From NCBI GenBank assembly GCA_002793855.1, contig PFET01000001.1, positions 19,520 through 83,519 of the forward strand: a stretch of 64,000 nucleotides of DNA, in the 5' to 3' direction. The notes beneath the pieces were generated by a model. The model had not been told where the DNA came from. It worked only from the letters and a program-made list of their open reading frames with translations, and searched no databases. This document shows, one piece after another, positions 1 to 64,000 of this stretch (position 1 is its first letter; each line of letters opens with the position of its first letter). Both the position numbers and the translations under genes were made by a program. This stretch comes from Candidatus Uhrbacteria bacterium CG10_big_fil_rev_8_21_14_0_10_48_11 (lineage in GTDB: Bacteria; Patescibacteriota; Patescibacteriia; GWA2-46-9).

Positions 1-589
1 CATTCAACAAGCTGGTAATTGTAATTGGCAAAGTCCAGTTCGTGAAGCGACAAACTTTACCCCAGGGCAAGCGTGTCCTGATGGCTCAGTGGACCCAATT
101 GGTGGAAGTCCAGATTCATGCATAGATAGTCGGACTGGTAACCAAGTGTGTTGCTGCACGGGCTTAAAAATAAGTAACGGTGGTGATGATTTACACTTTC
201 AACAAAATATTGAACGTCAGATGGAAGATGCAAAACCGGAACTTGCGGAACTCATCAATTGTATGCAAAAACTGGTACCCCTAACTATCAATAGTATTTC
301 AGATAGTAATATTGCAGCCGGCACGTGTCGACCGTGGGAATGCCGAGCCTATGGATCTTCAATAGGTTGTCAGCATACATGTTCATCAACAAGTATTTCC
401 GCTCACTACGGAGGCATTGAGCATACTGCACAATCAAAACATCAGCGCGGTTTCTCTTGTGCGGTAGATATCGACAATACCGTACCCTACGATCAATTAA
501 AAAATGCTGCCCTTTCCTGTGGCACTCGTTATATTCTAAACGAAGGGAATCACTATCACGTCAGCGTAGTTGGATGCGGTGCAAATTAA
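1..589 (+). CDS. Cys-rich secreted protein, partial (reading frame open to window start)
   Basis: The frame of the 89..589 ORF stays open back to position 2, so the N-terminus lies upstream of the window. The product is rich in Cys/Gly/Ser and matches no recognised catalytic motif. It ends with TAA at 587-589. Confidence 0.45.
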   Translation, partial: IQQAGNCNWQSPVREATNFTPGQACPDGSVDPIGGSPDSCIDSRTGNQVCCCTGLKISNGGDDLHFQQNIERQMEDAKPELAELINCMQKLVPLTINSISDSNIAAGTCRPWECRAYGSSIGCQHTCSSTSISAHYGGIEHTAQSKHQRGFSCAVDIDNTVPYDQLKNAALSCGTRYILNEGNHYHVSVVGCGAN

Positions 590-594
590 ATAAG

Positions 595-1953
595 ATGGCT
601 CAACCTAAAAAGGTATTCCGTTGCAAAAAGTGTGACGCGCAGTACCCGCGCTGGGAAGGACGATGCAGAGAATGCGGTGCGTGGGATAATCTAGAGGAAT
701 CAATCAATGTAGCAAAAAAGCAACCAACCAACGCAAAAGGCGTCGTCGTTTCATTTCAATCGCTCGGTTCAACAACCAATAGTACTCCTAGGCTACAAAC
801 CGGCAGTCAAGAACTTGACCGAGTACTTGGTGGCGGCATAGTCACCGGTGCGTTACTTTTACTTGGCGGCAATCCTGGTATCGGGAAATCGACACTGCTT
901 CTACAGGTAGCCAGCTTAATGGCAAACAGTAATAAGACGCGACCAGTACTTTACGTTTCGGGGGAAGAATCAGGTGAACAGGTTCGCCTACGACTTGATA
1001 GGTTAAGGGCAAACCCCGACAACCTCCAATTTCTCGGCGAATCTATGTTGCCAACAATTATGCAGGCGGTTAACGAACAGAGGCCGCAGCTAGTCATTAT
1101 CGATTCGCTGCAGACGATACGCAGTGAAACCGGCGCGGCAGCGGGACGTCCCGGTGAGCTACGCGACGCAATGGAGGCACTGATGGAACTTGCCAAAACA
1201 ACAGCTACGCCAATCATCATCGTTGGCCACGTTACCAAGAGAGGTGACGTAGCGGGGCCAAAAGTGCTTGAACATCTGGTAGATGCCGTACTCTACTTTG
1301 AGGCATCGGAAGACAGTCAACATCGACTGCTCTATACAACCAAAAACCGTTTTGGAGGAAGCAACGAGGTTGGCGTTTGGAAAATGGAAGAGTCGGGTCT
1401 TACTGAAATCGCGAATCCAGCCGGTGTTTTCTTAAACACCCATAGACCAACGGCACCCGGAGCGACGGTACTGCCGGTACTAAAGGGTTCACGAGTATTC
1501 TTGGTTGAAGTACAGGCGCTCGTTACCAAAACGCGCTTTGCTCATCCGCAAAGACGAAGCACGGGTTTTGATCTTAATCGACTGCAACTTCTTATTGCCG
1601 TACTGTCTAAACATCTACACCTCCCCCTCGCCTACCACGATGTTCACCTCAATATTGTTGGCGGACTAAAAGTTACCGAACCTGCCGCAGATGTTGCCGT
1701 CGCACTTGCCATTGCTTCCGCCGCTAAAAATGTTGCGCTACCAAAAGACTTAGCCGCTTGTGGCGAGGTAGGTCTTCACGCAGAAGTAAGAGCTATACCA
1801 GAACTAATGCGAAGGGTAGAAACCGCAGCCCGCGTTGGTCTGCGGCAACTTATCGCGCCCGAACAATCAACTGCTGAGCAGCAAAAAAATAGCCTCACTG
1901 TATACAAAGCTGCCACGCTAGCTTCAGCAATCGAAATAGCCTTCCCCCATTAA
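595..1953 (+). CDS. radA: DNA repair protein RadA/Sms
   Basis: N-terminal C4 zinc finger (CKKCDAQYPRWEGRCRECGAW), Walker A GGNPGIGKSTLLLQ, the KNRFGG motif and a Lon-like C-terminal domain. The ATG at 595 (MAQPKK...) sits 5 nt after the stop of the preceding ORF. Confidence 0.9.
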   Translation: MAQPKKVFRCKKCDAQYPRWEGRCRECGAWDNLEESINVAKKQPTNAKGVVVSFQSLGSTTNSTPRLQTGSQELDRVLGGGIVTGALLLLGGNPGIGKSTLLLQVASLMANSNKTRPVLYVSGEESGEQVRLRLDRLRANPDNLQFLGESMLPTIMQAVNEQRPQLVIIDSLQTIRSETGAAAGRPGELRDAMEALMELAKTTATPIIIVGHVTKRGDVAGPKVLEHLVDAVLYFEASEDSQHRLLYTTKNRFGGSNEVGVWKMEESGLTEIANPAGVFLNTHRPTAPGATVLPVLKGSRVFLVEVQALVTKTRFAHPQRRSTGFDLNRLQLLIAVLSKHLHLPLAYHDVHLNIVGGLKVTEPAADVAVALAIASAAKNVALPKDLAACGEVGLHAEVRAIPELMRRVETAARVGLRQLIAPEQSTAEQQKNSLTVYKAATLASAIEIAFPH

Positions 1954-1958
1954 TACTG

Positions 1959-4046
1959 CTAAGAAGGCAAAGCAATTACGCTCACGAGGTCTCGAACTCT
2001 AGCGCGCAGTATAGGATAGCGTGCTAATTTTTTATCTTTTTTAAATAAATAGTTCGCTGCTTCTTCAGCTTTTTCTCTTAGTGACTGGTCAGCCAAAACG
2101 ACCGCTGAAATGCCGTGACCGGATTGAGCGGTACCAAGCCACTCTCCCGGCCCGCGCTCAGCAAGATCGTACTCTGCTAGTGCAAAAGCGCTTGCGGTCT
2201 TAGCAAAGTAGCGCAATCGACCTAAAACTCGCTCATCCATTTTTTCGGTAAAAAGGAGGCAATAAGCTTCCGCACCAGAACGCCCAATGCGACCGCGCAA
2301 CTGGTGAAGCTGCGCGAGGCCAAAACGGTCTGCCCCTTCAATTAGCATGATGCTCGCCTGCTTCACGTCTACACCAACCTCAACTATAGACGTAGTAACG
2401 AGTATGCGAACGGCTCCCTTTCGAAAATCTTCAAGCGCTTTTACTTTTTCTTCGGCTTTCATTTTTCCATCAAGGTACCCAACCGTTACATCTGGGAAAA
2501 CTTCTGTTGCTAGTCGCTTATACTCAGCTTTTGCTGCACGTGCTTCCAGTTTACTTGAAGGATCAATAAGCGGACACACAACGTACGCCTGCTCGCCAGC
2601 TAACACGCGCTTTCTGAGTCGCCGTTCTACTTCGCTCCGCTCTTTTGGTCGCACGACAATAGTATGCACTTTTCTGTTGCCTCGCGGCATTTCTTGAAGC
2701 GTAGAAATAGCAAGATCACCATAGGCAACAAGCTGCAGGGTTCTAGGAATGGGTGTTGCTGTCATCGAAAGAAGATGCGGAATCATTGCTTTGCCTTTCT
2801 GCTGTGCCGAGAATCGCTGCAGGACACCAAACCGATGCTGCTCGTCTACCACAACAAGGGAGAGCTTTGAAAATTTAACCTTTGCATTAAAAAGCGACTG
2901 CGTTCCTACAATAACCTGAACCATACCACTGCCAAGTAGCTCTTCAACTTGTTTCTTGCTGACTATTTCACCATTGATAAACGATTGCTTGGCCGTCAGC
3001 AAAGCCACAATTATTTTTTTCTTTTGAAACCATCCGGAGAGGACCTCATACTGCTGGCGGGCAAGAATTTCCGTGGGCGCAAGGTATAAAACTTGACCAC
3101 CGCTGCTAACCACCATGAGAGCTGCTATAGCCGCAACGGCGGTTTTTCCACTACCTACCTCCCCTGCCAAAAGTCGTTGCATGGGATACTGCTTTGCCAC
3201 GTCAGATCGAATAGCCGCCACGGCAAGCTGTTGCTCGTTAGTTAACGAAAAGGGCAGTAGTTGCTCTAAGGTTTTTATCTCTTTGTCGTCAACAAGAATC
3301 TTTGGCGCACGGTACTCTCGCCGCTCACTTGCTCGGACGAATCCGGCGAGAAGACAGACCAGTAGGTCGTCAAACAATAGCCGCACGCGAGCACGTTCCG
3401 CCTCTGCTCTGCTTCTTGGCCGATGAATGGACTGCAAGGCGGCGCCGCATGAAGGTAGGGCGTACTTTACTAGCAAATCTGATGGCACGTCATCGCTGAC
3501 CTCTTCGCTAAGTGGTACGACACCCGCAATCCAACGCCGAAGCTGCCACTCGTGCAGACCTTTGGTGAGCGGATAAATGGGGAGCAAGTATTTTGTAAAA
3601 AAAGGCCTTTTCGCGGCTACCTCCCATAGCGGATTTACTAGCTGCCGTTTTCCGCGCGCCAAGGTAACCGTTCCGGCGATAATCACCGTTTCTGTTTTAG
3701 GTAATCGTGCTGCCGGATAGTAACTGAACCACACAACGGATAGAGCCCCCGTCGCGTCCTGAAAGAGCCCCTCGTTTACCACAAGCCCCCTGTTCGTCCT
3801 GCTCTTCCTTGTGGTCAGATTGGTAACTTTTCCTTCTAATGACACCGGCGACCCGAGAGGAGCGGCCCGGACGGTGACTGTTTTTGTATAATCCTCGTAA
3901 TCGGTAGGCAGGTGGTAAAGAAGATCTTGAATCCTTCTAATGCCCAACTTAGCGAGCAAACGGGCCGCAGCAGGACCAATGCCAGGAAGTTCAGTAACCG
4001 AACGCTCTAGCTCTACGGTCTTTTTACCGTTTGTTGATAGGTGCAT
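1959..4046 (-). CDS. recG: ATP-dependent DNA helicase RecG
   Basis: Helicase motif I GSGKTAVAAIAALM and motif II DEQHRFGV. The N-terminal wedge/OB region is present, and the 695 aa length is typical of RecG. Confidence 0.88.
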   Translation of the reverse strand: MHLSTNGKKTVELERSVTELPGIGPAAARLLAKLGIRRIQDLLYHLPTDYEDYTKTVTVRAAPLGSPVSLEGKVTNLTTRKSRTNRGLVVNEGLFQDATGALSVVWFSYYPAARLPKTETVIIAGTVTLARGKRQLVNPLWEVAAKRPFFTKYLLPIYPLTKGLHEWQLRRWIAGVVPLSEEVSDDVPSDLLVKYALPSCGAALQSIHRPRSRAEAERARVRLLFDDLLVCLLAGFVRASERREYRAPKILVDDKEIKTLEQLLPFSLTNEQQLAVAAIRSDVAKQYPMQRLLAGEVGSGKTAVAAIAALMVVSSGGQVLYLAPTEILARQQYEVLSGWFQKKKIIVALLTAKQSFINGEIVSKKQVEELLGSGMVQVIVGTQSLFNAKVKFSKLSLVVVDEQHRFGVLQRFSAQQKGKAMIPHLLSMTATPIPRTLQLVAYGDLAISTLQEMPRGNRKVHTIVVRPKERSEVERRLRKRVLAGEQAYVVCPLIDPSSKLEARAAKAEYKRLATEVFPDVTVGYLDGKMKAEEKVKALEDFRKGAVRILVTTSIVEVGVDVKQASIMLIEGADRFGLAQLHQLRGRIGRSGAEAYCLLFTEKMDERVLGRLRYFAKTASAFALAEYDLAERGPGEWLGTAQSGHGISAVVLADQSLREKAEEAANYLFKKDKKLARYPILRARVRDLVSVIALPS

Positions 4047-4075
4047 GGTAAGCGGTGATGTATCTTTTTCTCTGG

Positions 4076-4149
4076 TGTCCCCAGGAGGAATCGAACCTCC
4101 AACCTCCAGCTCCGCAAGCTGACGCTCTATCCAGTTGAGCTATGGGGAC
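4076..4149 (-). tRNA. tRNA-Arg (anticodon reads GCG)
   Basis: The reverse complement folds as a cloverleaf: acceptor gtcccca/tggggac, D arm gctc..gagc, anticodon stem tcagc/gctgg with loop ttGCGga, T arm ggagg-ttcgatt-cctcc. Confidence 0.75.
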
Positions 4150-4265
4150 AGACAGAGAAAAAAATGCATCGCCTTTACCCTGCCGCGACATATACAGTAC
4201 AAGGAAATCTATCTGAAAAAGAAAAAAAGCGCAATCCTGCGCTTGCCGCACGCACTGCCGGCTAC

Positions 4266-4772
4266 TTACAGCCGCAGCAATCGAGAAAGGGCATCGCTGA
4301 TTGGTTCGCTTTCTCGGCTCAAGTCTTCTTCTAAATACTTCAGCAACAAATCGCGGACATCAAACGGATCTGCCTCGCCAAGAGGTATCGGCAACCGCGG
4401 TTTCCAATCACTCTGAAAATCGAAGTACAACGTTTTCGTGTGCGGTGGTTCGAAAATAATCCAGAAGCTCTTCATTTGACTATAGGAGTAGAGCTTCTCT
4501 CCAACTTTAATGCCGTCTCCTCTCAGTGAAATCGCAAGCCGAGGTGCTGTCTCAAGATGGCGTGCTACGACAATGACTGCAGTAAGTAGCACCAGTATTG
4601 CCCCCAGAAAATTACCATACCAAACCGCAAGACCGAGCAACAAAATAGCAACAATGCTTGCCACAATGTACCACTGCCGGTCTCGTGCATACTCGGGGTA
4701 CTCTGAAATCACCCAAGTATAGTATGCCGGTACTTCTACGTCTTCGATGTCTTCCTTTTCGTTTATAGCCAT
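4266..4772 (-). CDS. hypothetical membrane protein (two TM segments, acidic termini)
   Basis: Intact 168 aa ORF with a central pair of hydrophobic helices and no recognisable motif. Confidence 0.45.
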   Translation of the reverse strand: MAINEKEDIEDVEVPAYYTWVISEYPEYARDRQWYIVASIVAILLLGLAVWYGNFLGAILVLLTAVIVVARHLETAPRLAISLRGDGIKVGEKLYSYSQMKSFWIIFEPPHTKTLYFDFQSDWKPRLPIPLGEADPFDVRDLLLKYLEEDLSRESEPISDALSRLLRL

Positions 4773-4885
4773 AGCTTATATATTATACGATACTCTAGGG
4801 TAAACTACAACGAGCATCGTTGACGTATTTATCACTAATCGGTACACTTGCAGCCACTGGTTTACGTTCTATCGTTTGTAATTCG

Positions 4886-4979
4886 GGAAGGGTGGCTGAG
4901 TGGTCTAAGGCGACGGTTTGCTAAACCGTTGTATGGTGTTTACGCCGTACCGAGGGTTCGAATCCCTCCCCTTCCGCCA
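4886..4979 (+). tRNA. tRNA-Ser (GCT)
   Basis: Acceptor ggaaggg/cccttcc, anticodon loop ttGCTaa, long variable arm, T arm gaggg-ttcgaat-ccctc, and the CCA is encoded. Confidence 0.9.
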
Positions 4980-5054
4980 GAAAAAAGTATCCTGAAGTAC
5001 TTCTAAAAACAGCATAAAAAAGCACGCCGCACAGAAAGCGCTACAATTTTTTAT

Positions 5055-5088
5055 GGTGGGGTGGCCGAGTGGTCGATGGCGACAGTCT
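5055..5088 (+). repeat. duplicated 5' half of tRNA-Ser(TGA) (34 nt, 33/34 identical to 5121-5154)
   Basis: Direct repeat ggtggggtggccgagtggtcgatggcgacagtct lying 33 nt upstream of the intact tRNA. Confidence 0.7.
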
Positions 5089-5120
5089 AGTCCGCCTTCA
5101 CTTACAAAATGCACCAGAGC

Positions 5121-5207
5121 GGAGGGGTGGCCGAGTGGTCGATGGCGACAGTCTTGAAAACTGTTAGACCCGAAAAGGTCTCGTGGGTTCGAATCCCACC
5201 CCCTCCG
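5121..5207 (+). tRNA. tRNA-Ser (TGA)
   Basis: Acceptor ggagggg/cccctcc, anticodon stem acagt/actgt with loop ctTGAaa, long variable arm agacccgaaaaggtctc, T arm gtggg-ttcgaat-cccac, discriminator G. Confidence 0.9.
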
Positions 5208-5260
5208 CCCTGGTGCGTTCTCATTACGGACGATCCGCAGAAGTTTGACCAAAGAAAAAC

Positions 5261-5343
5261 GGAGGCGGAAAAACGGTTAGCCCCAAAAGGTCTCATGGGT
5301 GCGGGCTTGTGGTGAGTCCTACGAACTAATCCCACCCTCTCCG
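5261..5343 (+). pseudogene. degenerate tRNA-Ser-like remnant
   Basis: Retains ggagg..gttag, a ccccaaaaggtctcatgggt variable-arm-like segment and gaactaatcccaccctctccg (compare ttcgaatcccaccccctccg). The D and anticodon arms are lost and an insertion is present. Confidence 0.4.
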
Positions 5344-5422
5344 AAGAAAAAATTGCTGCCCTATAACCAGCATTTTTTCTTATGGTAACATTGATAAACT
5401 ACCTTTTAATAAATATAGAGAT

Positions 5423-5767
5423 TTGAAGATATGTCCCACGTTTTTCATCATTTGGAAAAGAGAAAACTTGCAACAAAAAAAGCTAGAACCCTATCCTCGT
5501 CATAATCAAGTATATAGATTTGTTGATCGTTTTATCTATGTTGCTGGCATGCTAGGCCCTATTATGACTATTCCTCAAGTAGCAGCCATCTGGATATCAA
5601 AACAGGCAGCGGGCGTGTCAGCACTTTCTTAGGCAACCTACGGCATTATATCAATCTTTTGGTTACTATATGGCATTTTGCATAAAGAAAAACCAATCAC
5701 TATTATTTACAGCATTTAGATTGCTCTCTATCTCATCATTGTGGTAGGTGTGCTGCGTTATGGTTAA
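5423..5767 (+). pseudogene. SemiSWEET/PQ-loop family small membrane transporter gene interrupted by two in-frame TAG codons
   Basis: One reading frame gives ..FIYVAGMLGPIMTIPQVAAIWISKQAAGVSALS*ATYGIISIFWLLYGILHKEKPITIIYSI*IALYLIIVVGVLRYG* with a PQ motif and a WxxYG motif. The TAG codons are at 5630-5632 and 5717-5719, there is no frameshift, and the final stop is TAA at 5765-5767. The stretch is visibly AT-rich compared with its neighbours. Confidence 0.5.
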
Positions 5768-5782
5768 ATAGTTACCTCCTTA

Positions 5783-6499
5783 TTACCGCTGCTGCGAATC
5801 ACTTCTTGCAATCACAACCGCCCAAACGCTTAAAGCTCCAGCTTCAAATAGAACTCGTCCTGCTTCTTTTGGCGTAGAACCTGTAGTAACAATGTCATCA
5901 ACCAAAACACAATGTCTTCCTTGCACTTCTGCCGGGCGGCTACAGACAAACGCATTTCGTACATTATGAGCACGCTCTGCGGTGCGTAATCCGTATTGAG
6001 GAGCGGTATGCCGATCGCGCCGGAGTGCCGAACAGAGCGAAACACTATATTGCGCGCCAAGCTTCTTTGTCAGAGCTTCAGCTTGATTAAATCACCGCTT
6101 ACGAAAGCGACACCGGCTTAGCGGTATAGGAACCAGTACCGAACTTTCTTTTGCAAAAAATATTGGCAGCTCGGTGTTAGCGAAGCATTTCCCAAGGTAT
6201 TGACCCAGCTCCTCGGCTGGTCCGTACTTCCATGTGCGAATGAGATTACGCCATAACCATTCATCGTAAGTTGCTCTAACGAACAGGCCATTAAGCCGAC
6301 GCGGCTTTTGGCATTGATCGCAGGTTTTGCCGTAGGCACTTGGCAATAGGCAGTAGGCACAGCGTTGGATAGGTTCTACTGGTCGCTTTGAAGAGCATAA
6401 TGGGCATACCCATTCACCCTCGATACCGCAACCGATACAGAACACAGGAAAGAGCACTCTCGTTAATTCTTCAACCGCGCGTGACAGCAACGTACGCAC
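5783..6499 (-). pseudogene. comFC: competence protein ComFC (phosphoribosyltransferase family) with a single in-frame TGA
   Basis: N-terminal Zn finger (CIGCG..CPLC..CAYC..CDQC), then PIPLSRCRFRKR-[TGA at 6092-6094]-FNQAEALTKKLGAQ.., then the PRTase motif HCVLVDDIVTTGSTPKEAGRVL. The TGA falls exactly where ComF proteins have the conserved Gly of R-x-R-G-F-N-Q. The frame is otherwise continuous to TAA at 5783-5785. Confidence 0.7.
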
Positions 6500-6510
6500 G
6501 GAACGTTACG

Positions 6511-7104
6511 CTACTTGGTTTCGTCGAAAAAACCGTCCACCAACCAGTTGTCACCCTGGCGAACCAGATCAACCCTTACGGTAGCATTCTCTACTTTTGC
6601 TGCATCACTACCAACAACGATGGTACGCTGAATACTTAACCGAACCGTTGCCTTGTTATCCCCTTCTTGCACAAGATGCGCACTGAGAACACGAGTGATT
6701 TCTGACGCAAAACCGTCTTTATACGTAGTGCGTAGTTGTGGTAAATAAGTACCCGTTGCCCATGACGAAAAACTATCTGTAAGTAGAGGTGCTAGTTCTA
6801 CAATTCCGGCGAAACCTTCATCGGTAGAGAACGTCCCAAATCGTTCTGTAAACAGACGCGCTAACCGCGTTGCGCTTGTTTCTGCGGTAACCGTAACTGG
6901 CGCCACAGGCGTTACTGTCCCGTCCGCTGCGTCACCCTGCTGGTTACTGTTGGTGTTTCCGATATTGGCAGCTGGTTTACTGCCACCAGATTGACCGCCA
7001 TACCACCACAACCCACCACCAACTGCTGCTATCAGCACAACTACAAGAACGGTGATAGCGATAATTTTTTTTCTATCCATAAAAATCGCGTTAATTAACA
7101 TCAT
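6511..7104 (-). CDS. bitopic membrane protein, possibly VirB8-like T4SS component
   Basis: N-terminal TM (IIAITVLVVVLIAAVGGGLWWY), a Gly/Ser/Asn-rich linker, and a ~120 aa C-terminal domain. It overlaps the VirB4 gene by 14 nt, which suggests co-translation. The VirB8 assignment rests on topology and context only. Confidence 0.4.
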   Translation of the reverse strand: MMLINAIFMDRKKIIAITVLVVVLIAAVGGGLWWYGGQSGGSKPAANIGNTNSNQQGDAADGTVTPVAPVTVTAETSATRLARLFTERFGTFSTDEGFAGIVELAPLLTDSFSSWATGTYLPQLRTTYKDGFASEITRVLSAHLVQEGDNKATVRLSIQRTIVVGSDAAKVENATVRVDLVRQGDNWLVDGFFDETK

Positions 7105-8965
7105 CTAAACCTTGCACCGCCGCCGTATCATCGCCACCGACTTGCTCCTTTGCCGCTTCCATTTCAAGTAGCTGACGCGGATCGGTGGTTATTAGTTGAT
7201 CTTCGGTGTAGGAAGCCACCACCTTAATGGCAGCGTGCTTTGGACCGGCAAAGAAAATACCCTCGCCAACGCTTCCCTCGAGTAGCAGGTACTTCTCACC
7301 TTCGGTCAAAAGGAAAGTTTTTTGGATAAGGTCGATAGCGGCCGGTGATTGCTTTAAGAGAAGTTGCATTGCCGAGTTGTTGACGACCGCTTGACCGTAA
7401 GGTGAGCCAAGAAAGTCGTTAACGTCCTGAGAAATAGTAGTAAGTCCGAGATAGTACTTCCGTGCACGTTTAGCAAGCGCAAAAATGAACTTAGCGCTGT
7501 CTTCGTGCTGCATCATAATCCATGCCTCCTCAATAATGAGGATGCGCTTCTTGCGTTCGCTTCTGACCAAATTCCAAATATTATTGATGATGGTGTACAT
7601 GGCAATCGGCCGGAGTTCATCCTCAAGATCGCGAATTGAAAACACGACCAACTGGCTGTCAGTAATGACGTTGGTTGGGCTATTGAGAAGTCCGGCAAAC
7701 GTACCGCGGGTGTATTTCTGTAGTCGTGCAACCAAATCTTTTGTCCCCTGCATACCCTCAAGCACATCCTCGAGATCAGCTAACACCGGCGGCTCGACGT
7801 TTATTAAGTCAGCGTCTGCGGTGATATCTTTCTTGGCGTACGTTTCAAGTAATGCCCGGTCAAGCAGAGAGTCTTCTTCGCTAGTAAGCCGCCCAAGCAT
7901 AATGCGCAGTAACCCTTTTAAGGTAATAACGGCGCTTCTAATAATGTCCCCCGTTTGCACATCTTCACCGATGCCTTTGGGTAAATCAAAAGGATTAACT
8001 TTGCTTTCGCTCGAAAGCGATATGTTGAGGTACGTACCGCCAACGGCTTCTGAGAGGTGCTCGTATTCTTTCTCGGGGTCAATGACGATAATGTCCACGC
8101 CCATCATAAGGGACCGCAAGACCTCGAGCTTTACGGTATAGCTCTTACCAGCACCAGAAGTGGCGAACACCACCGTGTTGGCATTCTGTAGTGAAAACCG
8201 ATCGAAGAGAATCAAGCTATTATTGTGCCGGTTGATGCCGTACAAAATACCATTGTCGCTCGTCAGCTCTGAGGATACAAAAGGAAAAGCGGACGAGATG
8301 GGTGACGAATTCATGTTAAACGTAATCTGTAGCTCATCTACGCCGAGCGGCACGGTAGAAATGAAACCCTGCTCCGCCTGGTAGAGTACCTTGCGCGCAT
8401 AGACCAGTTTGGTTCCCAGCAGCTGAATGATGTCATCCGTTGCGGTATTGAGATGCTCTAGCGAATCTGCGTAGATGGTAATGTAAAGCCCGAACTGGAA
8501 AAACTTTTCCACTCCCTGTGTCAAATCGTCACGTAATCGCTCAATGTCATGAAGCGCCGTTTCTTTAATCGGATCGCGTGGTGCTCCCTTCTCGTGGTCG
8601 GCAACAATCTCTGCCTCAAGCGCACCAACCTTATTTTTTAGCTGCTTTAAAATAACCGCCGCGTCTACTGGGTAGACGTAGAGCGAGAGGTCAATGGTGC
8701 CGCTAATGTTAATAAGGGGCGCAAACCAACCGACAGAAATATAACGAGGATAATCGGTAACAAAGATAGTTCTAACAAATTGGTCGTTCAGTTTTATATA
8801 CGAGGCCTCAATTTCAAGAGCCGACGGCGCGACAAGATCACGCAACTTAATGGTACCGGCTCGATACGCTTCAGCGGCGGCAAGTACTTCCTTCCCCTCT
8901 TTAGGGCTTAATGCTTTTTCCTCGACCGTTTTGGGTTGCTTCTTTTTTTTGTTAAAGCCAATCAT
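7091..8965 (-). CDS. VirB4/TrbE-family T4SS ATPase, C-terminal (ATPase) portion
   Basis: Walker A VFATSGAGKSYTVK, IIVIDPEKEYEHL, and Walker B-like hydrophobic stretches followed by EEAW. The overall layout matches Gram-positive/CPR VirB4 homologues such as the PrgJ/TcpF type. Confidence 0.8.
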   Translation of the reverse strand: MIGFNKKKKQPKTVEEKALSPKEGKEVLAAAEAYRAGTIKLRDLVAPSALEIEASYIKLNDQFVRTIFVTDYPRYISVGWFAPLINISGTIDLSLYVYPVDAAVILKQLKNKVGALEAEIVADHEKGAPRDPIKETALHDIERLRDDLTQGVEKFFQFGLYITIYADSLEHLNTATDDIIQLLGTKLVYARKVLYQAEQGFISTVPLGVDELQITFNMNSSPISSAFPFVSSELTSDNGILYGINRHNNSLILFDRFSLQNANTVVFATSGAGKSYTVKLEVLRSLMMGVDIIVIDPEKEYEHLSEAVGGTYLNISLSSESKVNPFDLPKGIGEDVQTGDIIRSAVITLKGLLRIMLGRLTSEEDSLLDRALLETYAKKDITADADLINVEPPVLADLEDVLEGMQGTKDLVARLQKYTRGTFAGLLNSPTNVITDSQLVVFSIRDLEDELRPIAMYTIINNIWNLVRSERKKRILIIEEAWIMMQHEDSAKFIFALAKRARKYYLGLTTISQDVNDFLGSPYGQAVVNNSAMQLLLKQSPAAIDLIQKTFLLTEGEKYLLLEGSVGEGIFFAGPKHAAIKVVASYTEDQLITTDPRQLLEMEAAKEQVGGDDTAAVQGLDDVN

Positions 8966-9660
8966 TGCATTGATGAAGTTATGCCGGCACTGTCAATTTG
9001 CAGCAGTTTAAGGTCGACTAGCGGCGCCAGTTTTGCCAGCTCGGGGTTATAGGTTGCGTAGTACAGTTCAACCAAAGACTGCGTGTCCAAAAGTGCGATT
9101 TCCAGACTGAGCGAATTAAGACCGCTCGCGACATGATCGGCGCGCTGCATCAGTTCATGACGATTTCGACGAAAACGATCTTGGCTCAGGTGAATGAGCG
9201 CGTCAGGATGAAGCACTTCGCGCATGCGTTGGAAAAAAGTTTTCTTCCTATCCGCGCCCGGGTTGTAAGGTACAACGACATAGAATCGTTTGTTCATAAT
9301 TTCACCCAGCTCAACCAGTTCACGAATGAACTGCCGGTACTGCGTCGTTTGAATACGCAATAGCTCATTGGTCTGCTGCTTCTCAATATCTGCCAAGTGA
9401 TCAAGATAGCCGGCTATATTCAGTCGACGAGACTGCACCACAATCTGTAGAGGAAAATCAATAGAGTTCAAAAAACTCATGTAGCCCTGAATAATTGCTT
9501 GCTGCTCGTCATCAGATTTTAGGGCAAAGTTGATAGACGAAACCAGCATGACGGCTCGCAGAGTCCCATCTTTCAACACAGCAACATCCTCTCGGATTTC
9601 TGAAATTTCCAAGAGGTGCTGGGTACTTATGGTTGTTTTGTTCGCTTTTCTTTTTGCCAC
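8962..9660 (-). CDS. VirB4 N-terminal domain encoded as a separate ORF (split VirB4)
   Basis: IREDVAVLKDGTLRAVMLVSSINFALKSDDEQQ matches the conserved N-terminal VirB4 segment. Its TGA overlaps the ATG of the downstream ATPase ORF (ATGA), and an A8 homopolymer lies immediately after the junction. Confidence 0.6.
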   Translation of the reverse strand: MAKRKANKTTISTQHLLEISEIREDVAVLKDGTLRAVMLVSSINFALKSDDEQQAIIQGYMSFLNSIDFPLQIVVQSRRLNIAGYLDHLADIEKQQTNELLRIQTTQYRQFIRELVELGEIMNKRFYVVVPYNPGADRKKTFFQRMREVLHPDALIHLSQDRFRRNRHELMQRADHVASGLNSLSLEIALLDTQSLVELYYATYNPELAKLAPLVDLKLLQIDSAGITSSMQ

Positions 9661-9669
9661 AAAAGCCCG

Positions 9670-10116
9670 TTAGCTGTTCCCTTTTTCTGCGTTGTCACCA
9701 TGGTAAATACCACCAGTATCAACAACGAGAGAAAGCTCAGCGAGTCGCGAGATAGTTGGTGGAGGGCGGCGAGTGGTAACTTTTGAAACACTTGCATCAT
9801 TAATGATCTCGGGAGCCATTTGATCTTGCTTGCCGTATTCTTTTCTCCACACACGTAATCGCGGACGCTGTAAGGTTTGTATTAAATTTAACAGAAAATA
9901 GTGAAAGGGTCGACCATTGATGCGTACAAAAGCGAGTACGATGCCCGATACTACAAATAAGATGGTCAAAATAATGAATAATGAAGTGTCGGCTAGTCGA
10001 TAGCTTAAAAAGACCAAAAAACCAACAACAAGCATAATCAAAAATTGCCGCACTGCAATTGGGCCCAAAATGTGGGACTCTTCGTCAATAAACTGCGGGA
10101 CGACAAATTGCTGCAT
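9670..10116 (-). CDS. small two-TM membrane protein, VirB3-like by size, topology and context
   Basis: 148 aa with two hydrophobic helices (LIMLVVGFLVFLSY, LFIILTILFVVSGIVLAFV), positioned directly upstream of the VirB4 ORFs. Confidence 0.4.
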   Translation of the reverse strand: MQQFVVPQFIDEESHILGPIAVRQFLIMLVVGFLVFLSYRLADTSLFIILTILFVVSGIVLAFVRINGRPFHYFLLNLIQTLQRPRLRVWRKEYGKQDQMAPEIINDASVSKVTTRRPPPTISRLAELSLVVDTGGIYHGDNAEKGNS

Positions 10117-10117
10117 A

Positions 10118-10828
10118 CTATGCCCTTATGGTGCGATTAAAATTTATTAAGGCGAGAAACTCTTCCTTGGTAAATGCCTTTGTCTCTTGTAGCACCGCCT
10201 CAATAGATTTCCCGGTATTCAGAGCGGCGACAATAGTCGTGAGGTGTGCTTGGTACAGTGGGCTCTGCCGCCAAGCACGCAGCGCCGAGGCTGACTGATC
10301 GAAAGATTCTTCACTTAACACCTGAAATTTTTGAGTAAGGCGATCAATCGCTTTTTCAGTAGTTGCGCCAAGATGATGAAATTCGTCTATCGATAAAAAA
10401 CGTAGCTCATCAAGCGGGCCGGATACCACTGGGCGCTGAACATCCACCATATGCCGAACCGCAGGCAAGGTAAACTTACTAGAAACATCCATTATGTTCT
10501 CTGTTATATTTTTTTTGAGCTGTGCGCTTGTTTCCACTTCTGTAGGTACTGACTTTGGAGCGACGGCCTGAGTAAAAGCAAGTGCTCGATCTTTACCGTG
10601 CTCTTGCTCAACTAAACCAGAAGCTGTCTTGTGGTCCTCCAACCGCTGATGAGGGCGATCCTTGCTAACTTGCTCTACTGCTTTTTCTGCTGGTTTATTA
10701 TTTGCCGGTACGTTCTTTTTTGTTTGTACGTATGGCTGCCAAGTATTATCTCGCCAGACTTGCCATTCACCATCTTTTCGACGAACAAGAGTGTCGTTTT
10801 GTAGGCTCATAGCGTTGTATCCATCCAT
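10118..10828 (-). CDS. hypothetical protein (T4SS cluster)
   Basis: Intact 236 aa ORF, hydrophilic, ending in TAG. No motif recognised. Confidence 0.45.
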   Translation of the reverse strand: MDGYNAMSLQNDTLVRRKDGEWQVWRDNTWQPYVQTKKNVPANNKPAEKAVEQVSKDRPHQRLEDHKTASGLVEQEHGKDRALAFTQAVAPKSVPTEVETSAQLKKNITENIMDVSSKFTLPAVRHMVDVQRPVVSGPLDELRFLSIDEFHHLGATTEKAIDRLTQKFQVLSEESFDQSASALRAWRQSPLYQAHLTTIVAALNTGKSIEAVLQETKAFTKEEFLALINFNRTIRA

Positions 10829-12264
10829 TGGTATGACTGCGTAGCTTCATCGAAATAGGCAAGGTAGGGAGTAGCGCTATCTTTTTTTCTAGCAAGTGCA
10901 GTTAATTCTGCTGCGAGGTGGGCGGCTTCGGAAATTTGCATATGCATATGATCCTCAAGCAGCATACGCAGAAAATTACGAAGGTGTTCAGGATAATTTA
11001 AGCCCTCCTGTAATTGTCTCAACATGGTCGCTTTTTCAAGTTTACGATAGCGTGCCGCCAAAAGATTTTTAAACCTTTGATCAGCAAAGATAAAGCTTTC
11101 TAGCTTACCCTGCTCTGCTAATGCATACAATACAGCAGCAACAGGGGCTTGCCGTGACACGTTAAAAGCTGTAAGCAAAGTATCATACAGCTGTTTTGTA
11201 TTGATTTGATTGTTCCGTATTCTTCTTATCTCTTTCCGTACCTCCGCACTTTCAAATAGTGAAGATGTCGCTTTCTCTTCCGCGGCAAGTGCACTCCTCT
11301 CTTTTTGGTGCAACGTACTCTGTTTAAGAACCGTTGAAGTACGTGCGTGTACGTGTTCCGTATCAATCTTATTCTCTTCTTGACCTGCAACCTCACTGCC
11401 TAAGGGAGCTTTACGTAAATCGACCCATTCGTCATTCTCGTCATTTGGCCCACTAGGCGGTTGCTCATCTTCTGGCGTAATTAGTCCAATTTTTTTAAAT
11501 TGGTTAATAAGCCGCTCGACTCGAGGATCAACTTGCTGCACCTGTCCATCCTTAACGGTTACCTCTTTGCCGTCTATGTTTGTGCTAAGTGGTTCCTCCA
11601 GGCCATCCACACTAAACGTGGAACGCTTAAGTCGTTCATATAGATGCAAAAGAAAATGTAATTTTTCTTTTTCTTGCGCAGATATTTTTTTTGTATTGAT
11701 AGAAGAAGATAAATACTCAATTTGCTTAATTGATTCAGCTGGCTGGGCATCCACGTGGCGAACATAGTCACGCAACCAATTCGCAACTGTGGGTAAAACC
11801 TCTTTCTCTTGGATTATCAGTTTATTGCTAGTAATAGTTTCTTGATTCTCCTCAAGAGCATATCTAAGTTTTGCTTTAAACGCGTCTCGTTCGTCATGGG
11901 GATAACGAATAATTAAAATCGCGCGCAGCTGCTCCCACACGTCCAAGTTGGCTGACATGTCCAGAGCAAAAGAAAAATAGGTAGCAAAGAGCCGAATAAT
12001 TTCTTCTTCGGATAACGAACTTAAGGCAAGCCAACTAGCACGTGTAACCAACTCTTTATAGCCATCAATCAATGCGAGAGGCAACAAGTTATTTATCCCT
12101 TTTTCTTCTAGCGCTGGTTTTATATTTTTTATTAACCACTGCGCTTCCTCTACTGCATTAAATTTAAGCACGTCACTAACAAAATGACCCTGCATCTTCC
12201 TGAGTAAGCTTGGATCGTTTAACCAACGGTAGTCAGTATTTACTTGTTTTTTTTCATTAGTCAT
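10807..12264 (-). CDS. hypothetical protein (T4SS cluster)
   Basis: Intact 485 aa ORF with no NTP-binding motif. It overlaps the downstream ORF by 22 nt. Confidence 0.45.
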   Translation of the reverse strand: MTNEKKQVNTDYRWLNDPSLLRKMQGHFVSDVLKFNAVEEAQWLIKNIKPALEEKGINNLLPLALIDGYKELVTRASWLALSSLSEEEIIRLFATYFSFALDMSANLDVWEQLRAILIIRYPHDERDAFKAKLRYALEENQETITSNKLIIQEKEVLPTVANWLRDYVRHVDAQPAESIKQIEYLSSSINTKKISAQEKEKLHFLLHLYERLKRSTFSVDGLEEPLSTNIDGKEVTVKDGQVQQVDPRVERLINQFKKIGLITPEDEQPPSGPNDENDEWVDLRKAPLGSEVAGQEENKIDTEHVHARTSTVLKQSTLHQKERSALAAEEKATSSLFESAEVRKEIRRIRNNQINTKQLYDTLLTAFNVSRQAPVAAVLYALAEQGKLESFIFADQRFKNLLAARYRKLEKATMLRQLQEGLNYPEHLRNFLRMLLEDHMHMQISEAAHLAAELTALARKKDSATPYLAYFDEATQSYQWMDTTL

Positions 12265-12267
12265 ACC

Positions 12268-15200
12268 CTACATTAGAGCGATTGCCTGTGCCTGAAGTCC
12301 TGAGTAGCTTGTTCCAACACCGCGTTTCCTGTAAAACCTCCCCATACGATCAATTGCTTCAGCTAAAGTTTCTCCCGTATCTAGGCTGGCCGTTAACATT
12401 CCTCTCCGTTGCATGTCAAATAGTGCCTCTATATCTTCCGACAGCTTCATAATCAAGCTTGGGTTGACTTCTGCCCTACCCAGACGATAAGCAAAATCAT
12501 CCTGAAACCCAGCAAGAGTTAGTTTACCTGATAAATCAAGGTGGAAGTTACCCCGCGCATCCTCATAACCGTAACCAAGACGGTTATGGTTCTGAATAAA
12601 CTTCCTAGAATCTTGTTTTAGGTTTTCAGTTGCAGCAGCTGCAGCCTGCTCTTCTCTTGTTCGATAGTAGTATCGTCCATTCTTCATACCATACATACGT
12701 GACACGTTGTTATGGTTGTGCGCTTCATTAATGTAGGACATCTCGCTCATCAGTTGCATTGAACCCTGTTTGCCAAAAATTTTCTCTAGCCGATCCTTGC
12801 GGAATTTTTCAGCACCCTCAGGACCACTCGGAAGACCGTTGTCTTTATAAATTTCGTTATCATTATAATCTTCCGCCGCTTTTTTCATGAAGGTACTCAC
12901 TTGAAGCATGTTGCCCTCTTGAATGGCACGCTCCAGAAGGTCGCCCAACTCTTCCCACTCCATAGATTCTCTTGGTAGCTTAGATAGTTCTTGCTGCTCA
13001 AGTGCCCGATATACACGGTCGGCATAAAATGTCTGGGGAACGGGTTCGCTTCTTGCAAGATTCTTATCAGAAAATCTTTTTGCTTGCGCTTTTAGCTGTT
13101 TCCTAATCTTTTCAATATCTTCCTCACTATTATCTTGTTGCGCGTAACCTTTTAGTTCGGCTATTCTAAATCTAGCCTCTTTAATTGCATTTTTATTAAG
13201 GTCTCTGTTTGCATCAATTTCTTTCTGCTCCGCCGGCAACTCCTTAGTAGCAATTATTTTCTCTTTCTTTTTTTGTTCTTCCAAATTATTTAAAAGTGAG
13301 CGCTTTAGGCTTTTCAGTTTGCTGGTTTCGTCGGGATCTCCTGCCGCTTCCTCGATGCGCTTATCGACAGCAACGAGCTTGCGTAACAAATCTTCAATGC
13401 GGGCATCGACTTGTTTCTTTTGATCCTCTGTATAACCACCACGCTGTAAATAGGTGAGTTCTTCTTCTTTTTTGGTCTGTTCTTTTTTGTACTCCTCCTT
13501 TGCTAAAGCTTTCAATTTTTCTTTCTCTTCTAGAGTTTCTTTTCCTGTTTCCCCGTAACCCATTGCTTTCATCTGCTCCGCAACCAAATCTTGAAACACT
13601 GGACTATTGCTAACCAAACTATGCCCTTTTTCTTTAGCGATAGACTCAATAAAGCTTTCAGTCTGCTTCTTGTAATCTTCACGCTCGGGACCACTTATGT
13701 TAGCAACTTTTGCTGGTATTAAAATGCCTCTTTCTGCCATTTGGTCCATTACACTTACCGTCCTCCCAGTCTTATCTCCCTTTGCATCACGCTCCTCTTC
13801 GTAAAGAACAGACTTTAACTCGTCTTGCGTCAAATCGTGCCTTTCGGCAACTTCAGCCAGAGAATGCGTCAATTCATTTTCGATAGTCTTACGACGTGTA
13901 CCGAGTTTGGCGCGGCGCTCCTTGGTAGCTTCTTTAACTTCTTTCTCTTCCATGCCACCCGCACGCATACGTGCTTCAAGAGCGCCAAGTCTATTCGCTC
14001 GCTTCTCAAGTGCCTGCGTTGCCTTAGTAATGGCTTGTTCTTCTTTTGCTATTGCTTGCTGAATCTCGTCCTCATCTTTACCTTCCTTCTTCATCTCTAC
14101 CTTCTTCGCCTGCAAACGTTCAACCCGTTCATTGAGTGTGCTGCGATCTTCGGTGAGGCTCGCTCGTTGATCCTGTGTCAAACTCTGAATGATTTCCTCT
14201 TCGGTGCCACCGCCCAGCAAATCAGCTTCAATGGCTGCAATATCTTTTTCTTCCTCGGTAGCATTTTTCATGTCCTCCTGATATGTCTCCATCGCCGGTA
14301 AAACCTCTGGAAGCGCTGCTTGGACGCCCTTAATTTTTCCCTCAGTAAGTTTTTCTGTAGCCGCTCTAGCCGCAAACACGCGGGCTTCTGCTATAAGTTC
14401 TGGTTCACTCCTTATGGCCTCTGCCTCTTTTACTAGCTCCATCGAACGAATTTTGTCTTCCTCCCCTTCTTTGTATGCTTCTTCACTGTATCGTCCTGGA
14501 TCCCGCAGAGTTCTTCCAAAGCGTTGCCTACCAACTTTACCTTTCATGAAAATTTGCAGGAAATCCTCAGTTGCTCCTAATGCCAGTAGCGCCATACCCA
14601 GTCTTCCGCTTTTCGCTTCCATATACTCTTTATAGTTTGCTGTTGCTTTCCGTTGCCCGATAACCTCGTTCTCTCCCCGTCTTCTTGCAAAATACCCTTT
14701 GGTACCACGAATAAGCCGGCGCGGATCAAGACCCCAACCTTTATTTGCGTATAACGTTGACTCGGCAAAAGAGGCTAGGTCTCCAAGTGCATTGAATGGA
14801 GCAAACGCTGTTTTGACACCGGCGCTCGATAGTTTGCCATAGACGGCACCTGCAATTTTGCCAACTGCGCCGCCGGTTTCCATGGCAAAATACAGCGACA
14901 CCATCAGCATAGCGATTGCCATAATAAAACCAGTTAGGTTTGACTGTGCACCCGCCTCTGTTATACCGATATCGGGGAGTAACGGAGACGTTGGCACTCC
15001 ATCAGCAGTCTCGTCAACACTTACATTCTGAACAAAGCCCTTATCCGTAGAAAGCAAGCTTGGCAGCGTCGCAAGTGACAACCATAGAAAAAAGGCCATC
15101 AACGGGCCAACAATGACATACTTTGAAAACATATCCCACCACTGACTGGCATACTTTTGGCCGATAGGTAAAACAGAAAGTACATAAACCATTGGTGAAA

Positions 15201-16014
15201 AAATAATAAGTAGCCACAAAAAAACGATTCGTACGGCTAGGATGGCCGCAAAGGCGCCTACTACAACTATCGCAACAATGAGATAGACAAGCGCTAGCAA
15301 GTAACCACCCGCTATCGTCCATCCGGCGATCTGCACACCTTCAGTGATACCTGCATCGGAATTAATGCTTAGAATGGATTGTAATTTTAGTGCGCTGGCA
15401 AAATTGCCTGCACCTGCTAACTGATATGCGTTTGCAAACGTCAACATCACAATCTGGGCAAAATCAATGAACAACCCAGCGATAGTTTTGCTGAAATTCA
15501 CAAGGAGGGCCATCAGTAAAACTTTTGGCAGCAGACGTTTTAACTGATACTGTTCGAGGCCAAGAATCGTACCAAAAGAAATCAACAACAAAATCAAAAC
15601 GAAAAACATGTTACCGATATCCCGTACAACGCTCCAGCCCATGCCGACCGCCGGTGATTCGATAAAACCATTATAGGTACCAAGGGTTGTTATGGTCAGT
15701 CCTACCAAAAAGCTTAAAATTTTTCCAAGCAGCGATATAATAATGGCTGCAAGGGCAGAAATAATGAACGGCAACCAGCAAGTCGGATCAAGCCAGCCGC
15801 AGCTTGCTTTCACTTTTTGAGTGCCTGGATCAATAGTGGTAGGTGTTACGGTCGTAATGGTAGCGCTGTCATTCCCCGCAAAAACGGTAGGTGCAAAAAA
15901 TTGAGGCGGCACCGCTTGCTGCAATGTTGGAACTGGTATGCTGGTGACAACAGCAAGCGTAACGAAACCAATAAGTATTTTTTTTATAGAGATGCTATGG
16001 AGCAACATACCCAC
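12268..16014 (-). CDS. VirB6/TrbL-like polytopic membrane protein with a long C-terminal E/K-rich coiled-coil extension
   Basis: The N-terminal ~560 aa contain at least eight hydrophobic helices. They are followed by ~700 aa of charged heptad-like sequence (KEEEL, KKEGKDEDE and similar). It sits between the VirB4/VirB3-like genes and the giant surface protein. Confidence 0.6.
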   Translation of the reverse strand: MGMLLHSISIKKILIGFVTLAVVTSIPVPTLQQAVPPQFFAPTVFAGNDSATITTVTPTTIDPGTQKVKASCGWLDPTCWLPFIISALAAIIISLLGKILSFLVGLTITTLGTYNGFIESPAVGMGWSVVRDIGNMFFVLILLLISFGTILGLEQYQLKRLLPKVLLMALLVNFSKTIAGLFIDFAQIVMLTFANAYQLAGAGNFASALKLQSILSINSDAGITEGVQIAGWTIAGGYLLALVYLIVAIVVVGAFAAILAVRIVFLWLLIIFSPMVYVLSVLPIGQKYASQWWDMFSKYVIVGPLMAFFLWLSLATLPSLLSTDKGFVQNVSVDETADGVPTSPLLPDIGITEAGAQSNLTGFIMAIAMLMVSLYFAMETGGAVGKIAGAVYGKLSSAGVKTAFAPFNALGDLASFAESTLYANKGWGLDPRRLIRGTKGYFARRRGENEVIGQRKATANYKEYMEAKSGRLGMALLALGATEDFLQIFMKGKVGRQRFGRTLRDPGRYSEEAYKEGEEDKIRSMELVKEAEAIRSEPELIAEARVFAARAATEKLTEGKIKGVQAALPEVLPAMETYQEDMKNATEEEKDIAAIEADLLGGGTEEEIIQSLTQDQRASLTEDRSTLNERVERLQAKKVEMKKEGKDEDEIQQAIAKEEQAITKATQALEKRANRLGALEARMRAGGMEEKEVKEATKERRAKLGTRRKTIENELTHSLAEVAERHDLTQDELKSVLYEEERDAKGDKTGRTVSVMDQMAERGILIPAKVANISGPEREDYKKQTESFIESIAKEKGHSLVSNSPVFQDLVAEQMKAMGYGETGKETLEEKEKLKALAKEEYKKEQTKKEEELTYLQRGGYTEDQKKQVDARIEDLLRKLVAVDKRIEEAAGDPDETSKLKSLKRSLLNNLEEQKKKEKIIATKELPAEQKEIDANRDLNKNAIKEARFRIAELKGYAQQDNSEEDIEKIRKQLKAQAKRFSDKNLARSEPVPQTFYADRVYRALEQQELSKLPRESMEWEELGDLLERAIQEGNMLQVSTFMKKAAEDYNDNEIYKDNGLPSGPEGAEKFRKDRLEKIFGKQGSMQLMSEMSYINEAHNHNNVSRMYGMKNGRYYYRTREEQAAAAATENLKQDSRKFIQNHNRLGYGYEDARGNFHLDLSGKLTLAGFQDDFAYRLGRAEVNPSLIMKLSEDIEALFDMQRRGMLTASLDTGETLAEAIDRMGRFYRKRGVGTSYSGLQAQAIALM

Positions 16015-16398
16015 TCAGCTTTTAAGGAGACTTAAGGAGGTATTGATAAAGTCCGATCCTACAGCTGTCGCGACAATAATTACCAATAAAAGAAGCAAAA
16101 ATGGCCAACCAATGGTACTCATAAATGCGGTGACACCTGCTACAATTTCAAGTAATAAAGAAACAACAATCCGTTTCCTGAATTTTTTTTTAATCTGCTC
16201 TTCTACTCCAGAGGTCGCTTTCTTCATACCCTTTCTTGCTCCCTGACCTTTGTCTATGTCTTGTTTGTGATTAGACTCTTGCATTCTGGCGCTTTGCTTG
16301 CTCATACGAAAACGCGCCGCTGACGCTTCTTGTTTGCGGACTTCCTCTTGCTTGCGCGAGAATAAAAGGTTGTCAACGTTTTGTGAAAGCTGTGCCAT
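16015..16398 (-). CDS. small basic protein with a C-terminal ~35 aa hydrophobic hairpin (possible pilin/VirB2-like subunit)
   Basis: 127 aa with a Lys/Gln-rich N-terminus and a C-terminal IVVSLLLEIVAGVTAFMSTIGWPFLLLLLVIIVATAV segment. Confidence 0.35.
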   Translation of the reverse strand: MAQLSQNVDNLLFSRKQEEVRKQEASAARFRMSKQSARMQESNHKQDIDKGQGARKGMKKATSGVEEQIKKKFRKRIVVSLLLEIVAGVTAFMSTIGWPFLLLLLVIIVATAVGSDFINTSLSLLKS

Positions 16399-16404
16399 AG
16401 GTGT

Positions 16405-19400
16405 CTACTGACTAATCGTTATAGCGTCACCGGAAGACTGCCAAGCGGCTGCGTGACTCGCGCTGCAGTCTCCCCTGCCGTCAGTATTTAACTCGTTGTA
16501 GCCAGTTTGCCCAAAGAGAGGATTGCTGTTACCGGTTGACGCGTAAGCGCCATTGCACCATCCCCAGTTATCCAAAATTTGTACGCGTGGTGTCACTTGA
16601 TAGATACCATTCACTATTGTCGTGGTCTTGGCACAGCTTCCCTCTTTGACGCAGCGAGCCACATCATCGTACGAATAACTATGCACGAGCGAGATGGGGT
16701 TTTGGTCCGAAGGGTGGCTCGCAAACTTTAGACCGGTTTGCACCGTTCGTGACCCGTCTCCCCAATCAACAATGTAGCGCACAATTGGTTCCTGTTCAGG
16801 ATTGGCAATGGCCGTAAAACTGAGGGTTACTGACCCCACTTTTGTAATGGTATTGGCCGCTCCTGAAAGTTCTACAACTGGGATAGCCGGTACAACCCCG
16901 CAAATCTCAGATCCAACACGAACATTCAGCGTTGGACCTGAACCACATTGTTCCGTTGGTACTATTAATTCTTTACTGCCGGTTTCGACATACCGATACC
17001 CGTCGGGTGTTGACTGCCACTCCCACACACCATAGCTCTGAACAAAAAGCTGTTGCAATACCTTAACTGCCTTAGTTAAACCATCAGCATAGGTCGACTC
17101 TTGAATCTCATTCAGCATGGCACCACTACTCGAACACTGTGAGCTAAATAATGGCTTATAGGTGCCTATTAATAAGCTGTTAATAGGGTGACAAGAATAT
17201 GGACCACCTGCACGCGCCTGACTTGTGCTGGTTGAAGAAGCTGATGGCTCTGCAAAAAGTGGTTGCACGCCGACAAATGTTGTTGAGTCCCAAGCAAGCG
17301 GATCGTCAGCAGGAAATGGCGGAACAACACTACCGAATGGGGGCGAATCTGTTGTAACCTTATATTCATAATTATCCTCTGCAGACGATTCATAACTAGT
17401 GCCTCTGCCCACCTTTATAGATGCTTGACTACCAGGGGTAACCCGAGATGCATAGGCACGGTTCTGCCCTGCTGAACCGACTGTTTGCATGACTGCGTTA
17501 CAGCTAAACGAAGGTCGCGCCCACAAACCGAGCGGCGTAATGTAGTCATCAGAAGACAATGACTCGATTATCAGGTAGCGGAATGGTCCCGGAATCCGAT
17601 TACCATTACTGTCGACTGCCCAGGCAACGTCAGCCCACATCTCCGCCCAACCATTGTTTGCTTGATCAGGCGAAGGACGATTGCCGAGGGATGGCGGACA
17701 AGCGGCCGATTCACACCATTCATTAATATAGTAGAGGCTACTAAGATCCTTGCTGACGTATATTTTGTATTTGTCATCACCGTCACCACCCTTGTTATTT
17801 TCCATCCAAACGCGAATTTCGCACCCGGCATGAATAAGAGGGGTAGCAGAATCTACCGCGTGGTAGTTTGCGTCGCACTTGCCGGGTTTATCAACAAGAC
17901 CACCTACCGCATATCCTTCAGTTGTTGAGTCCGCATTGCGATAAAGATCAAACACTACTTTTTCGGTTTTGTCTATTTTTCCGCCGTTATATTCAGTTTG
18001 TTGGCCATGTTTGTCTATCTTAAAGTGACTGAAAGTATCAGTTGGAACCGCCGGGCTCTTCTTACCACCCGTGTAATCAGGAACAGTCGAAGCACCAACA
18101 GAAGAATGCAATAAGGTTGCCCAGCCATCAACAACATCTAGACACTGATACAAGGGTATCGGACCTTGGTAACCAACATGGTCCTGTTCCGTATCTTCTC
18201 CAATGATGTTGTCGACCGGCCACCACTGCAAACAGTTGCTACTGTTCTGTGGATCGGGTGTTAAACAATACCCCAATTTCCCGCGATGACGGAGGCCGTT
18301 GTCATCATTGTATTGACAAGAGAGTGACGTCTCTTCTGGGTACAGGCGGCAGGACTGTGATGCATAGCTGTAGTCGAGCGTCTCGATGCCATTTTCGTAA
18401 TCTACGTTCGGAAAATCTGGATCTACATGAAGGATGTCACAAGTATTTCCAGCACCACAATCGTCATCGACTTGGCATAACTTTGTTACATTGTTAGAAC
18501 AATAACGGTATTCATTGCGACGATACTCAAGTGCGGGCTGGAGCTTAATATCGTCTACGTACCAATTACCGGAGCTATTTTCCGTACTGCCTCCTTTGGC
18601 AAACCAGCCGAATTGAAGGCGGATATAACGAGTATCCTCATCAGTAGTGAATTTATCCACTTTTGTGGTCCAGTCAAAACCTGCACCTGTATCGAGAAGA
18701 GCTAAGAATTTACAGGTACCGGCGGTATTACAGGGTACGAGATCACCATTTGTTTTGTACTGAAAGACTCTGATGCCAGCGCTCTTACCCGAGAAATGCA
18801 CCGTGTTGACATCAGCAGACAAAATATAATCTGCTTCGCCAGCGACATTAATTGTTCCGCTATAATTAGCGAGATTGGGTGCTAAACTGTCATCAATAAA
18901 CTGCGGAACATCAGGTACCTTATGGTTAGCATTCACTTCTAAAAACGCCCTGCCTTCTCGTGGGTACAGTATGCCAACAGACTGAGCGCTTACCGGATTA
19001 TTGATGACTCTAAAATTCTGTCCATTACCCCAGCCAACCCAACTCACCGCATTACCTTGTGTGCTTGGTATTTCAAAGTTTGCATTCACGAGTAGCGCTA
19101 ACTGGCCAACTTGCTCCATATAACCCGGACTAATGTAACCCTGAAGTAGCCTTGGTGTGCATTTCCCTGAACCACAATCGGCATCAGTAGTGCAACTCGT
19201 TGACGAATTGTTAGAACAGACATTACCCCAATTAAAACCAACGCTCGAATAACCAGAGCGGTCTTTTAATTGATCGACGGTAGAAGCGGCGTACGTAAGG
19301 TCTTTGTCTGGCTCATCAAGAGTCGTACGTATACATTGACCTTTATCATCGAGCTGTTCGCATCCCTCGACAGCAAGACAGATATTTCGCCTTACACTAT

Positions 19401-22400
19401 TGCGTGTTACCGTACGGGCTGTCTTACAAGCGAGCCAACTACCACACTCTCGGCTCGGTTGTACCTTGACCAGCAAATTAGAATCGCGCTGAAACTGACA
19501 ATCGCTATCAGCGGTACATGAAAGGCCAACCGTACCTCGACAAATGCCAGAAGTTCCCGTGGCTTGATCGGCACCAACGCAAGAATATTCTGTTCTAGTC
19601 GTACCATTAGGAGTCTTTGTATCCCCTAACGGGCTCATATCAGCGTCGTAGGTATTGACGATAGGCGACTTGTAACTCGTTTGGAAACTAGCAAGGACGC
19701 AGTTGGCATTATTGACCGTACCGGCACAACTTGCAGTATCAAGCTGATCCACAAGTTCGTAATGAATACTGGCCTCGCGAAGCGACACATTTCTTGTCTT
19801 TACTGCGCCAGTTGCAAATTCACCGCTCACGTTAGATGGCAATAAATCATGAGCTTGTCCGACGCGGACGCTACAATTTTCTACGTCATCAGTATTTTTT
19901 ACGTAGAAGCTTACACTAAACCGATCGAACGAATCTTTCTTTGTAGGTTCAATAAAAGTATACGGCGACCCTTGAATGGATAGTGACGAACCAGGACACT
20001 GGATACCGAGATAAGCATTTGCGGCAAGCGAACCGCTGACAGCTTCCGCTTCTGCTGAAAGTACATAAAGCGTACGCTTGCGCAAAGTTACGTTTGACTG
20101 TTCAAACCCGCCACTGCTAATAGTTAAGGTATTCAGGTTTTGGTTGTAATGATAGGTTGTTGACGGTGAAGCAATCGACGTCCATGATCTTGGTGTTGTG
20201 CCATCAGAAGCAATAAACGAACCATTAATCAGTAGATCCCGAGTACCGTCTGAGCGAGGGTCAACTATTTCTTTGCAACTATTCTGCTGCACGGGGCAAG
20301 TACCAACGTAGCCAGCTATTGGCTCCTGGGCGGTCGAACCAGCAATTTGTACACGAGGTACGGTTGTATTGGTAATAGTACGATTACAGTCAGGACTTGT
20401 CGCGGATGAATCTTTCTTATACCAACCGGAAACTGGACGGTCGGTGTGGTATTCACAGGTTTGATCTCCCGGATCTCTAAAGTAGTAAACACTTCCGGCG
20501 GCATCCTTAAAGGCAGAACACTGCAACTGATCAAGCTTGCAGAGAATAACCCCATAATCATCGGGATTATTTTTAAGGTAAACACTTGACCACGGTGTTG
20601 CGCTATCGCCAAGAGCATCACGAAGAATACGCTGAGCATCACTCGCCGCTAATGTACCTGCGTCAAACTTTGCAACCAGCGAATTATAACCGGCAGCCAA
20701 AAGCTTGCTTCGCAAATCAGGCAAACACGATCCCCCTGCTGCGCACTTCAATGTCTCTAGTGCAAGTGCAGTGTTGGCTTTGATTGACCGGTCAACTTTA
20801 CCCAACGCCTGACAACCCTGCGCTTCTGTCTTGCAAGTTTTTGTCGGATCGTTAACAAGGTAGTCAACCGAATCGGCCGGTACGGTAATAAGGCTATTGT
20901 CTTCAGCGTCATTAAATGACCTCGCAAAAGGCGCGTCACCTCCAACCGTAGTGTTCTGCGTGTCGATGACCGCTTCACAGCCAACAACCTTAGCGTGACA
21001 GGCGGCGCCAAACTGCCAAACGTCTTTGCTTGAGCCGTCACTTACCTGATACTGCTGACAACCAAGGAACGGCTGACGAGCGGCATCGTTAGAGTAACAG
21101 GAAAGCGGTGTACGCCAACTATTCTTGACGAGATAATGAGTGTCGGTAGTTGTTTTGAGCTCTATGTTGTCAATAAATACCTTGCCGGTACCGGATGGCG
21201 TTATTGCTAATGTCGTCACCGCATCGCTAGCACTGACAGCAATACTCACTGGATCACTTTTGATTTGTCGCCATTCACTAGTTAACAACGCATCCGTTAC
21301 CAAGGTACCATTGGTTACCCCGTTACCACTGATGGCGGCGCTGATCGCCGCTGTTGCCGTACCGGTTTGTGTACGTGCCCAGAAAGTAACGACATAAGTT
21401 GCCGGGGCAATTGTACCGGAGGTACCACTGGTGCTGCTACCAGCATTAACGGTAACCGCTTTCTCGGCAACCGCCTCGGTAATCTCGTACGAGTGTCCGC
21501 CAACAACACTAGAAACAGCGCTCAACTGTCCGCCAGACCACTCTGCAGTACCTTTCTCGAACGTATCATTCAATACTGTTCGGTAGCTAGCCGACGTTCC
21601 TCCGCGATACTCACGACAACCAGCAACCGCAGCGCTACACTGTCTACCACCATTTGGTACGGCCTGATAAATACATACTTGAATGCTGGTATTCCACCAA
21701 CCGTTCGAATTAGCACAGTCTTGTTGGTTAGAATCTGTCTTTCGCAACGGATGGCAAGAATCGGTAACGCTCACCGTTTTTGAAAGCAACCGGTAAGAGA
21801 TTTGACCTGTTTCGTTATAGAACTGTCGACAATCGGGGTTTGACTGATAAGTATTCTCGTTACAGGTTCGCCACGCTGTATCGCCTGCGTTACTGGTATC
21901 GCTGCATGAAGCGCTTATCCCATCGCTACTCCAATTGATGTGCGTGCAGGGAGCCGCCAAGTCGTTACCGGTGCTGCCTGCAGTCGTGCTGAATCCGGAA
22001 GGATTCGTCGCCTCTGTTTTCTTCAGTTGGAATACGCGCAACTGGAAGCCAGTTTCGTCAGACCCTTCCCATGTGTAGAACGTACCACTGTCAGTTCCTC
22101 CTGGCTTTTGGCAAAACTGTACCTGCTGATAGTACTCACGCGCCTCACCGCCGGATGTTTCCTTGTCGAGATTTGTAAACTCATCACAACCCACCGCAGC
22201 CGCAGGACAACTTTGACCTGTTGCAGGAATGAGATCGACAAACTTTGGTTTCTCGAAAAAGGTTGCCGTCTGAGTATAAGTATCAAAACCTACACACTCT
22301 GTCGGACAACTCTGTCCGCTTACAGCCGTTACTGTTGCTGTCCCGTTTGCAGGGGTGTAGCTCCGGCAACCAACCTCCGCCGGTAAACAATATCGCGCAT

Positions 22401-25140
22401 ACGGCGTACAAGCCGCTTGATCGGCATTTGCATCGGGCGCATCTGTTGCCAAACCGTTTGGACGACAACTGCCAACATCGCCGGTCAAGGATTGATAACT
22501 AGCATCTGTTTTTGAACGATAATCAGGTGCCCGTTTTAAACGGGTCAACGAGGCACCATACGTTGTAAAAGTTGTTGGTGTTTGCCCGACGGTCAGCTCA
22601 ACAGCATCAAAGTCAACACCGGCAGATAACTGTAAGGTAAGGTTGAGACTGTCGGGTAAGGTTGTATCGTTCGCCGCAAAAGTCTTCGTTACTGAGTAGC
22701 GCGTCCAAGTATCAATAAGCGGCTGATCCAGACTGGTAAATGAGGGAGAGGCGTCGCTTCCGACCAAGCTGTACGCAATACGTCCATCGCCACTAAGGGA
22801 TTGCTTGGCGTAAAAACTAAAACCAATGGTTTGCCCAGCAAGTGGTCCGGTAAGCACCGCCTTTTGTGTAAGACTTGCGTTGTCCACATTGCTATGCAAG
22901 TAGCGCGTGCCATTAAACGGAGTGTCGGTTCCTATCCCAACCGCTGTACTATCATAGAGCCACCCTTTTGCCGAGCTGTCAGCTTCTGAAACAACCGTCT
23001 CAAAACTGGGGTTACGCAATAGGTTACTCTGTGGAGCAGTTGCTACCTTGTTACTCGTTCTGATAAAGGCACGGCAACCGTCATCTTTTTGGTCACACCC
23101 TTTCACCTGACCATTCAGATACAGCACGTCCGCATCCGCGGTACTCCACTTATTGTTACCAAGATCTTTTGTACTATAGAGTTTGCAACCAACCGAACCG
23201 GCATCGCAGCCGTTGAAATCAACAGTATTTAATAAATAAGAAACAGTAGCGCCAGATTCGGTATTGGAAAGCGTGGTACAACTGGAAAACTGAGGCTGAC
23301 ATTGCGCCTTACCAAAATCCCATACGCGCTTCTCTTCTGTGCAATAGCCATAGAACTGACAGTTGCCATTTGCATCGCGCTGTACGCAGGTTTGTTCATC
23401 TGCGCAGTAGTTTGCATCACGCGTAACCACAACCGCTGGCGGCACATCACCCGGCGAAACATACTGACCATCGCCGTCGATGTCAGTACCCTTCGTTACA
23501 GTTTGCGATATAACTTTTGGACCGGGTCCTTGTAACTTACAAAAGGCATCCGGCGGCACCAACGTCCAATTTGGATCGACAAGGTGGTAGAAAGGGTTTG
23601 GTTTTTCTGTGGTCGGAACCGTATCGTAAGCGGTCACCAACTGACGAAGCGTAATTCGTTCTTGACCAAAATATTGAATGTACCGCGCGGCAAGCTCCCA
23701 TCCAACCGGTACGATACGATACTTTCTCAAGATCAAGATAGATCGGTACGGAACACCGTCAATGTAACTCGGCTCAATTGGCTGTGGGTTCCAACCGACA
23801 AAACCAAAAGGCGCGTCGCCGTTGATGAGTCCTTGGTCAATCGCCTCTTTAACGGTTAGCCGTTGAGAAATTGCAGTCCGGAAATTGTCATTAATGACAC
23901 AATCTGTCGGTCCTGGGTTGGTATCATTGTCGCAACTAACCAGTTTCGAAAGAATATCGTACCGACCGGGGGTGCTAAAATTCGGTCGAATGTCTTGCGC
24001 TAATCGAGCGCGCGCACCTAATACTCCTTCACCTTGTGCCTGCGCCTCGTAATTACTTAGATTGGCATTACTGTGCCCACCACTACTGCCACCGGTGAAG
24101 CCTTGGGACAGCAAATTTCTAAGCAGTCCGCCGGCAAGCGCCTTAGTAAAGGTATCAACGGCATCAGCAATAACATTGCCAGTAAACGATAGCTCCCCTT
24201 GCTGTGTTGTGCCAAAAACTTCTTGCCATACCACGCGTACCGCTGTACCAGGCAACGTGATGATATCGCTTGTCCCCTTGGTAACATTTGAAAATCCGCC
24301 ATTCGTTAGTCGGTCTAGCATTGCGTTCTGTTTCGCTTCCGCTTTTCGCGACAATAAATTTGTTTGTAAGGTTAGCGCAACGCTAAGATCACTCTCTCCT
24401 GGATTAAATGACTCGCTAAAAGTAGGAAGGAAACTCTTGCTGGTAATAAACTGCTCCCAATTATTTTTTAGCGTACTAAAGGTACACTTTGGACGTGATT
24501 GAAAAGTATCGGTAAGTCCCAAATTAATGGCAATTTGAATAGAGGCACTGGGCGCACATAAATTAAGACCTTCCAGAATGCCTCCTGATCCGGCAAGGCC
24601 TGTCGTACCCCCTTGCCACGTACAACCCCCAGCGGGCACATTTGAACCTTGCACACAGGCTTCCAAAGTGTTGACCCCAGGTCGAGATACGAGTGCGCCA
24701 TTACCATTTCGACATTCACAGGTACCCCCTTGTCCGCTGATCATTCCGTCCAAAAAAACACCGGCGGCTTGATCAATGCTATTGGCAAGATATGCTCCCC
24801 ATCCTTCGGTCACAAAAAGGGGCTTTTGCCCGTGACCGCCGCTGGCAATCCATGTTGCGGTATCTTGCGCAATTTGATTGAGTAAAAATTTAACCCCTTG
24901 TCGAAAAGAAAGTGCCGCTGACTCTTTCAAACTTGCGACTAACTTATTCCAACTAAAATCTTCTAAGTGACTTTTTTGATCTTGTATATATGCCTTAATA
25001 TCGTAGGTTGGCACAGAATCAAGAAGCGGTGCTTGTGCTAAGACTTGCTGTATCTGTAAGCCAAAAACAAAAGATAATGCCAACAGCACTGACAAGATAT
25101 ACCGTTTCTTTATTTTTTTTATTTTGGTGTTCTCGCTCAT
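16405..25140 (-). CDS. giant (2911 aa) secreted Cys-rich multidomain protein; putative glycan-binding surface adhesin
   Basis: N-terminal signal/TM (ILSVLLALSFVFGLQIQQVLA). At least four modules start with the CBM4/9-like signature (LLRNPSFETV.., VLNDTFEKGTAEW.., LLINGSFIASDG.., VNANFEIPSTQGN..). Many C-x(4-6)-GC repeats are present. A C-terminal PKD-like domain is indicated by YIVDWGDGSRTV..HSYSYDD..GIYQVTPRVQILDNWG. Confidence 0.85.
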   Translation of the reverse strand: MSENTKIKKIKKRYILSVLLALSFVFGLQIQQVLAQAPLLDSVPTYDIKAYIQDQKSHLEDFSWNKLVASLKESAALSFRQGVKFLLNQIAQDTATWIASGGHGQKPLFVTEGWGAYLANSIDQAAGVFLDGMISGQGGTCECRNGNGALVSRPGVNTLEACVQGSNVPAGGCTWQGGTTGLAGSGGILEGLNLCAPSASIQIAINLGLTDTFQSRPKCTFSTLKNNWEQFITSKSFLPTFSESFNPGESDLSVALTLQTNLLSRKAEAKQNAMLDRLTNGGFSNVTKGTSDIITLPGTAVRVVWQEVFGTTQQGELSFTGNVIADAVDTFTKALAGGLLRNLLSQGFTGGSSGGHSNANLSNYEAQAQGEGVLGARARLAQDIRPNFSTPGRYDILSKLVSCDNDTNPGPTDCVINDNFRTAISQRLTVKEAIDQGLINGDAPFGFVGWNPQPIEPSYIDGVPYRSILILRKYRIVPVGWELAARYIQYFGQERITLRQLVTAYDTVPTTEKPNPFYHLVDPNWTLVPPDAFCKLQGPGPKVISQTVTKGTDIDGDGQYVSPGDVPPAVVVTRDANYCADEQTCVQRDANGNCQFYGYCTEEKRVWDFGKAQCQPQFSSCTTLSNTESGATVSYLLNTVDFNGCDAGSVGCKLYSTKDLGNNKWSTADADVLYLNGQVKGCDQKDDGCRAFIRTSNKVATAPQSNLLRNPSFETVVSEADSSAKGWLYDSTAVGIGTDTPFNGTRYLHSNVDNASLTQKAVLTGPLAGQTIGFSFYAKQSLSGDGRIAYSLVGSDASPSFTSLDQPLIDTWTRYSVTKTFAANDTTLPDSLNLTLQLSAGVDFDAVELTVGQTPTTFTTYGASLTRLKRAPDYRSKTDASYQSLTGDVGSCRPNGLATDAPDANADQAACTPYARYCLPAEVGCRSYTPANGTATVTAVSGQSCPTECVGFDTYTQTATFFEKPKFVDLIPATGQSCPAAAVGCDEFTNLDKETSGGEAREYYQQVQFCQKPGGTDSGTFYTWEGSDETGFQLRVFQLKKTEATNPSGFSTTAGSTGNDLAAPCTHINWSSDGISASCSDTSNAGDTAWRTCNENTYQSNPDCRQFYNETGQISYRLLSKTVSVTDSCHPLRKTDSNQQDCANSNGWWNTSIQVCIYQAVPNGGRQCSAAVAGCREYRGGTSASYRTVLNDTFEKGTAEWSGGQLSAVSSVVGGHSYEITEAVAEKAVTVNAGSSTSGTSGTIAPATYVVTFWARTQTGTATAAISAAISGNGVTNGTLVTDALLTSEWRQIKSDPVSIAVSASDAVTTLAITPSGTGKVFIDNIELKTTTDTHYLVKNSWRTPLSCYSNDAARQPFLGCQQYQVSDGSSKDVWQFGAACHAKVVGCEAVIDTQNTTVGGDAPFARSFNDAEDNSLITVPADSVDYLVNDPTKTCKTEAQGCQALGKVDRSIKANTALALETLKCAAGGSCLPDLRSKLLAAGYNSLVAKFDAGTLAASDAQRILRDALGDSATPWSSVYLKNNPDDYGVILCKLDQLQCSAFKDAAGSVYYFRDPGDQTCEYHTDRPVSGWYKKDSSATSPDCNRTITNTTVPRVQIAGSTAQEPIAGYVGTCPVQQNSCKEIVDPRSDGTRDLLINGSFIASDGTTPRSWTSIASPSTTYHYNQNLNTLTISSGGFEQSNVTLRKRTLYVLSAEAEAVSGSLAANAYLGIQCPGSSLSIQGSPYTFIEPTKKDSFDRFSVSFYVKNTDDVENCSVRVGQAHDLLPSNVSGEFATGAVKTRNVSLREASIHYELVDQLDTASCAGTVNNANCVLASFQTSYKSPIVNTYDADMSPLGDTKTPNGTTRTEYSCVGADQATGTSGICRGTVGLSCTADSDCQFQRDSNLLVKVQPSRECGSWLACKTARTVTRNSVRRNICLAVEGCEQLDDKGQCIRTTLDEPDKDLTYAASTVDQLKDRSGYSSVGFNWGNVCSNNSSTSCTTDADCGSGKCTPRLLQGYISPGYMEQVGQLALLVNANFEIPSTQGNAVSWVGWGNGQNFRVINNPVSAQSVGILYPREGRAFLEVNANHKVPDVPQFIDDSLAPNLANYSGTINVAGEADYILSADVNTVHFSGKSAGIRVFQYKTNGDLVPCNTAGTCKFLALLDTGAGFDWTTKVDKFTTDEDTRYIRLQFGWFAKGGSTENSSGNWYVDDIKLQPALEYRRNEYRYCSNNVTKLCQVDDDCGAGNTCDILHVDPDFPNVDYENGIETLDYSYASQSCRLYPEETSLSCQYNDDNGLRHRGKLGYCLTPDPQNSSNCLQWWPVDNIIGEDTEQDHVGYQGPIPLYQCLDVVDGWATLLHSSVGASTVPDYTGGKKSPAVPTDTFSHFKIDKHGQQTEYNGGKIDKTEKVVFDLYRNADSTTEGYAVGGLVDKPGKCDANYHAVDSATPLIHAGCEIRVWMENNKGGDGDDKYKIYVSKDLSSLYYINEWCESAACPPSLGNRPSPDQANNGWAEMWADVAWAVDSNGNRIPGPFRYLIIESLSSDDYITPLGLWARPSFSCNAVMQTVGSAGQNRAYASRVTPGSQASIKVGRGTSYESSAEDNYEYKVTTDSPPFGSVVPPFPADDPLAWDSTTFVGVQPLFAEPSASSTSTSQARAGGPYSCHPINSLLIGTYKPLFSSQCSSSGAMLNEIQESTYADGLTKAVKVLQQLFVQSYGVWEWQSTPDGYRYVETGSKELIVPTEQCGSGPTLNVRVGSEICGVVPAIPVVELSGAANTITKVGSVTLSFTAIANPEQEPIVRYIVDWGDGSRTVQTGLKFASHPSDQNPISLVHSYSYDDVARCVKEGSCAKTTTIVNGIYQVTPRVQILDNWGWCNGAYASTGNSNPLFGQTGYNELNTDGRGDCSASHAAAWQSSGDAITISQ

Positions 25141-25146
25141 AATTGC

Positions 25147-25887
25147 CTATTGCTGGGCGTTAAGCTGATCGAGCGTCTGCTGATAGAGCTTTAACAAGTC
25201 AGCGTCTGAGAGCTTACTAAGCGTTGCTTCGTCGACACCGTTTTGTCGCAAGAGATCTCGAATTTGACTTGGTGAAAGATTTTGTAACTCTTTTGGTGTC
25301 TGGGTAGAGCCTGAAGCTGCCGTCCCACTTTGTGCAGCCAAGGCCTGTTGGTAGCTAGCGACAATTTGCTCATCGGTTAAACCTGCAATTTCTTGTTCGG
25401 ACGCACCTGCCTGACGTAGCGCTGTCCGAAGTTCGTCTGGAGTTGGCGTTGCGGTGGTGCCGGGAATTGATGGTAGCGACGGTGCTGTTGTAGTTTGATT
25501 GGTTCCAGCGGTGTCTGTCGAACCGATAAGCGAGCAATTTTGACCAGTTGGGCAATTAGGATCCGTCCCATTGGCAATTTCTTGCCCGTCACTTATCCCG
25601 TCAGAGTCAGAATCGGCCAAATAGGGGCTGGTGTGATAAATGTTTATTTCGTCACTGTCATAGAGACCGTCTCCGTCAGTGTCTACTTTGGCAACAGCGG
25701 AATTGTCGTTAGAAGCAAAAAGATCAGTCGCTGTAGTTTTGACCGCGTAAGGTCCATAAACTGTCCGGCGGAGACTAATGCCTCCTAAAACAATCGCACT
25801 TGCGCCTATAATAAAAACAGTCGCCAAAAGAAGGCCTCTGGTACGCCCTGAAATTTGACCGGTAGTAGTACTCTTAAAATCAAACAT
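25147..25887 (-). CDS. secreted protein with thrombospondin type-3-like Ca-binding repeats
   Basis: N-terminal TM, then DTDGDGLYDSDE and DSDSDGISDGQEIANGTDPNCP (DxDxDG repeats). A C-terminal tandem of helical motifs (LTDEQIVASYQQAL / LSDADLLKLYQQTL) follows. Confidence 0.6.
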   Translation of the reverse strand: MFDFKSTTTGQISGRTRGLLLATVFIIGASAIVLGGISLRRTVYGPYAVKTTATDLFASNDNSAVAKVDTDGDGLYDSDEINIYHTSPYLADSDSDGISDGQEIANGTDPNCPTGQNCSLIGSTDTAGTNQTTTAPSLPSIPGTTATPTPDELRTALRQAGASEQEIAGLTDEQIVASYQQALAAQSGTAASGSTQTPKELQNLSPSQIRDLLRQNGVDEATLSKLSDADLLKLYQQTLDQLNAQQ

Positions 25888-26030
25888 TGGAGACTAGATA
25901 ATCTCGCGTGTGATAGGTTCTAAAGTTTGTTAATTATAGCAGAGAACGACACGCAAAGTCAAAGAGAATGGCACTAAACCGTTCTCTTTGTATTTTTAAC
26001 CTCTATCGTTCTAAAAATATCTACAAAAAA

Positions 26031-26408
26031 CTAGTACGCCCACCACTTTGTTGCCTGAAATGCCGAACCGGGAACACCAAAACCAATAATCCAACCACCT
26101 GGACGTGGTGTCGGAAGACCGCCGGCTTTTGTTAAAGGGTCGACGGCAACAAAATTCTGCGAACCAAGACCAGAAGTTACTTGGTATGGGGATACATATC
26201 CCCAAGGGGTACAAGGATTGGCTGGCGGTTCAGTACACGTTACAATGGCGTCAACGCGCTGATAAAAAGGGACACCATACGCTTGACCGTTCGCCACCTT
26301 TACCCCAACCGCAACAACCACAACGAGCACAATGAGTGCCCCGACCGATACCCGGTTTAACTTTTGCTCCCATTTTTTAGTCAAAATATTCATATTAAAA
26401 TGATACAA
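26031..26408 (-). CDS. small exported/membrane-anchored hypothetical protein
   Basis: 125 aa with an N-terminal hydrophobic segment (VSVGALIVLVVVVAVGV), heading the minus-strand cluster. Confidence 0.4.
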   Translation of the reverse strand: MYHFNMNILTKKWEQKLNRVSVGALIVLVVVVAVGVKVANGQAYGVPFYQRVDAIVTCTEPPANPCTPWGYVSPYQVTSGLGSQNFVAVDPLTKAGGLPTPRPGGWIIGFGVPGSAFQATKWWAY

Positions 26409-26420
26409 CAGAATAAACCC

Positions 26421-27257
26421 TTAAGCAATACGACCGAAGTTAAGCGCTAGTTGATGCCATGCTTCAATCGACAGCTCTTGGGCGCGTGCTTTTTCATTGA
26501 TACCTATCTTTTTAAAGAGTGCTACCATCTCTGCTTGCGGTAACGGAAATGCGGCGGCTAAATTATTGCGCAGCTGTTTTCGTTTTTGCGCAAACCCAAC
26601 CTTAACCACGCGCCAAAAAAACTTCTCTTCTACATCACCAAAAGGAAACAGATGCACGTTGTCAATTTGCAGTAGCACACTATCAACCGCTGGAGCCGGC
26701 AAAAAAGAGAGACGAGATACAATGCGAACAATGCGCGGCTCGGCGTAGAGTTGAACACTAATACCGAGCATACTCAGGTCCCCAGGTTTGGCAACAATGC
26801 GCTCCCCCACTTCTCGCTGCACGAGAAGCGTCATAGTAGCTGGCGAAAGGTCGTCGACAAGAAATTTTCTTAAAATTGATGCGGTGATGTGATAGGGAAT
26901 ATTTGCAACAACAACATAGGGCAAAACAATGCCAAACTTTGTTACCGGACCCGCCAAGACATCCGCATGGACAACCTGAACATTGCTAGCAGTGTCAAAT
27001 CTTTTTCGTAGTACCCCAACAAGCGCATCGTCAATTTCTATGGTCACCACTTGCCCCGCCGCTACCGCCAAACGTTCGGTCAAGGTACCAAGTCCTGCGC
27101 CAACTTCTAGTACTGTTGTACTGGTCGTCAGCTGCGCAACTTCGACAATATCATCGTACACTTGGTCGTCAATAAGAAAATTCTGACTGCGACGAGCGTT
27201 TGCACTAAGCTGATACTCTTTTAAAAGAGCGGTGATGGTCGTTTGGCTTTTTGACAT
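26421..27257 (-). CDS. rsmA: 16S rRNA (adenine1518/1519-N6)-dimethyltransferase RsmA/KsgA
   Basis: SAM-binding motif EVGAGLGTLTERL and catalytic ANIPYHITA. The likely start is the internal M at 27257 (MSKSQTT...). Confidence 0.85.
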   Translation of the reverse strand: MSKSQTTITALLKEYQLSANARRSQNFLIDDQVYDDIVEVAQLTTSTTVLEVGAGLGTLTERLAVAAGQVVTIEIDDALVGVLRKRFDTASNVQVVHADVLAGPVTKFGIVLPYVVVANIPYHITASILRKFLVDDLSPATMTLLVQREVGERIVAKPGDLSMLGISVQLYAEPRIVRIVSRLSFLPAPAVDSVLLQIDNVHLFPFGDVEEKFFWRVVKVGFAQKRKQLRNNLAAAFPLPQAEMVALFKKIGINEKARAQELSIEAWHQLALNFGRIA

Positions 27258-27268
27258 ATACTCTACCC

Positions 27269-27874
27269 TCAAAGCAAAGAAGACAAAATGCGAACCGAAC
27301 CCTGACGAAGCACTGTGCAAGTAGTATCTAGGACGCGAACAATGGTCGACGGAAGTACCCGCGGCAGTGTGCCTGATTCTAGAAAAAAAATAGTTTCATC
27401 TAGTGGCGCAAATGCCTCAACAACAGCGCGCTCGGTGTAGCTATCTTTGCCACTACTTATATTGGCACTAGTTGCGGTAATGACACCTCCTGCCAATGCG
27501 GCAATAGTTGTTGCCTGCTTACCAGAAGACACTCTAATGGCAAGCGAACCGTCACGAGAGCCTAACCGACCAGCAGTACGTTTACTTTTTGCTGGCAAAA
27601 TAAGGGTAAGCGGTCCCGGCCAATACTTTTTTGCAATGGTAAGTGCCTTAGGTGAAAAACGGACGTAGCGCTCAGCGTCAGCAAACGAGGCGGCAATGAG
27701 GGACAGCGGCTTTGCTTTTGCTCTCCCTTTTATGCTAAACACTTTTTCGACCGCTTTTTTGGTTGTTGGGTCAGCACCAAGACCATAACTGGTTTCTGTT
27801 GGGTAGGCCACGAGATCCCCCGCACGAAGATGCTGGGCGGCACTTTGAACAGAACGAACAGCAACAACCGACAT
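27269..27874 (-). CDS. tsaC: L-threonylcarbamoyladenylate synthase TsaC/YrdC family
   Basis: LVAYPTETSYGLGADP and KGRAKAKPLSLI motifs. The start was chosen at M16 of the ORF (27874), which abuts the leuS stop. Confidence 0.8.
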   Translation of the reverse strand: MSVVAVRSVQSAAQHLRAGDLVAYPTETSYGLGADPTTKKAVEKVFSIKGRAKAKPLSLIAASFADAERYVRFSPKALTIAKKYWPGPLTLILPAKSKRTAGRLGSRDGSLAIRVSSGKQATTIAALAGGVITATSANISSGKDSYTERAVVEAFAPLDETIFFLESGTLPRVLPSTIVRVLDTTCTVLRQGSVRILSSLL

Positions 27875-27875
27875 A

Positions 27876-30404
27876 CTATTCTTCGACAACAAAGTTGATG
27901 AGCTTCCCTTTTCTGACAATTGTTTTACGAATCGTTTTACCCTCTAGCCAGCGGGCGACGTTACTATTTTCTCGGGCGGCAATACGGTACGCTTCTTCGG
28001 AAACATTGGTAGCCATAGTAACCGTACCGCGTAATTTTCCATTTACCTGTACGGCGACTACCGCACTTGCATCCTCAAGGTCTGCCTCATTGTACGTCGG
28101 CCATGGCATATCCCAAATCAAAGTTTTGTCGTCGGCTAATTGCTGCCACAACTCGGCAGTAAGGTGGGGGGCGAATGGCCGCAAGAGAAGCAAAAAAGTT
28201 TTTAGCGTAGGCAAGTCGACGGGTGTTTTTGTTGCTTCTTGTTCATACGCATAGTTTATAAACTCCATCATTGCGGCTACCGCAGTATTAAACCGGAAGA
28301 GTTCGATATCTTCTCCGACTTTTTTGACAAGCTTAGCGAGGCGACGATTTGTTTCAGTTGATGCTACGCCACGGTTTGGCTCTTCGGTGTACGCACCAAA
28401 GGCATACCATACGCGATCAAGAAAACGTCGGACGCCGCTAATGCCTTGCGTATTCCACGGGACAGTATCCGCAAATGGGCCAATAAATAGTTCATAGGTT
28501 CGCATAGTATCTGCGCCATAGGTGGCAACAACCTCATCGGGGTTTACCACGTTACCGCGCGACTTAGACATCTTCTGACCGTCTTCTGCTAAAATCATGC
28601 CGTGGGAGGTGCGCTTGGCATAAGGTTCCGCAGTTGGTACAACGCCAATATCAAACAAAAACTTGTGCCAAAAACGTGAATAGAGAAGATGCAGGGTTGT
28701 GTGCTCCATGCCGCCGTTATACCAATCAACCCCACCGTCGCACGTTGTGCGTTGGGAGGGCGAGCCGGCTTGGCATAGCCAGTAACGTAATTTCTTCATC
28801 GAGGCTAGTTCCTTCTCGTTCTTTGGATCGGCGTAACGCAAGTAGTACCAAGAACTCCCCGCCCAGTTGGGCATGGTATCAGTTTCTCTTTCTGCCGCAC
28901 CGCCACAGCTAGGGCAGGTCGTCTCTACCCACTCACGAATAGCAGCTAGTGGTGATTCGCCAGTATCGGTTGGCTGGTAGCGTTCAACCTCTGGCAGTGT
29001 CACGGGTAATGCTTCCTCAGAAACCGGCACCCAGTCACACTTTTGACAATGCACCATTGGAATGGGCTCGCCCCAATACCGCTGACGCGAGAATACCCAA
29101 TCGCGAAGTTTATACTGCACCTTCTCCTTAGCGCCAATCGCCTCGGCTATTTTTTTTCTCGCTTCACTGGTTGATAGTGAATCAAAATCTTTAGAATTAA
29201 TAAGAAACCCTTCGCCGGCATAAACAGCTGGACTATGATCTGAAAGCTCAAGTGTTTGCAACTCCCCGTCGGTAACTCCTCTAAGTTGCCCTAAACTTGG
29301 TACAACCACATCAATAATCGGTAGTTTATATTTTTCGGCAAATGCCCTGTCGCGCTCGTCATGCGCCGGCACGGCCATGATGGCACCGGTTCCGTAACTG
29401 CCGAGCACGTAGTCGGCAACCCAAACCGGTAACTCCTCGTCGGTGAGTGGATGTACAGCTTTCAGTCCGGTATCGACACCGGTTTTTTCCGCTGTTTCGG
29501 TTCGTTCAAGTTCACGTTTTCTAAGGCTGTCCACGATATAATTGCGAACATCATCCCCCGCCTGCCAGCCGATGTCCATCCAAAACTTTGCCGTTTCCGG
29601 AGACACGACAATAAAGGTAGCTCCGTAGATGGTATCGAGGCGCGTCGTAAAGACACGCACCTCATGCTTATCATTTTCTTGACCAGGAATGCCGCGCAAT
29701 TTAAAAGCAAACTCTGCGCCCTCGCTTTTGCCTATCCAATTTTCTTGCTGGGTACGAATGCGCGGTGCGTAGTCGACCGTTTCGAGATCGTCAAGCAAAC
29801 GCTCGGCGTAGGCCGTGATTTTGAGCATCCACTGCTCTTTCTCTCGCTGCTCTACCGCAGTACCGCACCGTTCGCACTTGCCATCAACTACCTCTTCGTG
29901 TGCCAAACCAATTTTACAAGAAGGGCACCAGTTAATGGTTGCCTTAGCTTTGTAGGCAAGGTCATGCTTCACTAGTTGCAAAAAAATCCATTGCGTCCAC
30001 TTGTAATAGCTTGGGTCGCTCGTGATAACCTCGCGAGACCAATCAAAAGCATAGCCTAAGCTTTTCAGCTGACGCCGAAAATTTTCTATATTCTTTTTGG
30101 TAATCACCGAAGGATGCTGACCGGTTTTGATGGCATAATTTTCCGCAGGCAGCCCAAAGGCGTCAAACCCCATTGGGAACAGTACGTTCTCTCCGTCGGC
30201 GCGGCGTTTGCGAGCAAGCACATCCATCGCCGTGTACGAGCGAGGATGTCCGACGTGCAACCCTTCGCCCGAGGGATACGGAAACTCAACCAAGAGGTAC
30301 GTTTTTTTCTTTTGTTCGTCCTCGGTTACTTGAAAGGTATTGGTTCTTTCCCAGTACTCTTGCCACTTTGAATCAATTGCTTTGTGGTCAAACGGTATTG
30401 GCAT
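27876..30404 (-). CDS. leuS: leucine--tRNA ligase
   Basis: HIGH-type motif PYPSGEGLHVGH and the KMSKS motif, with the LeuS-specific N-terminus (DSKWQEYWE). 842 aa. Confidence 0.95.
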   Translation of the reverse strand: MPIPFDHKAIDSKWQEYWERTNTFQVTEDEQKKKTYLLVEFPYPSGEGLHVGHPRSYTAMDVLARKRRADGENVLFPMGFDAFGLPAENYAIKTGQHPSVITKKNIENFRRQLKSLGYAFDWSREVITSDPSYYKWTQWIFLQLVKHDLAYKAKATINWCPSCKIGLAHEEVVDGKCERCGTAVEQREKEQWMLKITAYAERLLDDLETVDYAPRIRTQQENWIGKSEGAEFAFKLRGIPGQENDKHEVRVFTTRLDTIYGATFIVVSPETAKFWMDIGWQAGDDVRNYIVDSLRKRELERTETAEKTGVDTGLKAVHPLTDEELPVWVADYVLGSYGTGAIMAVPAHDERDRAFAEKYKLPIIDVVVPSLGQLRGVTDGELQTLELSDHSPAVYAGEGFLINSKDFDSLSTSEARKKIAEAIGAKEKVQYKLRDWVFSRQRYWGEPIPMVHCQKCDWVPVSEEALPVTLPEVERYQPTDTGESPLAAIREWVETTCPSCGGAAERETDTMPNWAGSSWYYLRYADPKNEKELASMKKLRYWLCQAGSPSQRTTCDGGVDWYNGGMEHTTLHLLYSRFWHKFLFDIGVVPTAEPYAKRTSHGMILAEDGQKMSKSRGNVVNPDEVVATYGADTMRTYELFIGPFADTVPWNTQGISGVRRFLDRVWYAFGAYTEEPNRGVASTETNRRLAKLVKKVGEDIELFRFNTAVAAMMEFINYAYEQEATKTPVDLPTLKTFLLLLRPFAPHLTAELWQQLADDKTLIWDMPWPTYNEADLEDASAVVAVQVNGKLRGTVTMATNVSEEAYRIAARENSNVARWLEGKTIRKTIVRKGKLINFVVEE

Positions 30405-30405
30405 A

Positions 30406-33210
30406 CTAGAATAGTTTTTTTAGAAACTGTCCGGTGTACGACTGCTTCACCTTGGCAACATCCTTTGGTGTACCTGCCGCCACTACTTCACCGCCACCAA
30501 CGCCACCCTCTGGTCCAAGATCGATGAGCCAATCGGCAGATTTGATAACGTCAAGATTGTGCTCAATAACCAAAATTGAATTACCCTTATCAACCAAACG
30601 CTGCAACACCGTCAGTAGGTGGCGCACATCTTCAAAATGCAGTCCGGTTGTCGGCTCATCGAGAATGTAGAGTGTCTTGCCGGTTGCACGACGCGAGAGC
30701 TCTGTTGCCAGTTTTACCCGTTGCGCTTCCCCGCCGGAAAGCGTAGTCGCTGGCTGACCAAGATGGATGTAGCCGAGCCCAACATCATAAAGCGTATCAA
30801 GTTTGCTCTTAATCGAAGGGATGTTCTGGAAAAAATCTTTTGCCTCTTCAACGGTCATATTGAGCACCTCAGCAATATTTTTTCCTCGATAATGAATTTC
30901 TAACGCTGAAGCATTGTAGCGCGTACCATGACATTCATCACAATCAACGTAAACGTCAGCCAAAAACTGCATCTCGATTGCCACCTGACCTTCCCCTTGG
31001 CATGCCTCGCAGCGACCACCCTTTACGTTAAAACTAAACCGCCCCGGCTTGTACCCCCGAATGTTTGATTCAGGAAGTCCGGCGAATAAGTCTCGAATCG
31101 GCGTAAAAAGACCGGTATAGGTCGCCGGGTTGGATCGCGGCGTGCGGCCGATTGGTGACTGGTCAATGGTAATAACTTTATCAAGATGCTCTAACCCGCG
31201 AATGGCTCGATGTTTGCCGGGATTATCTTTAGCGCGATAAAACTTTTGTGCCAACGCTTTGGATAAAATCTCGGTAACCAGCGTTGACTTGCCGGACCCA
31301 GAAACACCGGACACCACAACCAACTCCCCTAGCGGAATGGTAACGTCAATATTTTTTAAGTTGAACTCGGCTGCGCCAAGAATGGTAAGCTCTTTCCCGT
31401 TACCTTTGCGGTAACTCTTTGGCGCGGCAATAGAACGCTTACCAGAAAGATACTGGCCGGTAAGTGATTTTTCGTTCTTAGCAACAGCACTTGGAGAACC
31501 CTGGGCAACAACCCGACCACCGTGCTTCCCGGCACCGGGACCGATGTCGATAAGTTCATCGGCCGCGCGCATGGTATCTTCATCGTGCTCAACAACGATA
31601 ACGGTGTTTCCAAGATCACGAAGGGACTTTAGGGTAGCGATGAGCCGTGCATTGTCGCGCTGATGCAGTCCAATTGATGGTTCATCCAAAATGTAGATGA
31701 CGCCGACAAGGCTTGAGCCGATTTGCGTAGCCAAACGGATACGCTGCGCCTCACCGCCAGAAAGGGTGGTCGCCGAACGGTCTAGCGTTAGGTAATCAAG
31801 ACCGACGTTGTGCAAAAAATCGAGACGTGCTCGTATCTCTTTTAAAATCTGCTTAGCGATTTCCTGTTCTTTTTTATTGAGTGGGGTTTCTTTACTATCA
31901 AGACTTGCGAAAAAATCGATTGACCGATCAATACTGAGCATCGTGACGTCGGCAATAGAACGATTTCCGACCGTAACACCAAGCACCTCTGCTTTTAATC
32001 GCTTACCGCCGCAGCTCGGGCAGATCGACACCCGCATATACCCCTCAATCTCGTTTCGGAAATAATCAGAATCCGTGTCCTGATATCTACGCTCTAGGAA
32101 AGGGATGACTCCCTCAAAATCATTCTCCGTATCACCGTAGAGCACATATTGGAGGTCACTTTTCTTCATAGTACCAACCGGCACCGTCAGAGAAAACTTT
32201 CGTTTCTTTGCCACGGTTTCCAGTTTCGACATATGCCAATACTGACTGGCGGCTGAACGCGACCATGGTCTGATGGCACCCTCGGCAATAGACAGCCGCG
32301 GGTTGGGCATAACAAACTCTGGATCAATTTCTTGTTTCGTTCCGAGCCCGGTACATTTGGGACACGCACCGTGGGGACTGTTAAATGAAAAGTTGCGAGG
32401 TTCAAGTTCCGGCAAATCAATACCGCAGGCCGCACATGCCAAATGTTCACTCATTAAGTGATCGGTCTCGTTTGTAGTCTCGTGAACAACAACGAGGCCA
32501 TTACCTAAATCAAGCGACTGTTCAACCGCTTCGCGAAGTCGTGTCGCCACGTCACTCCCGACTGGTTTGCCTGCGAGTGGCAAGGCTACGCGATCAATGA
32601 CCACGTCAAGACTATGCTTTTTTTGTTTGTCGACCGGTAAGGCGTCTGCTTCTGACAGGGTATAAAAAAAGCCATCAAAACGAACTCGAGCGTAGCCGGC
32701 TTTTTCCAACTCTTTTAAGATTTTTTTGTGCTCCCCTTTTTGATCACGAACAACGGGCGCCATAACCATCACTTGCTCAGTATTCAGCTTAAGAATGCGG
32801 GCAACAATTTGTGCGACGGTTTGTCGAGAAATTTCTTCACCGCAATTCGGACAGTGTGGATGTCCGGTGCGAGCAAAAAGAAGCCGAAGGTAATCATAAA
32901 TTTCTGTGACCGTACCCACCGTAGAGCGAGGATTGTGCGAAACGGACTTTTGATCAATTGAAATCGCCGGAGAAAGTCCGTCTATTTGATCAACGTCCGG
33001 CTTATCCATAAGCCCCAAGAACTGTCGTGCGTAGGCAGACAGTGATTCAACGTAACGACGTTGCCCCTCGGCATAAATGGTGTCGAACGCCAACGACGAC
33101 TTACCGGAACCCGACAAACCGGTCAACACGACCAGCTTGTCGCGGGGGATCGTGACATCAATGTTCTGTAAATTGTGGACGCGGGCACCGCGAATGACTA
33201 TTGGCATCAA
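30406..33210 (-). CDS. uvrA: excinuclease ABC subunit UvrA
   Basis: Two ABC ATPase modules ([34 protein letters not shown] and a second [11 protein letters not shown]), LSGGE signatures and Zn-finger cysteines. 934 aa. Confidence 0.95.
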
Positions 33211-33224
33211 AATTTTCTCTTCCC

Positions 33225-34004
33225 TTATGGAGTACAGCTACTACACTCTGGAATAGTGTTCCCGCTGAAAGCACTTACCGCCTCTTCGCATGAATCAAAA
33301 TCTGGAGGGTGTAGATACGCAGTTGTTCCCTCAGGACAGGTCTCTCCGTCCTGTGGCACGATTAACGCTTCAACGTTAAAGCAAATACCATAACCAGGGC
33401 AGGCTGGATTTGTGGTTTGACGCACGCAACAAGTAAAAGTTCCCGGCAGCGGTCGCTCGCAATAACAATTGGTGCCCGCTACTTCTCCACCGCAATATTG
33501 ATCAGCGTCAACTGGGCCATCGTAAAAAAAGAATGGGGTATCCGCCGGACGTTCTTGGTAATTATTACAACCCTGTACGACAGCCGTACGTGGTTCCCTG
33601 ACAACTGTCGGTATTCTCAATTCGTTAAATCTGACTAAATTAGGATTGATCGTATTCAAAAGCACCCACGAGAGCAGTAAAAGAACGTAACCAGAAAGCG
33701 CACCGCCGATATGGGTCTTTGCTTGCTCAATTCTTGACGTATTACCGGCAGCGGTCAGCCACAAGAAACCACCAATCATTAGCACAATGGCGGAAAGTAC
33801 CCCGCCAGCGTAGACTGAAAAAGTATAGACGGCGATAATATACGACCCTATGGAATCATTATCAATAAAGATTGTTTGGTTTGCCGCTCCGAAACCCGGC
33901 AGACCTATCTGCAGTTGCAACGGTATCGCGGCCCAGGCTTGCAGACCAAAGAAAACGCCGAGAGCAACCAGACTAGCAATGAAAAGATAGGTTTGTTTCC
34001 TCAT
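33225..34004 (-). CDS. exported Cys-rich membrane protein (signal peptide, two TM helices, C-terminal ~130 aa domain with about 12 Cys)
   Basis: Signal peptide [25 protein letters not shown] and a cysteine-dense C-terminus (CNNYQ..CGGE..CYCE..CCVRQ..CPGYGIC..CPEG..CSSC). It abuts the DsbA gene. Confidence 0.5.
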
Positions 34005-34006
34005 AC

Positions 34007-34756
34007 CTACTGCGTAGTAATGAACACCTCAATAATTTTCCGAAAGAGGTCGGCAGGAATTGCTCCTTCTATTTTGTGACCGTTAATAAACCAGGTCGGC
34101 GTACCCCGAACCCCAAGTGCCGTACCGTCGACGACATCTCGAGCAACCGCACTCTGCTGCTGATGATTCGTAAGACAGGTGTTAAACGTTTGGCTGTTCA
34201 TACCAACCTGCACGGCATAACGTTCGAGACTCGTTTGGTCTAACGCCGACTGGTTTAGAAATAACTTATCATGATAAATTAAAAACATATCTTGAGCAGC
34301 TGCACAGAGCGATGCCTCGGCAGCTAAGGGTGCGTCAGGGTGAAGGGAGACGACCGGAAACTGACGATAAACAAAACGCAACTTCCCTTCGTAGATTGAC
34401 ATCAACGACCGAATGACAGGAAATGACTCCTCGCAAAATGGGCACTGGAAATCAGCAAACTCTACAATGGTCACCGGCGCATCGCTTGGTCCGACTACTG
34501 GACTGTCCTCACGAATCAGCTTGTCTGCGTCAGCCGAACTAATGGCTGGCGGTAAACTACTTACACTTAGTGCGCCGCTATTTTGGTCTGCGGGAATGGT
34601 AGTTGCCAATCGGCTATAAATCCGCGGCCCGAGAGCCATCACCAACAAAAAGAAAACTACCGCAAGTAAAAGTAGGACGATGCCCCACCACCGTCGCCAC
34701 CATGGCGTGGCAGCGGGTGTGATAAATTCGGATGGTTCGGTTGAAAAATCGCTCAC
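34007..34756 (-). CDS. membrane-anchored DsbA-family thiol:disulfide oxidoreductase
   Basis: N-terminal TM anchor and a thioredoxin-fold CPFC active site within FADFQCPFCEE. Confidence 0.8.
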   Translation of the reverse strand: MSDFSTEPSEFITPAATPWWRRWWGIVLLLLAVVFFLLVMALGPRIYSRLATTIPADQNSGALSVSSLPPAISSADADKLIREDSPVVGPSDAPVTIVEFADFQCPFCEESFPVIRSLMSIYEGKLRFVYRQFPVVSLHPDAPLAAEASLCAAAQDMFLIYHDKLFLNQSALDQTSLERYAVQVGMNSQTFNTCLTNHQQQSAVARDVVDGTALGVRGTPTWFINGHKIEGAIPADLFRKIIEVFITTQ

Positions 34757-35045
34757 AGTTGCGAAGTACTAGATAAAATAGGTACACTATAAACACACGG
34801 TAGTATAACCGTATCATTCTTTTAGAAAATCAGAAATGAAACGGCGGTATGCAAGTCTACCATATAGTGAGGCTGCTGTCTATTGTTATGCGAGGACAAA
34901 AACAAACCGACGAAGAAGTTAGTATTCCGGCAGCTAGAAGTGCTCGCTGGAAACGACGCGATCGCCAGGCAAACCCAAAGATGAAAGTAAGTGGACGAGG
35001 AACAAGAACACTCGCCGCGCGGCTACAAAATCAGAAAAAGCGAGG

Positions 35046-35080
35046 TTGACAGCACAAACACATTATGCTACAGTCATCAT
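35046..35080 (+). promoter_or_regulatory. sigma70-like promoter upstream of secG
   Basis: TTGACA, a 17 nt spacer, then TACAGT. The secG ATG is at 35133. Confidence 0.45.
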
Positions 35081-35132
35081 TCAGTAACTGGTAATTATTC
35101 AAGCACGGCCTGCGGGCTTTTCTTTTTTATCT

Positions 35133-35360
35133 ATGGATCAGCTAAAAACAATTCTCCCAATAGTTCAGATTGTCATATCAATACTCCTCATTATTACCGT
35201 TCTTCTACAGCAACGAGGTAGTGAGGTCGGTGGCGCATTTGGTGGTGGTGGCGGCGCGGTCTACCGAACGAAACGTGGTATCGAAAAAACTCTTTTCCGT
35301 GCAACTATTGCTCTCGGCATATTGTTCGCAGGCGCATCACTTTTGCGACTGCTCATCTAG
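35133..35360 (+). CDS. secG: preprotein translocase subunit SecG
   Basis: 75 aa with the SecG hallmark LLQQRGSEVGGAFGGGGGAV lying between two TM helices. Confidence 0.8.
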   Translation: MDQLKTILPIVQIVISILLIITVLLQQRGSEVGGAFGGGGGAVYRTKRGIEKTLFRATIALGILFAGASLLRLLI

Positions 35361-35407
35361 TTCGTCGCGAGCCGGCGCGGTAGCACACGTCCGGCACCAT
35401 TTTTTAT

Positions 35408-37219
35408 ATGGAACAACCGCATCATTCTGAGGCTGAACGTACTGAATCAAGATCGTCCGTTACTCACGGCGTACGCAAATTGTTGCCGAAAAATTTTCTT
35501 CTACGTCTACAAAAAACTGGACAAGTACTACCCTCAGCGAGACAGCTTGTACACGCAGCAAATATTTTTTCAAAGCGTGAACGACAAATTCTTGCAACCT
35601 GTTTCGCCCTCATTACGGCATCGGTCATCTGGCTTGGTGTTAACCAAGTAAGTGCTCATCTTACGGCTGACCCCGCAACTGGTGGCACGTATCAAGAGGC
35701 ACTTGTCGGGCAGCCAAGATTTTTGAACCCAGTGTTTGCTGGTGCGCAGGCGGTAGATGTTGACCTTACGCGTCTCATCTTCTCCGGACTTTTCCGTTAC
35801 GACAAAAACTTAAAACCCGTACCCGATTTAACCGCCTCCTACTCAATTAGCGATGATGGTCGTTCGTATACGGTTGTGCTGCGTGACGATGTGCTGTGGC
35901 ACGACAACGAACCGCTTACCATTGACGACGTCGTCTTCACTTACGAAAGCCTGACTGACCCTGACCTTAGGAGCCCGCTTGGGGCAACCTTCCGCGGAGT
36001 AGTCATTGAACGCGTTGACGACCACACCATCCGTTTCACTCTCAAAGAACCCTACACGGGTTTTCTGGATGCCTTGACGGTGGGCATTATTCCGCAACAC
36101 ATTTGGGGAAGCATCCCTACTACGCAATGGCGCCTTGCCGATTTCAACATTCGACCGGTAGGAAGCGGGCCGTGGCAGTTCGCCAGTCTTAACCAAGACA
36201 GAGACGGTTTCATTAAAAGCTACTCACTAACTCAAGCAGACAGCTTGCCAAACACCGGCTACCTCGACCGATTGGTCTTTAAATTTTTTGCCGATGAACC
36301 TTCAGCCATTCAAGCTCTTAAAAATCATAGCGTTGACGGCTTTGCTCTACTCTCTTCTGACGGCCTCAAAGAGCTTAGTCATGGCGAAGGCGGATTCACT
36401 CACTACGATCTCCGTTTGCCGGCGGTGAGTGCCGTCTTCTTTAACCTAGGGCAATCCGGACCACTGACCACACTGGCTATCCGCCAAGCGTTAGACATGG
36501 CAATCGATCGCCGAGCATTGGTTCTTGACGCCCTACTGGGAGAAGCAACTGTTAGCACCGGACCGCTACCGGCAACTTTAATAAATAACGACATAAAGGA
36601 TAGTCCTCATTTTGATAAAGCAGCGGCTGAAAAATTGCTTGACCAATCAGGATGGAAGCGAGACGGTGACGTGCGAAAAAATAAAAAAGGAGAACCGCTG
36701 AACGTAACGTTGACCGTTATTGACCGAGACCCAGACCGCACTGCTGGTCAGTTCATCCAAGCTGCCTGGCAGGCTATTGGCGTCAGTACAAAAATTGATC
36801 TCATCTCGCCAGCCACGCCAACGAATGTACAGCGTAGCGTTCTCCGCCCTCGTGCCTACCAAGCACTCCTCTATACCATCGTCTACGGCGCTTGGACCGA
36901 CCCCTACCCCTTCTGGCACTCCTCGCAACGTGTTGACCCCGGACTCAACCTTTCGCTCTTCAGTAATGATGCCGCGGACAAAGCCATAGAAACAATCCGC
37001 CGTGCACAGGATGATGCTACTGCCAGCAAAAGTTACGAGGCATTACGCAACGCCATCGATGACACTGTACCTGCCGCATTTCTCTACACGCCAGTTCGAC
37101 AGTACATTATTTCTGATGACGTCCGTGGCATTATGGTAACGAAGGTAGCGAGCCTCGCTGATCGTTTTAATGACATTGCTTCTTGGTACACCAAAACAAA
37201 TCAACGACTTACCTGGTAA
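35408..37219 (+). CDS. ABC transporter substrate-binding protein, family 5 (peptide/oligopeptide type)
   Basis: 603 aa with an N-terminal TM anchor. The cluster-C SBP fold is inferred from length and conserved W/Y-rich segments. No permease or ATPase genes lie next to it. Confidence 0.7.
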   Translation: MEQPHHSEAERTESRSSVTHGVRKLLPKNFLLRLQKTGQVLPSARQLVHAANIFSKRERQILATCFALITASVIWLGVNQVSAHLTADPATGGTYQEALVGQPRFLNPVFAGAQAVDVDLTRLIFSGLFRYDKNLKPVPDLTASYSISDDGRSYTVVLRDDVLWHDNEPLTIDDVVFTYESLTDPDLRSPLGATFRGVVIERVDDHTIRFTLKEPYTGFLDALTVGIIPQHIWGSIPTTQWRLADFNIRPVGSGPWQFASLNQDRDGFIKSYSLTQADSLPNTGYLDRLVFKFFADEPSAIQALKNHSVDGFALLSSDGLKELSHGEGGFTHYDLRLPAVSAVFFNLGQSGPLTTLAIRQALDMAIDRRALVLDALLGEATVSTGPLPATLINNDIKDSPHFDKAAAEKLLDQSGWKRDGDVRKNKKGEPLNVTLTVIDRDPDRTAGQFIQAAWQAIGVSTKIDLISPATPTNVQRSVLRPRAYQALLYTIVYGAWTDPYPFWHSSQRVDPGLNLSLFSNDAADKAIETIRRAQDDATASKSYEALRNAIDDTVPAAFLYTPVRQYIISDDVRGIMVTKVASLADRFNDIASWYTKTNQRLTW

Positions 37220-37304
37220 CAAGACAGTGCATGATGTTCATGCTATCGTAGGCAGAACATAGTTCCTCGTTTCGGTTTCGTTCTTTTCAGTTTAAGCACC
37301 CTCT

Positions 37305-37391
37305 GCAGGCGTGGCGGAATTGGTATACGCGTACGCTTCAGGAGCGTATGAGAGCAATCTCGTGAGGGTTCGAGTCCCTCCGCCTGCACCA
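37305..37391 (+). tRNA. tRNA-Leu (CAG)
   Basis: Acceptor gcaggcg/cgcctgc, anticodon loop ttCAGga, long variable arm, T arm gaggg-ttcgagt-ccctc, CCA encoded. Confidence 0.9.
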
Positions 37392-37732
37392 ATAACGTTG
37401 GTTACGACTTTGTCGTAACCTATAAGAGGTTTCTAGTCCCGCGAGCACGCGGGGCACCAGGTACGTTTGTCCCGCGAGTGCTCCGTGCACCATTCTTCGT
37501 TCTCCGAGCTACGAATGGCACGCCATCCATTCGTTTCAGCTTCGGATGGCGCGGCCAGTTAAGAGCAAAGACCAAAAAGTCCCTCAAGGCTGCGGTAGGC
37601 AGATTTTCTTATTGCACGACACGGTAAAACTTTTCCTTTTAGATTTTCCGTTTCTTTATTCATTTTTATTAATCTTATTTTTTGGTGACACGTTTCCCGT
37701 TAGGATTTGTGCGCCACTACAATGACATACGT

Positions 37733-39547
37733 ATGACAGAACAAAACACGTTCAAAAGCCGGCCCTCTCGCGGGCAGGGCCGCTACCGATATCGGGGCGC
37801 AAAAGCTGCTACTGGCGGCAAGCGAGAACGAACAGAAACCACTCAACGCTCGACTCCATCAATGGCGAGCGGTGCTACCCCCAAGGGAACGCTTCGGGTC
37901 ATCCCCATAGGTGGGCTGGAAGAAATTGGTCGCAACTGTACCATCTTCGAGTACGGTGAGGATATCATCGTGGTCGATATGGGCATCCAATTCCCGGAAG
38001 AAGACATGCCGGGGATTGATTTCATTATTCCGAATCTTGCCTATCTCAAGGGTAAAGAAAAACGGATCCGCGGTGTCTTTATTACCCATGGACACATGGA
38101 CCACCTTGGTGCCATCCCCTACCTGATGCAGCAAATCGGCAACCCGCCAATTTACGCCGCACCGCTGACGCTAGGCATTATTCAACGTCGACAGGAAGAA
38201 TTTCCGCGGGCACCAAAACTGCATCTCATAAAAATAGACTCAACAAAGCGTGTTCCGGTTGGCAAGCACTTCGTTATCGAGCCTTTCCACGTTAATCACA
38301 ACATTACCGACGCCTTCGGACTTCTCATTCACACACCGGTCGGCACCATTGCGACTACTGGCGACTTTAAGTTTGACTACACACCAGTAGACGAAAAACC
38401 AGCGGAAATCGCACGCCTCGCAGAAGTCGGCAGCAAAGGAATACTCGCGCTAATGGCGGACAGCACCAACGCAAACTCGCCGGGACATCAAATTTCAGAA
38501 AAAGATGTTGGCGAAAATCTTGAACAGCTCATCAGAAAAGCCGATGGTCGTATTATTATCGGTGCTTTTGCTTCTCTCTTAACAAGGCACCAGCAGGTTA
38601 TTGATATTGCCGAAAAAGTGGAACGTAAAGTATTGCTGCTGGGTCGAAGCATCCACAACTACGTTGAAATTGCCCAGCGCCTTAAATACTTCAAAGTCCC
38701 TAAAGGCATTCTCATTGAAGAAGCTGATTTTAATAAATTGCCTGACAATAAAGTACTTGTCATCTGCACGGGGGCCATGGGACAGAAGAACTCCGCCTTA
38801 ATGCGCATCGCCAGTAACGAACACCGCTTAATCACGCTCAAAAAAGGCGACACTATTCTCTTCTCGTCGTCAGTCATTCCGGGTAACGAACGAACGGTAG
38901 AGCGACTGCAAGACTCGCTGGTTCGCAAAGGGGCAACCGTCTACAACAACGCAATGATGGACATTCACACTGGGGGTCACGCCAAACAAGAAGATCTCAA
39001 GTTGCTCCATCGACTTATTCGACCGAAGTATTTCATCCCTATCCACGGTAACCACTTCCGGCTCAAGGTACATGGTAATTTAGCGATTGAAACGGGCGTT
39101 GACCCAAAAAATGTTTTCATCGCGGACAACGGACAGATTATAGAGTTTACTAAAACAGGCGGCACGCTCACTAAAAAGCACGTCCCCGCTGATCACGTTT
39201 TTGTCGACGGTCTTGGTGTTGGCGATGTTTCAAATGTCGTCCTGCGAGAACGGCAAGCAATGGCCGAGGAAGGTATGTTCGTTATCATTGTAACGATAGA
39301 TGGCAAAACTGGACGAGCCATTGGCGAGCCAGATATTATCTCTCGCGGATTCATCTATATGAAAGAAAACGCGCGCTTAATTGGTAAGGTGCATGATAAG
39401 GTGAAAAAAATTCTTGACGAACCAAAAAAGGACACGCCTGCTTTTGACGCCTTCATCAGAGAGAAAATTAGAAACGAGATTGGTCAACTACTCTATGCCA
39501 ACACCCGTCGCCGACCAATGGTGTTGCCGGTTGTGAACGAAGTGTAG
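37733..39547 (+). CDS. rnj: ribonuclease J (beta-CASP metallo-beta-lactamase)
   Basis: HGHMDHLGA motif, the beta-CASP region, and the RNase J-type N-terminus (LRVIPIGGLEEIGRNCTIFEY). An Arg-rich N-terminal extension is present. The start was chosen at MTEQ (37733). Confidence 0.88.
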   Translation: MTEQNTFKSRPSRGQGRYRYRGAKAATGGKRERTETTQRSTPSMASGATPKGTLRVIPIGGLEEIGRNCTIFEYGEDIIVVDMGIQFPEEDMPGIDFIIPNLAYLKGKEKRIRGVFITHGHMDHLGAIPYLMQQIGNPPIYAAPLTLGIIQRRQEEFPRAPKLHLIKIDSTKRVPVGKHFVIEPFHVNHNITDAFGLLIHTPVGTIATTGDFKFDYTPVDEKPAEIARLAEVGSKGILALMADSTNANSPGHQISEKDVGENLEQLIRKADGRIIIGAFASLLTRHQQVIDIAEKVERKVLLLGRSIHNYVEIAQRLKYFKVPKGILIEEADFNKLPDNKVLVICTGAMGQKNSALMRIASNEHRLITLKKGDTILFSSSVIPGNERTVERLQDSLVRKGATVYNNAMMDIHTGGHAKQEDLKLLHRLIRPKYFIPIHGNHFRLKVHGNLAIETGVDPKNVFIADNGQIIEFTKTGGTLTKKHVPADHVFVDGLGVGDVSNVVLRERQAMAEEGMFVIIVTIDGKTGRAIGEPDIISRGFIYMKENARLIGKVHDKVKKILDEPKKDTPAFDAFIREKIRNEIGQLLYANTRRRPMVLPVVNEV

Positions 39548-39566
39548 AGACCGCGTCGACCTTTCT

Positions 39567-39602
39567 AAAATACCGCCGCGTTTTACGCGGCGGTATTTTT
39601 TT
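39567..39602. terminator. bidirectional intrinsic terminator (rnj and the convergent pseudogene)
   Basis: The hairpin ccgccgcg-tttta-cgcggcgg is flanked by an A-run on the left and a T-run on the right. Confidence 0.7.
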
Positions 39603-40735
39603 ATTGTCGATAGGGTACCAAGGCGTGATTTTCCACTCTGTATAAAACAAATTCGGTACATTATCACCCGCACTAGCATACAACACTTGTCCACCGGTGC
39701 CTTCGTATGACTTCATGGCTACTAAACCATAACGTATGCATTCTCCTGTTACCATGACACACTGTCGCGCAATACCACCAATAATTTCAAACGCGTCGAA
39801 TGCTCGCGCAACGTAACTATGCTGGGGTTGAACCTCAGTGCCAGCCACCTCTTTATACCGTGTGGCAAATGACGATGTGGCGCCGGTCGCTACCCTGTCG
39901 GGATAACGTGGCGCGTCGACAACCAAAACGCCTTCCGTACTATCGTTAACTGCGGCGAAGAACTGATCGCTTAAAATGGCCCTCGTCGTTAAGAATTGCA
40001 CGTGTAGACCTAACTCTTTTGCTTGGCGAAGAATAAGCGGACCTTCATCCGTATAACTGGCCAACTAGACTACTTCTATTTTTTTACTCTTCGGCTTCGT
40101 AAGCTGAGTGCGAAAATCAGTATCGCCTGCGTTAAGTGATTCTTTATCAATGACGCTACCTCCCGCACGCTCTAGAGCATCGGTAACAGCACTCAAAATG
40201 CCAACGCCGTAATCGTTTGCAATGGACATGATGGCAATATTTTTTGTTGCAAGGTATGTAGCAACACATCGGCTACATACTTGCCCTCGGCCACCGCCGA
40301 AGGGTAGTTTTAAAAGGTAAAATCATTTTCCGTCGTATACGCGGAGTGGATGTGGCCAAACCCGTTTGCACAATCTCATCTTCGTTCACAGGTGTGAGCG
40401 CTAAACCTACACCCGAACCCCATGTAAAAACAGCTGGAAAGGTGTCGCGAAGTTTTAAATTTTGATACGCGCTTATTGCCACCGAAGCGTTACCACCCTG
40501 ACTATCTTCAAAGACGAAGCGGATCGGACGACCGCTGCGGTGATTCGTTTCGTCGGCTGCTAACGTAAGGCCATGCCGTACCCACTCCCCTTGTTCCGCA
40601 CTGTTACCGGTCAGTGGTAAAATGGCTGCAAAAACAATATCGGAAGATCAGCGAGATTCCATTGTTTGCCAAAAAATAACACCAACAAGAGAAGCAACTA
40701 GCAAAATAAGTACAGAAATTTTTATTCTATTCACC
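39600..40735 (-). pseudogene. LivJ-type (type I periplasmic binding protein) ABC substrate-binding protein gene, disrupted
   Basis: Signal-anchor MVNRIKISVLILLVASLVGVIFWQTMESR, then an in-frame TGA at 40648-40650, then AAILPLTGNSAEQGEW..DSQGGNASVAISAYQNLK... The gene also carries a frameshift and an in-frame TAG at 40065-40067. The last ORF fragment runs into the rnj terminator. Confidence 0.6.
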
Positions 40736-41584
40736 ATCTTCTCTGCCTAAAATTTTCTTCACCACGCGTTGTAATTCTTCTTCGCTATAGAAATGAATAG
40801 TGAGTTCCCCGGTACCATCTTTGTCGTCTATTTCAACTTTGGTTGCAAGTTCCCCCTCTAGTAACCCTCGATAATGGTCAAGAATATCGTCTTCGTCGTC
40901 CGCAGCGCCATTAGCAGCCGCCTGATTCTTTTGGCGCAACTTACGAACAGCTCGCTCGGTTTCGCGAACAGAAAAATTACCTTGTAGCAAGCGCTCAAAA
41001 AATTTCAACTGAGACGCCTCCGGAAGTCCGGCAATGACCTTAGCGTGTCCCTCGCTTAATTGACCCGCCCGAATGGCGTCCTGAATCTTCTGCGGCATAT
41101 CCAGTAACCGCAACGCGTTTGCAATGGATGGCCTGGTCTTCCCTACCTTCTCGGCAACCTGTGCCTGCGTCAGTTTAAATTCTTCCATCAATCGTTTGAA
41201 TGCTTCCGCGCGTTCAATGGGATTTAGGTCTTTACGTTGAATGTTTTCGATAAGCGCGAGAGAAAGCCGCTCTTGTTCATCTGCCTGGCGAACAATGACA
41301 AACACCTTGGTTAGGCCTGCCTGCTTTGCCGCACGAAAACGACGCTCACCGGCAATAAGCTGATAACGACCGCTCGGCTGCTCAGTAACGACCAGTGGCT
41401 GCAGGATGCCATGTTCTTTAATTGACTGAGCAAGCCCATCTAGCTCTTCCGCGCCAAATTCTTGACGTGGCTGCCAAGGATTCGCGTCAATAGAGGAAAG
41501 GGAAACGGATCGCATTTCGATCATAGGAAGGGGTTCAAAAGTAAGTCCCTGCTTAGTATATCGGTTTCTGTAGGGCTTTGACAA
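40727..41584 (-). CDS. parB: chromosome partitioning protein ParB/Spo0J
   Basis: ParB box GILQPLVV..YQLIAGERRFRAAKQAGL plus HTH and C-terminal dimerisation regions. No parA gene is adjacent. Confidence 0.85.
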   Translation of the reverse strand: MSKPYRNRYTKQGLTFEPLPMIEMRSVSLSSIDANPWQPRQEFGAEELDGLAQSIKEHGILQPLVVTEQPSGRYQLIAGERRFRAAKQAGLTKVFVIVRQADEQERLSLALIENIQRKDLNPIERAEAFKRLMEEFKLTQAQVAEKVGKTRPSIANALRLLDMPQKIQDAIRAGQLSEGHAKVIAGLPEASQLKFFERLLQGNFSVRETERAVRKLRQKNQAAANGAADDEDDILDHYRGLLEGELATKVEIDDKDGTGELTIHFYSEEELQRVVKKILGREDGE

Positions 41585-41643
41585 CGGGCGCGTTCATCAA
41601 TAGAATAATTGAACCGTTGTATTCTCAATAGTTGGTGCCAAAT

Positions 41644-41730
41644 GCCGCGGTGGCGGAACTGGTATACGCGCGGGACTCAAAATCCCGTGGGGGCAACCTC
41701 GTGAGGGTTCGATTCCCTCCCGCGGCACCA
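41644..41730 (+). tRNA. tRNA-Leu (CAA)
   Basis: Acceptor gccgcgg/ccgcggc, anticodon stem cggga/tcccg with loop ctCAAaa, long variable arm, T arm gaggg-ttcgatt-ccctc, CCA encoded. Confidence 0.9.
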
Positions 41731-41836
41731 GAACAGAACTCAACGGCTTTTTCAAAGCCAGAAGATGGGACGCGCGAAGCGCATGGCACATCATTTGTTT
41801 TGAAAGTAGGTTCGAGCTTGGTACAATAAACACACC

Positions 41837-41877
41837 AAAAAGGTTTCTGACCTGTTTTAGGGCAGAAACCTTTTTAT
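41837..41877. terminator. hairpin terminator, bidirectional
   Basis: aaaaaggtttctg..cagaaacctttttat. Confidence 0.5.
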
Positions 41878-42069
41878 GTACGGTCAAAGAAAATTAATAT
41901 AGAAATGGACAAACAAAAAAACTGGCATAACGCCAGCTTGTTTATATTTTTTGGGTTGAAGTACTGTGACTTCTGTCTTCGTGCTTTCACGGCAAACCTC
42001 GACGGATAAACAAATCGGAATTTTCATCTCTTTCACCCTGCACTAAAATAATGAACTAAGGATGTATTT

Positions 42070-42146
42070 TGGTCGGGCTGGCGAGACTCGAACTCGCGAC
42101 CTTCTGCTCCCAAAGCAGACGCGCTAGCCAACTGCGCTACAGCCCG
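42070..42146 (-). tRNA. tRNA-Pro (TGG)
   Basis: The reverse complement is cgggctgtagcgcagttggctagcgcgtctgctTTGGGagcagaaggtcgcgagttcgagtctcgccagcccgacca, giving anticodon TGG. CCA is encoded. Confidence 0.9.
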
Positions 42147-42189
42147 ATTAAACTTCCTCTATTAAAAGAACAACACAACTAACATTCCT

Positions 42190-42264
42190 TGGTGCCGAGG
42201 GTCAGAATCGAACTGACGACACGTGGTTCTTCAGACCACTGCTCTACCACTGAGCTACCTCGGC
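42190..42264 (-). tRNA. tRNA-Phe (GAA)
   Basis: The reverse complement is gccgaggtagctcagtggtagagcagtggtctGAAgaaccacgtgtcgtcagttcgattctgaccctcggcacca, giving anticodon GAA. Confidence 0.9.
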
Positions 42265-42372
42265 ATGAAGCAGAAAAAAAGTGAGTGAAAAATCAGCAAC
42301 CTCAACACTGACGTAAACAAAAGAATACGATATTTATTCTCAAAAATCAAGTATGGACGAGGGCCAGAACAT

Positions 42373-42906
42373 CTAAGTGTTCTGGCCCCAAAATGCTGTC
42401 TGTTGTTTGTTTTGTCCCCGTTCTTCAGCATCCTCCTTGTTTGTCCAATAGCTTCTGGACATCCTCTGCCGCTTCTTTTGAAGCTGCAGTGTTGGTTCTA
42501 CTTGGTACTCGCTTGGCAGCCACTCCGCTATTACGACAGTAATGGCAGTAAAGCCATCAGCATCGTAACCAAACAGTAAATTCCAATCGGACTTTAACCT
42601 TTGGTTTCGACCTAAAGGTAAACCTCGCTTATAGATAGCGGCTACGCTCGACGGCTGGTCAAGCTTCATCTGAACGCCATGCATGAGAAGATGACGCGTC
42701 TCTTTCGACAATGCTGTCAGCCCGATGCCATACGCGCCTCTAATGAGGCTAATTACCTCATGTGGCACCATGTTGGCAAATAGTCTATGCCAAGCCTTAT
42801 GACGCTTCTGCGAAACCCTCCGAATATTATCGCTATCTCGCTTCCGCTCTGGACACCGGCTGCGGGGCAGCAGATGATGATTCGCTACATTGCCCGAGTT
42901 GCTCAC
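42373..42906 (-). CDS. HNH nuclease domain protein
   Basis: The N-terminus HHLLPRSRCPERKRDSDNIRRVSQKRHKAWHRLF fits the HNH H-H..N..H pattern (compare HH-x-P-x-S-x-GG....N..LC...H..H-x-LF). A ~100 aa C-terminal extension of unknown function follows. Confidence 0.55.
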   Translation of the reverse strand: MSNSGNVANHHLLPRSRCPERKRDSDNIRRVSQKRHKAWHRLFANMVPHEVISLIRGAYGIGLTALSKETRHLLMHGVQMKLDQPSSVAAIYKRGLPLGRNQRLKSDWNLLFGYDADGFTAITVVIAEWLPSEYQVEPTLQLQKKRQRMSRSYWTNKEDAEERGQNKQQTAFWGQNT

Positions 42907-43040
42907 CGGATTTCCTCCTTTATCCTTGCAGGAAAGAGGTAACTTTTCCTCATTCTTACCCTACAACCTACTGGCTGTTTAATCAAATAACAAAGCCACA
43001 AAACCAGATGGGGTAATGAAATTGTCTAAGTATGCAGGGT

Positions 43041-43075
43041 TTACACTTACCCCTCCTCTTGCTATAGTGCTCGCA
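43041..43075 (+). promoter_or_regulatory. sigma70-like promoter for tRNA-Ile
   Basis: TTTACA, a 17 nt spacer, then TATAGT, about 90 nt upstream of the tRNA. Confidence 0.4.
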
Positions 43076-43164
43076 CGCAAAATGACGGCGCGTAGCCACG
43101 ACGCTTCGGTCGGGATTCCGACATAAGGAGCATCATCGGCGCTTCCTTAACAACGATCCATTAC

Positions 43165-43241
43165 GGGCGCGTAGCTCAGCTGGTTAGAGCACTTCACTGA
43201 TAATGAAGAGGTCGATGGTTCGAGTCCATCCGCGCCCACCA
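43165..43241 (+). tRNA. tRNA-Ile (GAT)
   Basis: gggcgcgtagctcagctggttagagcacttcactGATaatgaagaggtcgatggttcgagtccatccgcgcccacca. It stands alone rather than sitting in a 16S-23S spacer. Confidence 0.9.
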
Positions 43242-43420
43242 TCCTTCACTCTCCGAGCTTCGGATGGCACAGCCATCCTAAAAAAAGTAAAGTATGCCGA
43301 GCGAACGCAATGTATCGAGGGACAAACTCCTGCAGTGTTCCATCGAAGATTCTGGTGTTAAGGTTTAATGAAAAATAAATTTAAATAAAAACTACCTAGC
43401 TTTTCGCTAGGATTTTTTAT

Positions 43421-44269
43421 TTACCACCACATCAGATGAATGACTTCGACAAGCCCCCAAAGCGCAATGCCGATAAAAGCGATAGATCCAAAAAGTGCTA
43501 TGATAGCATTTTGCACAGTCCTAATGGTGCGCTCAGGTGAAAGGTAGACAAAAATATTGAGGAGCATATGACCGACAAAAACGCCAATGGCAAAACCAAA
43601 CACATTTACAATATTAAACAAGGTAACGTAGCCAGCAAAATCATCGAGGCCAAGAATAAACGGTACCGTAAAGGCAAGTACAAAAACTGCCCACAAGGTT
43701 TTACGCTTCGTTTCCTTCACTTTTACGTCAGGCAAGATAAAGCGAACAATTTGCAAAACCAAATTATTGACCGGACGAAGAACGCCGCTGATAGACCGAG
43801 CAATTTTTTGCGTAAACAAACTGGTGCCGCTCTTATTTTGCAACGTATGCTCTAAACTGTCTTCGGCAAGACGCAACAAAACGAATGACGCGATAGTGAC
43901 CATAAACGCCAAGAGCCATCGTACCTCTTTAAAAAATGCCCAGACAATTAAAATAGCGAAAGTACCAATGCCGTTCCCAAGCGCCGTGCCAATTTCAATC
44001 GCCACTCTGTTTTTCCAGCCGCGGTGCTTTGCCATCAAGTGCCCCATATAGATGGCAAAATCAACCGCGGTCTTAAGGTAAATCGTGAGACCCACAACAA
44101 TATCCCACCAACGAAGTTCGAGGTGTATTGGTGTTGCAATAAATCGATTGAGCGTCAAAATTTCTATAAAAAGAACACCCACAAGAACAGCACAAACTAC
44201 AGCGGTAAGTATCAAAGGGACAACTTGCGCCTCCAAAAATGTTTCTCTTTTTTGTGCTAATAGTTTCAT
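43421..44269 (-). CDS. polytopic membrane protein with internal duplication (TerC/DUF475-like, tentative)
   Basis: 282 aa with about 8 TM helices. Two halves each carry a membrane-embedded acidic motif (AVDFAIYMGH / LDDFAGYV). Confidence 0.45.
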   Translation of the reverse strand: MKLLAQKRETFLEAQVVPLILTAVVCAVLVGVLFIEILTLNRFIATPIHLELRWWDIVVGLTIYLKTAVDFAIYMGHLMAKHRGWKNRVAIEIGTALGNGIGTFAILIVWAFFKEVRWLLAFMVTIASFVLLRLAEDSLEHTLQNKSGTSLFTQKIARSISGVLRPVNNLVLQIVRFILPDVKVKETKRKTLWAVFVLAFTVPFILGLDDFAGYVTLFNIVNVFGFAIGVFVGHMLLNIFVYLSPERTIRTVQNAIIALFGSIAFIGIALWGLVEVIHLMWW

Positions 44270-44388
44270 GGTCTACCCGTCAGTCTACACTAAATAAGAA
44301 TACCTCGAACAGGCATCTCTAAGGCACTTCACGTCCTCACTTCAAGCAATCAAGTTAAGCGCAATTCGCAAACCTTAAACTTGTACAA

Positions 44389-44421
44389 CAAAAACCCTCG
44401 GTTAGACCCGAGGGTTTTTGG
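44389..44421. terminator. hairpin terminator downstream of the 16S gene
   Basis: aaaaaccctcgg-ttagac-ccgagggtttttgg. Confidence 0.55.
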
Positions 44422-44425
44422 TTTA

Positions 44426-44454
44426 CAACTGCAAAGTGGTAAGAAAATCTCCGT
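44426..44454. promoter_or_regulatory. 16S trailer half of the rRNA processing stem (pairs with 46291-46318)
   Basis: caactgcaaagtggtaagaaaatctccgt is almost exactly the reverse complement of acggagatttcttaccactttgcaattg at 46291-46318. Confidence 0.7.
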
Positions 44455-44546
44455 TTAGTTTATTGCCACCCCTTGCGGGGATCCGATACAAAGTATCAGA
44501 GTCGACTAGCTGTGTACCGACGTGAGATTGGTACACGTAAATCTCC

Positions 44547-46163
<1,617 letters not shown>

Positions 46164-46290
46164 GTGATAATCATCCTTGCTCCCACCCGAAAGTGAAGAG
46201 TAGGTATGATGTAACCCTCTCTACTCAATAAAGCAGAGAGGGGTGGTTACGATATAGACACACCGTCTATATCCAGAACCAAGAAATGTT

Positions 46291-46318
46291 ACGGAGATTT
46301 CTTACCACTTTGCAATTG
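46291..46318. promoter_or_regulatory. 16S leader half of the rRNA processing stem
   Basis: Inverted complement of 44426-44454, as expected for an RNase III processing stalk. Confidence 0.7.
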
Positions 46319-46469
46319 TCAACGAGCGATAGCTTTCCTCGTTTCTGAGGAAAGAAAAAGAGAGAAACCAAAGTTTCGCCCTTTTTCCTACCTCCGAACA
46401 TATGTTCAGGGATACTCCTAAATTGCTAAAAAAGGTATAAGCCGATAGATTGTGAACTAGTGAATGAGC

Positions 46470-46498
46470 TAGATAATAATAAAACCCCTCGCGGGGGT
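46470..46498 (-). terminator. intrinsic terminator ending the rpsP-KH-trmD-ruvX transcript
   Basis: On the minus strand this reads ccccgcgagggg followed by ttttattattatt. Confidence 0.55.
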
Positions 46499-46592
46499 TG
46501 TCAAGGGTCTAATTTGCCGAGTCCAGGAGGGAGACAAGCCACGAACTTGGTGTCGTGCTTGCTCCCTCCGAGGGCTCGGGTTGTGGGCCGCC

Positions 46593-47022
46593 TTAGCGCG
46601 CCCGCGAAAAAAAGATCGGACGAGTGGTGGTACGAAAGCTCCATACCACCAGTGCTACGGACTTGCCAAACGCAGTGGCAATCAGCCACCACATAAAGAT
46701 CATCTGCGCGATTTGCTGGTCCATTCTGCCTCCTCTCAGGTTGTTGAGAAAAATACTACGCCCGTATGTAAAAATCGTCAAGAGGTATTGGAGCCCGGAG
46801 GAGACGCGGCAGCGCCTCCTCAAGCTCGTCGGTGATGTTGTCGAACCACCGACCAAACGCTTCACTGGACGTCAGCGGGTACGACGCGTTGCGCAACCAA
46901 ATAACTCCTGCCACGAACGCTACCATGCCGCTGATGCCGAAATCCACTCCAATGCATAGCGCGTACCTCCTTGGTCGGTCTGACCTTATTGCAATCCTAC
47001 GAGCCGAAACAAGCAAGGTCAA
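46593..47022 (-). pseudogene. YqgF/RuvX-like putative Holliday junction resolvase, frameshifted
   Basis: Frame 1 (47022..46756) gives ..ALCIGVDFGISGMVAFVAG.. (compare the G-x-D-x-G....G-x-A RuvX N-terminus). The overlapping frame (46865..46593) gives ..IFLNNLRGG..VALVVWSFRTTT.. (compare IV-x-G-x-P-x-N-M-x-G..V..W-D-E-R-L-T-T). The TTG start overlaps the trmD stop. Confidence 0.4.
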
Positions 47023-47720
47023 GTTTTCTTTTTCCTTTTACTCTTCCGCCACAGTTCAATTTTTTTATGATCCCCCGTCAGCAATAGCTTTGGCACACGA
47101 TACTTCTTGCCTTTCCATTTCAGTACTTCGGGTCGCGTATAGTGCGGGTACTCAAGCTCCCCATTGTCTTCCGCCTCTTCTTTAACCAAGGCATCCCAGT
47201 GTGATTCTTCGGCAAGCGAGGCAAGACGAATAACCCCCGGTACCAGTCGAGCAACAGCAGAAATAAGTACCATGGCGGCGACGTCCCCATCGGTCGTCAC
47301 ATAAGGACCAATGGAGACCTCTTCTGCTTTCAGCGCGGTCTTCACTCGTTCGTCAATCCCCTCGTAACGACTGGAGATGAGTATAAGCTGGTCGTACTGC
47401 TTCGCCCAACGGTAGGCGGTCTTTTGGGTAAAGGGTTTTCCTTTGGCAGACAAGATGACAACCTTACGTTTTGCTTTCTTTACGTCACTTCCTTTGGTGA
47501 TGCTTGCTACGGTCTTTAAAATTGGCTCGGCTATCATCACCATTCCTGCTCCGCCGCCATATGGGCGATCGTCAGCCGTATGATGTTTGTCTGTGGCCTC
47601 GTCACGAATGTTGTGAGTGTGAATACTAACTAATTTTTTTTCTTGAGCGCGTTTCAAAATGGACTCGTTGAGATACGAATCAAAAATGTGCGGGAAGAGA
47701 GTGAGGATATCAATACACAT
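47019..47720 (-). CDS. trmD: tRNA (guanine37-N1)-methyltransferase TrmD
   Basis: N-terminus MCIDILTLFPHIFDSYLNESILKRAQEKKL and motif RPYGGGAGMVM. A Lys-rich C-terminal tail is present. Confidence 0.9.
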   Translation of the reverse strand: MCIDILTLFPHIFDSYLNESILKRAQEKKLVSIHTHNIRDEATDKHHTADDRPYGGGAGMVMIAEPILKTVASITKGSDVKKAKRKVVILSAKGKPFTQKTAYRWAKQYDQLILISSRYEGIDERVKTALKAEEVSIGPYVTTDGDVAAMVLISAVARLVPGVIRLASLAEESHWDALVKEEAEDNGELEYPHYTRPEVLKWKGKKYRVPKLLLTGDHKKIELWRKSKRKKKT

Positions 47721-47808
47721 ACTTCGATGCTAGCAGTAATAAGGCACACTGCCTAGATAGCAAAACGGGCGACCTAAATCGCCCGTTTTATTTTTGCTTT
47801 ACGTTGCG

Positions 47809-48192
47809 CTAGATGCGCAGGTCGTCAACGGCGCTCGTGTCGATGTCTTCCATTTCATCTTTCGGAGCGGCAGTCTGACGAGGAGCTGAGTGAGGGGCTG
47901 AAGAGCCACCCGCAGCTTCTCGCTGTTCTTGCCGTGCACGACGCAACTCTTCCGGTTCGTAAATTTTGAGGTTTACGCGAGCGTTGTTCTTAGCGCCGAC
48001 AATGCGGAGCAAGGTGCGAAGTGAACGGGCAGTCTGGCCGCTGCGGCCAATGATGTAGCCCATGTCTTCCTTGTCGACGTGCAGGGTAATGAGTACCCCC
48101 ATTTCATCAACGGTGCGTTCGGCCTTCACGGCTTCCGGCTTGTTGACGAGTGCTTTGACAACGTACTCAACAAATTCCTGATCTTTTTCCAT
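47809..48192 (-). CDS. KH-domain RNA-binding protein (YlqC/KhpA-like) with disordered C-terminal tail
   Basis: KH core with MGYIIGRSGQTARSLRTLLRIVG. It sits in the conserved rpsP-KH-trmD neighbourhood. Confidence 0.75.
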   Translation of the reverse strand: MEKDQEFVEYVVKALVNKPEAVKAERTVDEMGVLITLHVDKEDMGYIIGRSGQTARSLRTLLRIVGAKNNARVNLKIYEPEELRRARQEQREAAGGSSAPHSAPRQTAAPKDEMEDIDTSAVDDLRI

Positions 48193-48339
48193 GGTGTTCG
48201 TTTCTAATCTTAACAGATAAGACGTCCAGTACTGTCGACCTATTTTTTATGATCTGGCCAAAGCCGATCCATCCAGTCTGGTGAGAAAGAAGATAGCATT
48301 ATATGTGTTTAATGTCAATTCAACATTTAATAAACCTGG

Positions 48340-48750
48340 CCACTAACGTGGCCGTAGATTGTCTATTTCTTTATTCGGGCAAAGAAACGATGGTGGAAAG
48401 TCCGCCGAAGACCGATCCGCCTCTGGCGGAAAACCCCGCCCTACGCCGACACTTACAATCAGTGGACATTCCTATGACTCACCGACGACGGTGAACTCAC
48501 CAGCTCTTTCCTGAAATACGGCAGGACTGAAAGGGCTGGGTCAAACAGCACCATCGTTACTCAACTCGTCAGTCGTCCGCCCATTCTCCTCGGTCGTCGA
48601 AGGGGTCGTGAAAAGGAAAAACGCCACGCCGGAACGCTAAAGGGGTAGGCACGTAAAGAAAAAGAATTACATAATTAATTATGTAATTCTTTCTTGTAGC
48701 TTTTTGAGCGAAAATCCCATCGTACCGGCTGTGAGCGCGGGAAGGAACGA
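48340..48750 (+). ncRNA. candidate structured RNA with RNase P RNA-like motifs (tentative rnpB-like)
   Basis: On the plus strand there is a P3-like hairpin tttctttattcgggcaaagaaa followed by GGAAAGTCCG (compare the P4 5' strand GGAAAGUCCGGGC). A GACTGAAAGGGCTGGGTCAAACAGCACC segment resembles AGGGUGAAA..GGUAAGAGCGCACC. An AAAGGGGTAGGCACG segment resembles AUAGGGG..GGUACGG. An ACCGGCT lies near the 3' end. A clear 3' P4 partner could not be identified. Confidence 0.3.
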
Positions 48751-49009
48751 GTGGTAGCTAGATACGAACAAGCTGTCTGACGAAGCGGGAGACGAGGAGT
48801 GCTTGTTCGTCACCACTCGTCCTGAAGCGCGCCGTCAGCCGGGTACGTAGGGGGTCATTTTCTGATTACTTTATTCGGCCTCGACGCTTATTTAATATTG
48901 TAAGGAATCGGAGTCCCGACTGATCGTCGGGAGCGAGCAAGAAATGAGGCAACCTACAGTCCCGACGTTACGTTGGGACAAGATTCACAAATAAAAACCA
49001 ATCATTACT

Positions 49010-49036
49010 AAAAACAAAAAGCCCCTTGCGGGGCTC
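49010..49036 (-). terminator. intrinsic terminator after rpsP
   Basis: On the minus strand this reads gccccgcaaggggc followed by tttttgttttt. Confidence 0.6.
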
Positions 49037-49060
49037 TTCTTAAAATCTTAATTTTATCCT

Positions 49061-49591
49061 TTACTCTGTCTTTGCTTCTTCCTTGTCCGCCGTAGCCTCG
49101 GCGGAGGTGGAGGTCGATGCTTCCGCTTTTGACTCTTCTTTTGTCTCTTCGGGTTTTGCCTCTTCCTTTACCTCTTCAGGCTTTGCTTTAGCTTCTTCTT
49201 TGTTCTCCGTCTTGTCCGTCGTAGCCTCGGCGGAGGCGGAAGCTTTAGCGGAGGCAGAAGCCGCTTCTTCCGCATCATTCTTCTTTGTCGCTTCCTCGGC
49301 AATTGCCGCCTGCTTCTTTCGACTTACCTTCACAATCCGAGCCTTCTCACCTTCGATAATCTTCTGGTCAATCAAAATATTGCGCACTGTATCTGAAGTA
49401 GTCGCCCCCTCACTGAGCCAGTACTTGATACGGTCTTCCTTTAGCACATAGGCACGCGGGTTTGAACGCGGGTTAAAAGAACCCACAATTTCAATATGCG
49501 AACCCCACGGATCGCGTCCTTTTTCCTGGACGACAAACCGATAGGTCGGCTGCTTTCGTTTTCCAACACGGCTCAATCGAATAGTTACCAT
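49061..49591 (-). CDS. rpsP: 30S ribosomal protein S16 with long K/E/A-rich C-terminal extension
   Basis: MVTIRLSRVGKRKQPTYRFVV..SFNPR..YWLSEGA forms the S16 core (~85 aa). It is followed by ~90 aa of low-complexity AEEAASASAKA / KEEAK repeats. Confidence 0.9.
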   Translation of the reverse strand: MVTIRLSRVGKRKQPTYRFVVQEKGRDPWGSHIEIVGSFNPRSNPRAYVLKEDRIKYWLSEGATTSDTVRNILIDQKIIEGEKARIVKVSRKKQAAIAEEATKKNDAEEAASASAKASASAEATTDKTENKEEAKAKPEEVKEEAKPEETKEESKAEASTSTSAEATADKEEAKTE

Positions 49592-50093
49592 AAATTGCTT
49601 ACGTTACAGGTTCCCGCACTATAGATGAAAAATAAAATCTCGTCAAGGATTTGCTCAATAACCGTAAACCCTTTTGCCCGAGCCCTCTCTGCTGTTGCCC
49701 TGTCGGCATTTGACAGCACAACTTCGCCAGTAGGTCGCACGTGCCAGCGATTGAAGCCCCCTTCCCCATACATTGTTGCTGAGTGGGCCCTTCCGATGTG
49801 CTGTTCTCGTTCTTTCGGGTCTTCAATAGTTGCAAGTTCTGTTCGAATACGTTTAGTCCCATCACCCTGCAAATAGTTCGTTGCTTGATTGATTCCGTTT
49901 CTACCTCCTGCTCAGGATGCCACGAAGGCGTCAACGGTGATGCCTTCAATTTCTGCCATAGCTTGTAACGTGCCCTTATCATCAGTCAGGAGATGCCGAC
50001 CCAAAACAACTTTCTCTTCATTGCGTTCGGGTTTCGATAGCTGCTCGGTCATACTAAGGATTTTGAGAACAACAAAAACATGGTTACCTCTTT

Positions 50094-50577
50094 TTACTTA
50101 CTCTTTTCGAACGCTCCGGTTTTACGGTTTTTTCGACAATTGTCATAAGGTAAAACACGGCCATTCATTGCAACGTAAACACCGTGCGGCAATGTTTGGG
50201 CAAAGGCGAGAGCGGCGCCAAGGTTAAAGAGACCATCAGAACTGCCAAATTTATACGGAATAATCGCCCCGACTAGTACAACCGTCTTGTCGTGAATGGT
50301 TGCAGCAATCGCTTTTGCCGTTTTCACCATCGTGTCCGTTCCATGAGTTACTATCACCCGATCTGCCGTTGATCGTTTTATACTACGGATGATTCTTTGA
50401 CGGTCGTCGTTAGTCATAGCCAAGCTATCGCTCATCATCAATGTTTTCGCGTCTACGTTTACCCGGTTGCGACCTCACTTTAACGTTTTAGAAACGTGCG
50501 TCTTCTTAAAAAACAGAGTCCCCACTACCTCGTTGTACTCTTTGCCAAACGTACCGCCGGTTACAAATATTTGCCAT
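50094..50577 (-). pseudogene. L-asparaginase-like (N-terminal domain) gene with frameshifts
   Basis: A Shine-Dalgarno AAGGAG precedes ATG at 50577 (MANI...). A +1 shift then exposes IFVTGGTFGKEY (asparaginase TGGT motif). Another shift leads into the 50094..50441 ORF, which carries DSLAMTNDDRQRI and the signature VIVTHGTDTM. The first shift is consistent with a 1-nt expansion of an A-run. Confidence 0.55.
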
Positions 50578-50581
50578 ATGA

Positions 50582-52813
50582 TTACTCCTTCTGAACATCC
50601 TCTAGCTTCAAGGACAGCACCTTCGAGGCGCCATCATCACCCATAGTGATACCGTAGAGAATGTTCGCCTGCTGCATACTGGCGCGATTGTGGGTAATAA
50701 CAATAAACTGCGTGCGATGAGAAAGCTGATCGATAATTTCGGCGAAGCGAACCGAGTTTGCTTCGTCCAATGCGGCGTCTACTTCGTCCAACACCACAAA
50801 AGGCGACGGATTCGAAGAAATAATGGCGCAGATAAGGGCAAGCGAGGTCAGCGCGCGCTCTCCACCAGAAAGCATACTGATATTTTTTAATCGCTTACTG
50901 GGCGGGGTCGCCTGAATGTCGATGCCAACTCGCTCCGGCGCGTTGCGATTTACCGTCTCTTCTTCCTCGGCGACGTCCTCCTCGTCCTCGTCGTCAGTAA
51001 CTGCAGCGCTAATGGTCGGCAATGCAACGCGAACCAATTTTGCCGTGCCGCCATTAAACAAAATTTTGAAGAAACGCTCGAAGTCGATACTGATGCGGTG
51101 AAACGATTCGTTAAACTGACGGGTAATAGTTTCGTCAAGTTCCTTAATAATTTTTCTGAGATCGACAATGGCTTTGCGTAAATCTTCTGCCTCGCCGGTC
51201 AAAAAATCGTACCGAGATTTTGTCTCCTCGTACTCTTTGGCGGTCTCTTCGTCGATGGTACCAATCTCTGCCAGGCGACGTTTCAAACTTTCGATGCGCT
51301 GCCGCATAGCCATTTTTTCCGGCACCGAATACACGGTGCGATCAGGCGCTGGAACCTGTCCTTCGAGTTCTTCTTCAAGCTCACGATCAAGCGCTTCTTT
51401 CTCGGTCTGTAGACGTGCCAATGCAACTTTATACTCATTCTCTTTTTCAACCAGTACGCTTAGGGCTTCCCGTGTCTGGCGAATGTTTCGCTCCAGTTCG
51501 AAGACCGCCTTATTTTTCTGCTGCTCGTCTTCGTGAAACCGCTTCATTGCCTCCCCAACTGCTGCCAACTTTTCAGCAACCTTTTGCTCCTCCTCCTGCA
51601 GTTGACGAACAGTTTCTTTGAGTGCTTGACGGGCGGTTTCGTTTTCTGTTTCTGCGCCAAAAATTTGACTCTTCAACTGCTGAATGTGCGTCTGCAATCT
51701 GGTAAGCGAGCCACGCAGCGCGAGGTGAGCTGCTTCCGCCGATTGCTCGGCGGCGGCGGTGAGTTCCGCTATGGCCGCCTCAAGGTCGTAATAGATACCG
51801 GCCAACGCTTCTGATGATTGCTCGCCGCGCCGATTGCGGTTAGCTTCACTGGCAAGCGCAGTGCGCGCCTCAACCAATTTTTCACGAAGCGCCGTGCGGG
51901 CATCCCACAAACGCTGATGATTGGCTTCTAGCTGCTGGAAGCGTTCGTTAACTGAGGTTGCCTGTTCTAACTTGGCAAAAGCTTCTTCTAGCTGTGCCAA
52001 CGCAGCTGCAGTTGCTTCTCTATCTGCCTGTGCTTTCTCCTTGGCGTTTGTCGTCTGACGCAACGCTTCGCTATTTTCGTAACAAATCGAACCGTAATAC
52101 TGCGTTCGCACCGCGGCAAGTTCTTGCATCACCTCTTCGCGGCGTTCTAGTCGATGTACTTGGCGCGTGAGCGAGCGCAATCGTGGTGTAATTTCGTTTA
52201 CCAAAACCTCCCCTTGGCGCAGGTTATCTTCGGTCAGTGTCAGCTTGTGCTCCGCATCTTCACGCTTAAGCTGCAGCGGCCGCGTACCGGAGGCTTCATC
52301 AAAATAACTCTTGCGCTCTAAAGGGCTAGCCATTAAAAAAGCGTCAACCATACCCTGACCGATGATGCTGTACGTTTTCTGCCCAAAACTGGCCTCTGCC
52401 AAAAGCATGGTAACGTCTTGCAGACGTACCTTCTTCTTGTTTAATAAATACTCCGATTCACCGCTTCGAAAAAGCCGACGTGTAATAACCACCTGACTGT
52501 AGTCAATGGGCGCCTGTTTGTCTTCGTTGTTAAGGTAAAGTGAAACCTCTGCCATACCGACGCGCGCAAGCTTTTCGGTACCCGAAAAAATAAGGTCTTC
52601 CGATTTTTTTCCACGAATCGATTTGAGGCTTTGTTCCCCCATTACCCAGCGAAGCGCATCGGCAAAGTTTGATTTCCCTGAGCCGTTTGGCCCCACAATG
52701 GCCGCAACTCCCCGCTGTTCGCTGCCGCGAGGCTGCGGAAAATGCAAAACGGTTTTATGGACAAAAGTTTTAAATCCTTGTAGCTCTAGTTTTTCTAAAT
52801 GCACAGCCGCCAA
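50582..52813 (-). CDS. SMC-family chromosome segregation ATPase (short form, no obvious hinge)
   Basis: The N-terminus LELQGFKTF..IVGPNGSGKSNFADALRWVMGEQSLKSIRGKK contains the Walker A motif. The C-terminus has the LSGGERALTSLAL signature and Walker B VVLDEVDAALD. The coiled-coil middle is only 743 aa in total. Confidence 0.75.
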   Translation of the reverse strand: MAAVHLEKLELQGFKTFVHKTVLHFPQPRGSEQRGVAAIVGPNGSGKSNFADALRWVMGEQSLKSIRGKKSEDLIFSGTEKLARVGMAEVSLYLNNEDKQAPIDYSQVVITRRLFRSGESEYLLNKKKVRLQDVTMLLAEASFGQKTYSIIGQGMVDAFLMASPLERKSYFDEASGTRPLQLKREDAEHKLTLTEDNLRQGEVLVNEITPRLRSLTRQVHRLERREEVMQELAAVRTQYYGSICYENSEALRQTTNAKEKAQADREATAAALAQLEEAFAKLEQATSVNERFQQLEANHQRLWDARTALREKLVEARTALASEANRNRRGEQSSEALAGIYYDLEAAIAELTAAAEQSAEAAHLALRGSLTRLQTHIQQLKSQIFGAETENETARQALKETVRQLQEEEQKVAEKLAAVGEAMKRFHEDEQQKNKAVFELERNIRQTREALSVLVEKENEYKVALARLQTEKEALDRELEEELEGQVPAPDRTVYSVPEKMAMRQRIESLKRRLAEIGTIDEETAKEYEETKSRYDFLTGEAEDLRKAIVDLRKIIKELDETITRQFNESFHRISIDFERFFKILFNGGTAKLVRVALPTISAAVTDDEDEEDVAEEEETVNRNAPERVGIDIQATPPSKRLKNISMLSGGERALTSLALICAIISSNPSPFVVLDEVDAALDEANSVRFAEIIDQLSHRTQFIVITHNRASMQQANILYGITMGDDGASKVLSLKLEDVQKE

Positions 52814-52944
52814 GATAAATTAACAAAACGACATACCCACAATGAGTATCTCAATGACGTCTATACCAGTATACGTGAAAATGTATGCTGTCGTCGAGAG
52901 ATGACAAACCTGCCAAAACGGCGGTCGTGTGATACAATAATGCT

Positions 52945-53712
52945 ATGGCACTGTCGATTTTAAGCATTGGCATTTTAGTAAATGCGTTCATTAGCGCCAC
53001 CGTTGCTGGCGCCGCCTTCGCGTTGACCTACGCGCTCTTTCGCCGTCGTCGGCAGCAAACACCGACAACCGAGGCCTATACTTGGTTCTGGTGGTTTACC
53101 GCTTTGGTGTGGTCATTCTCGGCGTTACGCTATATTGCCGTCAGCTTCGGTTATGTTGGTGTCTGGGTTGGCTACAGCGACATTTTGGTGCAGGCCTCGG
53201 TGTTTTTGGGTGGACCACCGCTTTTCTACTATTTGCTCACGCGTGTCTTTGCCAACAGACGACTGGCCGCTTTTGGTAGTCTTCTGTCCCTTATAGCTAG
53301 CCTTGTGGCACTTGGGTTTGCGCTTCGACAAGGTGGCATTCCTCTGGATGACGTCACTCCCTTTTCTGCAGAAGCAACCATCAACGTCCGCTCCTTTACT
53401 ATCTTCGGTGCCGAAATTGCTCTCATTGTCCCCATCGCTATTTTTGATATTGTTCACCGACTGCGAAACTGGATAAAAAAAAGAAACCAGACTGTCCTCT
53501 ATGATGCGCTACAGACCGTACCGCTGCTACTCTACGTACTTCTTGGTACCATCGACGAGTCAAAAGTGATTACCTCGTGGCCGCTAGTGGTATTTCGTAT
53601 TCTTTATGTTGCCGGCTTCCTCTTTGTCTACATTATCATCACTCAAGAAGAGGCTGAACAGACCGACTATTTTGTTACCAAATCTGAAACGACTACAACC
53701 TATGCCCAATGA
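52945..53712 (+). CDS. polytopic membrane protein (possible sensor module upstream of the histidine kinase)
   Basis: 255 aa with about 7 hydrophobic helices. It overlaps the histidine kinase start by 11 nt. Confidence 0.45.
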   Translation: MALSILSIGILVNAFISATVAGAAFALTYALFRRRRQQTPTTEAYTWFWWFTALVWSFSALRYIAVSFGYVGVWVGYSDILVQASVFLGGPPLFYYLLTRVFANRRLAAFGSLLSLIASLVALGFALRQGGIPLDDVTPFSAEATINVRSFTIFGAEIALIVPIAIFDIVHRLRNWIKKRNQTVLYDALQTVPLLLYVLLGTIDESKVITSWPLVVFRILYVAGFLFVYIIITQEEAEQTDYFVTKSETTTTYAQ

Positions 53713-54967
53713 ACCTGAAATAAAAGAGAAGGCTCCGATCGTTCAGCCACTGCCACAAAACCCGTTTACAGTTGCGGTAACAACGCCAGCGCGTACCCCA
53801 GAACCGACGCTGGTACAGGAAGGCGGTCGCCGTTCTGTCTTTCTGCGAATCCTCGGCACCTTCTTTTTGTTGTCGGTGACACCTATCGCCATCTCGGCAG
53901 GACTTACCGCAACCGTTTACCAGAGTTCTATTCGACAATTTTTACCAGCCACCAGCGTCACCCAAGTTGAGCAGGTTTTACTGGCGCAGAACATTCTCAT
54001 TCTGGTGCTGGTTGTTATTATGGTTATTTTCGCGGGCAGCCTTATCTCAGCTTCACTCATTCGGCCGCTAACACGCTTAGTGAAGCTTACGCACCTCGTC
54101 GGCGAAGGCGAACTTCGTTATCGACTCAAGACCAACTCTCGAGATGAAATTTCAGAACTGACCAAAGCCTTCAACATTATGATTGATCGCCTAGAAGAAC
54201 AACGGCGGCGGGAACGGCTTATCAGTCAAATGAAGTCAGAGTTCATCTCTATTGCAGCACACCAACTGCGTACGCCGCTTTCTGCGGTGAAGTGGACACT
54301 AAAAATGCTTGAAGAGGGTGACATTGGCACACTAACACAAGAACAACGAGAGTTTATAGAGCGCGGCTACCGAGTTAACGAGCGTATGGTTCGACTGGTT
54401 GGTGACCTTTTGAACGTTGCGCGTATTGAAGAGGGGCGTTTTGGCTACCAGCGCGTTCCGACCGATTTCTTGGCCTATTTGTCGCAAACCGTAGAACGCT
54501 TTCGTGTCGAAGCGGCTGCACAGGGCGCCAGTTTGTCCTACGACAAACCAAACTTTACCTTGCCAAAATTGTTCATCGATACCTCAAAAATGGACTTGGC
54601 AATACAGAACATTATTGAAAATGCTATCAAGTATTCTAAACCAGGTGGGCTCATCGACGTTACTGCTAATCGCCTACCGGAAAGCGTTGAGGTGAGTATT
54701 CAAGATCACGGGGTCGGTATTCCTGCCCATCAGATCCATCGACTTTTCACCAAATTTTTCCGCGCGGACAACGTTGTTCGTATGCAAACCGAGGGATCTG
54801 GTCTCGGACTTTTCATTGTAAAAAACATTATCAAAAACCATGGTGGCGATATTCATGCCGAATCGGAAGAAGGCAAAGGAACAAAAATGATCTTTACGCT
54901 TCCGCTCTCTGAAGCGGCCGTACCAAAACAGGAAACCGCCTTTGAAGAATTTGTCGGGGGGCTCTAA
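53702..54967 (+). CDS. sensor histidine kinase (2 TM, HAMP, HisKA, HATPase_c)
   Basis: HAMP-like LTKAFNIMIDRLEEQ, H-box AAHQLRTPLSAV, N-box QNIIENAIKYSKPGG, and G-boxes DHGVGIP / GSGLGLFIVKNIIKNHGG. No response regulator gene is adjacent. Confidence 0.85.
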   Translation: MPNEPEIKEKAPIVQPLPQNPFTVAVTTPARTPEPTLVQEGGRRSVFLRILGTFFLLSVTPIAISAGLTATVYQSSIRQFLPATSVTQVEQVLLAQNILILVLVVIMVIFAGSLISASLIRPLTRLVKLTHLVGEGELRYRLKTNSRDEISELTKAFNIMIDRLEEQRRRERLISQMKSEFISIAAHQLRTPLSAVKWTLKMLEEGDIGTLTQEQREFIERGYRVNERMVRLVGDLLNVARIEEGRFGYQRVPTDFLAYLSQTVERFRVEAAAQGASLSYDKPNFTLPKLFIDTSKMDLAIQNIIENAIKYSKPGGLIDVTANRLPESVEVSIQDHGVGIPAHQIHRLFTKFFRADNVVRMQTEGSGLGLFIVKNIIKNHGGDIHAESEEGKGTKMIFTLPLSEAAVPKQETAFEEFVGGL

Positions 54968-57645
54968 GCAAGGCTCGGTGCGGGGGAACGATGTTGCGAA
55001 TCAGTAAGGTGTGCACTCATACGCTTTACTACTTCAATGGTCGTGACATCAAAAGTAGCAACACCCAAAATGATAAGCAGGTGCACCGCCTTAAGCGGTA
55101 CGGTACCTAAAAAGTAGTTGAAAAACGGTAAATACATCGTAGAGAGGGCGAGCGCGATACTCCCAATACTGGTAAAGAGGAGGAAACGGTTACCTTTGAT
55201 GCCCGTAACCCAAAGTGGTCGTCCAAGCGAGCGCAACGAAAAAATGTACAGAAGCGGGTTAATGGAAATGATACCAAAAATAATTGTTCTAACGTAAGCG
55301 AGATCGAGTTGTTGTACTTGTGTAAAATATATAAAGCCAGAGAGCAGCAACAAATCCCTAACAATTGACGTACCAAAAACGATGACCTTCCCCTGCGCTG
55401 TCAGTATTGCTGCACTGCGCGAAACTGGTGGTCGATGCATAACGTTTGGTTCTTCGGGCTCAAAAGCAAGTGAAAACGTAGGTAAACCATCTTGTATAAC
55501 GTTTGCCCATAAAATCATCACTGGTGTTAAGGGAAGTGGTGTATTAAACAGAAGTGTACCGACAATAAGAATGAGCTCGGTAAACGACGCAGAAAAAAGA
55601 AAAAGTGTAACTTTGCGGATATTGTCAAAAGTAATACGACCCTCTTTGACCGCAGAGGCAATGGTACCAAGTCCATCGTCAAGAAGCACAAGATCGGCCG
55701 CTTCTTTGGTAACGTCGGTTGCGGCTACTGTAGCAATACCGATGTCAGCCGCCCGCAGTGCCGGCGCATCGTTAATACCGTCACCCGTCATAGCAACAGA
55801 CTCTCCGTTTGCGATAAGCGCGCGAACGATACGCAGCTTATGCTCTGGCGTTACTCGACAGTAAACAGAAGCACGCTTCACGGTATCCTTCAAAAGTGCA
55901 TCAGAAAGTGCATCGAGAACCGAGCCGTTCACCACGCGCCCCTCACCCAAGGGAAAACCAAGTTCTCGACCAATGGCGCTTGCGGTCAGTTCGTGGTCTC
56001 CTGTTACCATTAATACTCTAATACCGGCCTTCCGTGTTACCTCCAGTGTATCGTTTACATCACGACGAATTGGGTCACGCAACGCAACGATACCGTGAAA
56101 GGTAAGCTCTCTAATGTGTCCACGTAGCGCCTCGTCGTCATCAAATGCCGCGTTCTTTGAAAGCACCCGGTCAGCAACACCAATAAGCCGGTACCCTTCA
56201 GAGGCAAGCTTCTTTTGTAAAGCGAGTAAACGTATTCGGTCGTCTGTGGTTATCGTTTTGCCGTCGCCAAGGACGGTAGCGGCATCGAGTAATATTTCCG
56301 GGGCGCCGCTAACCAAGCAATGGACATTTTCAGAAGACTCCCCCTCTACGAAAGTAGCGATGTACTTGCTTCGTGAACTGAACGGTAAAAAAGCAATCGA
56401 AGAAAAACGGCTACGCTCTTTGATAAGTGACGGCCTCTTATTAAGCACAAACTCAAGCTTAGCCTGATCAGTCGTATCACCACGAAAGACATACGAATCT
56501 CCACTCTCTTCAATGACTGCCTCATTGGCAAGCGCCAACGCCAAGAATGCGGGCAGCGCATCGCCTTCAAGAAAAGCGTGCTCAACTTTCATGGCACCTT
56601 CGGTGAGGGTTCCTGTTTTGTCGGCACAAATGACGGTCGTAGAACCTAATGTCTCTGCCGCAATTGGTTTGCGGACCAAACCTTTTCGTTTCAAAATGCG
56701 CGTTGTTGAAACAGCCAGCACAACCGAGAGCGCGGCAACGAGTCCTTCAGGAATTGCCGCAACGGCAACCGCAACGGCGGTTTCGAACGACTGCACAAAA
56801 TCGAGCCCCTCTAAAGCCCCTACGGCAAGAATGAGCAGCCCGGCAGCGACAACGGCAATACTAATCATATTGGCCAACCGCTGCAGCCGTAGCTGCAAAG
56901 GCGTCAGGTGGCTGCTCGCTGATTTGGTAAGAAGCGCGATGCGACCAAGTTCGGTTTTGGTTCCGGTCGCCACCACAACAGCCTGTCCGCTCCCTCGCTC
57001 TATGGTCGTTCCCATCCATACCATACTTGAACGGTCGCCCAACGCCGCAACGGTTTCTGCCGGCGCCGGATGTTTTTTTACCGCTGCTGATTCTCCGGTC
57101 AGTATCGCTTCGTTTATGGCAAGATCGCGCGCTGAAAAAATGCGAGCATCAGCAGCAATTTTTGCGCCGGCGCGCAGCTCAATAATATCACCGGGTACCA
57201 ACTCTGCCGCATCTACTCTATGAAGCTGCCCGTTTCGTTTCACAATTGCCAAGACCCGAACAATCCTGCGCAACGAGACAAGCGTCTGTTCTGACCGATA
57301 CTCTTGGTAAAATCCGATTGCTGTATTCAAAGTAACGACCACCAAAATAACTATGGTATCAACGTACTCGTGAAGCCAAAAGGTAAGCCCAGCGGCAATG
57401 AGCAGTACATAGATGAGGGGACTTGAGAGCTGACGAAAAAGAAGCCGCCACCAACCTATACCACCTTCAACCGGCAATTCGTTTGTGCCCGACGTTTCAC
57501 GCCGAGTCGCAACCTCCGAGTCAGTAAGACCACGTTCGGGCTCTACCCCAAGCGAACGCAACGCGTCCTCAAACGGAAGCGCGTGCCATAGCGTCTCGTG
57601 TATTGTTGTTGCTAATTCCGCCATAACTATCGCAAAGTATAGCAC
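54964..57645 (-). CDS. P2-type cation-transporting P-type ATPase (Ca2+-ATPase-like)
   Basis: Phosphorylation site ICADKTGTLTEG, IPEGLVAAL (PEGL motif), MVTGDHELTA, the GDGINDAPAL hinge, and a TM6-like segment WANVIQDGLPTFSLAFEPEE. Confidence 0.9.
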   Translation of the reverse strand: MLYFAIVMAELATTIHETLWHALPFEDALRSLGVEPERGLTDSEVATRRETSGTNELPVEGGIGWWRLLFRQLSSPLIYVLLIAAGLTFWLHEYVDTIVILVVVTLNTAIGFYQEYRSEQTLVSLRRIVRVLAIVKRNGQLHRVDAAELVPGDIIELRAGAKIAADARIFSARDLAINEAILTGESAAVKKHPAPAETVAALGDRSSMVWMGTTIERGSGQAVVVATGTKTELGRIALLTKSASSHLTPLQLRLQRLANMISIAVVAAGLLILAVGALEGLDFVQSFETAVAVAVAAIPEGLVAALSVVLAVSTTRILKRKGLVRKPIAAETLGSTTVICADKTGTLTEGAMKVEHAFLEGDALPAFLALALANEAVIEESGDSYVFRGDTTDQAKLEFVLNKRPSLIKERSRFSSIAFLPFSSRSKYIATFVEGESSENVHCLVSGAPEILLDAATVLGDGKTITTDDRIRLLALQKKLASEGYRLIGVADRVLSKNAAFDDDEALRGHIRELTFHGIVALRDPIRRDVNDTLEVTRKAGIRVLMVTGDHELTASAIGRELGFPLGEGRVVNGSVLDALSDALLKDTVKRASVYCRVTPEHKLRIVRALIANGESVAMTGDGINDAPALRAADIGIATVAATDVTKEAADLVLLDDGLGTIASAVKEGRITFDNIRKVTLFLFSASFTELILIVGTLLFNTPLPLTPVMILWANVIQDGLPTFSLAFEPEEPNVMHRPPVSRSAAILTAQGKVIVFGTSIVRDLLLLSGFIYFTQVQQLDLAYVRTIIFGIISINPLLYIFSLRSLGRPLWVTGIKGNRFLLFTSIGSIALALSTMYLPFFNYFLGTVPLKAVHLLIILGVATFDVTTIEVVKRMSAHLTDSQHRSPAPSLA

Positions 57646-57937
57646 GATGAAGACAGAAAGCCGTACGTTATACGCCGTACGCTCTACGCTAAAAAATAAA
57701 ACTCAAAATGCAAAAAGTATAACTGAAACTGAAAAATCAAAAATGAGACACAAAACCACTAGCCGTACGCGAGAGGGAAAACGTGCCCGCCATAGCTTTA
57801 GCGTCGGCGGGAGTTATTTGAGAAAATCCCACAGGGACTTCCTTCGGTCGTCCGCACAGGGACTTCCTTCGGTCGCCGGTTTACCCCGCTTTATAGAACT
57901 TCGCGGGACTCGCGTTTGAGAATTAAAAAAGCGCCAC

Positions 57938-58013
57938 TGGGGCGGCCAGAGGGAGTTGAACCCTCGCCGAGAGGTCCACAACCTCTTGTGCTAACCGTTA
58001 CACCATGGCCGCC
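57938..58013 (-). tRNA. tRNA-His (GTG) with encoded G-1
   Basis: The reverse complement is g-gcggcca-tg-gtgt-aacggtta-gcac-a-agagg-ttGTGga-cctct-cggc-gaggg-ttcaact-ccctc-tggccgc-c-cca. The extra 5' G pairs with C73, which is characteristic of tRNA-His. Confidence 0.85.
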
Positions 58014-58078
58014 CCACTAGTGCCTTTAATTGAGCTCATCATACAAGCGAGACTTCTCTCTGTCAAAATATATACCTT

Positions 58079-58693
58079 TTATAAAGTACTAATCGGCCGA
58101 GACTGGGTAATATAAAACTTATTCTTAACCAACGCCCATTCTATGTCTTGTGGATGTTTATCATGTTTTTCAATACCAGAACAAATCTTAGCTAACTCAA
58201 CTATTTGTTTACCAGTAAGCTTTTGCCTGCCACCAACTTTAGCACTTAATTTTTTTTCTATGTTTCCTTTTAATGCTTTAACAATAGCTATTTTTTGCTC
58301 AGAAACATTTACATCCAACAAAGAATAATCTTTTTTCAAAATAATATAAGTGCCGAGTGTTACTTGGCCGGAAACAAGGGCTTCACCTAAACCTAAACCA
58401 GCCTCAATTACCATTTGGTCGTAATCGTTCGTTACTGGATGCACGGTAAAAGTAATACCTGATACTTCAGATTGCACCATTTGCTGAACTACCACCGCCA
58501 CGGAAACTGGTTTTTTGTGTAATTTTTTTTCAAAACGATAAAAGATAGCGCGTGAAGTAAACAAAGAAGACCAACATTTAATTACTGATGGAATTAAATT
58601 TTTTTGCGAAACATTCAAATAAGTTTCTAACTCCCCCGCCCAGGAAGCTACTTTTGAATCTTCAGCTGTAGCCGATGAGCGTACAGCCACCAA
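58079..58693 (-). pseudogene. fragment of a PEP-utilising enzyme (PPDK_N / pyruvate phosphate dikinase nucleotide-binding domain), N-terminally truncated
   Basis: VAVRSSATAEDSKVASWAGELETYLNV and downstream segments match the PF01326 core. It has only a TTG start and lacks the ~100 aa N-terminal part of the domain. The sequence is very AT-rich. Upstream there is only a 4-codon ATG ORF behind a good Shine-Dalgarno. Confidence 0.5.
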
Positions 58694-58917
58694 AATATTC
58701 TTACCTTTGCTTCATTTTTTATATTCCTCCTTTATTTCCTTCTGTCAATCAAGTGGCATTTTTTCGCGATGAATAATATCGCGCCTTTCTTCCGGCGCTT
58801 TTTCCACCGAATTAATATTGTTTGATTTTACACTATGCAAAACGTTTTCCAGCTCAACATTAATATCTGTCTCAATCATATTTAAAGGTCCCAACAAACA
58901 TAAACAATAACTAATCT

Positions 58918-59802
58918 TTACTTTTTACGTTTTTCTTCTTGCATTTTTCTATAAAGGTCTTGTAACTCATCAAGGCGATTCATATCTACACCATATTCTT
59001 CTCCTCGGAATTTTATCTTTAAACTCACTTCACCGTCGCTGTCTCGGTTAATGTCAAAAACAACTCCTTCACCGGCATTAAAAGCGCCACCTATTTCCTC
59101 AAGTTTTTCAAACCCACGAGTTCCGTCCTTTTGAAGCATTATTTCGCTCAATAAGGCATCCGGCTTTGGACCGTGGGTTAAATTTTCGATACGAAGGTCT
59201 GTATCTTCGTATAAACGGTCAGACATTTTTACTCCAATACTAAGTCGATGGGCAAGTTCAGCCGCCACTTCTTCTGATGTTAAGGTACCAGCCGCTTTGG
59301 CTTTATCTGGATTATCTATCCAAAATTGAATTACTTCTGTTACATCTTTTGCACCGGCTTCCTTAGATTGTTTCATAACCGTCGCAAAATTTTTTACCGG
59401 GTCAAGATCCCCCGAGCGATAAATAACTACGTCCCCCGGTGGCATTTTTCCATGACCAGCTTTTTCTTGTGCCTCGGCGCTCATTTCTTTATTTACCAAA
59501 GCGGCAGCACCGGCTTCATCTCTAAAACTTCCTGCAATATGACCACCCGTCTCTCTCCCTCTCTTTACCCTTTTACTACCAGTAACCATTAAATAAGTTG
59601 CTTCATCTGCTAAATCTCCACCAGTTTTTTGGGCATTAGCAATTCCTTGTTCGGTTATAAAATCAGCTGACATCCCGTCGGGTAACTTACCAGGATTCTC
59701 GTGACGTCTCAAAACAAACTGTACAGAAACATTTTTCCCTTTTTCTCTACCCGCATCTTTGGCTTCTCTATGCGCCTCAGAAAATGACTTTTCTCTAAAC
59801 AC
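58918..59802 (-). CDS. hypothetical protein (island gene)
   Basis: Intact 294 aa hydrophilic ORF with no motif recognised. Confidence 0.4.
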   Translation of the reverse strand: MFREKSFSEAHREAKDAGREKGKNVSVQFVLRRHENPGKLPDGMSADFITEQGIANAQKTGGDLADEATYLMVTGSKRVKRGRETGGHIAGSFRDEAGAAALVNKEMSAEAQEKAGHGKMPPGDVVIYRSGDLDPVKNFATVMKQSKEAGAKDVTEVIQFWIDNPDKAKAAGTLTSEEVAAELAHRLSIGVKMSDRLYEDTDLRIENLTHGPKPDALLSEIMLQKDGTRGFEKLEEIGGAFNAGEGVVFDINRDSDGEVSLKIKFRGEEYGVDMNRLDELQDLYRKMQEEKRKK

Positions 59803-59848
59803 AATAATGATATATTAATTTACTAACTTTTATAAGTATACACTTTTA

Positions 59849-60823
59849 TTGGCGATTTGTCAAATTAAACGTAATGGTTCAATGCCTTTGCTTCACCCTA
59901 GGGTAAACTATGGGGATATGGCATATACAATAAATACTCATATAGCAAAGGTCAGCATGGAAGGTATTAAGTTATATAGACAACAAGAGTGGGGTACTAG
60001 AATGGTGGCTAAACCTCTTGGAGTAAACCAAAGTACAGTTGTACGTTGGTTGGCCAAAGCTCCTCAGTATGGCTGGTGTCACATCCCTTCGGAAAGTAGT
60101 AGACCTAAGATTTCTCCAAGAAGAATGGACAAAGCTATTGAAGACAGAATTGTTGAACTGCGACCGAAGAGAGGTAGATGCTCTGAAGTGCTTCAGGCCG
60201 AGTTAGCCAGAGAAGGAACAATAGTGAGTTTGAGTACGGTGCAAAGAGTATTGAAAAGAAGGTATCTAATAAAAGAACGTAGTCCGTGGAAAAAGTATCA
60301 CCTTTCAGGTGATAGACCGGTGGCAGAAAAGCCAGAAATATTAGTTCAAATGGATAATATTCATATTATGAAAACTAGAATAGAACGTATGTATGTAACA
60401 ACTTTGATTGATGTATGTTCTAGAGGGGCTGATGCCAAGGCCAGTACCAGAATCAACACTAGGAGAAGTATAGAAGTGGCCCAAACGGCTGAAAGTTTAG
60501 CCCCTTTTCCCTTCTCTTGTATTCAAACTGACCATGGATCAGAGTTTAGTACTCATTTCACTTGTAGACTGAAAGCTAAAGGTATTCGTCATAGACATAG
60601 TCGAATAAGGCAGCCCAATGACAATGCTCACGTTGAAAGATTTAATCGCACTATCCAAGATGATCTTAGAACTGAGATAAAAAGATACAAACATCACCCA
60701 CCCACCTTAAACAAACATATTAAGCTCTGATTAGACTACTACAACAATGAACGACGTCATCTTGGTTTGGGGATTCAAACCCCAGTTGAAGCGATGCGAA
60801 GGTCTTGGTCTCTATGCGATTAA
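59849..60823 (+). mobile_element. IS481/IS3-like DDE transposase gene (rve integrase core) with an in-frame TGA
   Basis: N-terminal HTH (LGVNQSTVVRWL). The DDE core is marked by VQMDNIHIM, IQTDHGSEF and NDNAHVERFNRTIQDDL. A TGA at 60728-60730 is followed in frame by the conserved tail DYYNNERRHLGLGIQTPVEAM. Terminal inverted repeats were not delimited. Confidence 0.7.
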
Positions 60824-61041
60824 TACTACTTTATTCTACGAACTATCCCTTTATTCGCATCTACCCCAGTACTACAACACCGCTACGCATGTTGAGTATG
60901 GGGCAAGCCTCTGCTGACGTACTAAGCAACTCATACTTTAATTAGAGTTACTACTCCTCTATTCGCATCTACCTCTACAAGGTCGCCATCTTTGAAAGCC
61001 AAAGTGGCAACTTTTGTGCCAATTACACAAGGAACATTTAA

Positions 61042-61374
61042 TTATCGAGAAACAATAGCGGCATGTGAGGTAATATCACCTACGTTCGTTACAATAGCTC
61101 CGGCTTTACGCATAGCGCTCACAATATCCGGCGTGGTGGCAATAGAAACAAGAATATCTCCTTGCTTCGTCTTTTTACCGTCAGTAAAAGGATTAGTAAT
61201 TATTTTTACCCGCCCTTCAATATGACCAGAACCCTTACTCACCACTAAACCTTTTATGATTTTGGTGTTTTGATAAACTTTGGGGTTATATATCTTAAAT
61301 ACCACTTCGGCTCTTTGACCATAAAATTCAGCAATTTTCTCCTTCCCCGACACCCAAACATAAGCTTTTTGCAA
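61042..61374 (-). pseudogene. fragment encoding a PEP-utilising enzyme mobile (phosphohistidine) domain
   Basis: GDILVSIATTPDIVSAMRKAGAIVTNVGDITSHAAIVSR matches the PF00391 core, with the conserved TSHAAIV catalytic His segment. The fragment is only 110 aa and has no C-terminal partner domain. Confidence 0.55.
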
Positions 61375-61492
61375 GAAACTATTTTGTTACAATTAAGTTT
61401 TTTGCCCTCGGCTAATTGCAATACTTCCGACGGCCAACACCATAGCCAGTCATTAAACTTCCAATTATTACGACGACCGATTTCTTTGACTA

Positions 61493-62314
61493 TTAAATCT
61501 TCATAATATTGCATACGCCAAATATAACCCTTGCGTAAATCTTACGCCACCAAATTGTATGACTAAGTTGGTCTACGGCTAGTTGAATATCTCGAGGAAG
61601 CTTTAATTTTTTAACTAAATTCTTTTTCTTTTTTTTAGTTTCAGTAATTTGTTGAACAATTTGTTTTTTTAATGTCGGCGTTATTTTGAATAATAAATTT
61701 TTTAGTTGTCTATAAAAATATTTTTCATTTAAAATCCTGTTACCGCCATAACTGTTTAATAGCCAATGATATTTTTGAGTGTGTTCGGCAAGGGCTATTT
61801 TGAATAATTTGTTGTTTTTTATAGAGGCCAAGTTCAACAAATCTAGCTCCTCTTGTTGAAAAAATGAACACTTAACAGGGGCTAATAATATTTCTAAATA
61901 TTCTTCAGCTTTACCAATGTTAATTTTTTTTAATCTACGTAAAAGCCACGGCTCACCTCCATAATTGGCAATTTCCGGCACATGGACAATATTACAAAAA
62001 AAATCTATAAATTGATGAAAATTTTTATAGAGAGTTGATAATGCTTTATCGGAAAGTTCTTTGAAATTAATCGCCTCTAAAACTTTTGCCATCTTATAAT
62101 ATTGTTTAACCAAATCTTCCCACAGATTCCAAAGAGTTTTGTATTTATTTTTATTAAATAAATAAGACACAAAATATTTTTTGCCAATTTCTTCTAGATC
62201 GGAGCGATAACCATTATAAGTGACTTTATTGTCTTTAAAAACCAATATGGCTTTGGGCCATGGCCAAGGACAGTATTTTTTACTAACTCTCATGACCCCT
62301 AATAATATTTCCAC
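61493..62314 (-). CDS. hypothetical protein, very AT-rich (possibly the upstream part of the degraded PEP-utilising enzyme gene)
   Basis: 273 aa ORF with Lys/Asn/Tyr-rich, A/T-run-laden codons. It is contiguous with the 61254..61514 and 61042..61374 fragments on the same strand. Confidence 0.4.
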   Translation of the reverse strand: MEILLGVMRVSKKYCPWPWPKAILVFKDNKVTYNGYRSDLEEIGKKYFVSYLFNKNKYKTLWNLWEDLVKQYYKMAKVLEAINFKELSDKALSTLYKNFHQFIDFFCNIVHVPEIANYGGEPWLLRRLKKINIGKAEEYLEILLAPVKCSFFQQEELDLLNLASIKNNKLFKIALAEHTQKYHWLLNSYGGNRILNEKYFYRQLKNLLFKITPTLKKQIVQQITETKKKKKNLVKKLKLPRDIQLAVDQLSHTIWWRKIYARVIFGVCNIMKI

Positions 62315-62524
62315 CCAGACGCCTATATAAAGAGGTCAACCATCAATAGGACATCATTTGAATAACTTTTTTGTGGAATCAATACGATAAAATAGGCTAT
62401 ATATTTCTATGTATGTCCCTACAAAAACTCTATTGTACGTAAAAATCAGCAAAGAATCGAGTGGGGTAAAAATGCTTATTTTACAGTTTTTCCTAATGAA
62501 AATGCGACGTTTTGACGCTAGGTC

Positions 62525-62553
62525 TTGACAGATTTGAAGGGGTGCGCTATATT
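62525..62553 (+). promoter_or_regulatory. consensus sigma70-like promoter (TTGACA-17-TATATT) facing the ORF-free structured region
   Basis: ttgaca gatttgaaggggtgcgc tatatt. No ORF lies downstream. Confidence 0.5.
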
Positions 62554-62559
62554 GTTTAG

Positions 62560-63947
62560 TTCCTTAAATGGAACACCCTGCTCTTTAGATATTAAACAGC
62601 TCAGAGGAGAGAGACTCTGTAGCACCACCCTCGGGTTCACGCCCGGCGTGGCGCTGCGCAAAAAGACGTAGCTCTCCAAAATAGTTGCGTCTTTTTGTTT
62701 GCTGGCAAGGTGTGCGGCAACTTCTGGGGCTAGACCTGTTTTCGGTAACACGAATCAGGGCGGCTCGCGGTAAGACTGGGTTGGTCTTGACTAACCTGCT
62801 CCTACTTCAAAGCCCTTAACTTGGGTGGTCTTCGGACCAAAACTCAAGTCCTAGCCCGGAGGTTGGTGGACATCTTACGATGACGCCTTTGTGGTGGTCC
62901 CGTTATCGGGGCACCCACCGACGTGGAGGGTCAGACTCGTTCCGCTTAACGTGGACGAGGGTTCCGGCGGAAGGCTGGTTCTGGTATCTACTAGAACTTC
63001 CCTTCTCAAAGAACATACCAGCACGCACCTTCGGGTAGTGTGTTGCCCTAACCCCCAGATCGGTGGGTTATTCTATAACTCACAAACATTGAAGTAGAGA
63101 TGTCCCTCGTGCCGCAACGGCACATCATCTCTGCTTACAACTCGCGTGGCATGAGAGTTCCTGCCCATCGGGGGACGAGGCAGGACCAGAAAAGGAAACC
63201 GAGGGAAATTCCGCCCTCACCTTTTCGCTCGTATTGCTGCGCCGGCGGAGTGGTTGTGGTTGCGCGTATCCCTGCACCCACCCTCCGCCGAATTTTGACC
63301 GAATGGCCTTAGGTTAGATTTTGTCTAACCTCCACCTCGGTTACTGGCGCCGACGAACAATAAAAGTCCTCTCTAAGAGGGGGCCAACACTCGATATTGT
63401 ACTCGTCCGCGCTGTTCAGGGGGCTTGGCTTGTCTGTACTCGCCAACGCCCCCTTCCTCTTTACGCGATAGAGAAACGCGCCCATTGCGATGAACGGCAT
63501 GAACCGTTAATCTCAATGGGCGCCTTAGGCCTCCTTCGGCGCAAACCGGCACCGGCGGCGAATCGGGCAAATGAGCCGCCGGTGCCACCAAATTTTCCGA
63601 GGAGGTACGATCCTCCACTCCTCGGGATCGGAGGGAGTCAGTAAAGGGTGAGACGTTTCCCAAAATGCTCACCCCAAGCTGTACTCCCTCCAACTATCCA
63701 CTGGGTCACCGCCCCCGACCTAGTGGACTAGGGAGAAGAGTGTGCGTGTTAGGTAAGTCGCCCCACAAATGACTAACCTTTACCGCACTCTTCTCCCTCC
63801 CTTTCTCTGTGCTATCCTACTAATGAGCAACTGTTCATTTCCTCTCGTGGGGCAAGTAGCTCTCAAACACAAACGTCTCTCAAACGAGAAACGTATGTCG
63901 CGAGAAAATCTCTCTCCTCCTACTTGCCCCGCGAGAGGATACGCAAA
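62560..63947 (+). other. ~1.4 kb GC-rich ORF-free region dense in long perfect hairpins: candidate large structured ncRNA or a cluster of palindromic elements
   Basis: No ORF longer than 107 aa on either strand, and none with a recognisable product. Hairpins include caaaaagacg..cgtctttttg (62678-62716), ggcaccggcggcg..cgccggtgcc (about 63548-63586), ggagaagagtgtgcg..cgcactcttctcc (about 63728-63800) and cctctcgtggggcaagtag..ctacttgccccgcgagagg (about 63838-63937). It is bounded by the promoter at 62525 and the terminator at 63948. Confidence 0.3.
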
Positions 63948-63983
63948 CTAAAATCCCATTCAAAAGTATGGGATTTTAGTTTT
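63948..63983 (+). terminator. intrinsic terminator
   Basis: ctaaaatccca-ttcaaaagta-tgggattttag followed by tttt. Confidence 0.65.
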
Positions 63984-64000
63984 GTAAATAATAGTAATAA

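What the first reader, a model, noticed from the sequence alone, without database searches (positions are those of the whole stretch)
5040..5780. tRNA-Ser(TGA) flanked by a duplicated 5' half and a degenerate 3'-like copy, next to an AT-rich islet
The first 34 nt of the tRNA are repeated almost exactly 66 nt upstream (5055-5088). A degraded tRNA-like remnant lies at 5261-5343. Immediately downstream the composition becomes visibly AT-rich, and a SemiSWEET-like gene with two amber codons sits there. This pattern resembles the scar of one or more integration/excision events at a tRNA gene.
Basis: seen in the sequence. Interest (0 to 1): 0.55.

Follow-up and report, generated by a model that had tools for sequence, protein, structure and literature searches.

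The report
Live tRNA nested inside dead tRNA
In this Uhrbacteria (CPR) genome the working tRNA-Ser(UGA) gene sits inside a short palindrome-ended insert that split an older copy of the same gene at its anticodon, and at least two, probably three, related species show the same layering, so this looks like repeated tRNA gene replacement rather than the scar of a large integrated island.

Summary
Window 5055-5088 repeats the tRNA-Ser(UGA) 5' half (33/34). Window 5270-5343 is a decayed 3' part. The next 430 bp are 36% GC and hold a SemiSWEET pseudogene. Five independent assemblies are identical here.

The two fragments are the halves of one older tRNA-Ser(UGA) gene. It was cut between anticodon nucleotides 35 and 36 by a 179-bp insert (5091-5269). 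The insert has palindromic ends (TCCGCCTTC / GGAGGCGGA). It carries the live tRNA, which has its own 12-bp leader-trailer helix. The dead outer gene keeps its own flanking inverted repeat (5037-5052 / 5347-5362).

Relatives L137 and L139 show the same architecture with statistical support; L152 shows it by eye only. L142 is a clean, fragment-free locus. The leader-trailer helix covaries across the four species (91% paired; 13 of 14 pairs changed on both sides).

tRNA-Ser(UGA) alleles differ far more between these genomes (68-97%) than the neighbouring tRNA-Ser(GCU) (86-96%).

There is no integrase, no distal repeat and no kb-scale element between the copies.

The SemiSWEET gene is separate, decaying cargo. 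It lies in a hypervariable slot between ComF and the tRNA. The enzyme that makes the insertions is unknown.

The parts
4820..4848 (+). Promoter-like site (TTGACG-17-TACACT) upstream of tRNA-Ser(GCU). It is the likely start of a transcript that runs through the whole tRNA-Ser region.
   Evidence: Consensus scan. The same sequence is conserved in relative L137 within a 166-nt, 79.5%-identical block. Function is inferred, not shown.
4885..4979 (+). tRNA-Ser(GCU) with encoded CCA. This is the 'empty-site' state relative to L133, L137 and L139, which carry a 150-240-nt GC-rich insert at this 3' end.
   Evidence: The displaced CCCCTTCCGCCA fragment of L137 aligns to window 4968-4983.
5037..5052 (+). 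Left arm of the outer inverted repeat that brackets the dead outer gene. It pairs with 5347-5362.
   Evidence: the repeat finder I4: 16 nt, 81% complementary. It forms the outermost helix of the minimum-free-energy (MFE) fold and the centroid fold of 5040-5360 (z = -3.85).
5055..5090 (+). Unit A: the 5' half of the dead outer tRNA-Ser(UGA) gene. It covers nt 1-36, which is standard positions 1-35, at 34/36 identity to the live gene. The two differences are A3T and T34A.
5091..5269 (+). 179-bp insert that splits the outer gene between G35 and A36. Its ends are palindromic: TCCGCCTTC (5091-5099) and GGAGGCGGA (5261-5269), giving 9 bp with one G-T pair.
   Evidence: Sequence read. The arms pair in the MFE fold. 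The same CTTG|...|AAAAC insertion point and TCCGCC...GGCGGA ends occur in L137 and L152.
5108..5120 (+). Leader arm of the helix that extends the acceptor stem of the live tRNA.
   Evidence: the repeat finder I1: 20 nt, 90% complementary. Fold z = -5.37. 12 of 14 positions are paired (P = 3e-4). Covariation across four species.
5121..5207 (+). Live tRNA-Ser(UGA) (unit B). Its acceptor is GGAGGGG/CCCCTCC and no CCA is encoded (the gene is followed by CCC).
   Evidence: ARAGORN and Rfam tRNA, 61.1 bits. 97% identical to the L137 gene.
5208..5219 (+). Trailer arm. It pairs with 5108-5120.
5270..5343 (+). Unit C: the 3' half of the dead outer gene, starting at A36. It has stem-breaking substitutions in the anticodon, variable and T stems. 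Its 3' acceptor strand CCTCTCC matches the consensus of relatives.
   Evidence: ARAGORN accepts A+C as a cloverleaf only after the T-loop insert is removed.
5301..5327 (+). 24-27-nt insertion in the T loop of unit C, of unknown origin.
   Evidence: Alignment of C to B. Removing 5301-5324 restores an ARAGORN-recognisable cloverleaf.
5347..5362 (+). Right arm of the outer inverted repeat. It is followed by a weak hairpin and a T run (about 5354-5381).
   Evidence: The terminator role is inferred; the scan did not flag it.
5431..5767 (+). SemiSWEET-family pseudogene inside the 36%-GC islet (5350-5780). It has three lesions: a +1 frameshift in the A7 run (5475-5481) and TAG codons at 5630-5632 and 5717-5719. 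Both TAG codons fall in alignment columns where most homologues have Trp.
5782..6499 (-). ComF-like gene, a neighbour that bounds the variable slot. It has an in-frame TGA at 6092-6094, at the invariant Gly of the RGFNQ motif.

Best explanation
The locus is layered. An older tRNA-Ser(UGA) gene was cut exactly between anticodon nucleotides G35 and A36 by a 179-bp insert with palindromic ends. That insert carries a complete replacement tRNA-Ser(UGA) gene.

The two halves of the old gene survive as unit A (5055-5090) and unit C (5270-5343). The old gene still has its own flanking inverted repeat. It is now decaying.

The live gene (5121-5207) brings its own leader and trailer. These pair to lengthen the acceptor stem to about 19-20 bp.

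Inferred steps: the whole region is read from the conserved promoter ahead of tRNA-Ser(GCU). The long helix is cut by a double-strand RNase, and RNase P plus 3' trimming then release the tRNA. The outer halves are by-products. They persist mainly because they lie between the live gene and the old promoter and terminator.

The event is gene replacement by insertion. Disrupting a single-copy essential tRNA is tolerated only if the incoming DNA supplies a working copy. It has happened more than once in this Uhrbacteria clade.

The agent is not identified. It could be a site-specific recombinase acting at the anticodon loop, a hairpin-ended single-strand element, or capture of transforming DNA.

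The AT-rich SemiSWEET pseudogene is unrelated cargo in the hypervariable slot between ComF and the tRNA.
For: Shown directly:

- A and C abut the insert at adjacent anticodon positions (35 | 36), and the insert ends are a 9-bp palindrome.
- The two spacers are reverse complements of each other, not direct repeats (I1).
- A second inverted repeat brackets A...C (I4, outermost helix in the MFE and centroid folds).
- Relatives have the same architecture. L139 has a 5' fragment, a 12-bp leader/trailer helix and a well-formed 3' half, and the outer halves pair in both the MFE and the centroid fold (z = -6.84). L137 has a 5' fragment ending ...GTCTTG, then TCCGCCTCC ... AGGCGGAAAAAC. L152 reads ...GTCTTG | hairpin, TCCGCC-GTA-GGCGGA | AAAAAAC.
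- The flanking fragments score above all 200 shuffles (p = 0/200) on both sides in the window and L139 and upstream in L137; the L137 downstream fragment is weaker (p = 0.02). No fragment is found beside tRNA-Ser(UGA) in L142, L132, L133 or L102, nor beside any other tRNA of the window.
- In L139 the outer halves covary at pair 7:66 (T-A, against G-C in the live gene). Spliced together they are accepted by ARAGORN as a tRNA. Window A+C is accepted once the T-loop insert is removed.
- The leader-trailer helix has 12-14 of 14 positions paired in the window, L137, L139 and L152 (P = 3e-4 to 1e-6 each), against 5 of 14 in the fragment-free L142. Across the four species 91% of cells pair, against 57% in shuffles (0 of 500 shuffles reach it) and 30-46% when the partner is slid. 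13 of 14 pairs have changes on both sides.
- Allele turnover: tRNA-Ser(UGA) identity among the five close genomes is 68-97%, against 86-96% for the adjacent tRNA-Ser(GCU). For the window versus L142 the figures are 68% and 95%.
- Unit C keeps the CCTCTCC acceptor strand of relatives, while the live gene has the compensated GGAGGGG/CCCCTCC.
Against: - There are only four loci, all from metagenomes and none closer than about 72% protein identity, so the order of events is reconstructed and not observed.
- The window's A and C mismatch at pair 3:70 (T.T).
- The L152 5' fragment was recognised by eye and is not significant against its own tRNA.
- The insert ends in L139 (TCCCG...CGGGA plus 5 extra nt) differ from the TCCGCC...GGCGGA of the other three.
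- The 12-nt AGGCGGAAAAAC shared with L137 is not significant on its own (E = 0.35).
- No enzyme is identified.
- Leader-trailer pairing also occurs at tRNA-Arg and tRNA-His, which have no fragments. The helix may therefore be an ordinary pre-tRNA feature of this lineage rather than a mark of mobility.
- The covariation could reflect independent origins of each insert rather than selection.
- Expression and processing are untested.
Confidence: 0.5

Rival explanations
1. Classical integrase scars. One or two tyrosine-integrase elements integrated at the anticodon loop of tRNA-Ser(UGA). One element carried a 3' half and the other a 5' half. Their interiors were later deleted almost completely, leaving a displaced 3' fragment (C) and a displaced 5' fragment (A).
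For: - Fragment boundaries at the anticodon loop and T loop match the known crossover subsites, and both 3' fragments (3760 of 3919 islands) and 5' fragments (159 of 3919) are documented (PMC4383910).
- Relatives show textbook-looking displaced 3' ends after small inserts at tRNA-Ser(GCU); those of L133 and L137 carry CCA. In L139 there are two in tandem.
- The slot beside the tRNA is hypervariable.
- The islet is compositionally deviant.
Against: - Leader and trailer would then come from different elements, yet they are complementary over 12-14 bp in four species.
- The left junction (5' half | TCCGCC...) does not regenerate a tRNA.
- Only 30 nt and 62 nt lie between the copies in the window, and 13-17 nt in L139. 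Near-total deletions would be required independently in each lineage.
- No integrase domain was found in the 39 frames scanned across the window, and there is no distal repeat.
Confidence: 0.2
2. Ancient tandem triplication of tRNA-Ser(UGA), followed by internal deletions. Copy 1 lost its 3' half and copy 3 lost its 5' half.
For:
- Unit A is followed by TCCGCC, like a tRNA 3' end, and unit C is preceded by CGGAGG, like a tRNA 5' end.
Against: - The spacers are not direct repeats but reverse complements.
- The deletion end-points would have to fall at 35/36 on both sides in several species.
- The outer halves pair with each other and share their own flanking inverted repeat.
- The L139 outer 3' half has a well-formed T arm with compensated changes, which points to a different allele rather than a decayed local copy.
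- Neutral flanks between the window and L137 cannot be aligned, so fragments that old should have vanished.
Confidence: 0.1
3. A functional composite RNA. The outer halves would not be junk. They would form a tRNA-like scaffold or a split tRNA around the live tRNA, for example to guide processing, to titrate a tRNA-binding protein, or to yield tRNA halves.
For: - Nested folds are far more stable than shuffles (z = -3.85, -6.84 and -6.28).
- The 5' mini-element of L137 closes with a perfectly compensated 7-bp helix (GGAGGCG/CGCCTCC) that differs from its live tRNA.
- The architecture persists in species whose intergenic DNA is otherwise unalignable.
Against: - Unit C carries mismatches in three stems plus a T-loop insert.
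- The L137 3' fragment is truncated.
- Outer halves evolve much faster than the live tRNA: about 67% against 97% between the window and L137.
- L142 does without them.
Confidence: 0.1

Closest known systems
Genomic islands and prophages integrated into tRNA genes by tyrosine integrases (Islander definition; anticodon-loop and T-loop/junction crossover subsites)
   Same: The target is a tRNA gene. The break falls in the anticodon loop, with a second discontinuity in the T loop of unit C. A displaced fragment lies in the same orientation as the working gene. The function of the target is preserved by DNA that comes with the insert. Relatives have an uninterrupted site.
   Different: The insert is 179 bp and carries nothing but a tRNA. 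It brings a whole gene rather than completing the broken one at the junction. Both a 5' and a 3' fragment are left, tightly flanking the live gene. The insert ends are inverted repeats, not direct repeats. No integrase was found in the window.
Split, permuted and intron-containing tRNA genes of Archaea (Nanoarchaeum split tRNAs; bulge-helix-bulge (BHB) introns). From my own knowledge.
   Same: A 5' half and a 3' half meet in the anticodon loop. Complementary sequences just inside the break can zip the halves together.
   Different: This is a bacterium. The joined halves are degenerate (stem mismatches, T-loop insert). The intervening sequence is itself a complete tRNA. No splicing endonuclease or BHB motif was examined or is expected.
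Group I introns in bacterial tRNA anticodon loops
   Same: An insertion of a few hundred nt or less within the anticodon loop of a bacterial tRNA gene.
   Different: No group I core was detected by Rfam in the region at E <= 1 or in the window at gathering threshold. The content of the insert is a tRNA, and the interrupted gene is dead.
Hairpin-ended single-strand transposable elements and their miniature derivatives (IS200/IS605 and their miniature palindrome-ended derivatives, PATEs; IS91, which inserts 3' of CTTG/GTTC without target duplication). Recalled from memory: a lead, not a test.
   Same: Insertion immediately 3' of CTTG with no target duplication (L137, L139, L152; CTAG in the window). 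Hairpin-forming ends. A very small size. TCCGCC-loop-GGCGGA hairpins are over-represented in the window (4 found against 0.07 expected).
   Different: No HUH (single-strand DNA) transposase was found in the window. The end sequences are not conserved in L139. A passenger tRNA is not a known feature of these elements.
Homing by free-standing GIY-YIG endonucleases in tRNA gene clusters (phage T4 SegB). From my own knowledge.
   Same: Small GIY-YIG ORFs sit at this very locus in four related loci (L102, L131, L140, L152). The tRNA-Ser(UGA) allele turns over faster than its neighbour.
   Different: The window has no GIY-YIG gene. The ORFs encode only 77-83 aa, which is the catalytic domain alone. 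Homing normally gives clean conversion, not nested fragments.

Membership tests
tRNA-gene integrative island / att scar | A displaced tDNA fragment in the same orientation as the intact gene, bounded at the anticodon loop or at the T loop/junction | tested here: met
   A ends at G35 and C starts at A36. C is also interrupted in the T loop. The subsites are as listed in PMC4383910.
tRNA-gene integrative island / att scar | The fragment and the regenerated gene mark the two ends of an island, with element DNA between them | tested here: not met
   Only 30 nt lie between A and B, and only 62 nt between B and C. No other fragment lies anywhere in the 64 kb.
tRNA-gene integrative island / att scar | A tyrosine integrase gene within or next to the element | tested here: not met
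   No integrase, recombinase or transposase domain was found in the 39 window ORFs, pseudogene frames and gene fragments scanned against Pfam. A few ORFs were not scanned, among them the 2,913-aa ORF at 16405-25146 and those at 1-589 and beyond 59.8 kb.
tRNA-gene integrative island / att scar | The junction itself regenerates the target gene (host part plus element-borne part) | tested here: not met
   The left junction reads 5' half | TCCGCCTTC..., which is not a tRNA. The live gene lies entirely inside the insert.
tRNA-gene integrative island / att scar | An uninterrupted site in related genomes | tested here: met
   L142 has tRNA-Ser(GCU), a 25-nt spacer, tRNA-Ser(UGA) and a terminator, with no fragments.
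Split / intron-containing tRNA (archaeal type) | The halves meet in the anticodon loop and have complementary sequences at the break | tested here: met
   The break is at 35 | 36, with the 9-bp TCCGCCTTC/GGAGGCGGA palindrome.
Split / intron-containing tRNA (archaeal type) | The joined halves give a canonical, functional cloverleaf | tested here: not met
   ARAGORN rejects A+C unless 5301-5324 is deleted, and then calls a 4-nt anticodon. Mismatches occur in the acceptor (3:70), anticodon, variable and T stems.
Split / intron-containing tRNA (archaeal type) | A bulge-helix-bulge motif and a splicing endonuclease | not tested
   The gene context is bacterial (RadA/Sms, RecG, ComF, VirB4). Neither the motif nor the enzyme was searched for.
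Group I intron in a tRNA anticodon loop | A group I catalytic core | tested here: not met
   Rfam at E <= 1 over 3800-6600 and at gathering threshold over the window returns only tRNA-type hits and weak chance matches here.
Tandem tRNA gene duplication | Direct repeat units that include the spacer | tested here: not met
   The spacers at 5091-5120 and 5208-5269 share no direct similarity and are reverse-complementary.
SemiSWEET (PQ-loop / MtN3_slv) transporter | A PQ-loop domain and family-level homology | tested here: inconclusive
   Pfam MtN3_slv gives E = 1.2e-3 and 19.3 bits, below the 23.7 cut-off. However, seven homologues at 41-48% identity keep all 17 invariant columns, and one is named SemiSWEET by NCBI.
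SemiSWEET (PQ-loop / MtN3_slv) transporter | An intact reading frame | tested here: not met
   There is a +1 frameshift at 5475-5481 and two in-frame TAG codons. The rest of the window is consistent with the standard code.
Hairpin-ended ssDNA transposons (IS91, IS200/IS605 and their miniature palindrome-ended derivatives) | Insertion 3' of a short fixed target with no target duplication | tested here: inconclusive
   CTTG | insert | AAAAC in L137, L139 and L152, and CTAG in the window. The target rule for these families is recalled from memory.
Hairpin-ended ssDNA transposons (IS91, IS200/IS605 and their miniature palindrome-ended derivatives) | A cognate HUH transposase | tested here: not met
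   None was found in the window ORFs scanned. The rest of the genome was not available.

The most novel reading that the evidence does not exclude
tRNA-Ser(UGA) genes in Uhrbacteria may be self-contained, hairpin-bounded cassettes that insert site-specifically between nucleotides 35 and 36 of the resident copy. Each insertion would kill the resident copy and replace it. The result is a 'Russian-doll' form of tRNA gene turnover, in effect a selfish replacement drive for an essential tRNA. The agent would be a recombinase not yet identified, or single-strand or RNA-mediated insertion of the stem-bounded precursor.
Probability: 0.25. Interest if true: 0.75.

Novelty: new variant of a known kind. 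Interest (0 to 1): 0.5.

Why it matters
If the nested reading holds, three things follow.

- An essential tRNA gene can be replaced by insertion into itself. That mode of tRNA gene turnover differs from both island integration and tandem duplication. It may help explain why tRNA alleles in CPR bacteria do not track the genome phylogeny.
- It offers a bacterial parallel to the idea that split and interrupted archaeal tRNA genes arise from insertions at the anticodon loop.
- It flags a practical annotation problem, because half-tRNAs right next to live genes confuse tRNA callers and assemblers. Several independent contigs end inside this region.

The 19-20-bp acceptor-plus-leader/trailer helices, which covary across species, also suggest an unstudied route of pre-tRNA processing in this lineage.

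Tried and rejected
- **Alternative genetic code.** I asked whether TAG or TGA is a sense codon here. Standard-code ORFs already cover about 56 of 64 kb. The runs of same-frame ORFs are ordinary tightly packed genes, each with its own start. The TAG and TGA codons in SemiSWEET and ComF are therefore lesions. Both TAG codons fall in columns that are mostly Trp, the TGA sits at an invariant Gly, and a frameshift accompanies them.
- **Suppressor or odd tRNA hidden in unit A or C.** ARAGORN and Rfam find none, and the folds of A and C alone are no better than shuffles.
- **Group I intron or another known RNA.** No Rfam hit in the region at E <= 1, nor in the relatives L102, L132 and L133 at E <= 0.1.
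- **Distal att repeat.** None in the 64 kb.
- **Integrase or transposase.** None found in the 39 frames scanned.
- **Recent inversion of the tRNA block.** Distant relatives (L102, L132, L133) have the tRNAs on the ComF strand. The closer relatives L137, L139, L142 and L152 share the window's orientation. The inversion is therefore old and unrelated to the fragments.
- **Phage origin.** The live tRNA's 33-nt core is absent from IMG/VR. A looser pattern hit one unrelated viral contig that ends in tandem tRNA-Ser copies.
- **GIY-YIG endonuclease remnant in the window.** None.
- **Searches that failed.**
  - The RecG single-protein scan of GTDB genomes found nothing.
  - The tRNA pattern scan was too broad; most hits were Bacteroidales.
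  - Global alignment of the window and L137 flanks gave nothing outside the tRNA.
  - The last contig look-ups mostly returned contigs that break just before the tRNA region.
Full report
**1. What is in the sequence**

ARAGORN and Rfam agree on two serine tRNA genes on the + strand. They are tRNA-Ser(GCU) at 4885-4979 and tRNA-Ser(UGA) at 5120/5121-5207/5210.

The first 34 nt of the UGA gene recur at 5055-5088 at 33/34 identity, with 31 nt exact, 66 nt upstream. Read base by base, the copy continues to 5090. That is 36 nt at 34/36 identity, ending at anticodon nucleotide G35, with the substitutions A3T and T34A.

Downstream, 5270-5343 matches the tRNA from A36 to the discriminator. It has several substitutions and a 24-27-nt insertion in the T loop. 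Both flanking similarities beat all 200 shuffles.

The next 430 bp (5350-5780) are 36% GC, against a window mean of 47.4%. That is in the lowest 2.5% of 400-nt windows.

This stretch holds a SemiSWEET-family reading frame with TAG at 5630-5632 and 5717-5719, plus a +1 frameshift in an A7 run at 5475-5481.

Contigs from five different metagenome samples (three ENA, two JGI) are 100% identical to the window over this region. The arrangement is therefore real and fixed in the population.

**2. Organism and context**

The 168-aa protein next to the tRNAs is named by NCBI as a hypothetical protein of 'Candidatus Uhrbacteria bacterium CG10_big_fil_rev_8_21_14_0_1...', a CPR/Patescibacteria lineage.

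The window is consistent with the standard genetic code.

Gene order is RadA, RecG, tRNA-Arg, hyp168, the tRNA-Ser region, the SemiSWEET pseudogene, a ComF-like gene, then a type IV secretion cluster with VirB4 and PrgI. A 16S rRNA gene lies at 44551-46169.

No integrase, recombinase or transposase domain was found in the 39 ORFs, pseudogene frames and gene fragments scanned across the window. A few ORFs, including the 2,913-aa one, were not scanned. No further tRNA-Ser fragment occurs anywhere in the 64 kb.

**3. Anatomy: a nested structure, not a tandem one**

The sequence between A and the live gene is not similar to the sequence between the live gene and C. The two are reverse complements at two levels.

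- The inner level is 5108-5127 with 5200-5219. It is 20 nt and 90% complementary. It extends the acceptor stem by about 12 bp (fold z = -5.37).
- The outer level sits right at the two breaks. TCCGCCTTC (5091-5099) pairs with GGAGGCGGA (5261-5269).

A third inverted repeat (5037-5052 / 5347-5362; 16 nt, 81%) brackets A...C.

In the minimum-free-energy (MFE) fold and the centroid fold of 5040-5360, A pairs with the 3' end of C around the whole structure (z = -3.85).

A stops at G35 and C starts at A36. So A and C read as one older tRNA-Ser(UGA) gene, interrupted between positions 35 and 36 by a 179-bp palindrome-ended insert that contains the live gene.

C is clearly dead. It has mismatches in the anticodon, variable and T stems, and it carries the T-loop insertion. 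ARAGORN accepts A+C as a cloverleaf only after 5301-5324 is removed.

C keeps the acceptor strand CCTCTCC that relatives have. The live gene carries the compensated pair GGAGGGG/CCCCTCC.

**4. Relatives**

Distant relatives (about 35-41% identity for hyp168: L102, L132, L133) establish the old synteny: ComF, two tRNA-Ser genes, hyp168, tRNA-Arg, RecG.

Closer relatives were found through the hyp168 family: L137 (72%), L139 (58%), L142 (57%) and L152 (48%). All share the window's orientation, with the tRNA-Ser pair opposite to ComF and hyp168. That orientation is therefore ancestral in this subclade.

The DNA between ComF and the tRNAs differs in each genome:

| Genome | Cargo |
|---|---|
| Window | SemiSWEET pseudogene |
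| L137 | P-type ATPase, HAD hydrolase and a hypothetical gene |
| L142 | nitroreductase |
| L139 | a 247-aa ORF (between the two tRNA-Ser genes, not next to ComF) |

None of this cargo is flanked by tRNA repeats. The slot is a hypervariable hot spot. SemiSWEET is one decaying occupant of it.

**5. The same nesting in relatives**

- **L139.** It has a 5' fragment (positions 1-35, ending ...GGCTTG). Next comes a 12-bp leader CCCGTTAAAAGC, the live tRNA and the trailer GCTTTTAACGGG. Then follows a well-formed 3' half starting GAAAAAC, with its own variable arm and a T arm (GCAGG/CCTGC) that differs from the live gene by compensated changes. The outer halves covary at pair 7:66 (T-A, against G-C). 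They have their own leader/trailer complementarity (CTTCAGGC / GCTTGAAG). They pair in both the MFE and the centroid fold (z = -6.84). Spliced together they are accepted by ARAGORN as a tRNA.
- **L137.** It has a diverged 5' fragment ending ...CAGTCTTG, then a small hairpin, then TCCGCCTCC ... AGGCGGAAAAAC. The live tRNA follows, bounded by CTAGTCGGTAGTGC / GCAGTGCCGACTAG, and then a truncated 3' fragment.
- **L152.** It shows ...GACGGTCTTG | TGTCCC-TGT-GGGACA, TCCGCC-GTA-GGCGGA | AAAAAAC upstream of a live tRNA bounded by CCGCCCTAAA / TTTAGGGCGG. A 3'-end-like AAATCCCAATCTCTTC lies downstream. This 5' fragment was read by eye and is not statistically significant against its own tRNA.
- **L142.** It has none of this: two tRNAs 25 nt apart, followed by a terminator.

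Leader-trailer pairing is 12-14 of 14 positions in the four nested loci (P = 3e-4 to 1e-6 each) and 5 of 14 in L142.

On a gapless four-species alignment, 91% of cells pair. That compares with 57% in shuffles (0 of 500 reach it) and 30-46% when the partner is slid. 13 of 14 pairs changed on both sides. With four sequences this shows that the pairing, not the sequence, is what recurs. It cannot separate selection on a helix from independent origin of each insert.

**6. Allele turnover**

Among the five close genomes, tRNA-Ser(GCU) is 86-96% identical, as expected for vertical descent. tRNA-Ser(UGA) ranges from 68 to 97%. For the window versus L142 the figures are 95% for GCU and 68% for UGA. 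The UGA gene, and only it, carries flanking fragments. No other tRNA in the window does.

**7. Interpretation**

*Best reading (confidence about 0.5).* This is gene replacement by insertion. An incoming, self-contained tRNA-Ser(UGA) unit landed between nucleotides 35 and 36 of the resident gene, killed it, and took over its role. This has happened repeatedly in the clade.

It explains four things:
- the adjacent break points;
- the inverted rather than direct flanks;
- the pairing outer halves, which have their own inverted repeat;
- the different inner and outer alleles, and the fast turnover.

Such events would be visible only when the insert brings a working copy, because the target is presumably a single-copy essential tRNA. 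In these streamlined genomes, deletion would then trim everything else.

The following are inferred and not shown:
- transcription from the conserved promoter-like site at 4820-4848;
- release of the tRNA from the 19-20-bp helix;
- the agent of insertion.

*Classical integrase scars (about 0.2).* These fit the break positions (PMC4383910). They also fit what happens at the neighbouring tRNA-Ser(GCU) in relatives. They do not explain the leader/trailer complementarity, the non-regenerating junction, the tiny spacers or the missing integrase.

*Tandem triplication with decay (about 0.1).* This fails on the inverted spacers and the fixed break points.

*A functional composite RNA (about 0.1).* This is not excluded, but the outer halves look degenerate and evolve fast.

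**8. Caveats**

- All comparisons rest on four metagenomic loci that are not very close to one another.
- The insert ends in L139 differ from those of the other three.
- The 12-nt match to L137 is not significant alone.
- Leader-trailer pairing also occurs at tRNA-Arg and tRNA-His, which have no fragments. It may be an ordinary feature of pre-tRNAs in this lineage.
- I found no description of this architecture in four literature searches. That is weak evidence of novelty. The known background is that partial tRNA genes arise from integration of kb-scale elements, with the complete and partial copies at opposite ends of the element (10.1101/2022.07.05.498093; PMC4383910).

**9. Verdict**

The 'integration scar' reading is partly right, because this is insertion debris at a hot spot. 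It is wrong in kind, because the fragments do not bracket an island. They are a dead gene wrapped around its replacement.

I rate it a new variant of a known kind, of moderate interest (0.5).

The bolder reading is that hairpin-bounded tRNA cassettes home into the anticodon of the resident copy. I put its probability at about 0.25. It would be of high interest if confirmed.

Noticed in passing
window 5782-6499 (-), TGA at 6092-6094: The ComF-like gene is interrupted by one in-frame TGA, exactly at the invariant Gly of the RGFNQ motif. Every other invariant residue is kept. The sequence is identical in the independent assemblies that cover it. This is either a very recent pseudogene or a read-through site.
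   Followed up: partly
L133:5641-5811; L137:~7545-7778 (-); L139:4929-5372 (-): A homologous GC-rich element of 150-240 nt (core AGCGAGCAAACNGNTTTGCTCGCGT...) follows tRNA-Ser(GCU) in three relatives. Each copy is followed by a displaced copy of the tRNA 3' end, which carries CCA in L133 and L137. L139 has two copies in tandem. The window has the uninterrupted site. It looks like a miniature, integrase-less integrative element or an unknown RNA. There was no Rfam hit in L133, the only one of the three that was scanned.
   Followed up: partly
L102:507-740; L131:2967-3200; L140:109-360; L152:489-725: Free-standing GIY-YIG ORFs of 77-83 aa sit at this same tRNA-Ser/hyp168 locus in four related loci, at different positions. 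The window has none.
   Followed up: partly
window 4073-4149 (tRNA-Arg) and 57938-58012 (tRNA-His); L142:6587-6661: Other tRNA genes also have complementary leader and trailer. The window tRNA-Arg has TTTTTCTCTG / CAGAGAAAAA. The L142 tRNA-Arg has 14 bp with a different sequence and no CCA. This suggests a lineage-wide pre-tRNA processing helix.
   Followed up: partly
window 48401-48430, 49086-49105, 63210-63249: TCCGCC-loop-GGCGGA hairpins have the same arms as the ends of the insert. They occur 4 times in the window, against 0.07 expected. Similar copies (ATCCGCC..GGCGGAAA) occur in intergenic DNA of L137, L139 and L140. This may be a dispersed hairpin repeat family.
   Followed up: partly
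window ~62600-63900: About 1.3 kb of GC-rich, hairpin-rich DNA with only short ORFs and no significant Rfam match at E <= 1. It contains a tRNA-3'-end-like string, ATCCCTGCACCCACCCTCCGCC, near 63268-63290. Its nature is unexplained.
   Followed up: partly
window 57900-62200; 39468-40647; 50094-50474: A second low-GC tract (down to 28% GC) lies beside tRNA-His and holds a PPDK_N gene fragment. Elsewhere there is a periplasmic-binding-protein gene split in two and an asparaginase fragment. The genome carries several gene remnants.
   Followed up: no
L045:~5228-5320 (-), L030, L101: In three Peribacteria/Peregrinibacteria genomes a 14-20-nt copy of the 5' end of tRNA-Ser(UGA), followed by a hairpin, lies 70-130 nt upstream of the gene. 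The arrangement is homologous between L045 and L030. The break is in the D loop, not the anticodon loop.
   Followed up: partly
L131 vs L132: These two genomes are about 90% identical in DNA from hyp168 onward. They lose all similarity exactly upstream of hyp168. L132 has ComF plus two tRNA-Ser genes there. L131 has zinc-ribbon proteins and a GIY-YIG ORF.
   Followed up: partly
L003, L004, L005 (ends at window 5420, 5278, 5190); L145-L148: Several independent metagenome contigs end inside or just beside the tRNA-Ser region. This fits repeats or strain variation breaking the assemblies there.
   Followed up: no
L151:6736-6966 (-): An IMG/VR viral contig ends in two tandem tRNA-Ser(UGA) copies, the first with a small insertion near its 3' end. 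It is unrelated to the window's allele.
   Followed up: no

Follow-up and report, generated by a model that had tools for sequence, protein, structure and literature searches.

A probable SemiSWEET pseudogene, with TAG codons at two tryptophan sites, in a standard-code Uhrbacteria genome

In a 64,000-nt stretch of a contig of Candidatus Uhrbacteria bacterium CG10_big_fil_rev_8_21_14_0_10_48_11 (the whole of which was analyzed and is here called the window), one reading frame from position 5423 is open to a TAA at 5765 to 5767, save for TAG codons at 5630 to 5632 and 5717 to 5719. Does this frame belong to a working gene, in which TAG must be read as an amino acid, or to a gene that has been lost? 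A first-pass annotation of the sequence had offered both answers, namely, a very recent pseudogene with two nonsense codons or a gene taken over from a donor in which TAG is a sense codon. We consider the locus to be a recently inactivated SemiSWEET pseudogene with two TGG-to-TAG changes and one frameshift, residing in a CPR genome that uses the standard code (probability of roughly 0.93).

Family identity and ancestral reading frame

The main-frame translation consists of ...GPIMTIPQVAAIWISKQAAGVSALS, ATYGIISIFWLLYGILHKEKPITIIYSI, and IALYLIIVVGVLRYG, which end at the first TAG, the second TAG, and the TAA, respectively (features of the locus and of its surroundings are collected in Table 1). 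PQ-loop and WxxYG motifs had been read from the sequence as running in one frame across the TAGs, and both motifs, as well as the homology to known proteins, do lie in the 5423 frame: the first TAG is flanked, in the same frame, by a PQ motif (IPQ) and by an FWLLYG..HKEKP motif. When 5.8 billion protein clusters were searched, 52 homologs of ~111 to 114 aa that belong to the SemiSWEET/PQ-loop proteins were recovered (best E = 1.8e-31, at 63% identity), and both this search and the resulting alignment (A1) carry the homology unbroken across the two TAGs, without a gap, a degree of similarity that we judge to be far beyond chance.

Several sources name the homologs “PQ loop repeat” or “SemiSWEET family transporter,” and many of them carry precomputed matches to PF03083 and/or PF04193. 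Taken alone, the window sequence scores below the curated cutoffs of Pfam (18.8 versus 23.7 bits for MtN3_slv and 14.1 versus 22 bits for PQ-loop) and of NCBIfam (58.7 versus 100 bits for SemiSWEET_3, its top NCBIfam family match, and 36.9 versus 80 bits for SemiSWEET_2), scores that mark a divergent subfamily. The family assignment is based on a profile of the homologs (alignment A1, in which the window sequence is included) and not on the lone sequence. This profile matches the solved SemiSWEET 4QND (E = 8e-16) over residues 11 to 96 of its 101-residue chain, covering the whole bundle, and it also matches the solved structures 9KON, 4RNG, 4QNC, 5UHS, 5UHQ, 9KAX, and 4X5M. Hydropathy gives three hydrophobic segments at approximately residues 33 to 55, 62 to 85, and 87 to 111 of the restored 111-aa product, and the IPQ motif, which is invariant across the family, occupies residues 47 to 49. 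The ancestral product is thus predicted to be a three-helix membrane transporter of the SemiSWEET family, with one triple-helix bundle and a PQ motif; the label “SemiSWEET-like,” given from the letters alone, was right.

In size and architecture, this product resembles the bacterial SemiSWEETs of Vibrio sp. (4QND), Leptospira biflexa (4QNC), Thermodesulfovibrio (4RNG), and E. coli (4X5M), which are ~80 to 110 aa long and form one triple-helix bundle, with the PQ motif in TM1 and a W..YG motif in TM2. Unlike these solved proteins, the window copy has been disrupted by a frameshift and a pair of nonsense codons, and its subfamily possesses a basic N-terminal extension of ~30 residues (HHxHxRKR...EPYPHP) and an invariant HKEKPI loop, both of which are absent from the solved proteins. 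We found no characterized member of this subfamily in the literature and nothing specific there on SemiSWEETs together with Patescibacteria or DPANN.

Table 1. Positions in the window of the SemiSWEET pseudogene, its lesions, and other features discussed in the text
Feature	Position	Strand	Basis or remarks
tRNA-Ser(GCU), intact	4885-4979		
tRNA-Ser(UGA) 5′-half copy (pseudo-tRNA fragment)	5055-5088	+	
tRNA-Ser(UGA), intact	5120-5210	+	Upstream of the pseudogene
tRNA-Ser(UGA) 3′-half, degenerate copy	5262-5343	+	T-loop insertion of ~22 nt; follows the intact tRNA and precedes the pseudogene
SemiSWEET-family pseudogene, ancestral ATG to TAA (restored product, 111 aa)	5431-5767	+	Homologs, A1, HMM, hydropathy, 4QND
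N-terminal segment MSHVFHHLEKRKLATKK, frame of ATG 5431	5431-5481	+	tblastn, HMM, A1
Lesion 1: A7 homopolymer, inferred +1 insertion (A6 to A7)	5475-5481	+	Spacing, HMM junction score
Main body of the pseudogene (LEPYP...VLRYG), frame of the first-pass annotation	5483-5764	+	Homologs, A1, tblastn
Lesion 2: in-frame TAG at the start of TM2, ancestral TGG (Trp)	5630-5632	+	A1, codon census, 4QND
Lesion 3: in-frame TAG in TM3, ancestral TGG (Trp) most likely	5717-5719	+	A1, codon census
Ancestral TAA stop	5765-5767	+	C-terminus ...YG agrees with homolog ends
comF/ComFC-type pseudogene, adjacent and convergent	5783-6499	-	In-frame TGA at 6092-6094; NCBIfam comF, E = 1e-26
LivJ-like pseudogene (Pfam Peripla_BP_6)	~39468-40720	-	Halves in different frames; in-frame TAG at 40065-40067

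The conserved N-terminus of the family (MSHVFHHLEKRK...) begins at ATG 5431, in a frame that differs from that of the main body. The N-terminal extension is conserved and basic across the family (...HHxHxRKRIxxKHEPYPHP...); its counterpart in the window, HHLEKRKLATKK, is read from ATG 5431 (MSHVF...), and the same MSHVF start occurs in two Patescibacteria homologs (P0047 and P0049). The tblastn HSPs of homolog N-termini fall in the ATG 5431 frame, as do the matches to positions 3 to 25 of the family HMM. When one A is removed from the A7 tract, the translation becomes ...ATKKLEPYP..., in which the 11 residues from HH to EPYP give exactly the consensus spacing. Against an HMM of 80 homologs, the frameshift-corrected protein scores 155.2 bits, versus 141.7 bits for a single frame read from TTG 5423 (a difference of 13.5 bits), and a junction at the A7 is better than an earlier one, which scores 151.2 bits. 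Judging from these matches, TTG 5423 is not the ancestral start.

Because the N-terminus is in the other frame and is joined to the main body at the A7, reading both TAGs as amino acids would still not allow the gene to be translated in a single frame. The first-pass annotation, which had presented it as readable in a single frame with no indel, was accurate for the frame that crosses both TAGs to reach the TAA but missed the N-terminus and the +1 indel. Since the frameshift is drawn from a short N-terminal match (the 13.5 bits) and the extension is missing in some members of the family, we leave a small chance that the gene started inside the main frame, which would leave two lesions rather than three.

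The ancestral states of the two TAG codons can be read from intact relatives at 80 genomic loci (L007 to L086) of DPANN archaea and CPR bacteria. The codon at the first site is TGG in 72 of the 80 (the others have TTT, TTC, TAC, or TAT) and that at the second is TGG in 61, and in-frame stops, TAG or other, occur in none of these 80 genes. In A1, at least 90% of the sequences have Trp in the column of the first TAG, a position that aligns with a Trp of 4QND; in the column of the second, Trp is the majority residue. The HMM of 80 homologs ranks the residues that can be placed at both TAGs in the order W (155.2 bits), Y (149.3), L (147.3), X (146.1), and Q (146.0), so the Q, Y, or L proposed from the sequence alone gives way to Trp. 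With Trp (TGG) at these sites in the homologs, each TAG is one G>A transition away from TGG, the sole Trp codon. That homologs align here without a gap, and with Trp rather than with unrelated residues, shows what the ancestral frame was; it does not show that TAG is read as sense.

Inactivation weighed against error, phase variation, and recoding

An ancestral gene of ~111 aa, whose product had a basic N-terminal tail rich in His and Lys ahead of a single triple-helix bundle with a PQ motif, was most likely inactivated by three independent lesions: a +1 insertion that lengthened A6 to A7 and put the start codon and N-terminus out of frame with the remainder, and two G>A transitions that turned Trp TGG codons into TAG. 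The host reads TAG as a stop, and at most a short, nonfunctional peptide could be made (~24 aa from ATG 5431, or 54 to 69 aa from internal TTG codons). All eight invariant family columns and 14 of the 15 nearly invariant ones are kept (the exception is the first TAG), and the score of the restored product lies within the range of 124 to 191 bits spanned by intact members. As the conserved residues are otherwise intact and the restored score is in the family range, inactivation is likely to have been recent on the scale of family divergence. Stops have hit two of the four Trp codons in this 111-codon gene, with no other conserved residue changed, a pattern somewhat more stop-rich than simple neutral decay, although not significantly so (rough P of ~0.2). 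The idea of a recent nonsense pseudogene, one of the two originally put forward, is strengthened by there being three lesions instead of two and by the placement of the TAGs at conserved Trp sites.

Sequencing or assembly errors in a gene that is really intact could produce the same picture: homopolymer length errors are common, and the consensus of a low-coverage metagenome can be wrong. However, over the A7, both TAGs, and the TGA of the neighboring comF gene, the window is matched at 100% identity by three further contigs, which show neither mismatches nor gaps: ENA ERZ27293400 k141_883555 (L001), JGI 3300004210 Ga0066639_10000349 (L002), and JGI 3300004208 Ga0066640_10035086 (L088). These concordant assemblies include two separate JGI metagenomes, and they may stem from the same sampling site, perhaps with some reads in common; their complete identity at the lesions argues that the lesions are not assembly errors. 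Gene callers on the concordant assemblies also ended the ORF at the first TAG, the 5.8 billion protein clusters contain no intact, near-identical allele (their best match is the one of 63% identity), and three errors within 340 bp, with a fourth in the neighboring gene, would be implausible in an otherwise clean 64-kb window, all of which makes error very improbable. A pattern for either allele (TNG) of the first TAG matched nothing in a collection of metagenome contigs from which the source contig is itself absent. A frameshift within a homopolymer is also the classic substrate of slipped-strand events, and the gene might on this account be a contingency (phase-variable) or programmed-recoding gene, in which slippage at the A7 switches the frame and read-through yields low-level expression. 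Against this, the two downstream nonsense codons make restoration of the frame useless, A7 is short for such a tract and has the same length in all assemblies, and no stimulatory structure, terminator-like feature, or promoter-like feature stands out (in a promoter and terminator scan of positions 5200 to 5900, nothing rose above shuffled expectation), such that we hold regulated expression of this kind to be extremely unlikely.

No more probable than phase variation is a functional gene in which TAG is decoded, as Trp according to the homologs, by a suppressor tRNA of the host, a phage, or a partner, or one that came from a TAG-recoded donor. As in stop-recoded genomes, in-frame stops occur where homologs keep a conserved sense residue: both TAGs sit exactly at such positions, and the remaining gene is undamaged. 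Unlike in stop-recoded genomes, TAG terminates 15 of the 37 confident genes in the window (41%, with TAA ending 16 and TGA six), making it a joint most frequent terminator of the host. That TAG is a genuine stop elsewhere in the window had been noted from the sequence and is borne out by these counts, as well as by three TAG gene ends at which the ATG of the next gene follows only 6 to 9 nt on; long ORFs in the window are terminated by all three stop codons. Also unlike in stop-recoded genomes, no tRNA with anticodon CUA was seen, either among the nine tRNAs of the 64-kb window or in L001 (the scan covered the window and a few kilobases of flanks), and the in-frame stops fall at three different residues, the others in the window being at Tyr (TAG) and Gly (TGA). 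No homolog of any lineage carries TAG at either site, which also speaks against a donor that reads TAG as sense, and suppression could not rescue the frameshift, by which the start codon is still parted from the gene body. Stop-recoded genomes include those of phages with TAG-to-Gln or TGA-to-Trp changes. All known bacterial stop reassignments involve UGA, including the UGA-to-Gly change of Gracilibacteria/Absconditabacteria, and TAG-to-Trp is not among them (PMC8629427); the homolog from a Gracilibacteria MAG (L048) has no in-frame stops under the standard code. A Trp-inserting amber suppressor, supplied by the Uhrbacterium, a phage, or a host partner and allowing conditional read-through of both TAGs, is barely credible; if it existed, it would count as the first case of TAG being naturally decoded as Trp in a bacterium, and the transporter would be regulated, not dead.

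The recently inactivated SemiSWEET gene is an ordinary pseudogene. In the Codetta screen, apparent inferences of UAG or UGA as Trp were put down to pseudogenes by the authors, in which decay of TGG to TAG aligns stops with Trp columns (PMC8629427); the window case, which concerns one gene of a CPR genome, differs from these in no matter of substance. In-frame TAGs at conserved Trp sites call for caution: TGG-to-TAG decay is expected to leave just this trace, which should not be taken for recoding. A call of recoding needs matching terminator usage, a suppressor tRNA, and several genes with stops at one residue. In the MAG, the SemiSWEET locus should be annotated as a pseudogene.

Other broken genes in the window

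Exact protein matches, such as that of RecG to PJE76276.1, tie the window to the Uhrbacteria host named above. This streamlined CPR genome holds at least three pseudogenes within these 64 kb. The comF/ComFC-type gene, which adjoins the SemiSWEET pseudogene and converges on it, matches the NCBIfam comF model in one stretch across its in-frame TGA, and this TGA stands where all nine of nine homologs carry the Gly of RGFNQ/RGYNQ. The codon is unchanged in the three other assemblies, and a relative (L089) with the same VirB4–194-aa–ComF synteny has an intact ComF of 244 aa. Reading the TGA as Gly under Code 25 was considered and rejected: TGA ends six confident genes of the window, and ORFs of 2,911 and 1,248 aa are without TGA. 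CPR organisms are thought to depend on DNA uptake machinery, of which comF is part, and a CPR bacterium that has lost an uptake component may be of biological interest.

The third pseudogene, a LivJ-like gene, has its N-terminal part (profile positions 2 to 107) and its C-terminal part (positions 136 to 336) in different frames. Its in-frame TAG aligns with a Tyr of the solved LivJ and 3IPC, there is a further stop near the signal peptide, and its 3′ end overlaps the end of an RNase J-like gene (37682 to 39547). The in-frame stops of the window thus align with Trp, Trp, Gly, and Tyr, and each of the ancestral codons is possibly one base change away from the stop. Stops that fall at Trp, Gly, and Tyr point to random decay and not to a code.

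Origin, distribution, and genomic surroundings

The SemiSWEET subfamily with the HHxHxRKR...EPYPHP tail and an invariant YG.xHKEKPI loop (L007 to L086) occurs chiefly in DPANN archaea (Woese-, Nano-, Aenigm-, Pace-, and Micrarchaeota) and also in many CPR lineages, a distribution that suggests exchange between two groups of ultra-small episymbionts. The window copy has a mean identity of 48.3% (maximum of 56.6%) to 67 archaeal copies, versus 43.8% (maximum of 45.5%) to 13 CPR copies; this edge is no more than suggestive (Mann-Whitney p = 4e-7). In a neighbor-joining tree, archaeal MAGs are the source of both the sister sequence and the ten nearest sequences. An all-archaeal sister group appears in 90 of 100 bootstraps, but 84% of the sampled sequences are archaeal, and 90/100 is barely above that base rate. 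The copies closest to that of the window are those of DPANN archaea, with which horizontal sharing of the gene is probable, and its acquisition from a DPANN-like pool is plausible. Such an acquisition would be unrelated to recoding, since DPANN-type donors use TGG at both sites.

Base composition had been called AT-rich and compatible with a foreign origin. The pseudogene (GC of 0.39) does have a GC3 of 0.34, below that of the window genes (0.44 ± 0.075), but the deviation is mild, at ~1.4 standard deviations; as a sign of foreign origin it is weak, and the codon content of membrane proteins accounts for part of it. Comparison of loci was confined to distant relatives: the nearest syntenic one, L089 (VirB4–194-aa–ComF–DUF1428), has neither a SemiSWEET gene nor a tRNA at this locus, and a RecG search of genome contigs returned no close relative and no orthologous locus from a sister species. 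The closest homolog (P0001, the protein of 63% identity) lies in an unrelated context of NiFe hydrogenase, PPDK, and HypA.

The position beside a tRNA gene, also taken from the sequence as compatible with an acquired gene, is as described, with tRNA-Ser(UGA) lying ~220 nt upstream of the pseudogene. This intact tRNA is nested between two partial copies of itself. The outer copy has its break point in the anticodon loop, its 5′ acceptor strand pairs with its own 3′ end in the predicted fold, and the inner segment is flanked by short complementary ends (AGTCCGCC and GGAGGCGG). The nested copies could be the scar of a duplication (with deletions) or of an integration. A tRNA-targeting element that carried the SemiSWEET gene was considered and set aside: there is no integrase, and the 3′-half fragment, rather than lying beyond the pseudogene, separates it from the intact tRNA, so a simple attL-element-attR model does not fit. 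It is possible that the dead SemiSWEET gene, the dead comF, and the two tRNA-Ser fragments together capture a CPR episymbiont in the course of losing its uptake functions, at a former integration hot spot that took in a DPANN-type gene. Around the intact tRNA-Ser(UGA), a 20-nt inverted repeat with 90% complementarity (5108 to 5127 and 5200 to 5219) extends the acceptor stem into the leader and trailer (GCACCAG...CTGGTGC) and may form a precursor processing stem.

Several features elsewhere in the window deserve mention. A bacterial 16S rRNA gene of 1,619 nt (44551 to 46169, minus strand; the model has 1,533 nt) has tRNA-Ile(GAU) nearby on the opposite strand (43165 to 43241); no 23S rRNA gene occurs anywhere in the 64 kb, and the rRNA genes appear to be unlinked. 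Between 48193 and 49060 (868 nt), no ORF reaches 80 aa, and there is neither a Pfam match in any of the six frames nor an Rfam match at the gathering threshold. A block of low-GC genes from 58079 to 62314 (GC of 0.30 to 0.42 and GC3 of 0.27 to 0.31, versus window means of 0.47 and 0.44) adjoins tRNA-His (57938 to 58012) and may be an acquired island. A large operon on the minus strand (7091 to 25887) resembles type IV secretion or conjugation systems, with VirB4/TraC-like (624 aa), TraC-like (232 aa), and PrgI-like (148 aa) proteins whose genes adjoin those of giant proteins of 1,248 and 2,911 aa. A run of ORFs in one frame, from 25.9 to 10.8 kb, was considered as a single giant gene expressed by read-through and was rejected, as an ATG start and a plausible N-terminus are present at each junction; five consecutive ORFs of this operon share one reading frame, each with its own ATG.

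Follow-up and report, generated by a model that had tools for sequence, protein, structure and literature searches.

The T4SS of Patescibacteria derives from monoderm conjugation machinery (MPF-FATA type) without the relaxase and DNA-processing parts (Quinonero-Coronel et al. 2025, PMC12102498; Wang et al. 2023, PMC10633639), and has been shown to be essential for epibiotic growth in Saccharibacteria only (PMC10633639; PMC12102498). The non-conjugative, host-contact reading of this lineage is already published (PMC12102498; PMC10633639). Homologues of the coupling protein (T4CP) are common in Patescibacteria genomes, usually far from virB4, and an adhesin such as PrgB was stated to be undetected (PMC12102498). 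In the published loci, including SEML1_0006-0019 of Southlakia epibionticum, neither a giant exported protein nor a TSP3 protein is described as a part (PMC12102498; PMC10633639).

Comparison of the locus with described systems

The 64-kb stretch analysed here (the window) originates from Candidatus Uhrbacteria, a member of the class ABY1 in Patescibacteria (CPR), and shows a chromosomal context with housekeeping flanks, tRNAs and a 16S rRNA gene. To our knowledge, there are no cultured ABY1 bacteria. The locus is probably the ABY1-class version of the chromosomal, non-conjugative Patescibacteria T4SS, with a giant-protein module at its front. The initial annotation had presented it as a one-strand block of overlapping or abutting ORFs. 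The ORFs were indeed all confirmed at these coordinates on the minus strand, where neighbours are 0-11 nt apart or overlap by 4-22 nt; the block is delimited here to 6511-25887 (Table 1). It encodes the TSP3 protein, the giant protein, a small 2-TM protein, an extended VirB6, two soluble proteins, PrgI/VirB3, TrsD, VirB4 and a VirB8-like protein. The genes listed for the block were real, but a VirB2-like pilin and a DsbA (33225-34756) had been missed.

Table 1. Features of the locus and its surroundings (all on the minus strand)
Feature	Position	Strand	Basis or remark
Bitopic membrane protein, C-terminal NTF2-like domain	6511..7104	-	VirB8-like by architecture and position
VirB4 ATPase, 624 aa, motor of the system	7091..8965	-	Pfam/NCBIfam profiles, Walker motifs
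TrsD-like protein, equivalent of VirB4 N-terminal domain	8962..9660	-	Profile matches; orthologues with PF26593 TraC-like
PrgI family (VirB3-like) small membrane protein	9670..10116	-	Pfam PrgI
236-aa soluble protein, no assigned function	10118..10828	-	In 37/53 loci
485-aa soluble protein (hyp485), no assigned function	10807..12264	-	Position-conserved, 43/53 loci
Extended VirB6/TrbL-like polytopic membrane protein, 1,248 aa	12268..16014	-	Family-member matches, hydrophobicity
127-aa protein, charged N-terminus, two C-terminal TM helices	16015..16398	-	Translation, hydrophobicity
Giant Sec-type secreted, disulfide-rich protein, 2,911 aa	16405..25140	-	Profile, alignment, Cys census
TSP3 membrane-anchored protein, 246 aa	25147..25887	-	Pfam TSP3_bac, 37 bits vs 25
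Promoter-like site, TTGACT, 18 nt, TG-extended TATAAT, 11/12	25933..25962	-	Consensus match only
125-aa TM protein	26031..26408	-	Probably outside block, by conservation and signals
VirB2-like T4SS pilin	33225..34004	-	Pfam T4SS_pilin, 27.5 bits vs 26.6
DsbA-like thiol-disulfide oxidoreductase	34007..34756	-	Pfam Thioredoxin_4 103 bits, DSBA 65 bits

The window shares with the Patescibacteria T4SS (PMC12102498; PMC10633639) the monoderm-type core of VirB4, TrsD, PrgI/VirB3 and VirB6, a nearby VirB2-like pilin, the chromosomal site, a VirB8 homologue adjoining VirB4, and a virB4 gene without an adjoining relaxase or coupling protein gene; the ABY1-specific linkage to comF, recG, radA and KsgA is also common to both. 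In the Saccharibacteria locus, a pilin array and peptidase/lysozyme genes lie by virB4, whereas the window holds a single pilin gene 7 kb away and no hydrolase gene. With the MPF-FATA systems (pCF10 prg/pcf, C. difficile CD1110 elements and pGO1 trs), the common elements are a CD1110-family VirB4, a PrgI-family VirB3, a TrsD-type protein like that of pGO1 and the missing outer-membrane core. In contrast to these systems, the locus lacks a relaxase, T4CP, VirB1-type hydrolase and LPXTG adhesin, is not located on a mobile element, and has a VirB2-like pilin, which is absent from the Gram-positive systems. The surface-protein genes of pCF10 precede the channel genes (prgA/B/C-prgD...L), an order that the layout of the window, a putative adhesion module followed by the channel, appears to resemble.

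T4SS core and small proteins

The core set of VirB4, TrsD, PrgI/VirB3 and extended VirB6 is present and intact. VirB4, identified as such in the initial annotation, scored 100.5 bits with Pfam P-loop_TraG and 337.8 bits with NCBIfam conju_CD1110 (cut-off 325), the latter covering profile positions 177-729 of 752. Its translation contains the Walker A-type motif ATSGAGKS and the Walker B-like motif ILIIEE, and full-length matches in related loci were 64-81% identical. The description of VirB4 as split was correct, because the 8962-9660 product supplies the N-terminal part missing from this profile match; it aligns to CD1110 positions 2-136 and VirB4_plasma positions 95-233, along with a weak TrsD match. 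The stop codon of the TrsD gene overlaps the VirB4 start (ATGA). Splitting as a pseudogene was rejected, as a separate TrsD-type ORF of ~226 aa is conserved in 48 related loci; the TrsD and VirB4 pair is a conserved two-gene state.

The 9670-10116 product, which has two or more TM segments within residues 20-64, is VirB3-like, as had been proposed, because its Pfam PrgI score lies above the gathering score (34.4 vs 27 bits). The VirB8-like call was upheld only in part. The protein consists of an N-terminal TM helix, a linker and a domain of ~115 aa, for which a low-confidence structure model predicted an NTF2-like fold, also matching VirB8-family structures. The call is consistent with this bitopic architecture but not specific. 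VirB8, VirB4 and TrsD genes are adjacent in two other Patescibacteria genomes (Table S3, PMC12102498).

A direct Pfam match was not found for VirB6 itself, while 12 of the 30 aligned family members matched TrbL/VirB6 and some homologues have a PF04610 or PF19590 domain. Its TM domain (residues 1 to ~400, with about seven hydrophobic segments within 1-380) is followed by a charged coiled-coil-like region (431-1000) and a conserved C-terminal domain. The middle region is 40% charged and matched only coiled-coil proteins in PDB, in agreement with the long tail noticed initially. Among the matches listed, homologues outside the source genome range from 739 to 2,160 aa. The protein fits the definition of the extended VirB6 class (e.g. 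Rickettsiales RvhB6), namely at least five hydrophobic helices and then a large hydrophilic C-terminal domain (PMC12857230). It differs from the other members in its tail, composed of a ~570-aa charged coiled-coil-like stretch and a conserved end domain of ~250 aa; no relative of this end domain and no homology to other extended VirB6 tails were detectable.

For the 127-aa protein, tblastn found no sequence homologue. Relatives nevertheless have a small ORF at this place; in L081 and L083, for instance, an ORF of 165-200 aa separates the giant gene from VirB6. The 485-aa protein had no match in Pfam, NCBIfam or PDB. The C-terminal ~110 aa of the 236-aa protein are conserved, and the genes for these two soluble proteins are fused in the closest relative (L001).

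Conjugation and DNA uptake

No relaxase, VirD4/T4CP or VirB9/10/11 was found in any ORF scanned over the 64-kb window, as had been claimed from the sequence; a VirB1-type hydrolase was likewise undetected there. We weighed whether the block could be an ordinary conjugative or integrative element with its relaxase and coupling protein beyond the coordinates first considered. The best VirB4 score was with a conjugative-element family (conju_CD1110), the search for both proteins covered 64 kb of a 112 kb contig, and Patescibacteria genomes often encode T4CP homologues elsewhere. However, neither a relaxase nor VirD4 lay just outside the cluster among the scanned ORFs, and the surroundings of the block within the 64 kb contained neither an integrase gene nor a repeat boundary, the sole integrase-like ORF being an IS inside a PPDK gene about 34 kb away. 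The block is flanked by LeuRS, KsgA, UvrA, RecG, RadA and tRNAs, keeps the same chromosomal position in more than 100 related loci, and is not distinct in base composition (GC of 0.43-0.49 vs 0.46-0.51 for most of the window). The conjugative-element reading is close to refuted.

The upstream neighbourhood LeuRS-Sua5-KsgA and the downstream neighbourhood comF-RecG-RadA are kept class-wide. The latter genes, located immediately downstream in the window, would suit a DNA-uptake (competence) T4SS like Helicobacter ComB or Sulfolobales Ced, working with comF, recG and radA. Homologues of RadA and comF follow the T4SS in 24/53 and 7/53 loci of relatives, respectively, the comF/recG/radA linkage in ABY1 has been noted (PMC12102498), and VirB4 weakly matches CedB and CedD. 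The CedB match (52.6 bits vs a cut-off of 700), however, reflects the shared ATPase fold, and VirB9/10 (present in ComB) and a CedA-like protein were undetected in the scanned window ORFs. Furthermore, two of the linked genes, RadA and RecG, have general roles in repair, and the comF copy of this genome carries a frameshift. Competence of Southlakia depends on ComEC and type IV pili, and there the loss of ComEC is non-lethal, while the T4SS is essential (PMC12857230). We regard a DNA-uptake function as improbable.

Giant protein and TSP3 protein

The description of the 2,911-aa product as a Cys-rich secreted protein held, as it has an N-terminal signal-type segment and 92 Cys. The Cys census gave two each for VirB6 and the TSP3 protein, 12 for the pilin, and none for the VirB8-like protein, VirB4, TrsD, PrgI, both soluble proteins and the small 2-TM protein. 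The giant protein comprises a conserved N-terminal region without known fold, ten C-x6-C hairpin motifs, four mutually detectable CBM_4_9-like beta-sandwich modules (residues ~705-876, 1188-1335, 1636-1800 and 2016-2200), a variable region (2350-2550) and a conserved C-terminal region with a WGDG motif. The CBM_4_9 match fell below the Pfam threshold in the window protein itself (21.3 vs 25.9 bits) but exceeded it in the syntenic orthologue, which is 49% identical (45.9 bits), in keeping with the initial characterization as CBM-rich. For the PKD domain, also considered initially, Pfam searches of the window protein and of three homologues were negative. No recognisable cell-anchoring signal was found in the giant protein besides the N-terminal hydrophobic segment.

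The family includes at least 1,129 cluster representatives (50% identity clusters) at E<=1e-30, and nearly all members are 2,000-3,800 aa among the 150 matches listed. Of the 92 Cys, 60 reach a conservation of 80% or more across the family. The Cys-rich linkers are the most conserved parts (39-52%) and the beta-sandwich modules the least, with a mean identity to the window protein of 16-23% in the first module; some members also carry dockerin or Laminin_G_3 domains. Like the CBM_4_9 (PF02018) modules of glycoside hydrolases and cellulosomal proteins, the giant modules have the beta-sandwich and an N-x-x-F-E type N-terminal start, whereas the giant protein is devoid of catalytic domains and sets its modules into a unique Cys-rich scaffold. 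It is from the CBM_4_9-type homology alone that a host glycan may be proposed as the target. The giant genes of Omnitrophota (West-Roberts et al. 2023, preprint, 10.1101/2023.11.21.568195) likewise encode very large exported proteins and are conserved beside a multi-subunit secretion/pilus system in a small-celled bacterium suspected of host dependence, but that is a different phylum, the proteins reach tens of thousands of residues, and the neighbour is mainly type II/pilus-like.

The TSP3-repeat protein was identified as proposed, with two bacterial TSP3 (Ca-binding) repeats, two C-terminal helical repeats and a TM segment at residues 19-37.

Conservation of gene order and transcription signals

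Synteny was examined in a VirB6-anchored set of 80 genome loci (56 scored upstream, 53 with enough downstream sequence) and a giant-anchored set of 46 metagenome loci (35 scored for VirB6, 28 with enough upstream sequence). The joining of the T4SS genes to the giant gene was reproduced in both. A giant homologue was located upstream of VirB6 in 46/56 loci, and hyp485, PrgI, TrsD and VirB4 were found downstream in 43, 42, 42 and 41 of the 53 loci, respectively. In the giant-anchored set, VirB6 was located 0.3-3.4 kb downstream on the same strand in 35/35 loci, and the TSP3 gene lay directly upstream of the giant gene in 28/28. Independent gene calls and Pfam marks gave the same layout in L081 and L083.

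These results also bear on the possibility, which we consider rather unlikely, that TSP3 and the giant protein form an independent surface module (adhesin/envelope), kept next to KsgA by class-wide synteny and lying beside the T4SS by chance, with the T4SS working without it. KsgA, a housekeeping rRNA methyltransferase, is on the upstream side as strictly syntenic as VirB6 (28/28), and adjacency is no proof of function. In L084, LeuRS-KsgA-TSP3-giant is kept, followed by LexA, SecA and SecDF in place of VirB6; in L005, L022 and L047, about 6-7 kb with a weakly LeuRS-like region separates the giant gene from VirB6; and for 10/56 VirB6-anchored loci, a search of the upstream 10 kb yielded no giant homologue, also when a family HMM was used. 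Against such independence, VirB6 lies within 3.4 kb in every scored giant-anchored locus, and in four loci (L021, L124, L127 and L129) the giant gene and VirB6 enclose pilin homologues. Even L084 retains genes for DsbA and for a pilin-SLT fusion, about 5.5-7 kb upstream of its giant gene.

Further points against independence are the tight packing of the window block, with gaps of at most 11 nt, and the location of the single strong promoter-like site ahead of the TSP3 gene. This site, in a 143-nt gap, was the best-scoring one in both scans (5600-25500 and 25000-35500) and is a candidate for the start of the transcription unit. Promoter-like sites exceeded shuffles in 25-35.5 kb but not in 5.6-25.5 kb, and terminators showed no excess inside the block. 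ORF 26031-26408, initially counted in the block, is probably outside it and belongs to the upstream KsgA unit, as the promoter-like site and a hairpin lie between it and the TSP3 gene and homologues were detected in none of the 80 genome loci and one (the close relative L087) of the 46 metagenome loci.

The pilin, encoded 7 kb upstream of the block on the same strand, has a Cys-rich C-terminal extension. DsbA homologues were found after VirB4/VirB8 in nine related loci and flanking the locus in L083 and L084, and DsbA is the probable oxidant of the Cys-rich exported proteins.

Proposed mechanism and implications

In the ABY1-class T4SS proposed here, the giant protein would be exported by Sec and its ~90 cysteines oxidised by DsbA. 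The conserved Cys-rich hairpin linkers would form a rigid scaffold displaying the four less-conserved CBM_4_9-type modules, which would bind host-envelope polysaccharide, and the TSP3 protein may help to anchor or stabilise the giant protein via calcium. VirB6, PrgI and the VirB8-like protein would make up the channel through the membrane, TrsD and VirB4 would drive it, and the pilin may act as a conduit. The machine would then move proteins or other macromolecules between epibiont and host, rather than relaxase-bound DNA.

The initial interpretation as a non-conjugative host-contact apparatus of episymbiotic CPR agrees with the published T4SS lineage (PMC12102498; PMC10633639; PMC12857230), and we infer the same function for this cluster. 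The apparently new element is the TSP3 and giant-protein module, which most related genomes carry immediately before the channel genes; the published accounts found of Patescibacteria T4SS do not mention this association. Within the T4SS of these bacteria, this module would serve in host binding.

Gene organization and chromosomal setting

Between 34756 and 6092 the minus-strand ORFs form a head-to-tail series, separated by 14 nt or less or joined by short overlaps, with the sole exception of a 143-nt gap at 25888-26030. The best promoter-like site of the region (25962-25933, 11/12, TG-extended) was found in this only sizeable gap, directly upstream of the TSP3 gene, and a 12-bp-stem inverted repeat at 25960-25990, immediately upstream of this site, could act as a terminator of the KsgA unit or as an operator. 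Terminator-like sites within the block were not in excess when compared with shuffled sequence. The ORF for a 125-aa TM protein, counted as a block member in the initial annotation, lay beyond the 143-nt gap and had a homologue in only 1 of 126 related loci, and was therefore probably outside the block. The other ORFs of that inventory were retained, but two genes on the same strand had been overlooked, encoding a VirB2-like pilin and DsbA. The distance of the pilin gene is approximately 24 kb to virB4 and 7 kb to the start of the operon. The pilin has a C-terminal extension of approximately 120 aa in which most of the 12 cysteines are found, an uncommon feature among T4SS pilins.

Genes of the T4SS-like block and associated ORFs
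Feature	Coordinates	Strand	Basis
VirB8-like bitopic protein, 197 aa	6511-7104	-	ORF translation, TM prediction
VirB4	7091-8965	-	Pfam P-loop_TraG, NCBIfam conju_CD1110
TrsD-like protein	8962-9660	-	VirB4 profile positions 2-136; weak TrsD match
PrgI/VirB3	9670-10116	-	Pfam PF12666
Two soluble proteins (hyp236, hyp485)	10118-10828, 10807-12264	-	No database match
VirB6-like polytopic protein, 1,248 aa	12268-16014	-	Family-level TrbL/VirB6 matches
Small 2-TM protein	16015-16398	-	ORF translation, TM prediction
Giant protein, 2,911 aa	16405-25140	-	Pfam, sequence features
TSP3_bac protein	25147-25887	-	Pfam, 37 bits vs 25 cut-off
125-aa TM protein	26031-26408	-	TM prediction
VirB2-like pilin with Cys-rich tail	33225-34004	-	PF18895, 27.5 bits vs 26.6
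DsbA	34007-34756	-	Pfam

The block is chromosomal. KsgA, Sua5, LeuRS and UvrA were located upstream, and a comF remnant, three tRNAs, RecG and RadA downstream, with the 16S rRNA gene, ParB, SMC and TrmD further along in the window. The GC content was 0.43-0.49 in the block, with the minimum over the VirB6 gene, and 0.46-0.51 over most of the window. The 16S rRNA gene (44551-46169, minus strand) was 1,619 nt long against a 1,533-position model, carrying approximately 86 extra nucleotides, and no 23S gene was found beside it within the window. Two ORFs looked truncated, one keeping just the N-terminal domain of an asparaginase (50094-50441) and the other just the C-terminal portion of a periplasmic binding protein (39468-40064), hinting at gene decay or assembly errors.

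No match to relaxase, VirD4/TcpA, VirB9, VirB10 or VirB11 was detected among the ORFs scanned across the 64-kb window, in agreement with the absence of such genes from the cluster noticed initially. A conjugative or integrative element (ICE) was rejected, as the same housekeeping neighbourhood was conserved in more than 100 related loci. The only integrase-like ORF in the window belonged to an IS within a PPDK gene, approximately 34 kb from the block. This IS-like element (rve integrase ORF 59849-60730 and ORF 58918-59802, in the region 58079-62314) is flanked on its two sides by fragments of a PPDK/PEP-utilising enzyme gene (58079-58693 and 61042-61374), and the GC content falls to 0.38 there.

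Core genes of the T4SS

VirB4 gave 100.5 bits with P-loop_TraG (Pfam) and 337.8 bits with conju_CD1110 against a cut-off of 325, covering profile positions 177-729 of 752. Its translation contained Walker A (ATSGAGKS) and Walker B-like (ILIIEE) motifs, confirming the assignment as a VirB4 ATPase with an intact P-loop domain. Full-length matches in ABY1 loci shared 64-81% identity with it. The split of VirB4 proposed earlier was real and corresponded to a conserved TrsD and VirB4 gene pair: TrsD was a separate ORF of approximately 226 aa in 48 related loci, TrsD orthologues carry PF26593, and the two genes share an ATGA stop/start overlap. The reading of the split as a frameshift pseudogene was rejected because the two-gene state was kept in all relatives. 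The VirB3-like small membrane protein was also verified as PrgI-type (PF12666, 34.4 bits vs 27).

The VirB6-like protein had no direct Pfam match, while 12 of 30 aligned members of its family matched TrbL/VirB6 (best E value, 5.8e-6), and several homologues carry PF04610 or PF19590. Approximately seven hydrophobic segments within residues 1-380 were followed by an 870-aa hydrophilic tail, in which residues 431-1000 were 40% charged and gave only coiled-coil noise in the PDB profile search. These results agreed with the earlier description of a pore protein with a coiled-coil tail. For the VirB8-like protein, the homologue search returned only the protein itself, the single-sequence structure model reached a pLDDT of 54, and the family profile had no match in PDB. 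Likewise, hyp485 and hyp236 had no Pfam, NCBIfam or PDB-profile match. Their genes overlap by 22 nt in the window; in the closest relative (L001, 12778-14880) they form one 700-aa ORF, and most of the remaining loci have them as two genes of approximately 310-450 and 400-550 aa, in some cases separated by an insert of 5-7 kb. The T4SS core proteins contained no cysteine except two in VirB6, compared with 92 in the giant protein and 12 in the pilin.

VirB1-type hydrolase domains (SLT, CHAP, M23) were not found in any cluster ORF. In the related locus L084, a fusion gene (2751-3770) combines a T4SS pilin domain with an SLT lytic-transglycosylase domain and adjoins a second SLT gene and DsbA, which may suggest the seat of VirB1-type activity in some ABY1 genomes.

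Comparison with known systems

Uhrbacteria, the source lineage of the window, belong to the Patescibacteria class ABY1 (Table S1, PMC12102498). Quinonero-Coronel et al. (2025) described a Patescibacteria clade of VirB4 that is monophyletic and has its relatives in the monoderm MPF-FATA class, with PrgI-type VirB3, VirB6 and VirB2-like pilins, in which relaxases are almost absent and coupling proteins are seldom nearby (PMC12102498). TrsD, remotely homologous to the VirB4 N-terminus, is the commonest partner in this clade, adjoining virB4 in 1,664 cases; KsgA is among the families common near virB4, and VirB8 homologues are almost exclusive to ABY1 (PMC12102498). The window shares with this clade the intact VirB4, the adjoining TrsD, PrgI-type VirB3, a VirB6/TrbL homologue, the VirB2-like pilin, the chromosomal site and the absence of a relaxase or coupling protein beside virB4. 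The order VirB8-like, VirB4 and TrsD is also that of the adjacent genes in two other Patescibacteria genomes (Table S3, PMC12102498). In contrast to conjugative MPF-FATA T4SSs and ICEs, the scanned ORFs included no relaxase or VirD4/TcpA-type coupling protein, and the cluster no VirB1-type hydrolase. The window VirB6 fits the 'extended VirB6' proteins, which a 2025 review defines by at least five TM helices and a large hydrophilic C-terminal domain (PMC12857230). The block is thus very likely to be the known Patescibacteria-type T4SS, and its core cluster is one more member of the described system.

As the cluster features match the described Patescibacteria T4SS, the initial interpretation, a non-conjugative host-contact apparatus of episymbiotic CPR bacteria, coincides with the published one (PMC12102498, PMC10633639). 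Wang et al. (2023) demonstrated that T4SS genes are essential for the epibiotic growth of Southlakia epibionticum, the sole such demonstration, and proposed protein export or another non-conjugative role (PMC10633639); the 2025 review agrees with the non-conjugative view (PMC12857230). A minority alternative is that the apparatus is a competence T4SS for DNA uptake, which we retain because comF, recG and radA are linked to the locus, as reported for ABY1 T4SSs (PMC12102498). However, comF appears frameshifted in the window, and data from Saccharibacteria separate T4SS essentiality from ComEC-dependent competence (PMC12857230). The resemblance to ComB/Ced uptake systems was also poor, with no VirB9/10 matches and a CedB score of 52.6 bits against a cut-off of 700. 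The broken comF occupies 5783-6499 (minus strand), with the zinc-ribbon N-terminal part in ORF 6092-6499 and the PRTase motif VLVDDIVTTGST in another frame (5783-5926); this reflects a frameshift, a pseudogene or else an error in the assembly.

Linkage of the giant protein with the T4SS in relatives

Synteny was examined in 80 VirB6-anchored genome loci, nearly all from ABY1-type MAGs (sample 1), and in 46 metagenome loci anchored independently on a conserved motif of the giant protein (sample 2). Many MAG records of sample 1, including L004, L007 and L008, are titled 'uncultured Gammaproteobacteria' or 'Planctomycetota' and are probably mislabelled bins. The recurrent order in sample 1 was KsgA, TSP3, giant, (small ORFs or pilins), VirB6, hyp485, (variable insert), hyp236, PrgI, TrsD, VirB4, VirB8-like, (comF or DsbA) and RadA. 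A giant homologue was present upstream of VirB6 on the same strand in 46 of the 56 sample-1 loci having at least 9 kb of upstream sequence. Among the 53 loci with sufficient downstream sequence, hyp485 was found in 43, PrgI and TrsD in 42 each, VirB4 in 41, hyp236 in 37 and the VirB8-like gene in 21. In sample 2, VirB6 was located 0.3-3.4 kb downstream of the giant gene in all loci with at least 4 kb downstream (35/35), and TSP3 and KsgA upstream of it in all with at least 2.5 kb upstream (28/28). Two loci, L081 and L083, showed the identical layout by independent gene calls, with TrbL_3, PrgI, TraC-like and P-loop_TraG marks, and pilin homologues lay between the giant gene and VirB6 in four others (L021, L124, L127 and L129).

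Three observations count against this linkage. KsgA was syntenic to an equal degree. The giant gene of L084 was followed by LexA, SecA and SecDF, although DsbA and the pilin-SLT fusion gene were still found approximately 5.5-7 kb upstream. No giant homologue was detected within 10 kb upstream of VirB6 in ten VirB6-anchored loci, even with the family HMM. We consider the chance that the giant protein is a working part of the T4SS to be about even.

Features of the giant protein

The giant protein has a signal-type N-terminus, with a hydrophobic segment at residues 15-33 followed by VLAQA-P, and no further TM segment or anchor motif was found in it. Of its cysteines, 60 were at least 80% conserved in a 36-member alignment with an overall identity of approximately 30%. 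A C-x6-C motif occurs ten times, typically as '...(V/A)GC-x-x-(Y/F)', and in three cases a beta-sandwich module follows directly. At 50% identity, the family comprises at least 1,129 cluster representatives (E<=1e-30); of the 150 that were listed, nearly all were 2,000-3,800 aa long.

Family HMMs detected four related modules at approximately 705-876, 1188-1335, 1636-1800 and 2016-2200, the module-1 HMM finding the other three at 2e-9, 2e-4 and 1e-4; self-BLAST revealed no repeats, and the modules were detectable only with the family HMMs. The CBM_4_9 score (PF02018) of the window protein itself, 21.3 bits, was below the gathering threshold of 25.9, whereas the 49%-identical orthologue P0122 gave 45.9 bits at the same position. 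Most listed family members have a precomputed PF02018 match; further members match where module 1 lies, and some have Laminin_G_3 or dockerin domains as well. The PKD domain, suggested earlier as a profile to check, was not found in the window protein (E<=0.1) or in the homologues P0122, P0133 and P0173 (E<=0.01); the C-terminal region showed only a conserved WGDG motif.

The modules were the least conserved parts (module 1, mean identity of 16-23% to the window protein), and residues 2350-2550 were also variable, while the Cys-rich linkers and the N-terminal 400-650 region were the most conserved (39-53%). Modelling of the N-terminal 660 residues was partly confident, with residues 395-530 above pLDDT 90. 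This model had no fold relative in PDB, and the giant protein searched as a single sequence gave no PDB match.

Possible role of the giant protein

The gene content, gene order, conservation, export signals and cysteine pattern were observed directly, and the following mechanism can be proposed. The giant protein would be exported by Sec and oxidised by DsbA, becoming a rigid scaffold that shows variable lectin-type modules to the host envelope, with the Ca-binding TSP3 protein assisting. A channel of VirB6, PrgI and the VirB8-like protein, with TrsD-VirB4 as its motor and the pilin as a possible extension, would carry proteins or other macromolecules across the contact. Tentatively, and with less confidence than in a working association, the giant Cys-rich CBM protein and its TSP3 partner may belong integrally to the ABY1 T4SS as its extracellular part. 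They would then form a docking structure that is stapled by disulfides, spans the envelope, replaces the adhesins and outer core of other T4SSs and sets which host is recognised.

The Patescibacteria T4SS was the first T4SS shown to be essential for the growth of its bearer, in Saccharibacteria, and the 2025 survey detected no adhesin (PMC12102498). The core cluster alone adds just one further example of a known system. What seems new, having no mention in the papers that we found, is the class-wide module of TSP3 and giant genes with which the locus begins, along with a VirB6 that is uniformly extended and two soluble proteins that are conserved. To our knowledge, no member of the large class ABY1 has been cultured. 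An exported giant protein with predicted lectin-type modules, conserved class-wide and encoded where the T4SS operon starts, offers a concrete candidate for the host-contact component that is missing so far, and expression of its variable modules could provide probes for hosts. If the integral docking structure is real, it would represent an architecturally new class of T4SS, and a large class of uncultured bacteria would gain its first candidate determinant of host specificity.

Follow-up and report, generated by a model that had tools for sequence, protein, structure and literature searches.

The ultra-small Patescibacteria account for much of the diversity of bacteria and appear to lead a lifestyle of attachment to other microbial cells. 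The 64,000-nucleotide stretch of DNA analyzed here (referred to as the window), from Candidatus Uhrbacteria bacterium CG10_big_fil_rev_8_21_14_0_10_48_11, harbors on its minus strand an ORF of 2911 aa. The ORF is real, as the original prediction held, having an ATG start and belonging to a large family which is present in at least 425 species-representative genomes, comprises at least 1218 protein clusters at 50% identity, and is conserved over its full length in hundreds of species at an overall identity of ~30%. No description of this family was found in the literature searched. We propose, as a reading that we consider reasonably probable, that the giant protein represents a Sec-exported, disulfide-stapled, sugar-binding contact or adhesin arm of a T4SS.

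Genomic context of the giant gene

Originally, the giant protein was viewed as a surface protein that stands on its own. Judged from the order and spacing of the genes, it is instead encoded by the second gene of a T4SS operon (Table 1), for which co-transcription is predicted. The giant gene is embedded in the virB4 cluster, has the orientation of the other genes there, and is tightly packed, with 6 nt separating the stop codon of gene 1 from the giant ATG and with gaps or overlaps of no more than ~22 nt between the ten genes that extend from position 25887 to 6511. The encoded T4SS belongs to the type that is akin to the conjugation machines of single-membrane bacteria. The VirB6 assignment of gene 4, whose product also bears a long E/K-rich tail, rests on its orthologues, which match Pfam TrbL_3 or TrbL; the orthologues of gene 8 match Pfam TraC-like, and gene 5 returned no Pfam match. 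The product of gene 1 contains bacterial TSP3 (calcium-binding) repeats, one C-x6-C motif, and one hydrophobic segment (aa 19 to 37). The promoter-like site upstream of this gene, with 11 of 12 matches, is the best in 20 kb; it is suggestive only, the regional total of such sites not being above chance.

Table 1. Features of the giant gene, its operon, and the DsbA-pilin gene pair (window coordinates)
Feature	Coordinates	Strand	Basis or remark
Promoter-like site TTGACT-18-TATAAT, TG extended	25933..25962	-	Upstream of operon's first gene
Gene 1, 246-aa membrane-anchored TSP3-repeat protein	25147..25887	-	Pfam TSP3_bac, 37 bits
Gene 2, giant ORF	16405..25140	-	2911 aa, ATG start
Putative Sec-type signal peptide, aa 1-38	25027..25140	-	Heuristic reading
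N-domain, aa ~60-330	24151..24963	-	HMM and hhalign; common to ~600-aa same-slot proteins
Giant-family-specific N-terminal core, aa ~395-545	23506..23958	-	Most conserved stretch of N-terminal region
Cys-rich linker 1, aa 571-700	23041..23430	-	10/10 Cys kept in >=99% of family
Predicted jelly-roll module 1, aa 701-885, CBM4/9/22-like	22486..23040	-	CBM_4_9, 14.1 bits
Cys-rich linker 2, aa 886-1185	21586..22485	-	Among most conserved parts; mean pairwise identity 0.44
Predicted jelly-roll module 2, aa 1186-1342, CBM4/9/22-like	21115..21585	-	CBM_4_9, 23.6 bits, E 7e-5
Cys-rich linker 3, aa 1343-1630	20251..21114	-	Conservation and hhalign
Predicted jelly-roll module 3, aa 1631-1800, most divergent module	19741..20250	-	Family profile match 2zew
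Cys-rich linker 4, aa 1801-2010	19111..19740	-	Lineage-specific small Cys clusters
Predicted jelly-roll module 4, aa 2011-2210, CBM4-like	18511..19110	-	Family profile match 1gui
Cys-rich linker 5, aa 2211-2340	18121..18510	-	Near-invariant C2264, C2275, C2292, C2303
Variable and pre-C-terminal beta-rich region, aa 2341-2750	16891..18120	-	Identity, model
Predicted C-terminal beta-sandwich, aa 2751-2911	16408..16890	-	WGDG..HxY..DNWG pattern; PKD-like at best
Gene 3, 127-aa protein, two hydrophobic segments	16015..16398	-	Starts 6 nt past giant stop
Gene 4, VirB6-like polytopic membrane protein, 1248 aa	12268..16014	-	7-8 hydrophobic segments
Gene 5, conserved 485-aa protein, function unassigned	10807..12264	-	Downstream in 31/43 loci
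Gene 6, conserved 236-aa protein, function unassigned	10118..10828	-
Gene 7, PrgI (VirB3-like)	9670..10116	-	Pfam PrgI, 34.4 bits, cut-off 27
Gene 8, TrsD/TraC-like, resembles VirB4 N-terminus	8962..9660	-	NCBIfam TrsD, VirB4_plasma partial matches
Gene 9, VirB4 ATPase	7091..8965	-	Pfam P-loop_TraG, 100.5 bits
Gene 10, 197-aa membrane-anchored protein	6511..7104	-
DsbA-like oxidoreductase, CPFC, membrane-anchored	34007..34756	-	Pfam Thioredoxin_4 103 bits, DSBA 65 bits
VirB2-like T4SS pilin, directly after DsbA	33225..34004	-	Pfam T4SS_pilin 27.5 bits, cut-off 26.6

The order of genes 1 to 9 is retained in nearly all related loci. The gene for the TSP3 protein immediately precedes the giant gene in 69 of 70 cases and that for the VirB6-like protein lies downstream in 44 of 48, while VirB4 lies within reach of the flank in 23 of 41. 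Conservation of this kind argues for a functional link between the giant protein and the T4SS but is no proof of their physical association. The housekeeping genes of the neighborhood, encoding KsgA (upstream of the giant gene in 64 of 67 related loci) and LeuRS, show almost the same degree of synteny as the T4SS genes, and conserved order alone is, therefore, not specific. This synteny is what could be expected if the giant were a general envelope or S-layer-like protein without any T4SS link, its adjacency being a product of frozen gene order. We regard that explanation as very improbable, given that the giant gene is located inside the tightly packed, same-strand T4SS run, downstream of the best promoter-like site, and that a short form of the protein (see below) keeps the exact slot in two loci (L163 and L164) whose upstream genes differ (UvrD and type IV pilus genes).

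Export and modular architecture of the giant protein

The secreted nature of the protein, as originally predicted, agrees with its Sec-type N-terminus, which comprises a K-rich n-region, a hydrophobic stretch (aa 15 to 33), and an A-x-A site near aa 35 to 37; this putative signal peptide represents a heuristic reading of the sequence and not a SignalP result. Signal-peptide-like N-termini were likewise evident in the first 25 homologues inspected. The processed protein is predicted to have a mass of ~308 kDa and a pI of 4.8, as computed from the sequence. Across the whole giant no hydrophobic segment was found beyond aa 15 to 33, the C-terminus included, and a C-terminal LPXTG motif is absent from the giant and from all 120 homologues, on which basis an LPXTG-anchored adhesin was rejected. 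Because no membrane or wall anchor was found in the giant sequence, its retention on the cell would need protein-protein contact.

Profile searches of the whole giant against Pfam, NCBIfam, and PDB returned nothing beyond a CBM signal, which stems from four predicted jelly-roll modules of ~160 to 200 aa that share the N-x-x-F-E...W...Y/F...D-x-I pattern of CBM4, CBM9, CBM16, and CBM22. The CBM4/9-like modules proposed originally hold at the level of the family (E values of 2e-11 to 2e-4), whereas the modules of the window protein itself all fall below the gathering cut-off of Pfam CBM_4_9 (PF02018; 25.9 bits), with modules 1 and 2 reaching 14.1 and 23.6 bits, respectively, and modules 3 and 4 giving no Pfam match. 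The profiles of the orthologous module families are similar to solved CBM members, namely, 4xuo (CBM22; E = 4e-5) for module 1, 4xup (CBM22; E = 2e-11) for module 2, the endoglucanase CBM 2zew, which we take to be of family 16 (E = 2.3e-4), for module 3, and 1gui (CBM4; E = 5.8e-9) and 3jxs (E = 4e-8) for module 4. PF02018 is carried by many full-length homologues and is matched by 12 of 49 module 4 orthologues, and modules 1, 2, and 4 are mutually related (hhalign, 96%, 96%, and 75%). The claim that at least four segments open with N-x-[SF]-F-E was overstated: the strict pattern occurs once (aa 710) and N-x-x-F-E three times (aa 710, 1191, and 2019, versus 0.19 expected by chance), the fourth module starting with N-G-S-F-I, although four modules are indeed present. 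The modules are thus predicted to be CBM4/9-like, a designation supported at the family level only, and may bind carbohydrate. Unlike CBM4, CBM9, CBM16, and CBM22, they are joined to no recognizable enzyme, and a Cys-rich linker of up to ~300 aa, without known relatives, stands before each of them.

The giant contains 92 Cys residues (3.16%, versus 0.60% across the 31 other ORFs of the window), of which ~53 are each retained by at least 89% of 117 family members, and the Cys count is even in 78% of the members. Eleven C-x6-C hairpin-like motifs and eight C-x(4-6)-G-C motifs were counted; the latter number exceeds chance (0.76 expected; maximum of 6 in 500 shuffles) but falls well short of the “dozens” initially reported. 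The Cys-rich repeats as such are nevertheless borne out, as the linkers are themselves repeated (hhalign, 85% between linkers 1 and 2, and 92% over 164 columns between linkers 2 and 3) and the ~53 residues are near-invariant, with a spacing that is regular and conserved well beyond chance rather than irregular. Linker 4 harbors a C-x8-C-x5-C-x4-C knot (aa 1975 to 1994). No relative of the linkers was found in Pfam, NCBIfam, or PDB profile searches.

The giant combines the features of a DsbA substrate, being predicted to be extracytoplasmic and possessing conserved paired Cys residues in a genome which encodes DsbA. In 33 of 48 related loci, a dsbA gene lies upstream of the giant gene at a distance of no more than 10 kb, and the VirB2-like pilin, which carries a 12-Cys C-terminal extension, was found in 28 of the 48. 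DsbA is a plausible candidate oxidant of both the giant and the pilin.

Pairwise identity amounts to 0.40 to 0.44 in the linkers (0.34 in linker 4), 0.23 to 0.31 in the jelly rolls, and 0.16 in the variable region (aa 2341 to 2550). The linkers therefore vary least and the jelly rolls and C-terminal region most, a distribution which fits variable recognition modules mounted on a fixed scaffold.

The AlphaFold2 model of aa 2250 to 2911 (pLDDT 61.9) is confident for aa ~2690 to 2911 and partly so for the pre-C-terminal region, for which Foldseek returned weak matches to CBM22 and CBM32. At the C-terminus, WGDGS (aa 2793) is followed by HSYSY and DNWGW, and the predicted beta-sandwich of ~130 to 160 aa thereby displays the WGDG..HxY..DNWG pattern of PKD domains (PF00801 and PF18911). 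While the motif itself is present, the Pfam and PDB profiles do not support the proposed PKD-like assignment: PKD_4 scored 16.3 bits against a cut-off of 27 and over the first half of the profile only, PKD and PKD_4 gave one weak match each among 49 orthologues (at most 2 of 49), and a profile of 49 C-terminal domains recovered no PKD chain from the PDB at E values of up to 10. Foldseek of the C-terminal model against the PDB identified the SorCS2 PKD domain (E = 9e-3, probability of 0.69, 19% identity) among weak, mixed beta-sandwich matches which also included CBM22 and CBM32. In contrast to PKD, the domain has a mid-domain, Cys-containing insertion of variable length, and its likeness to PKD, as read from sequence and model, would appear to be a weak resemblance. 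Comparison with viral models yielded low-TM, generic fibre and lectin matches, on which no reading is placed.

The N-domain and its short forms

The N-terminal part of the giant harbors a domain (the N-domain), with the motif GGxGQxPxFVT and invariant C195 and C219, that is also found where the remainder of the protein is not. In more distant Patescibacteria, the operon slot of the giant is filled by a protein of ~600 aa; in loci with a more distant VirB4 (53 to 56% identity), the ORF upstream of the VirB6-like gene specifies 534 to at least 1784 aa, and its match to the giant is confined to the N-domain. These short forms came to light in VirB4-anchored loci, in which the 10-kb flank seldom reaches beyond the VirB6-like gene; in the word-index search for homologues, the N-domain alignment gave two proteins, and one short-form query worked. 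The N-domain HMM matched with E values of 1e-9 to 3e-19 in seven loci (L139, L145, L147, L148, L150, L153, and L156), and the short family aligned to the N-terminal region of the giant with an hhalign probability of 99.6% (E = 2.4e-24). The order in L148, L163, and L164 is TSP3, N-domain protein, small ORF, VirB6-like, PrgI, TraC-like, and VirB4. Because the short form has only the N-domain in common with the giant and occupies the same slot, the giant is best read as a conserved operon protein with a lineage-specific extension of ~2300 aa. The N-domain protein, a conserved operon subunit, was not recognized as a T4SS component in a survey of Patescibacteria (PMC12102498), and in one large clade it appears to have grown to ~3000 aa, its gene occupying close to 1% of a genome of ~1 Mb.

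The N-terminal core that follows the N-domain contains the motif RKYRIxPVGWExAA. In the AlphaFold2 model of aa 40 to 700 (28-sequence alignment; pLDDT of 54.8 overall), the sole confident part is aa ~400 to 530 (pLDDT of 75 to 93), and the region is, as far as this poor model may be read, mostly helical with long helices. Foldseek of the model against the PDB returned nothing below an E value of 1, and no Pfam, NCBIfam, or PDB relative of the N-terminal region was found with 61 single sequences and, against the PDB, with two different profiles.

Helical content of this kind is reminiscent of lysozyme-like folds and would be compatible with a wall-breaching enzyme, in which an N-terminal glycan or peptidoglycan hydrolase, guided to polysaccharide by the CBM-like modules, replaces the VirB1-type hydrolase. 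Glycoside hydrolases are the usual partners of CBM4/9/22 modules, as the PDB matches obtained here illustrate, and in most Patescibacteria classes virB4 rarely has a VirB1 homologue linked to it (PMC12102498). Such an enzyme is nonetheless improbable, as neither the 61 sequences nor the profile gave a hydrolase match in Pfam, NCBIfam, or PDB. The invariant residues of the N-terminal region are for the most part Gly, Ala, Cys, Trp, and Arg; His, Ser, and Lys are absent from the invariant set of the family, and the conserved acidic residues are limited to the invariant D522 and the near-invariant E482 and D326. The part common with the short forms (aa 60 to 330) retains as invariant G127, C195, and C219 only.

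The behavior of the N-domain also bears on whether the giant is cargo, that is, a protein which is Sec-exported, disulfide-folded outside, and then freed or driven across the wall by the T4SS. The Ptl system, which has no coupling protein, exports pertussis toxin in this manner. A signal peptide, many Cys residues (predicted disulfides), a nearby DsbA, and the lack of an anchor are all in line with such a route, and the T4SS of Patescibacteria, thought to be repurposed, usually has neither a relaxase nor a coupling protein near virB4 (PMC12102498). However, effectors usually vary in presence or position, whereas the slot of the giant between the TSP3 and VirB6-like genes is fixed across hundreds of species and the N-domain persists in proteins that lack the remainder, which is the behavior of a structural subunit; we consider the cargo explanation to be just as doubtful as an enzymatic one.

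Proposed role in the T4SS and comparison with known systems

As the contact or adhesin arm proposed above, the giant would be produced from one operon with the VirB6-like, VirB3-like, TrsD-like, and VirB4 proteins, as gene order and spacing suggest, and would be exported via Sec with cleavage of its signal peptide. Oxidation outside the membrane, probably by the nearby membrane-anchored DsbA, would then generate a rigid, many-disulfide scaffold. The N-domain is presumed to hold the protein on the apparatus via the VirB6-like protein, the TSP3 protein, or the pilus, while the ~2300-aa extension, with its four super-modules (each a Cys-rich linker plus a CBM4/9/22-like jelly roll), variable region, and terminal beta-sandwich, would project outward and bind glycans of the host envelope, so positioning the secretion channel. 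The variable, lectin-like modules (as predicted) make the giant the obvious candidate for host recognition. Two conserved modules, the N-domain and the Cys-rich linker, are new, with no relative in Pfam or PDB; together with the giant itself, they represent targets for structure determination, cryo-ET labelling, glycan binding, and the prediction of host range from sequence.

A comparable arrangement is known from pCF10, in which adhesin genes lie just upstream of the VirB6, VirB3, and VirB4 genes and the surface proteins make cell-to-cell contact. Like PrgB, PrgA, and PrgC of this plasmid, the giant is a large, presumably Sec-exported protein whose gene precedes those for VirB6, VirB3, and VirB4 in a T4SS of the single-membrane type; it differs from them in having no sequence similarity and no LPXTG motif, in being two to three times larger, and in its predicted disulfide richness. 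The survey of Patescibacteria T4SS found no adhesin and, specifically, no PrgB-like adhesin (PMC12102498), and a cultivated relative, the one that is genetically tractable, cannot grow epibiotically without its T4SS (PMC10633639).

A more specific proposal, which we advance tentatively and regard as rather unlikely, is that the N-domain protein is the counterpart of VirB5 on the VirB6-like platform, where it would start growth of the VirB2-like pilus and ride to its tip, the giant then being a 300-kDa, disulfide-stapled, lectin-array tip adhesin that chooses the host. Common to the giant and to VirB5, TraC, TrwJ, and CagL are export via Sec (as predicted), a helix-rich N-terminal part (from the poor model), and a gene which adjoins that of VirB6. 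In the R388 structure, VirB5 is reported to sit on VirB6. The system of the giant also has VirB2-like pilins, which are unusual for this T4SS class (PMC12102498). If true, this proposal would explain the presence of pilins in a single-membrane-type T4SS as well as a DsbA common to pilin and giant. On the other hand, the 61 N-terminal regions gave no Pfam match to VirB5, TraC, or TrbJ, the two profiles recovered no solved VirB5 chain, and VirB5 proteins measure ~220 aa, compared with 600 to 3800 aa for the giant and its short forms.

Very large predicted adhesion proteins have been described in the same bacterial class as that of the giant, namely, the FhaB-domain exoproteins of Patescibacterium danicum (class ABY1), which exceed 5000 aa, evolve fast, and have no full-length homologues (PMC11809585). 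The giant family, in contrast, is conserved over its full length and is encoded in a T4SS operon; a fast-evolving giant exoprotein of the FhaB type was rejected on the basis of this conservation and of the absence of a FhaB domain.

Enlargement of a T4SS subunit by repeat arrays has parallels in CagY of H. pylori and the giant VirB6 proteins of Rickettsiales, whose repeat-array extensions are reported to face the target cell (PMC10706595 and PMC7648143). Those enlarged proteins are homologues of VirB10 or VirB6 from double-membrane bacteria, whereas the subunit that appears enlarged here is the N-domain protein and the repeats consist of Cys-rich linkers and predicted jelly rolls.

Architecture and family of the giant protein

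The originally predicted 2911-aa open reading frame, hereafter the giant, was borne out; it lies on the minus strand and starts with ATG. Its lysine-rich N terminus continues into a hydrophobic stretch (aa 15-33) and an A-x-A site near aa 35-37 and is signal-peptide-like; no further hydrophobic segment and no LPXTG motif were found in the protein. After the putative signal peptide come an N-terminal region spanning aa 40-570 and then four jelly rolls (modules 1 to 4) interleaved with five Cys-rich linkers. Next are a variable region (aa 2341-2550) and a stretch rich in beta structure, and the protein closes with a C-terminal beta-sandwich. Cysteine accounts for 92 residues (3.16%, versus 0.60% in the window's 31 remaining large ORFs). 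Of the "dozens" of C-x(4-6)-G-C motifs initially claimed, only 8 were counted, which nonetheless exceeds the 0.76 expected, and a stronger regularity is C-x6-C (11 occurrences, mostly ...G-C-x-x-[YF]). Similarly, the N-x-[SF]-F-E opening ascribed to at least four segments occurs once in its strict form, the relaxed N-x-x-F-E being present at aa 710, 1191, and 2019 (three versus 0.19 expected) and a fourth module starting with N-G-S-F-I.

Scores of the window protein against Pfam CBM_4_9 (PF02018) were 21.3 bits for the whole protein, 14.1 for module 1, and 23.6 for module 2, all below the cutoff of 25.9 bits; 12 of 49 module 4 orthologues matched this entry singly. The proposed CBM4/9 likeness remains subthreshold for the individual protein but stands at the family level, where profiles reached solved CBMs and show the jelly rolls as predicted members of the CBM4/22 kind: 4xuo (CBM22; E = 4e-5) was the best solved match of module 1, 4xup (CBM22; E = 2e-11) that of module 2, and 2zew (an endoglucanase CBM; E = 2.3e-4) that of module 3, with 1gui (CBM4; E = 5.8e-9) and 3jxs (E = 4e-8) matched by module 4. 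That the giant carrying these modules represents a wall-breaching enzyme is considered improbable.

The anticipated PKD-like C terminus amounts to resemblance, not membership. WGDGS is present at aa 2793, and aa ~2690-2911 are modeled with confidence by AlphaFold; however, the domain scored 16.3 bits against PKD_4 (cutoff, 27), PKD and PKD_4 were each matched weakly by 1 of 49 C-terminal orthologues, and the family profile retrieved no PKD chain from the PDB. The best PKD match of the model, the SorCS2 PKD domain (E = 9e-3), lay amid CBM22 and CBM32 matches.

Comparison by hhalign of module 1 with modules 2 and 4 (96% each), of module 2 with module 4 (75%), and of linker 2 with linkers 1 (85%) and 3 (92% over 164 columns) shows that the core of the giant consists of an old [linker + jelly roll] super-module repeated in tandem. 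Pairwise identities are 0.40 to 0.44 for four of the five linkers, 0.34 for linker 4, 0.23 to 0.31 for the jelly rolls, and 0.16 for the variable region, and at the sequence level show a conserved scaffold with variable modules.

Screening 5.8 billion proteins yielded more than 120 relatives of 2400 to 3900 aa (25 to 53% identity), aligning along their full length apart from aa ~2350-2550, all labeled Patescibacteria, Parcubacteria, Falkowbacteria, or Buchananbacteria and named "hypothetical protein" or "carbohydrate binding domain-containing protein." When each species was represented by a single genome, such relatives were found in at least 425 species. The N-terminal region alone matched 1218 cluster representatives, the best 150 of which were almost all giants or giant fragments. 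In an alignment of 117 sequences, ~53 cysteines recur in 89% or more of the members, many being invariant, and 78% have an even cysteine count. Two copies of a small knot, C-x8-C-x5-C-x4/5-C (CSNN...C..D.DCG.G..C; aa 1975-1994 and 2214-2234), a pattern found in fewer than 10% of members, resemble lineage-specific insertions placed where modules meet.

Membership of a type IV secretion system operon

By gene order and spacing, the giant gene is a member of a type IV secretion system (T4SS) operon. Its downstream neighbors share its strand, are separated or overlap by no more than about 22 nt, and encode, in order, a membrane protein of 127 aa, a polytopic VirB6-like protein of 1248 aa, two unknowns (485 and 236 aa), PrgI/VirB3 (34.4 bits), a TrsD-like protein, VirB4 (100.5 bits), and a 197-aa anchored protein. 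The putative VirB6 assignment rests on orthologues (TrbL_3 in two related loci, L001 and L163; TrbL in 3 of 46). A gene for a membrane-anchored TSP3-repeat protein lies 6 nt upstream of the giant gene, and the region's best promoter-like site is found ahead of it.

This association is conserved among 82 related loci, each ratio counting those with enough flank: upstream, the TSP3 protein was found in 69/70, being the most constant neighbor, and KsgA in 64/67, with DsbA (33/48) and a VirB2-like pilin (28/48) within 10 kb; downstream, the VirB6-like protein was found in 44/48, the 485-aa protein in 31/43, and VirB4 in 23/41 (flank-limited). An unrelated envelope protein is a highly improbable reading. 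The window's DsbA is membrane-anchored and contains a CPFC site, and the pilin gene, which starts 2 nt after it, encodes a C-terminal extension with 12 cysteines (4.6%). Conserved giant cysteines and a syntenic predicted DsbA are both shown.

The VirB6-like protein, whose orthologues span about 630 to 1450 aa, has an E/K-rich C-terminal tail of ~800 aa, probably a coiled-coil. The TSP3-repeat protein, a candidate anchor, contains one C-x6-C (NCPTGQNC) and ends in repeated helical S-x-x-Q-I/L segments. RadA, RecG, and a possibly ComF-like double-zinc-ribbon ORF flank the operon; the RadA/RecG flanks agree with those given for T4SS loci of class ABY1 in PMC12102498.

Coordinates of features in the window and of N-domain-only proteins (~600 aa, up to at least 1784 aa) in related patescibacterial loci
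Feature	Location	Strand
RadA	457-1953	
RecG	1959-4046	
Double-zinc-ribbon ORF	6092-6499	
VirB6-like protein	12268-16014	-
Giant	16405-25140	-
Small Cys knot, aa 2214-2234	18439-18501	
Small Cys knot, aa 1975-1994	19159-19218	
TSP3-repeat protein	25147-25887	-
DsbA and VirB2-like pilin	33225-34756	-
16S rRNA gene	44551-46169	-
tRNA-His	57938-58012	
Low-GC region	58000-62000	
ORF in low-GC region	58918-59802	
N-domain-only protein	L148:4584-6575	
N-domain-only protein	L163:9001-10788	
N-domain-only protein	L164:9001-10869	
N-domain-only protein	L153:1190-5755	

The N-domain and its short forms

ORFs of 80 metagenome loci around VirB4 relatives were searched with HMMs of each giant module. In loci with closer VirB4 proteins, the sequence stops inside the C-terminal part of the giant. 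Those with VirB4 at 53 to 56% identity harbor an ORF, 534 to at least 1784 aa long, which immediately precedes the VirB6-like gene and matches the giant solely over aa ~60-330, the N-domain (E = 1e-9 to 3e-19), and in which these HMMs detected no linker or jelly roll. Such short forms constitute a separate family occupying the slot of the giant in other Patescibacteria (TSP3 protein, short form, small ORF, VirB6-like, PrgI, TraC-like, VirB4); in L148 the order is TSP3 protein, 663-aa protein, VirB6-like, PrgI, TrsD-like, VirB4, and in L163 and L164 the short form again occupies this slot, with even KsgA close by. Profile-profile comparison matched the short form to the N-domain (99.6%; E = 2.4e-24; 222 columns) and to no other giant module. 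An N-domain common to short forms in the same slot shows that the giant is a conserved T4SS-operon protein bearing a lineage-specific extension of ~2300 aa, and the short forms are an unnamed conserved T4SS-operon family. No relatives of the N-domain were found in Pfam, NCBIfam, or the PDB. Two of the modules that make up the giant have no known relatives. That the giant is a Ptl-like cargo is likewise improbable.

Proposed role and further features of the window

We favor, with some confidence, a contact arm: the giant would be exported by Sec and oxidized by DsbA, its N-domain would dock it onto the T4SS apparatus, and its lectin-like modules, displayed outward, would bind the envelope of the host and bring the channel into position. 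The enzyme, cargo, and envelope-protein readings are each less well supported. It is conceivable, if rather doubtful, that the N-domain protein corresponds to VirB5 and the giant to a pilus-tip adhesin; it is presumably Sec-exported, may be helix-rich (its model is poor, though with many long helices), and adjoins a VirB6-like gene in a pilin-bearing system, but no sequence support for this equivalence was found. The giant is rated as a putative contact protein whose gene lies within a T4SS operon.

In a survey of patescibacterial T4SSs (PMC12102498), these are reported to have homologues of VirB1, 2, 3, 4, 6, and 8, TrsD, and PrgF, adhesins such as PrgB are reported as not detected, and neither a giant protein nor DsbA is mentioned in the sections and terms covered. 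Genetics of a cultivated relative showed the T4SS to be essential, with relaxase and coupling protein missing (PMC10633639). Giant exoproteins of the FhaB type in Patescibacterium danicum (PMC11809585) are a different, fast-evolving set, and further literature searches returned no description of the giant family.

Elsewhere in the 64,000-nt window, in which no 23S rRNA gene was found, the 16S rRNA gene (1619 nt versus a 1533-nt model) may hold an insertion of ~85 nt. A region starting right after tRNA-His, in which the one ORF scanned had no Pfam match, has a GC content of 0.38 (about 0.48 elsewhere) and may be an inserted island.
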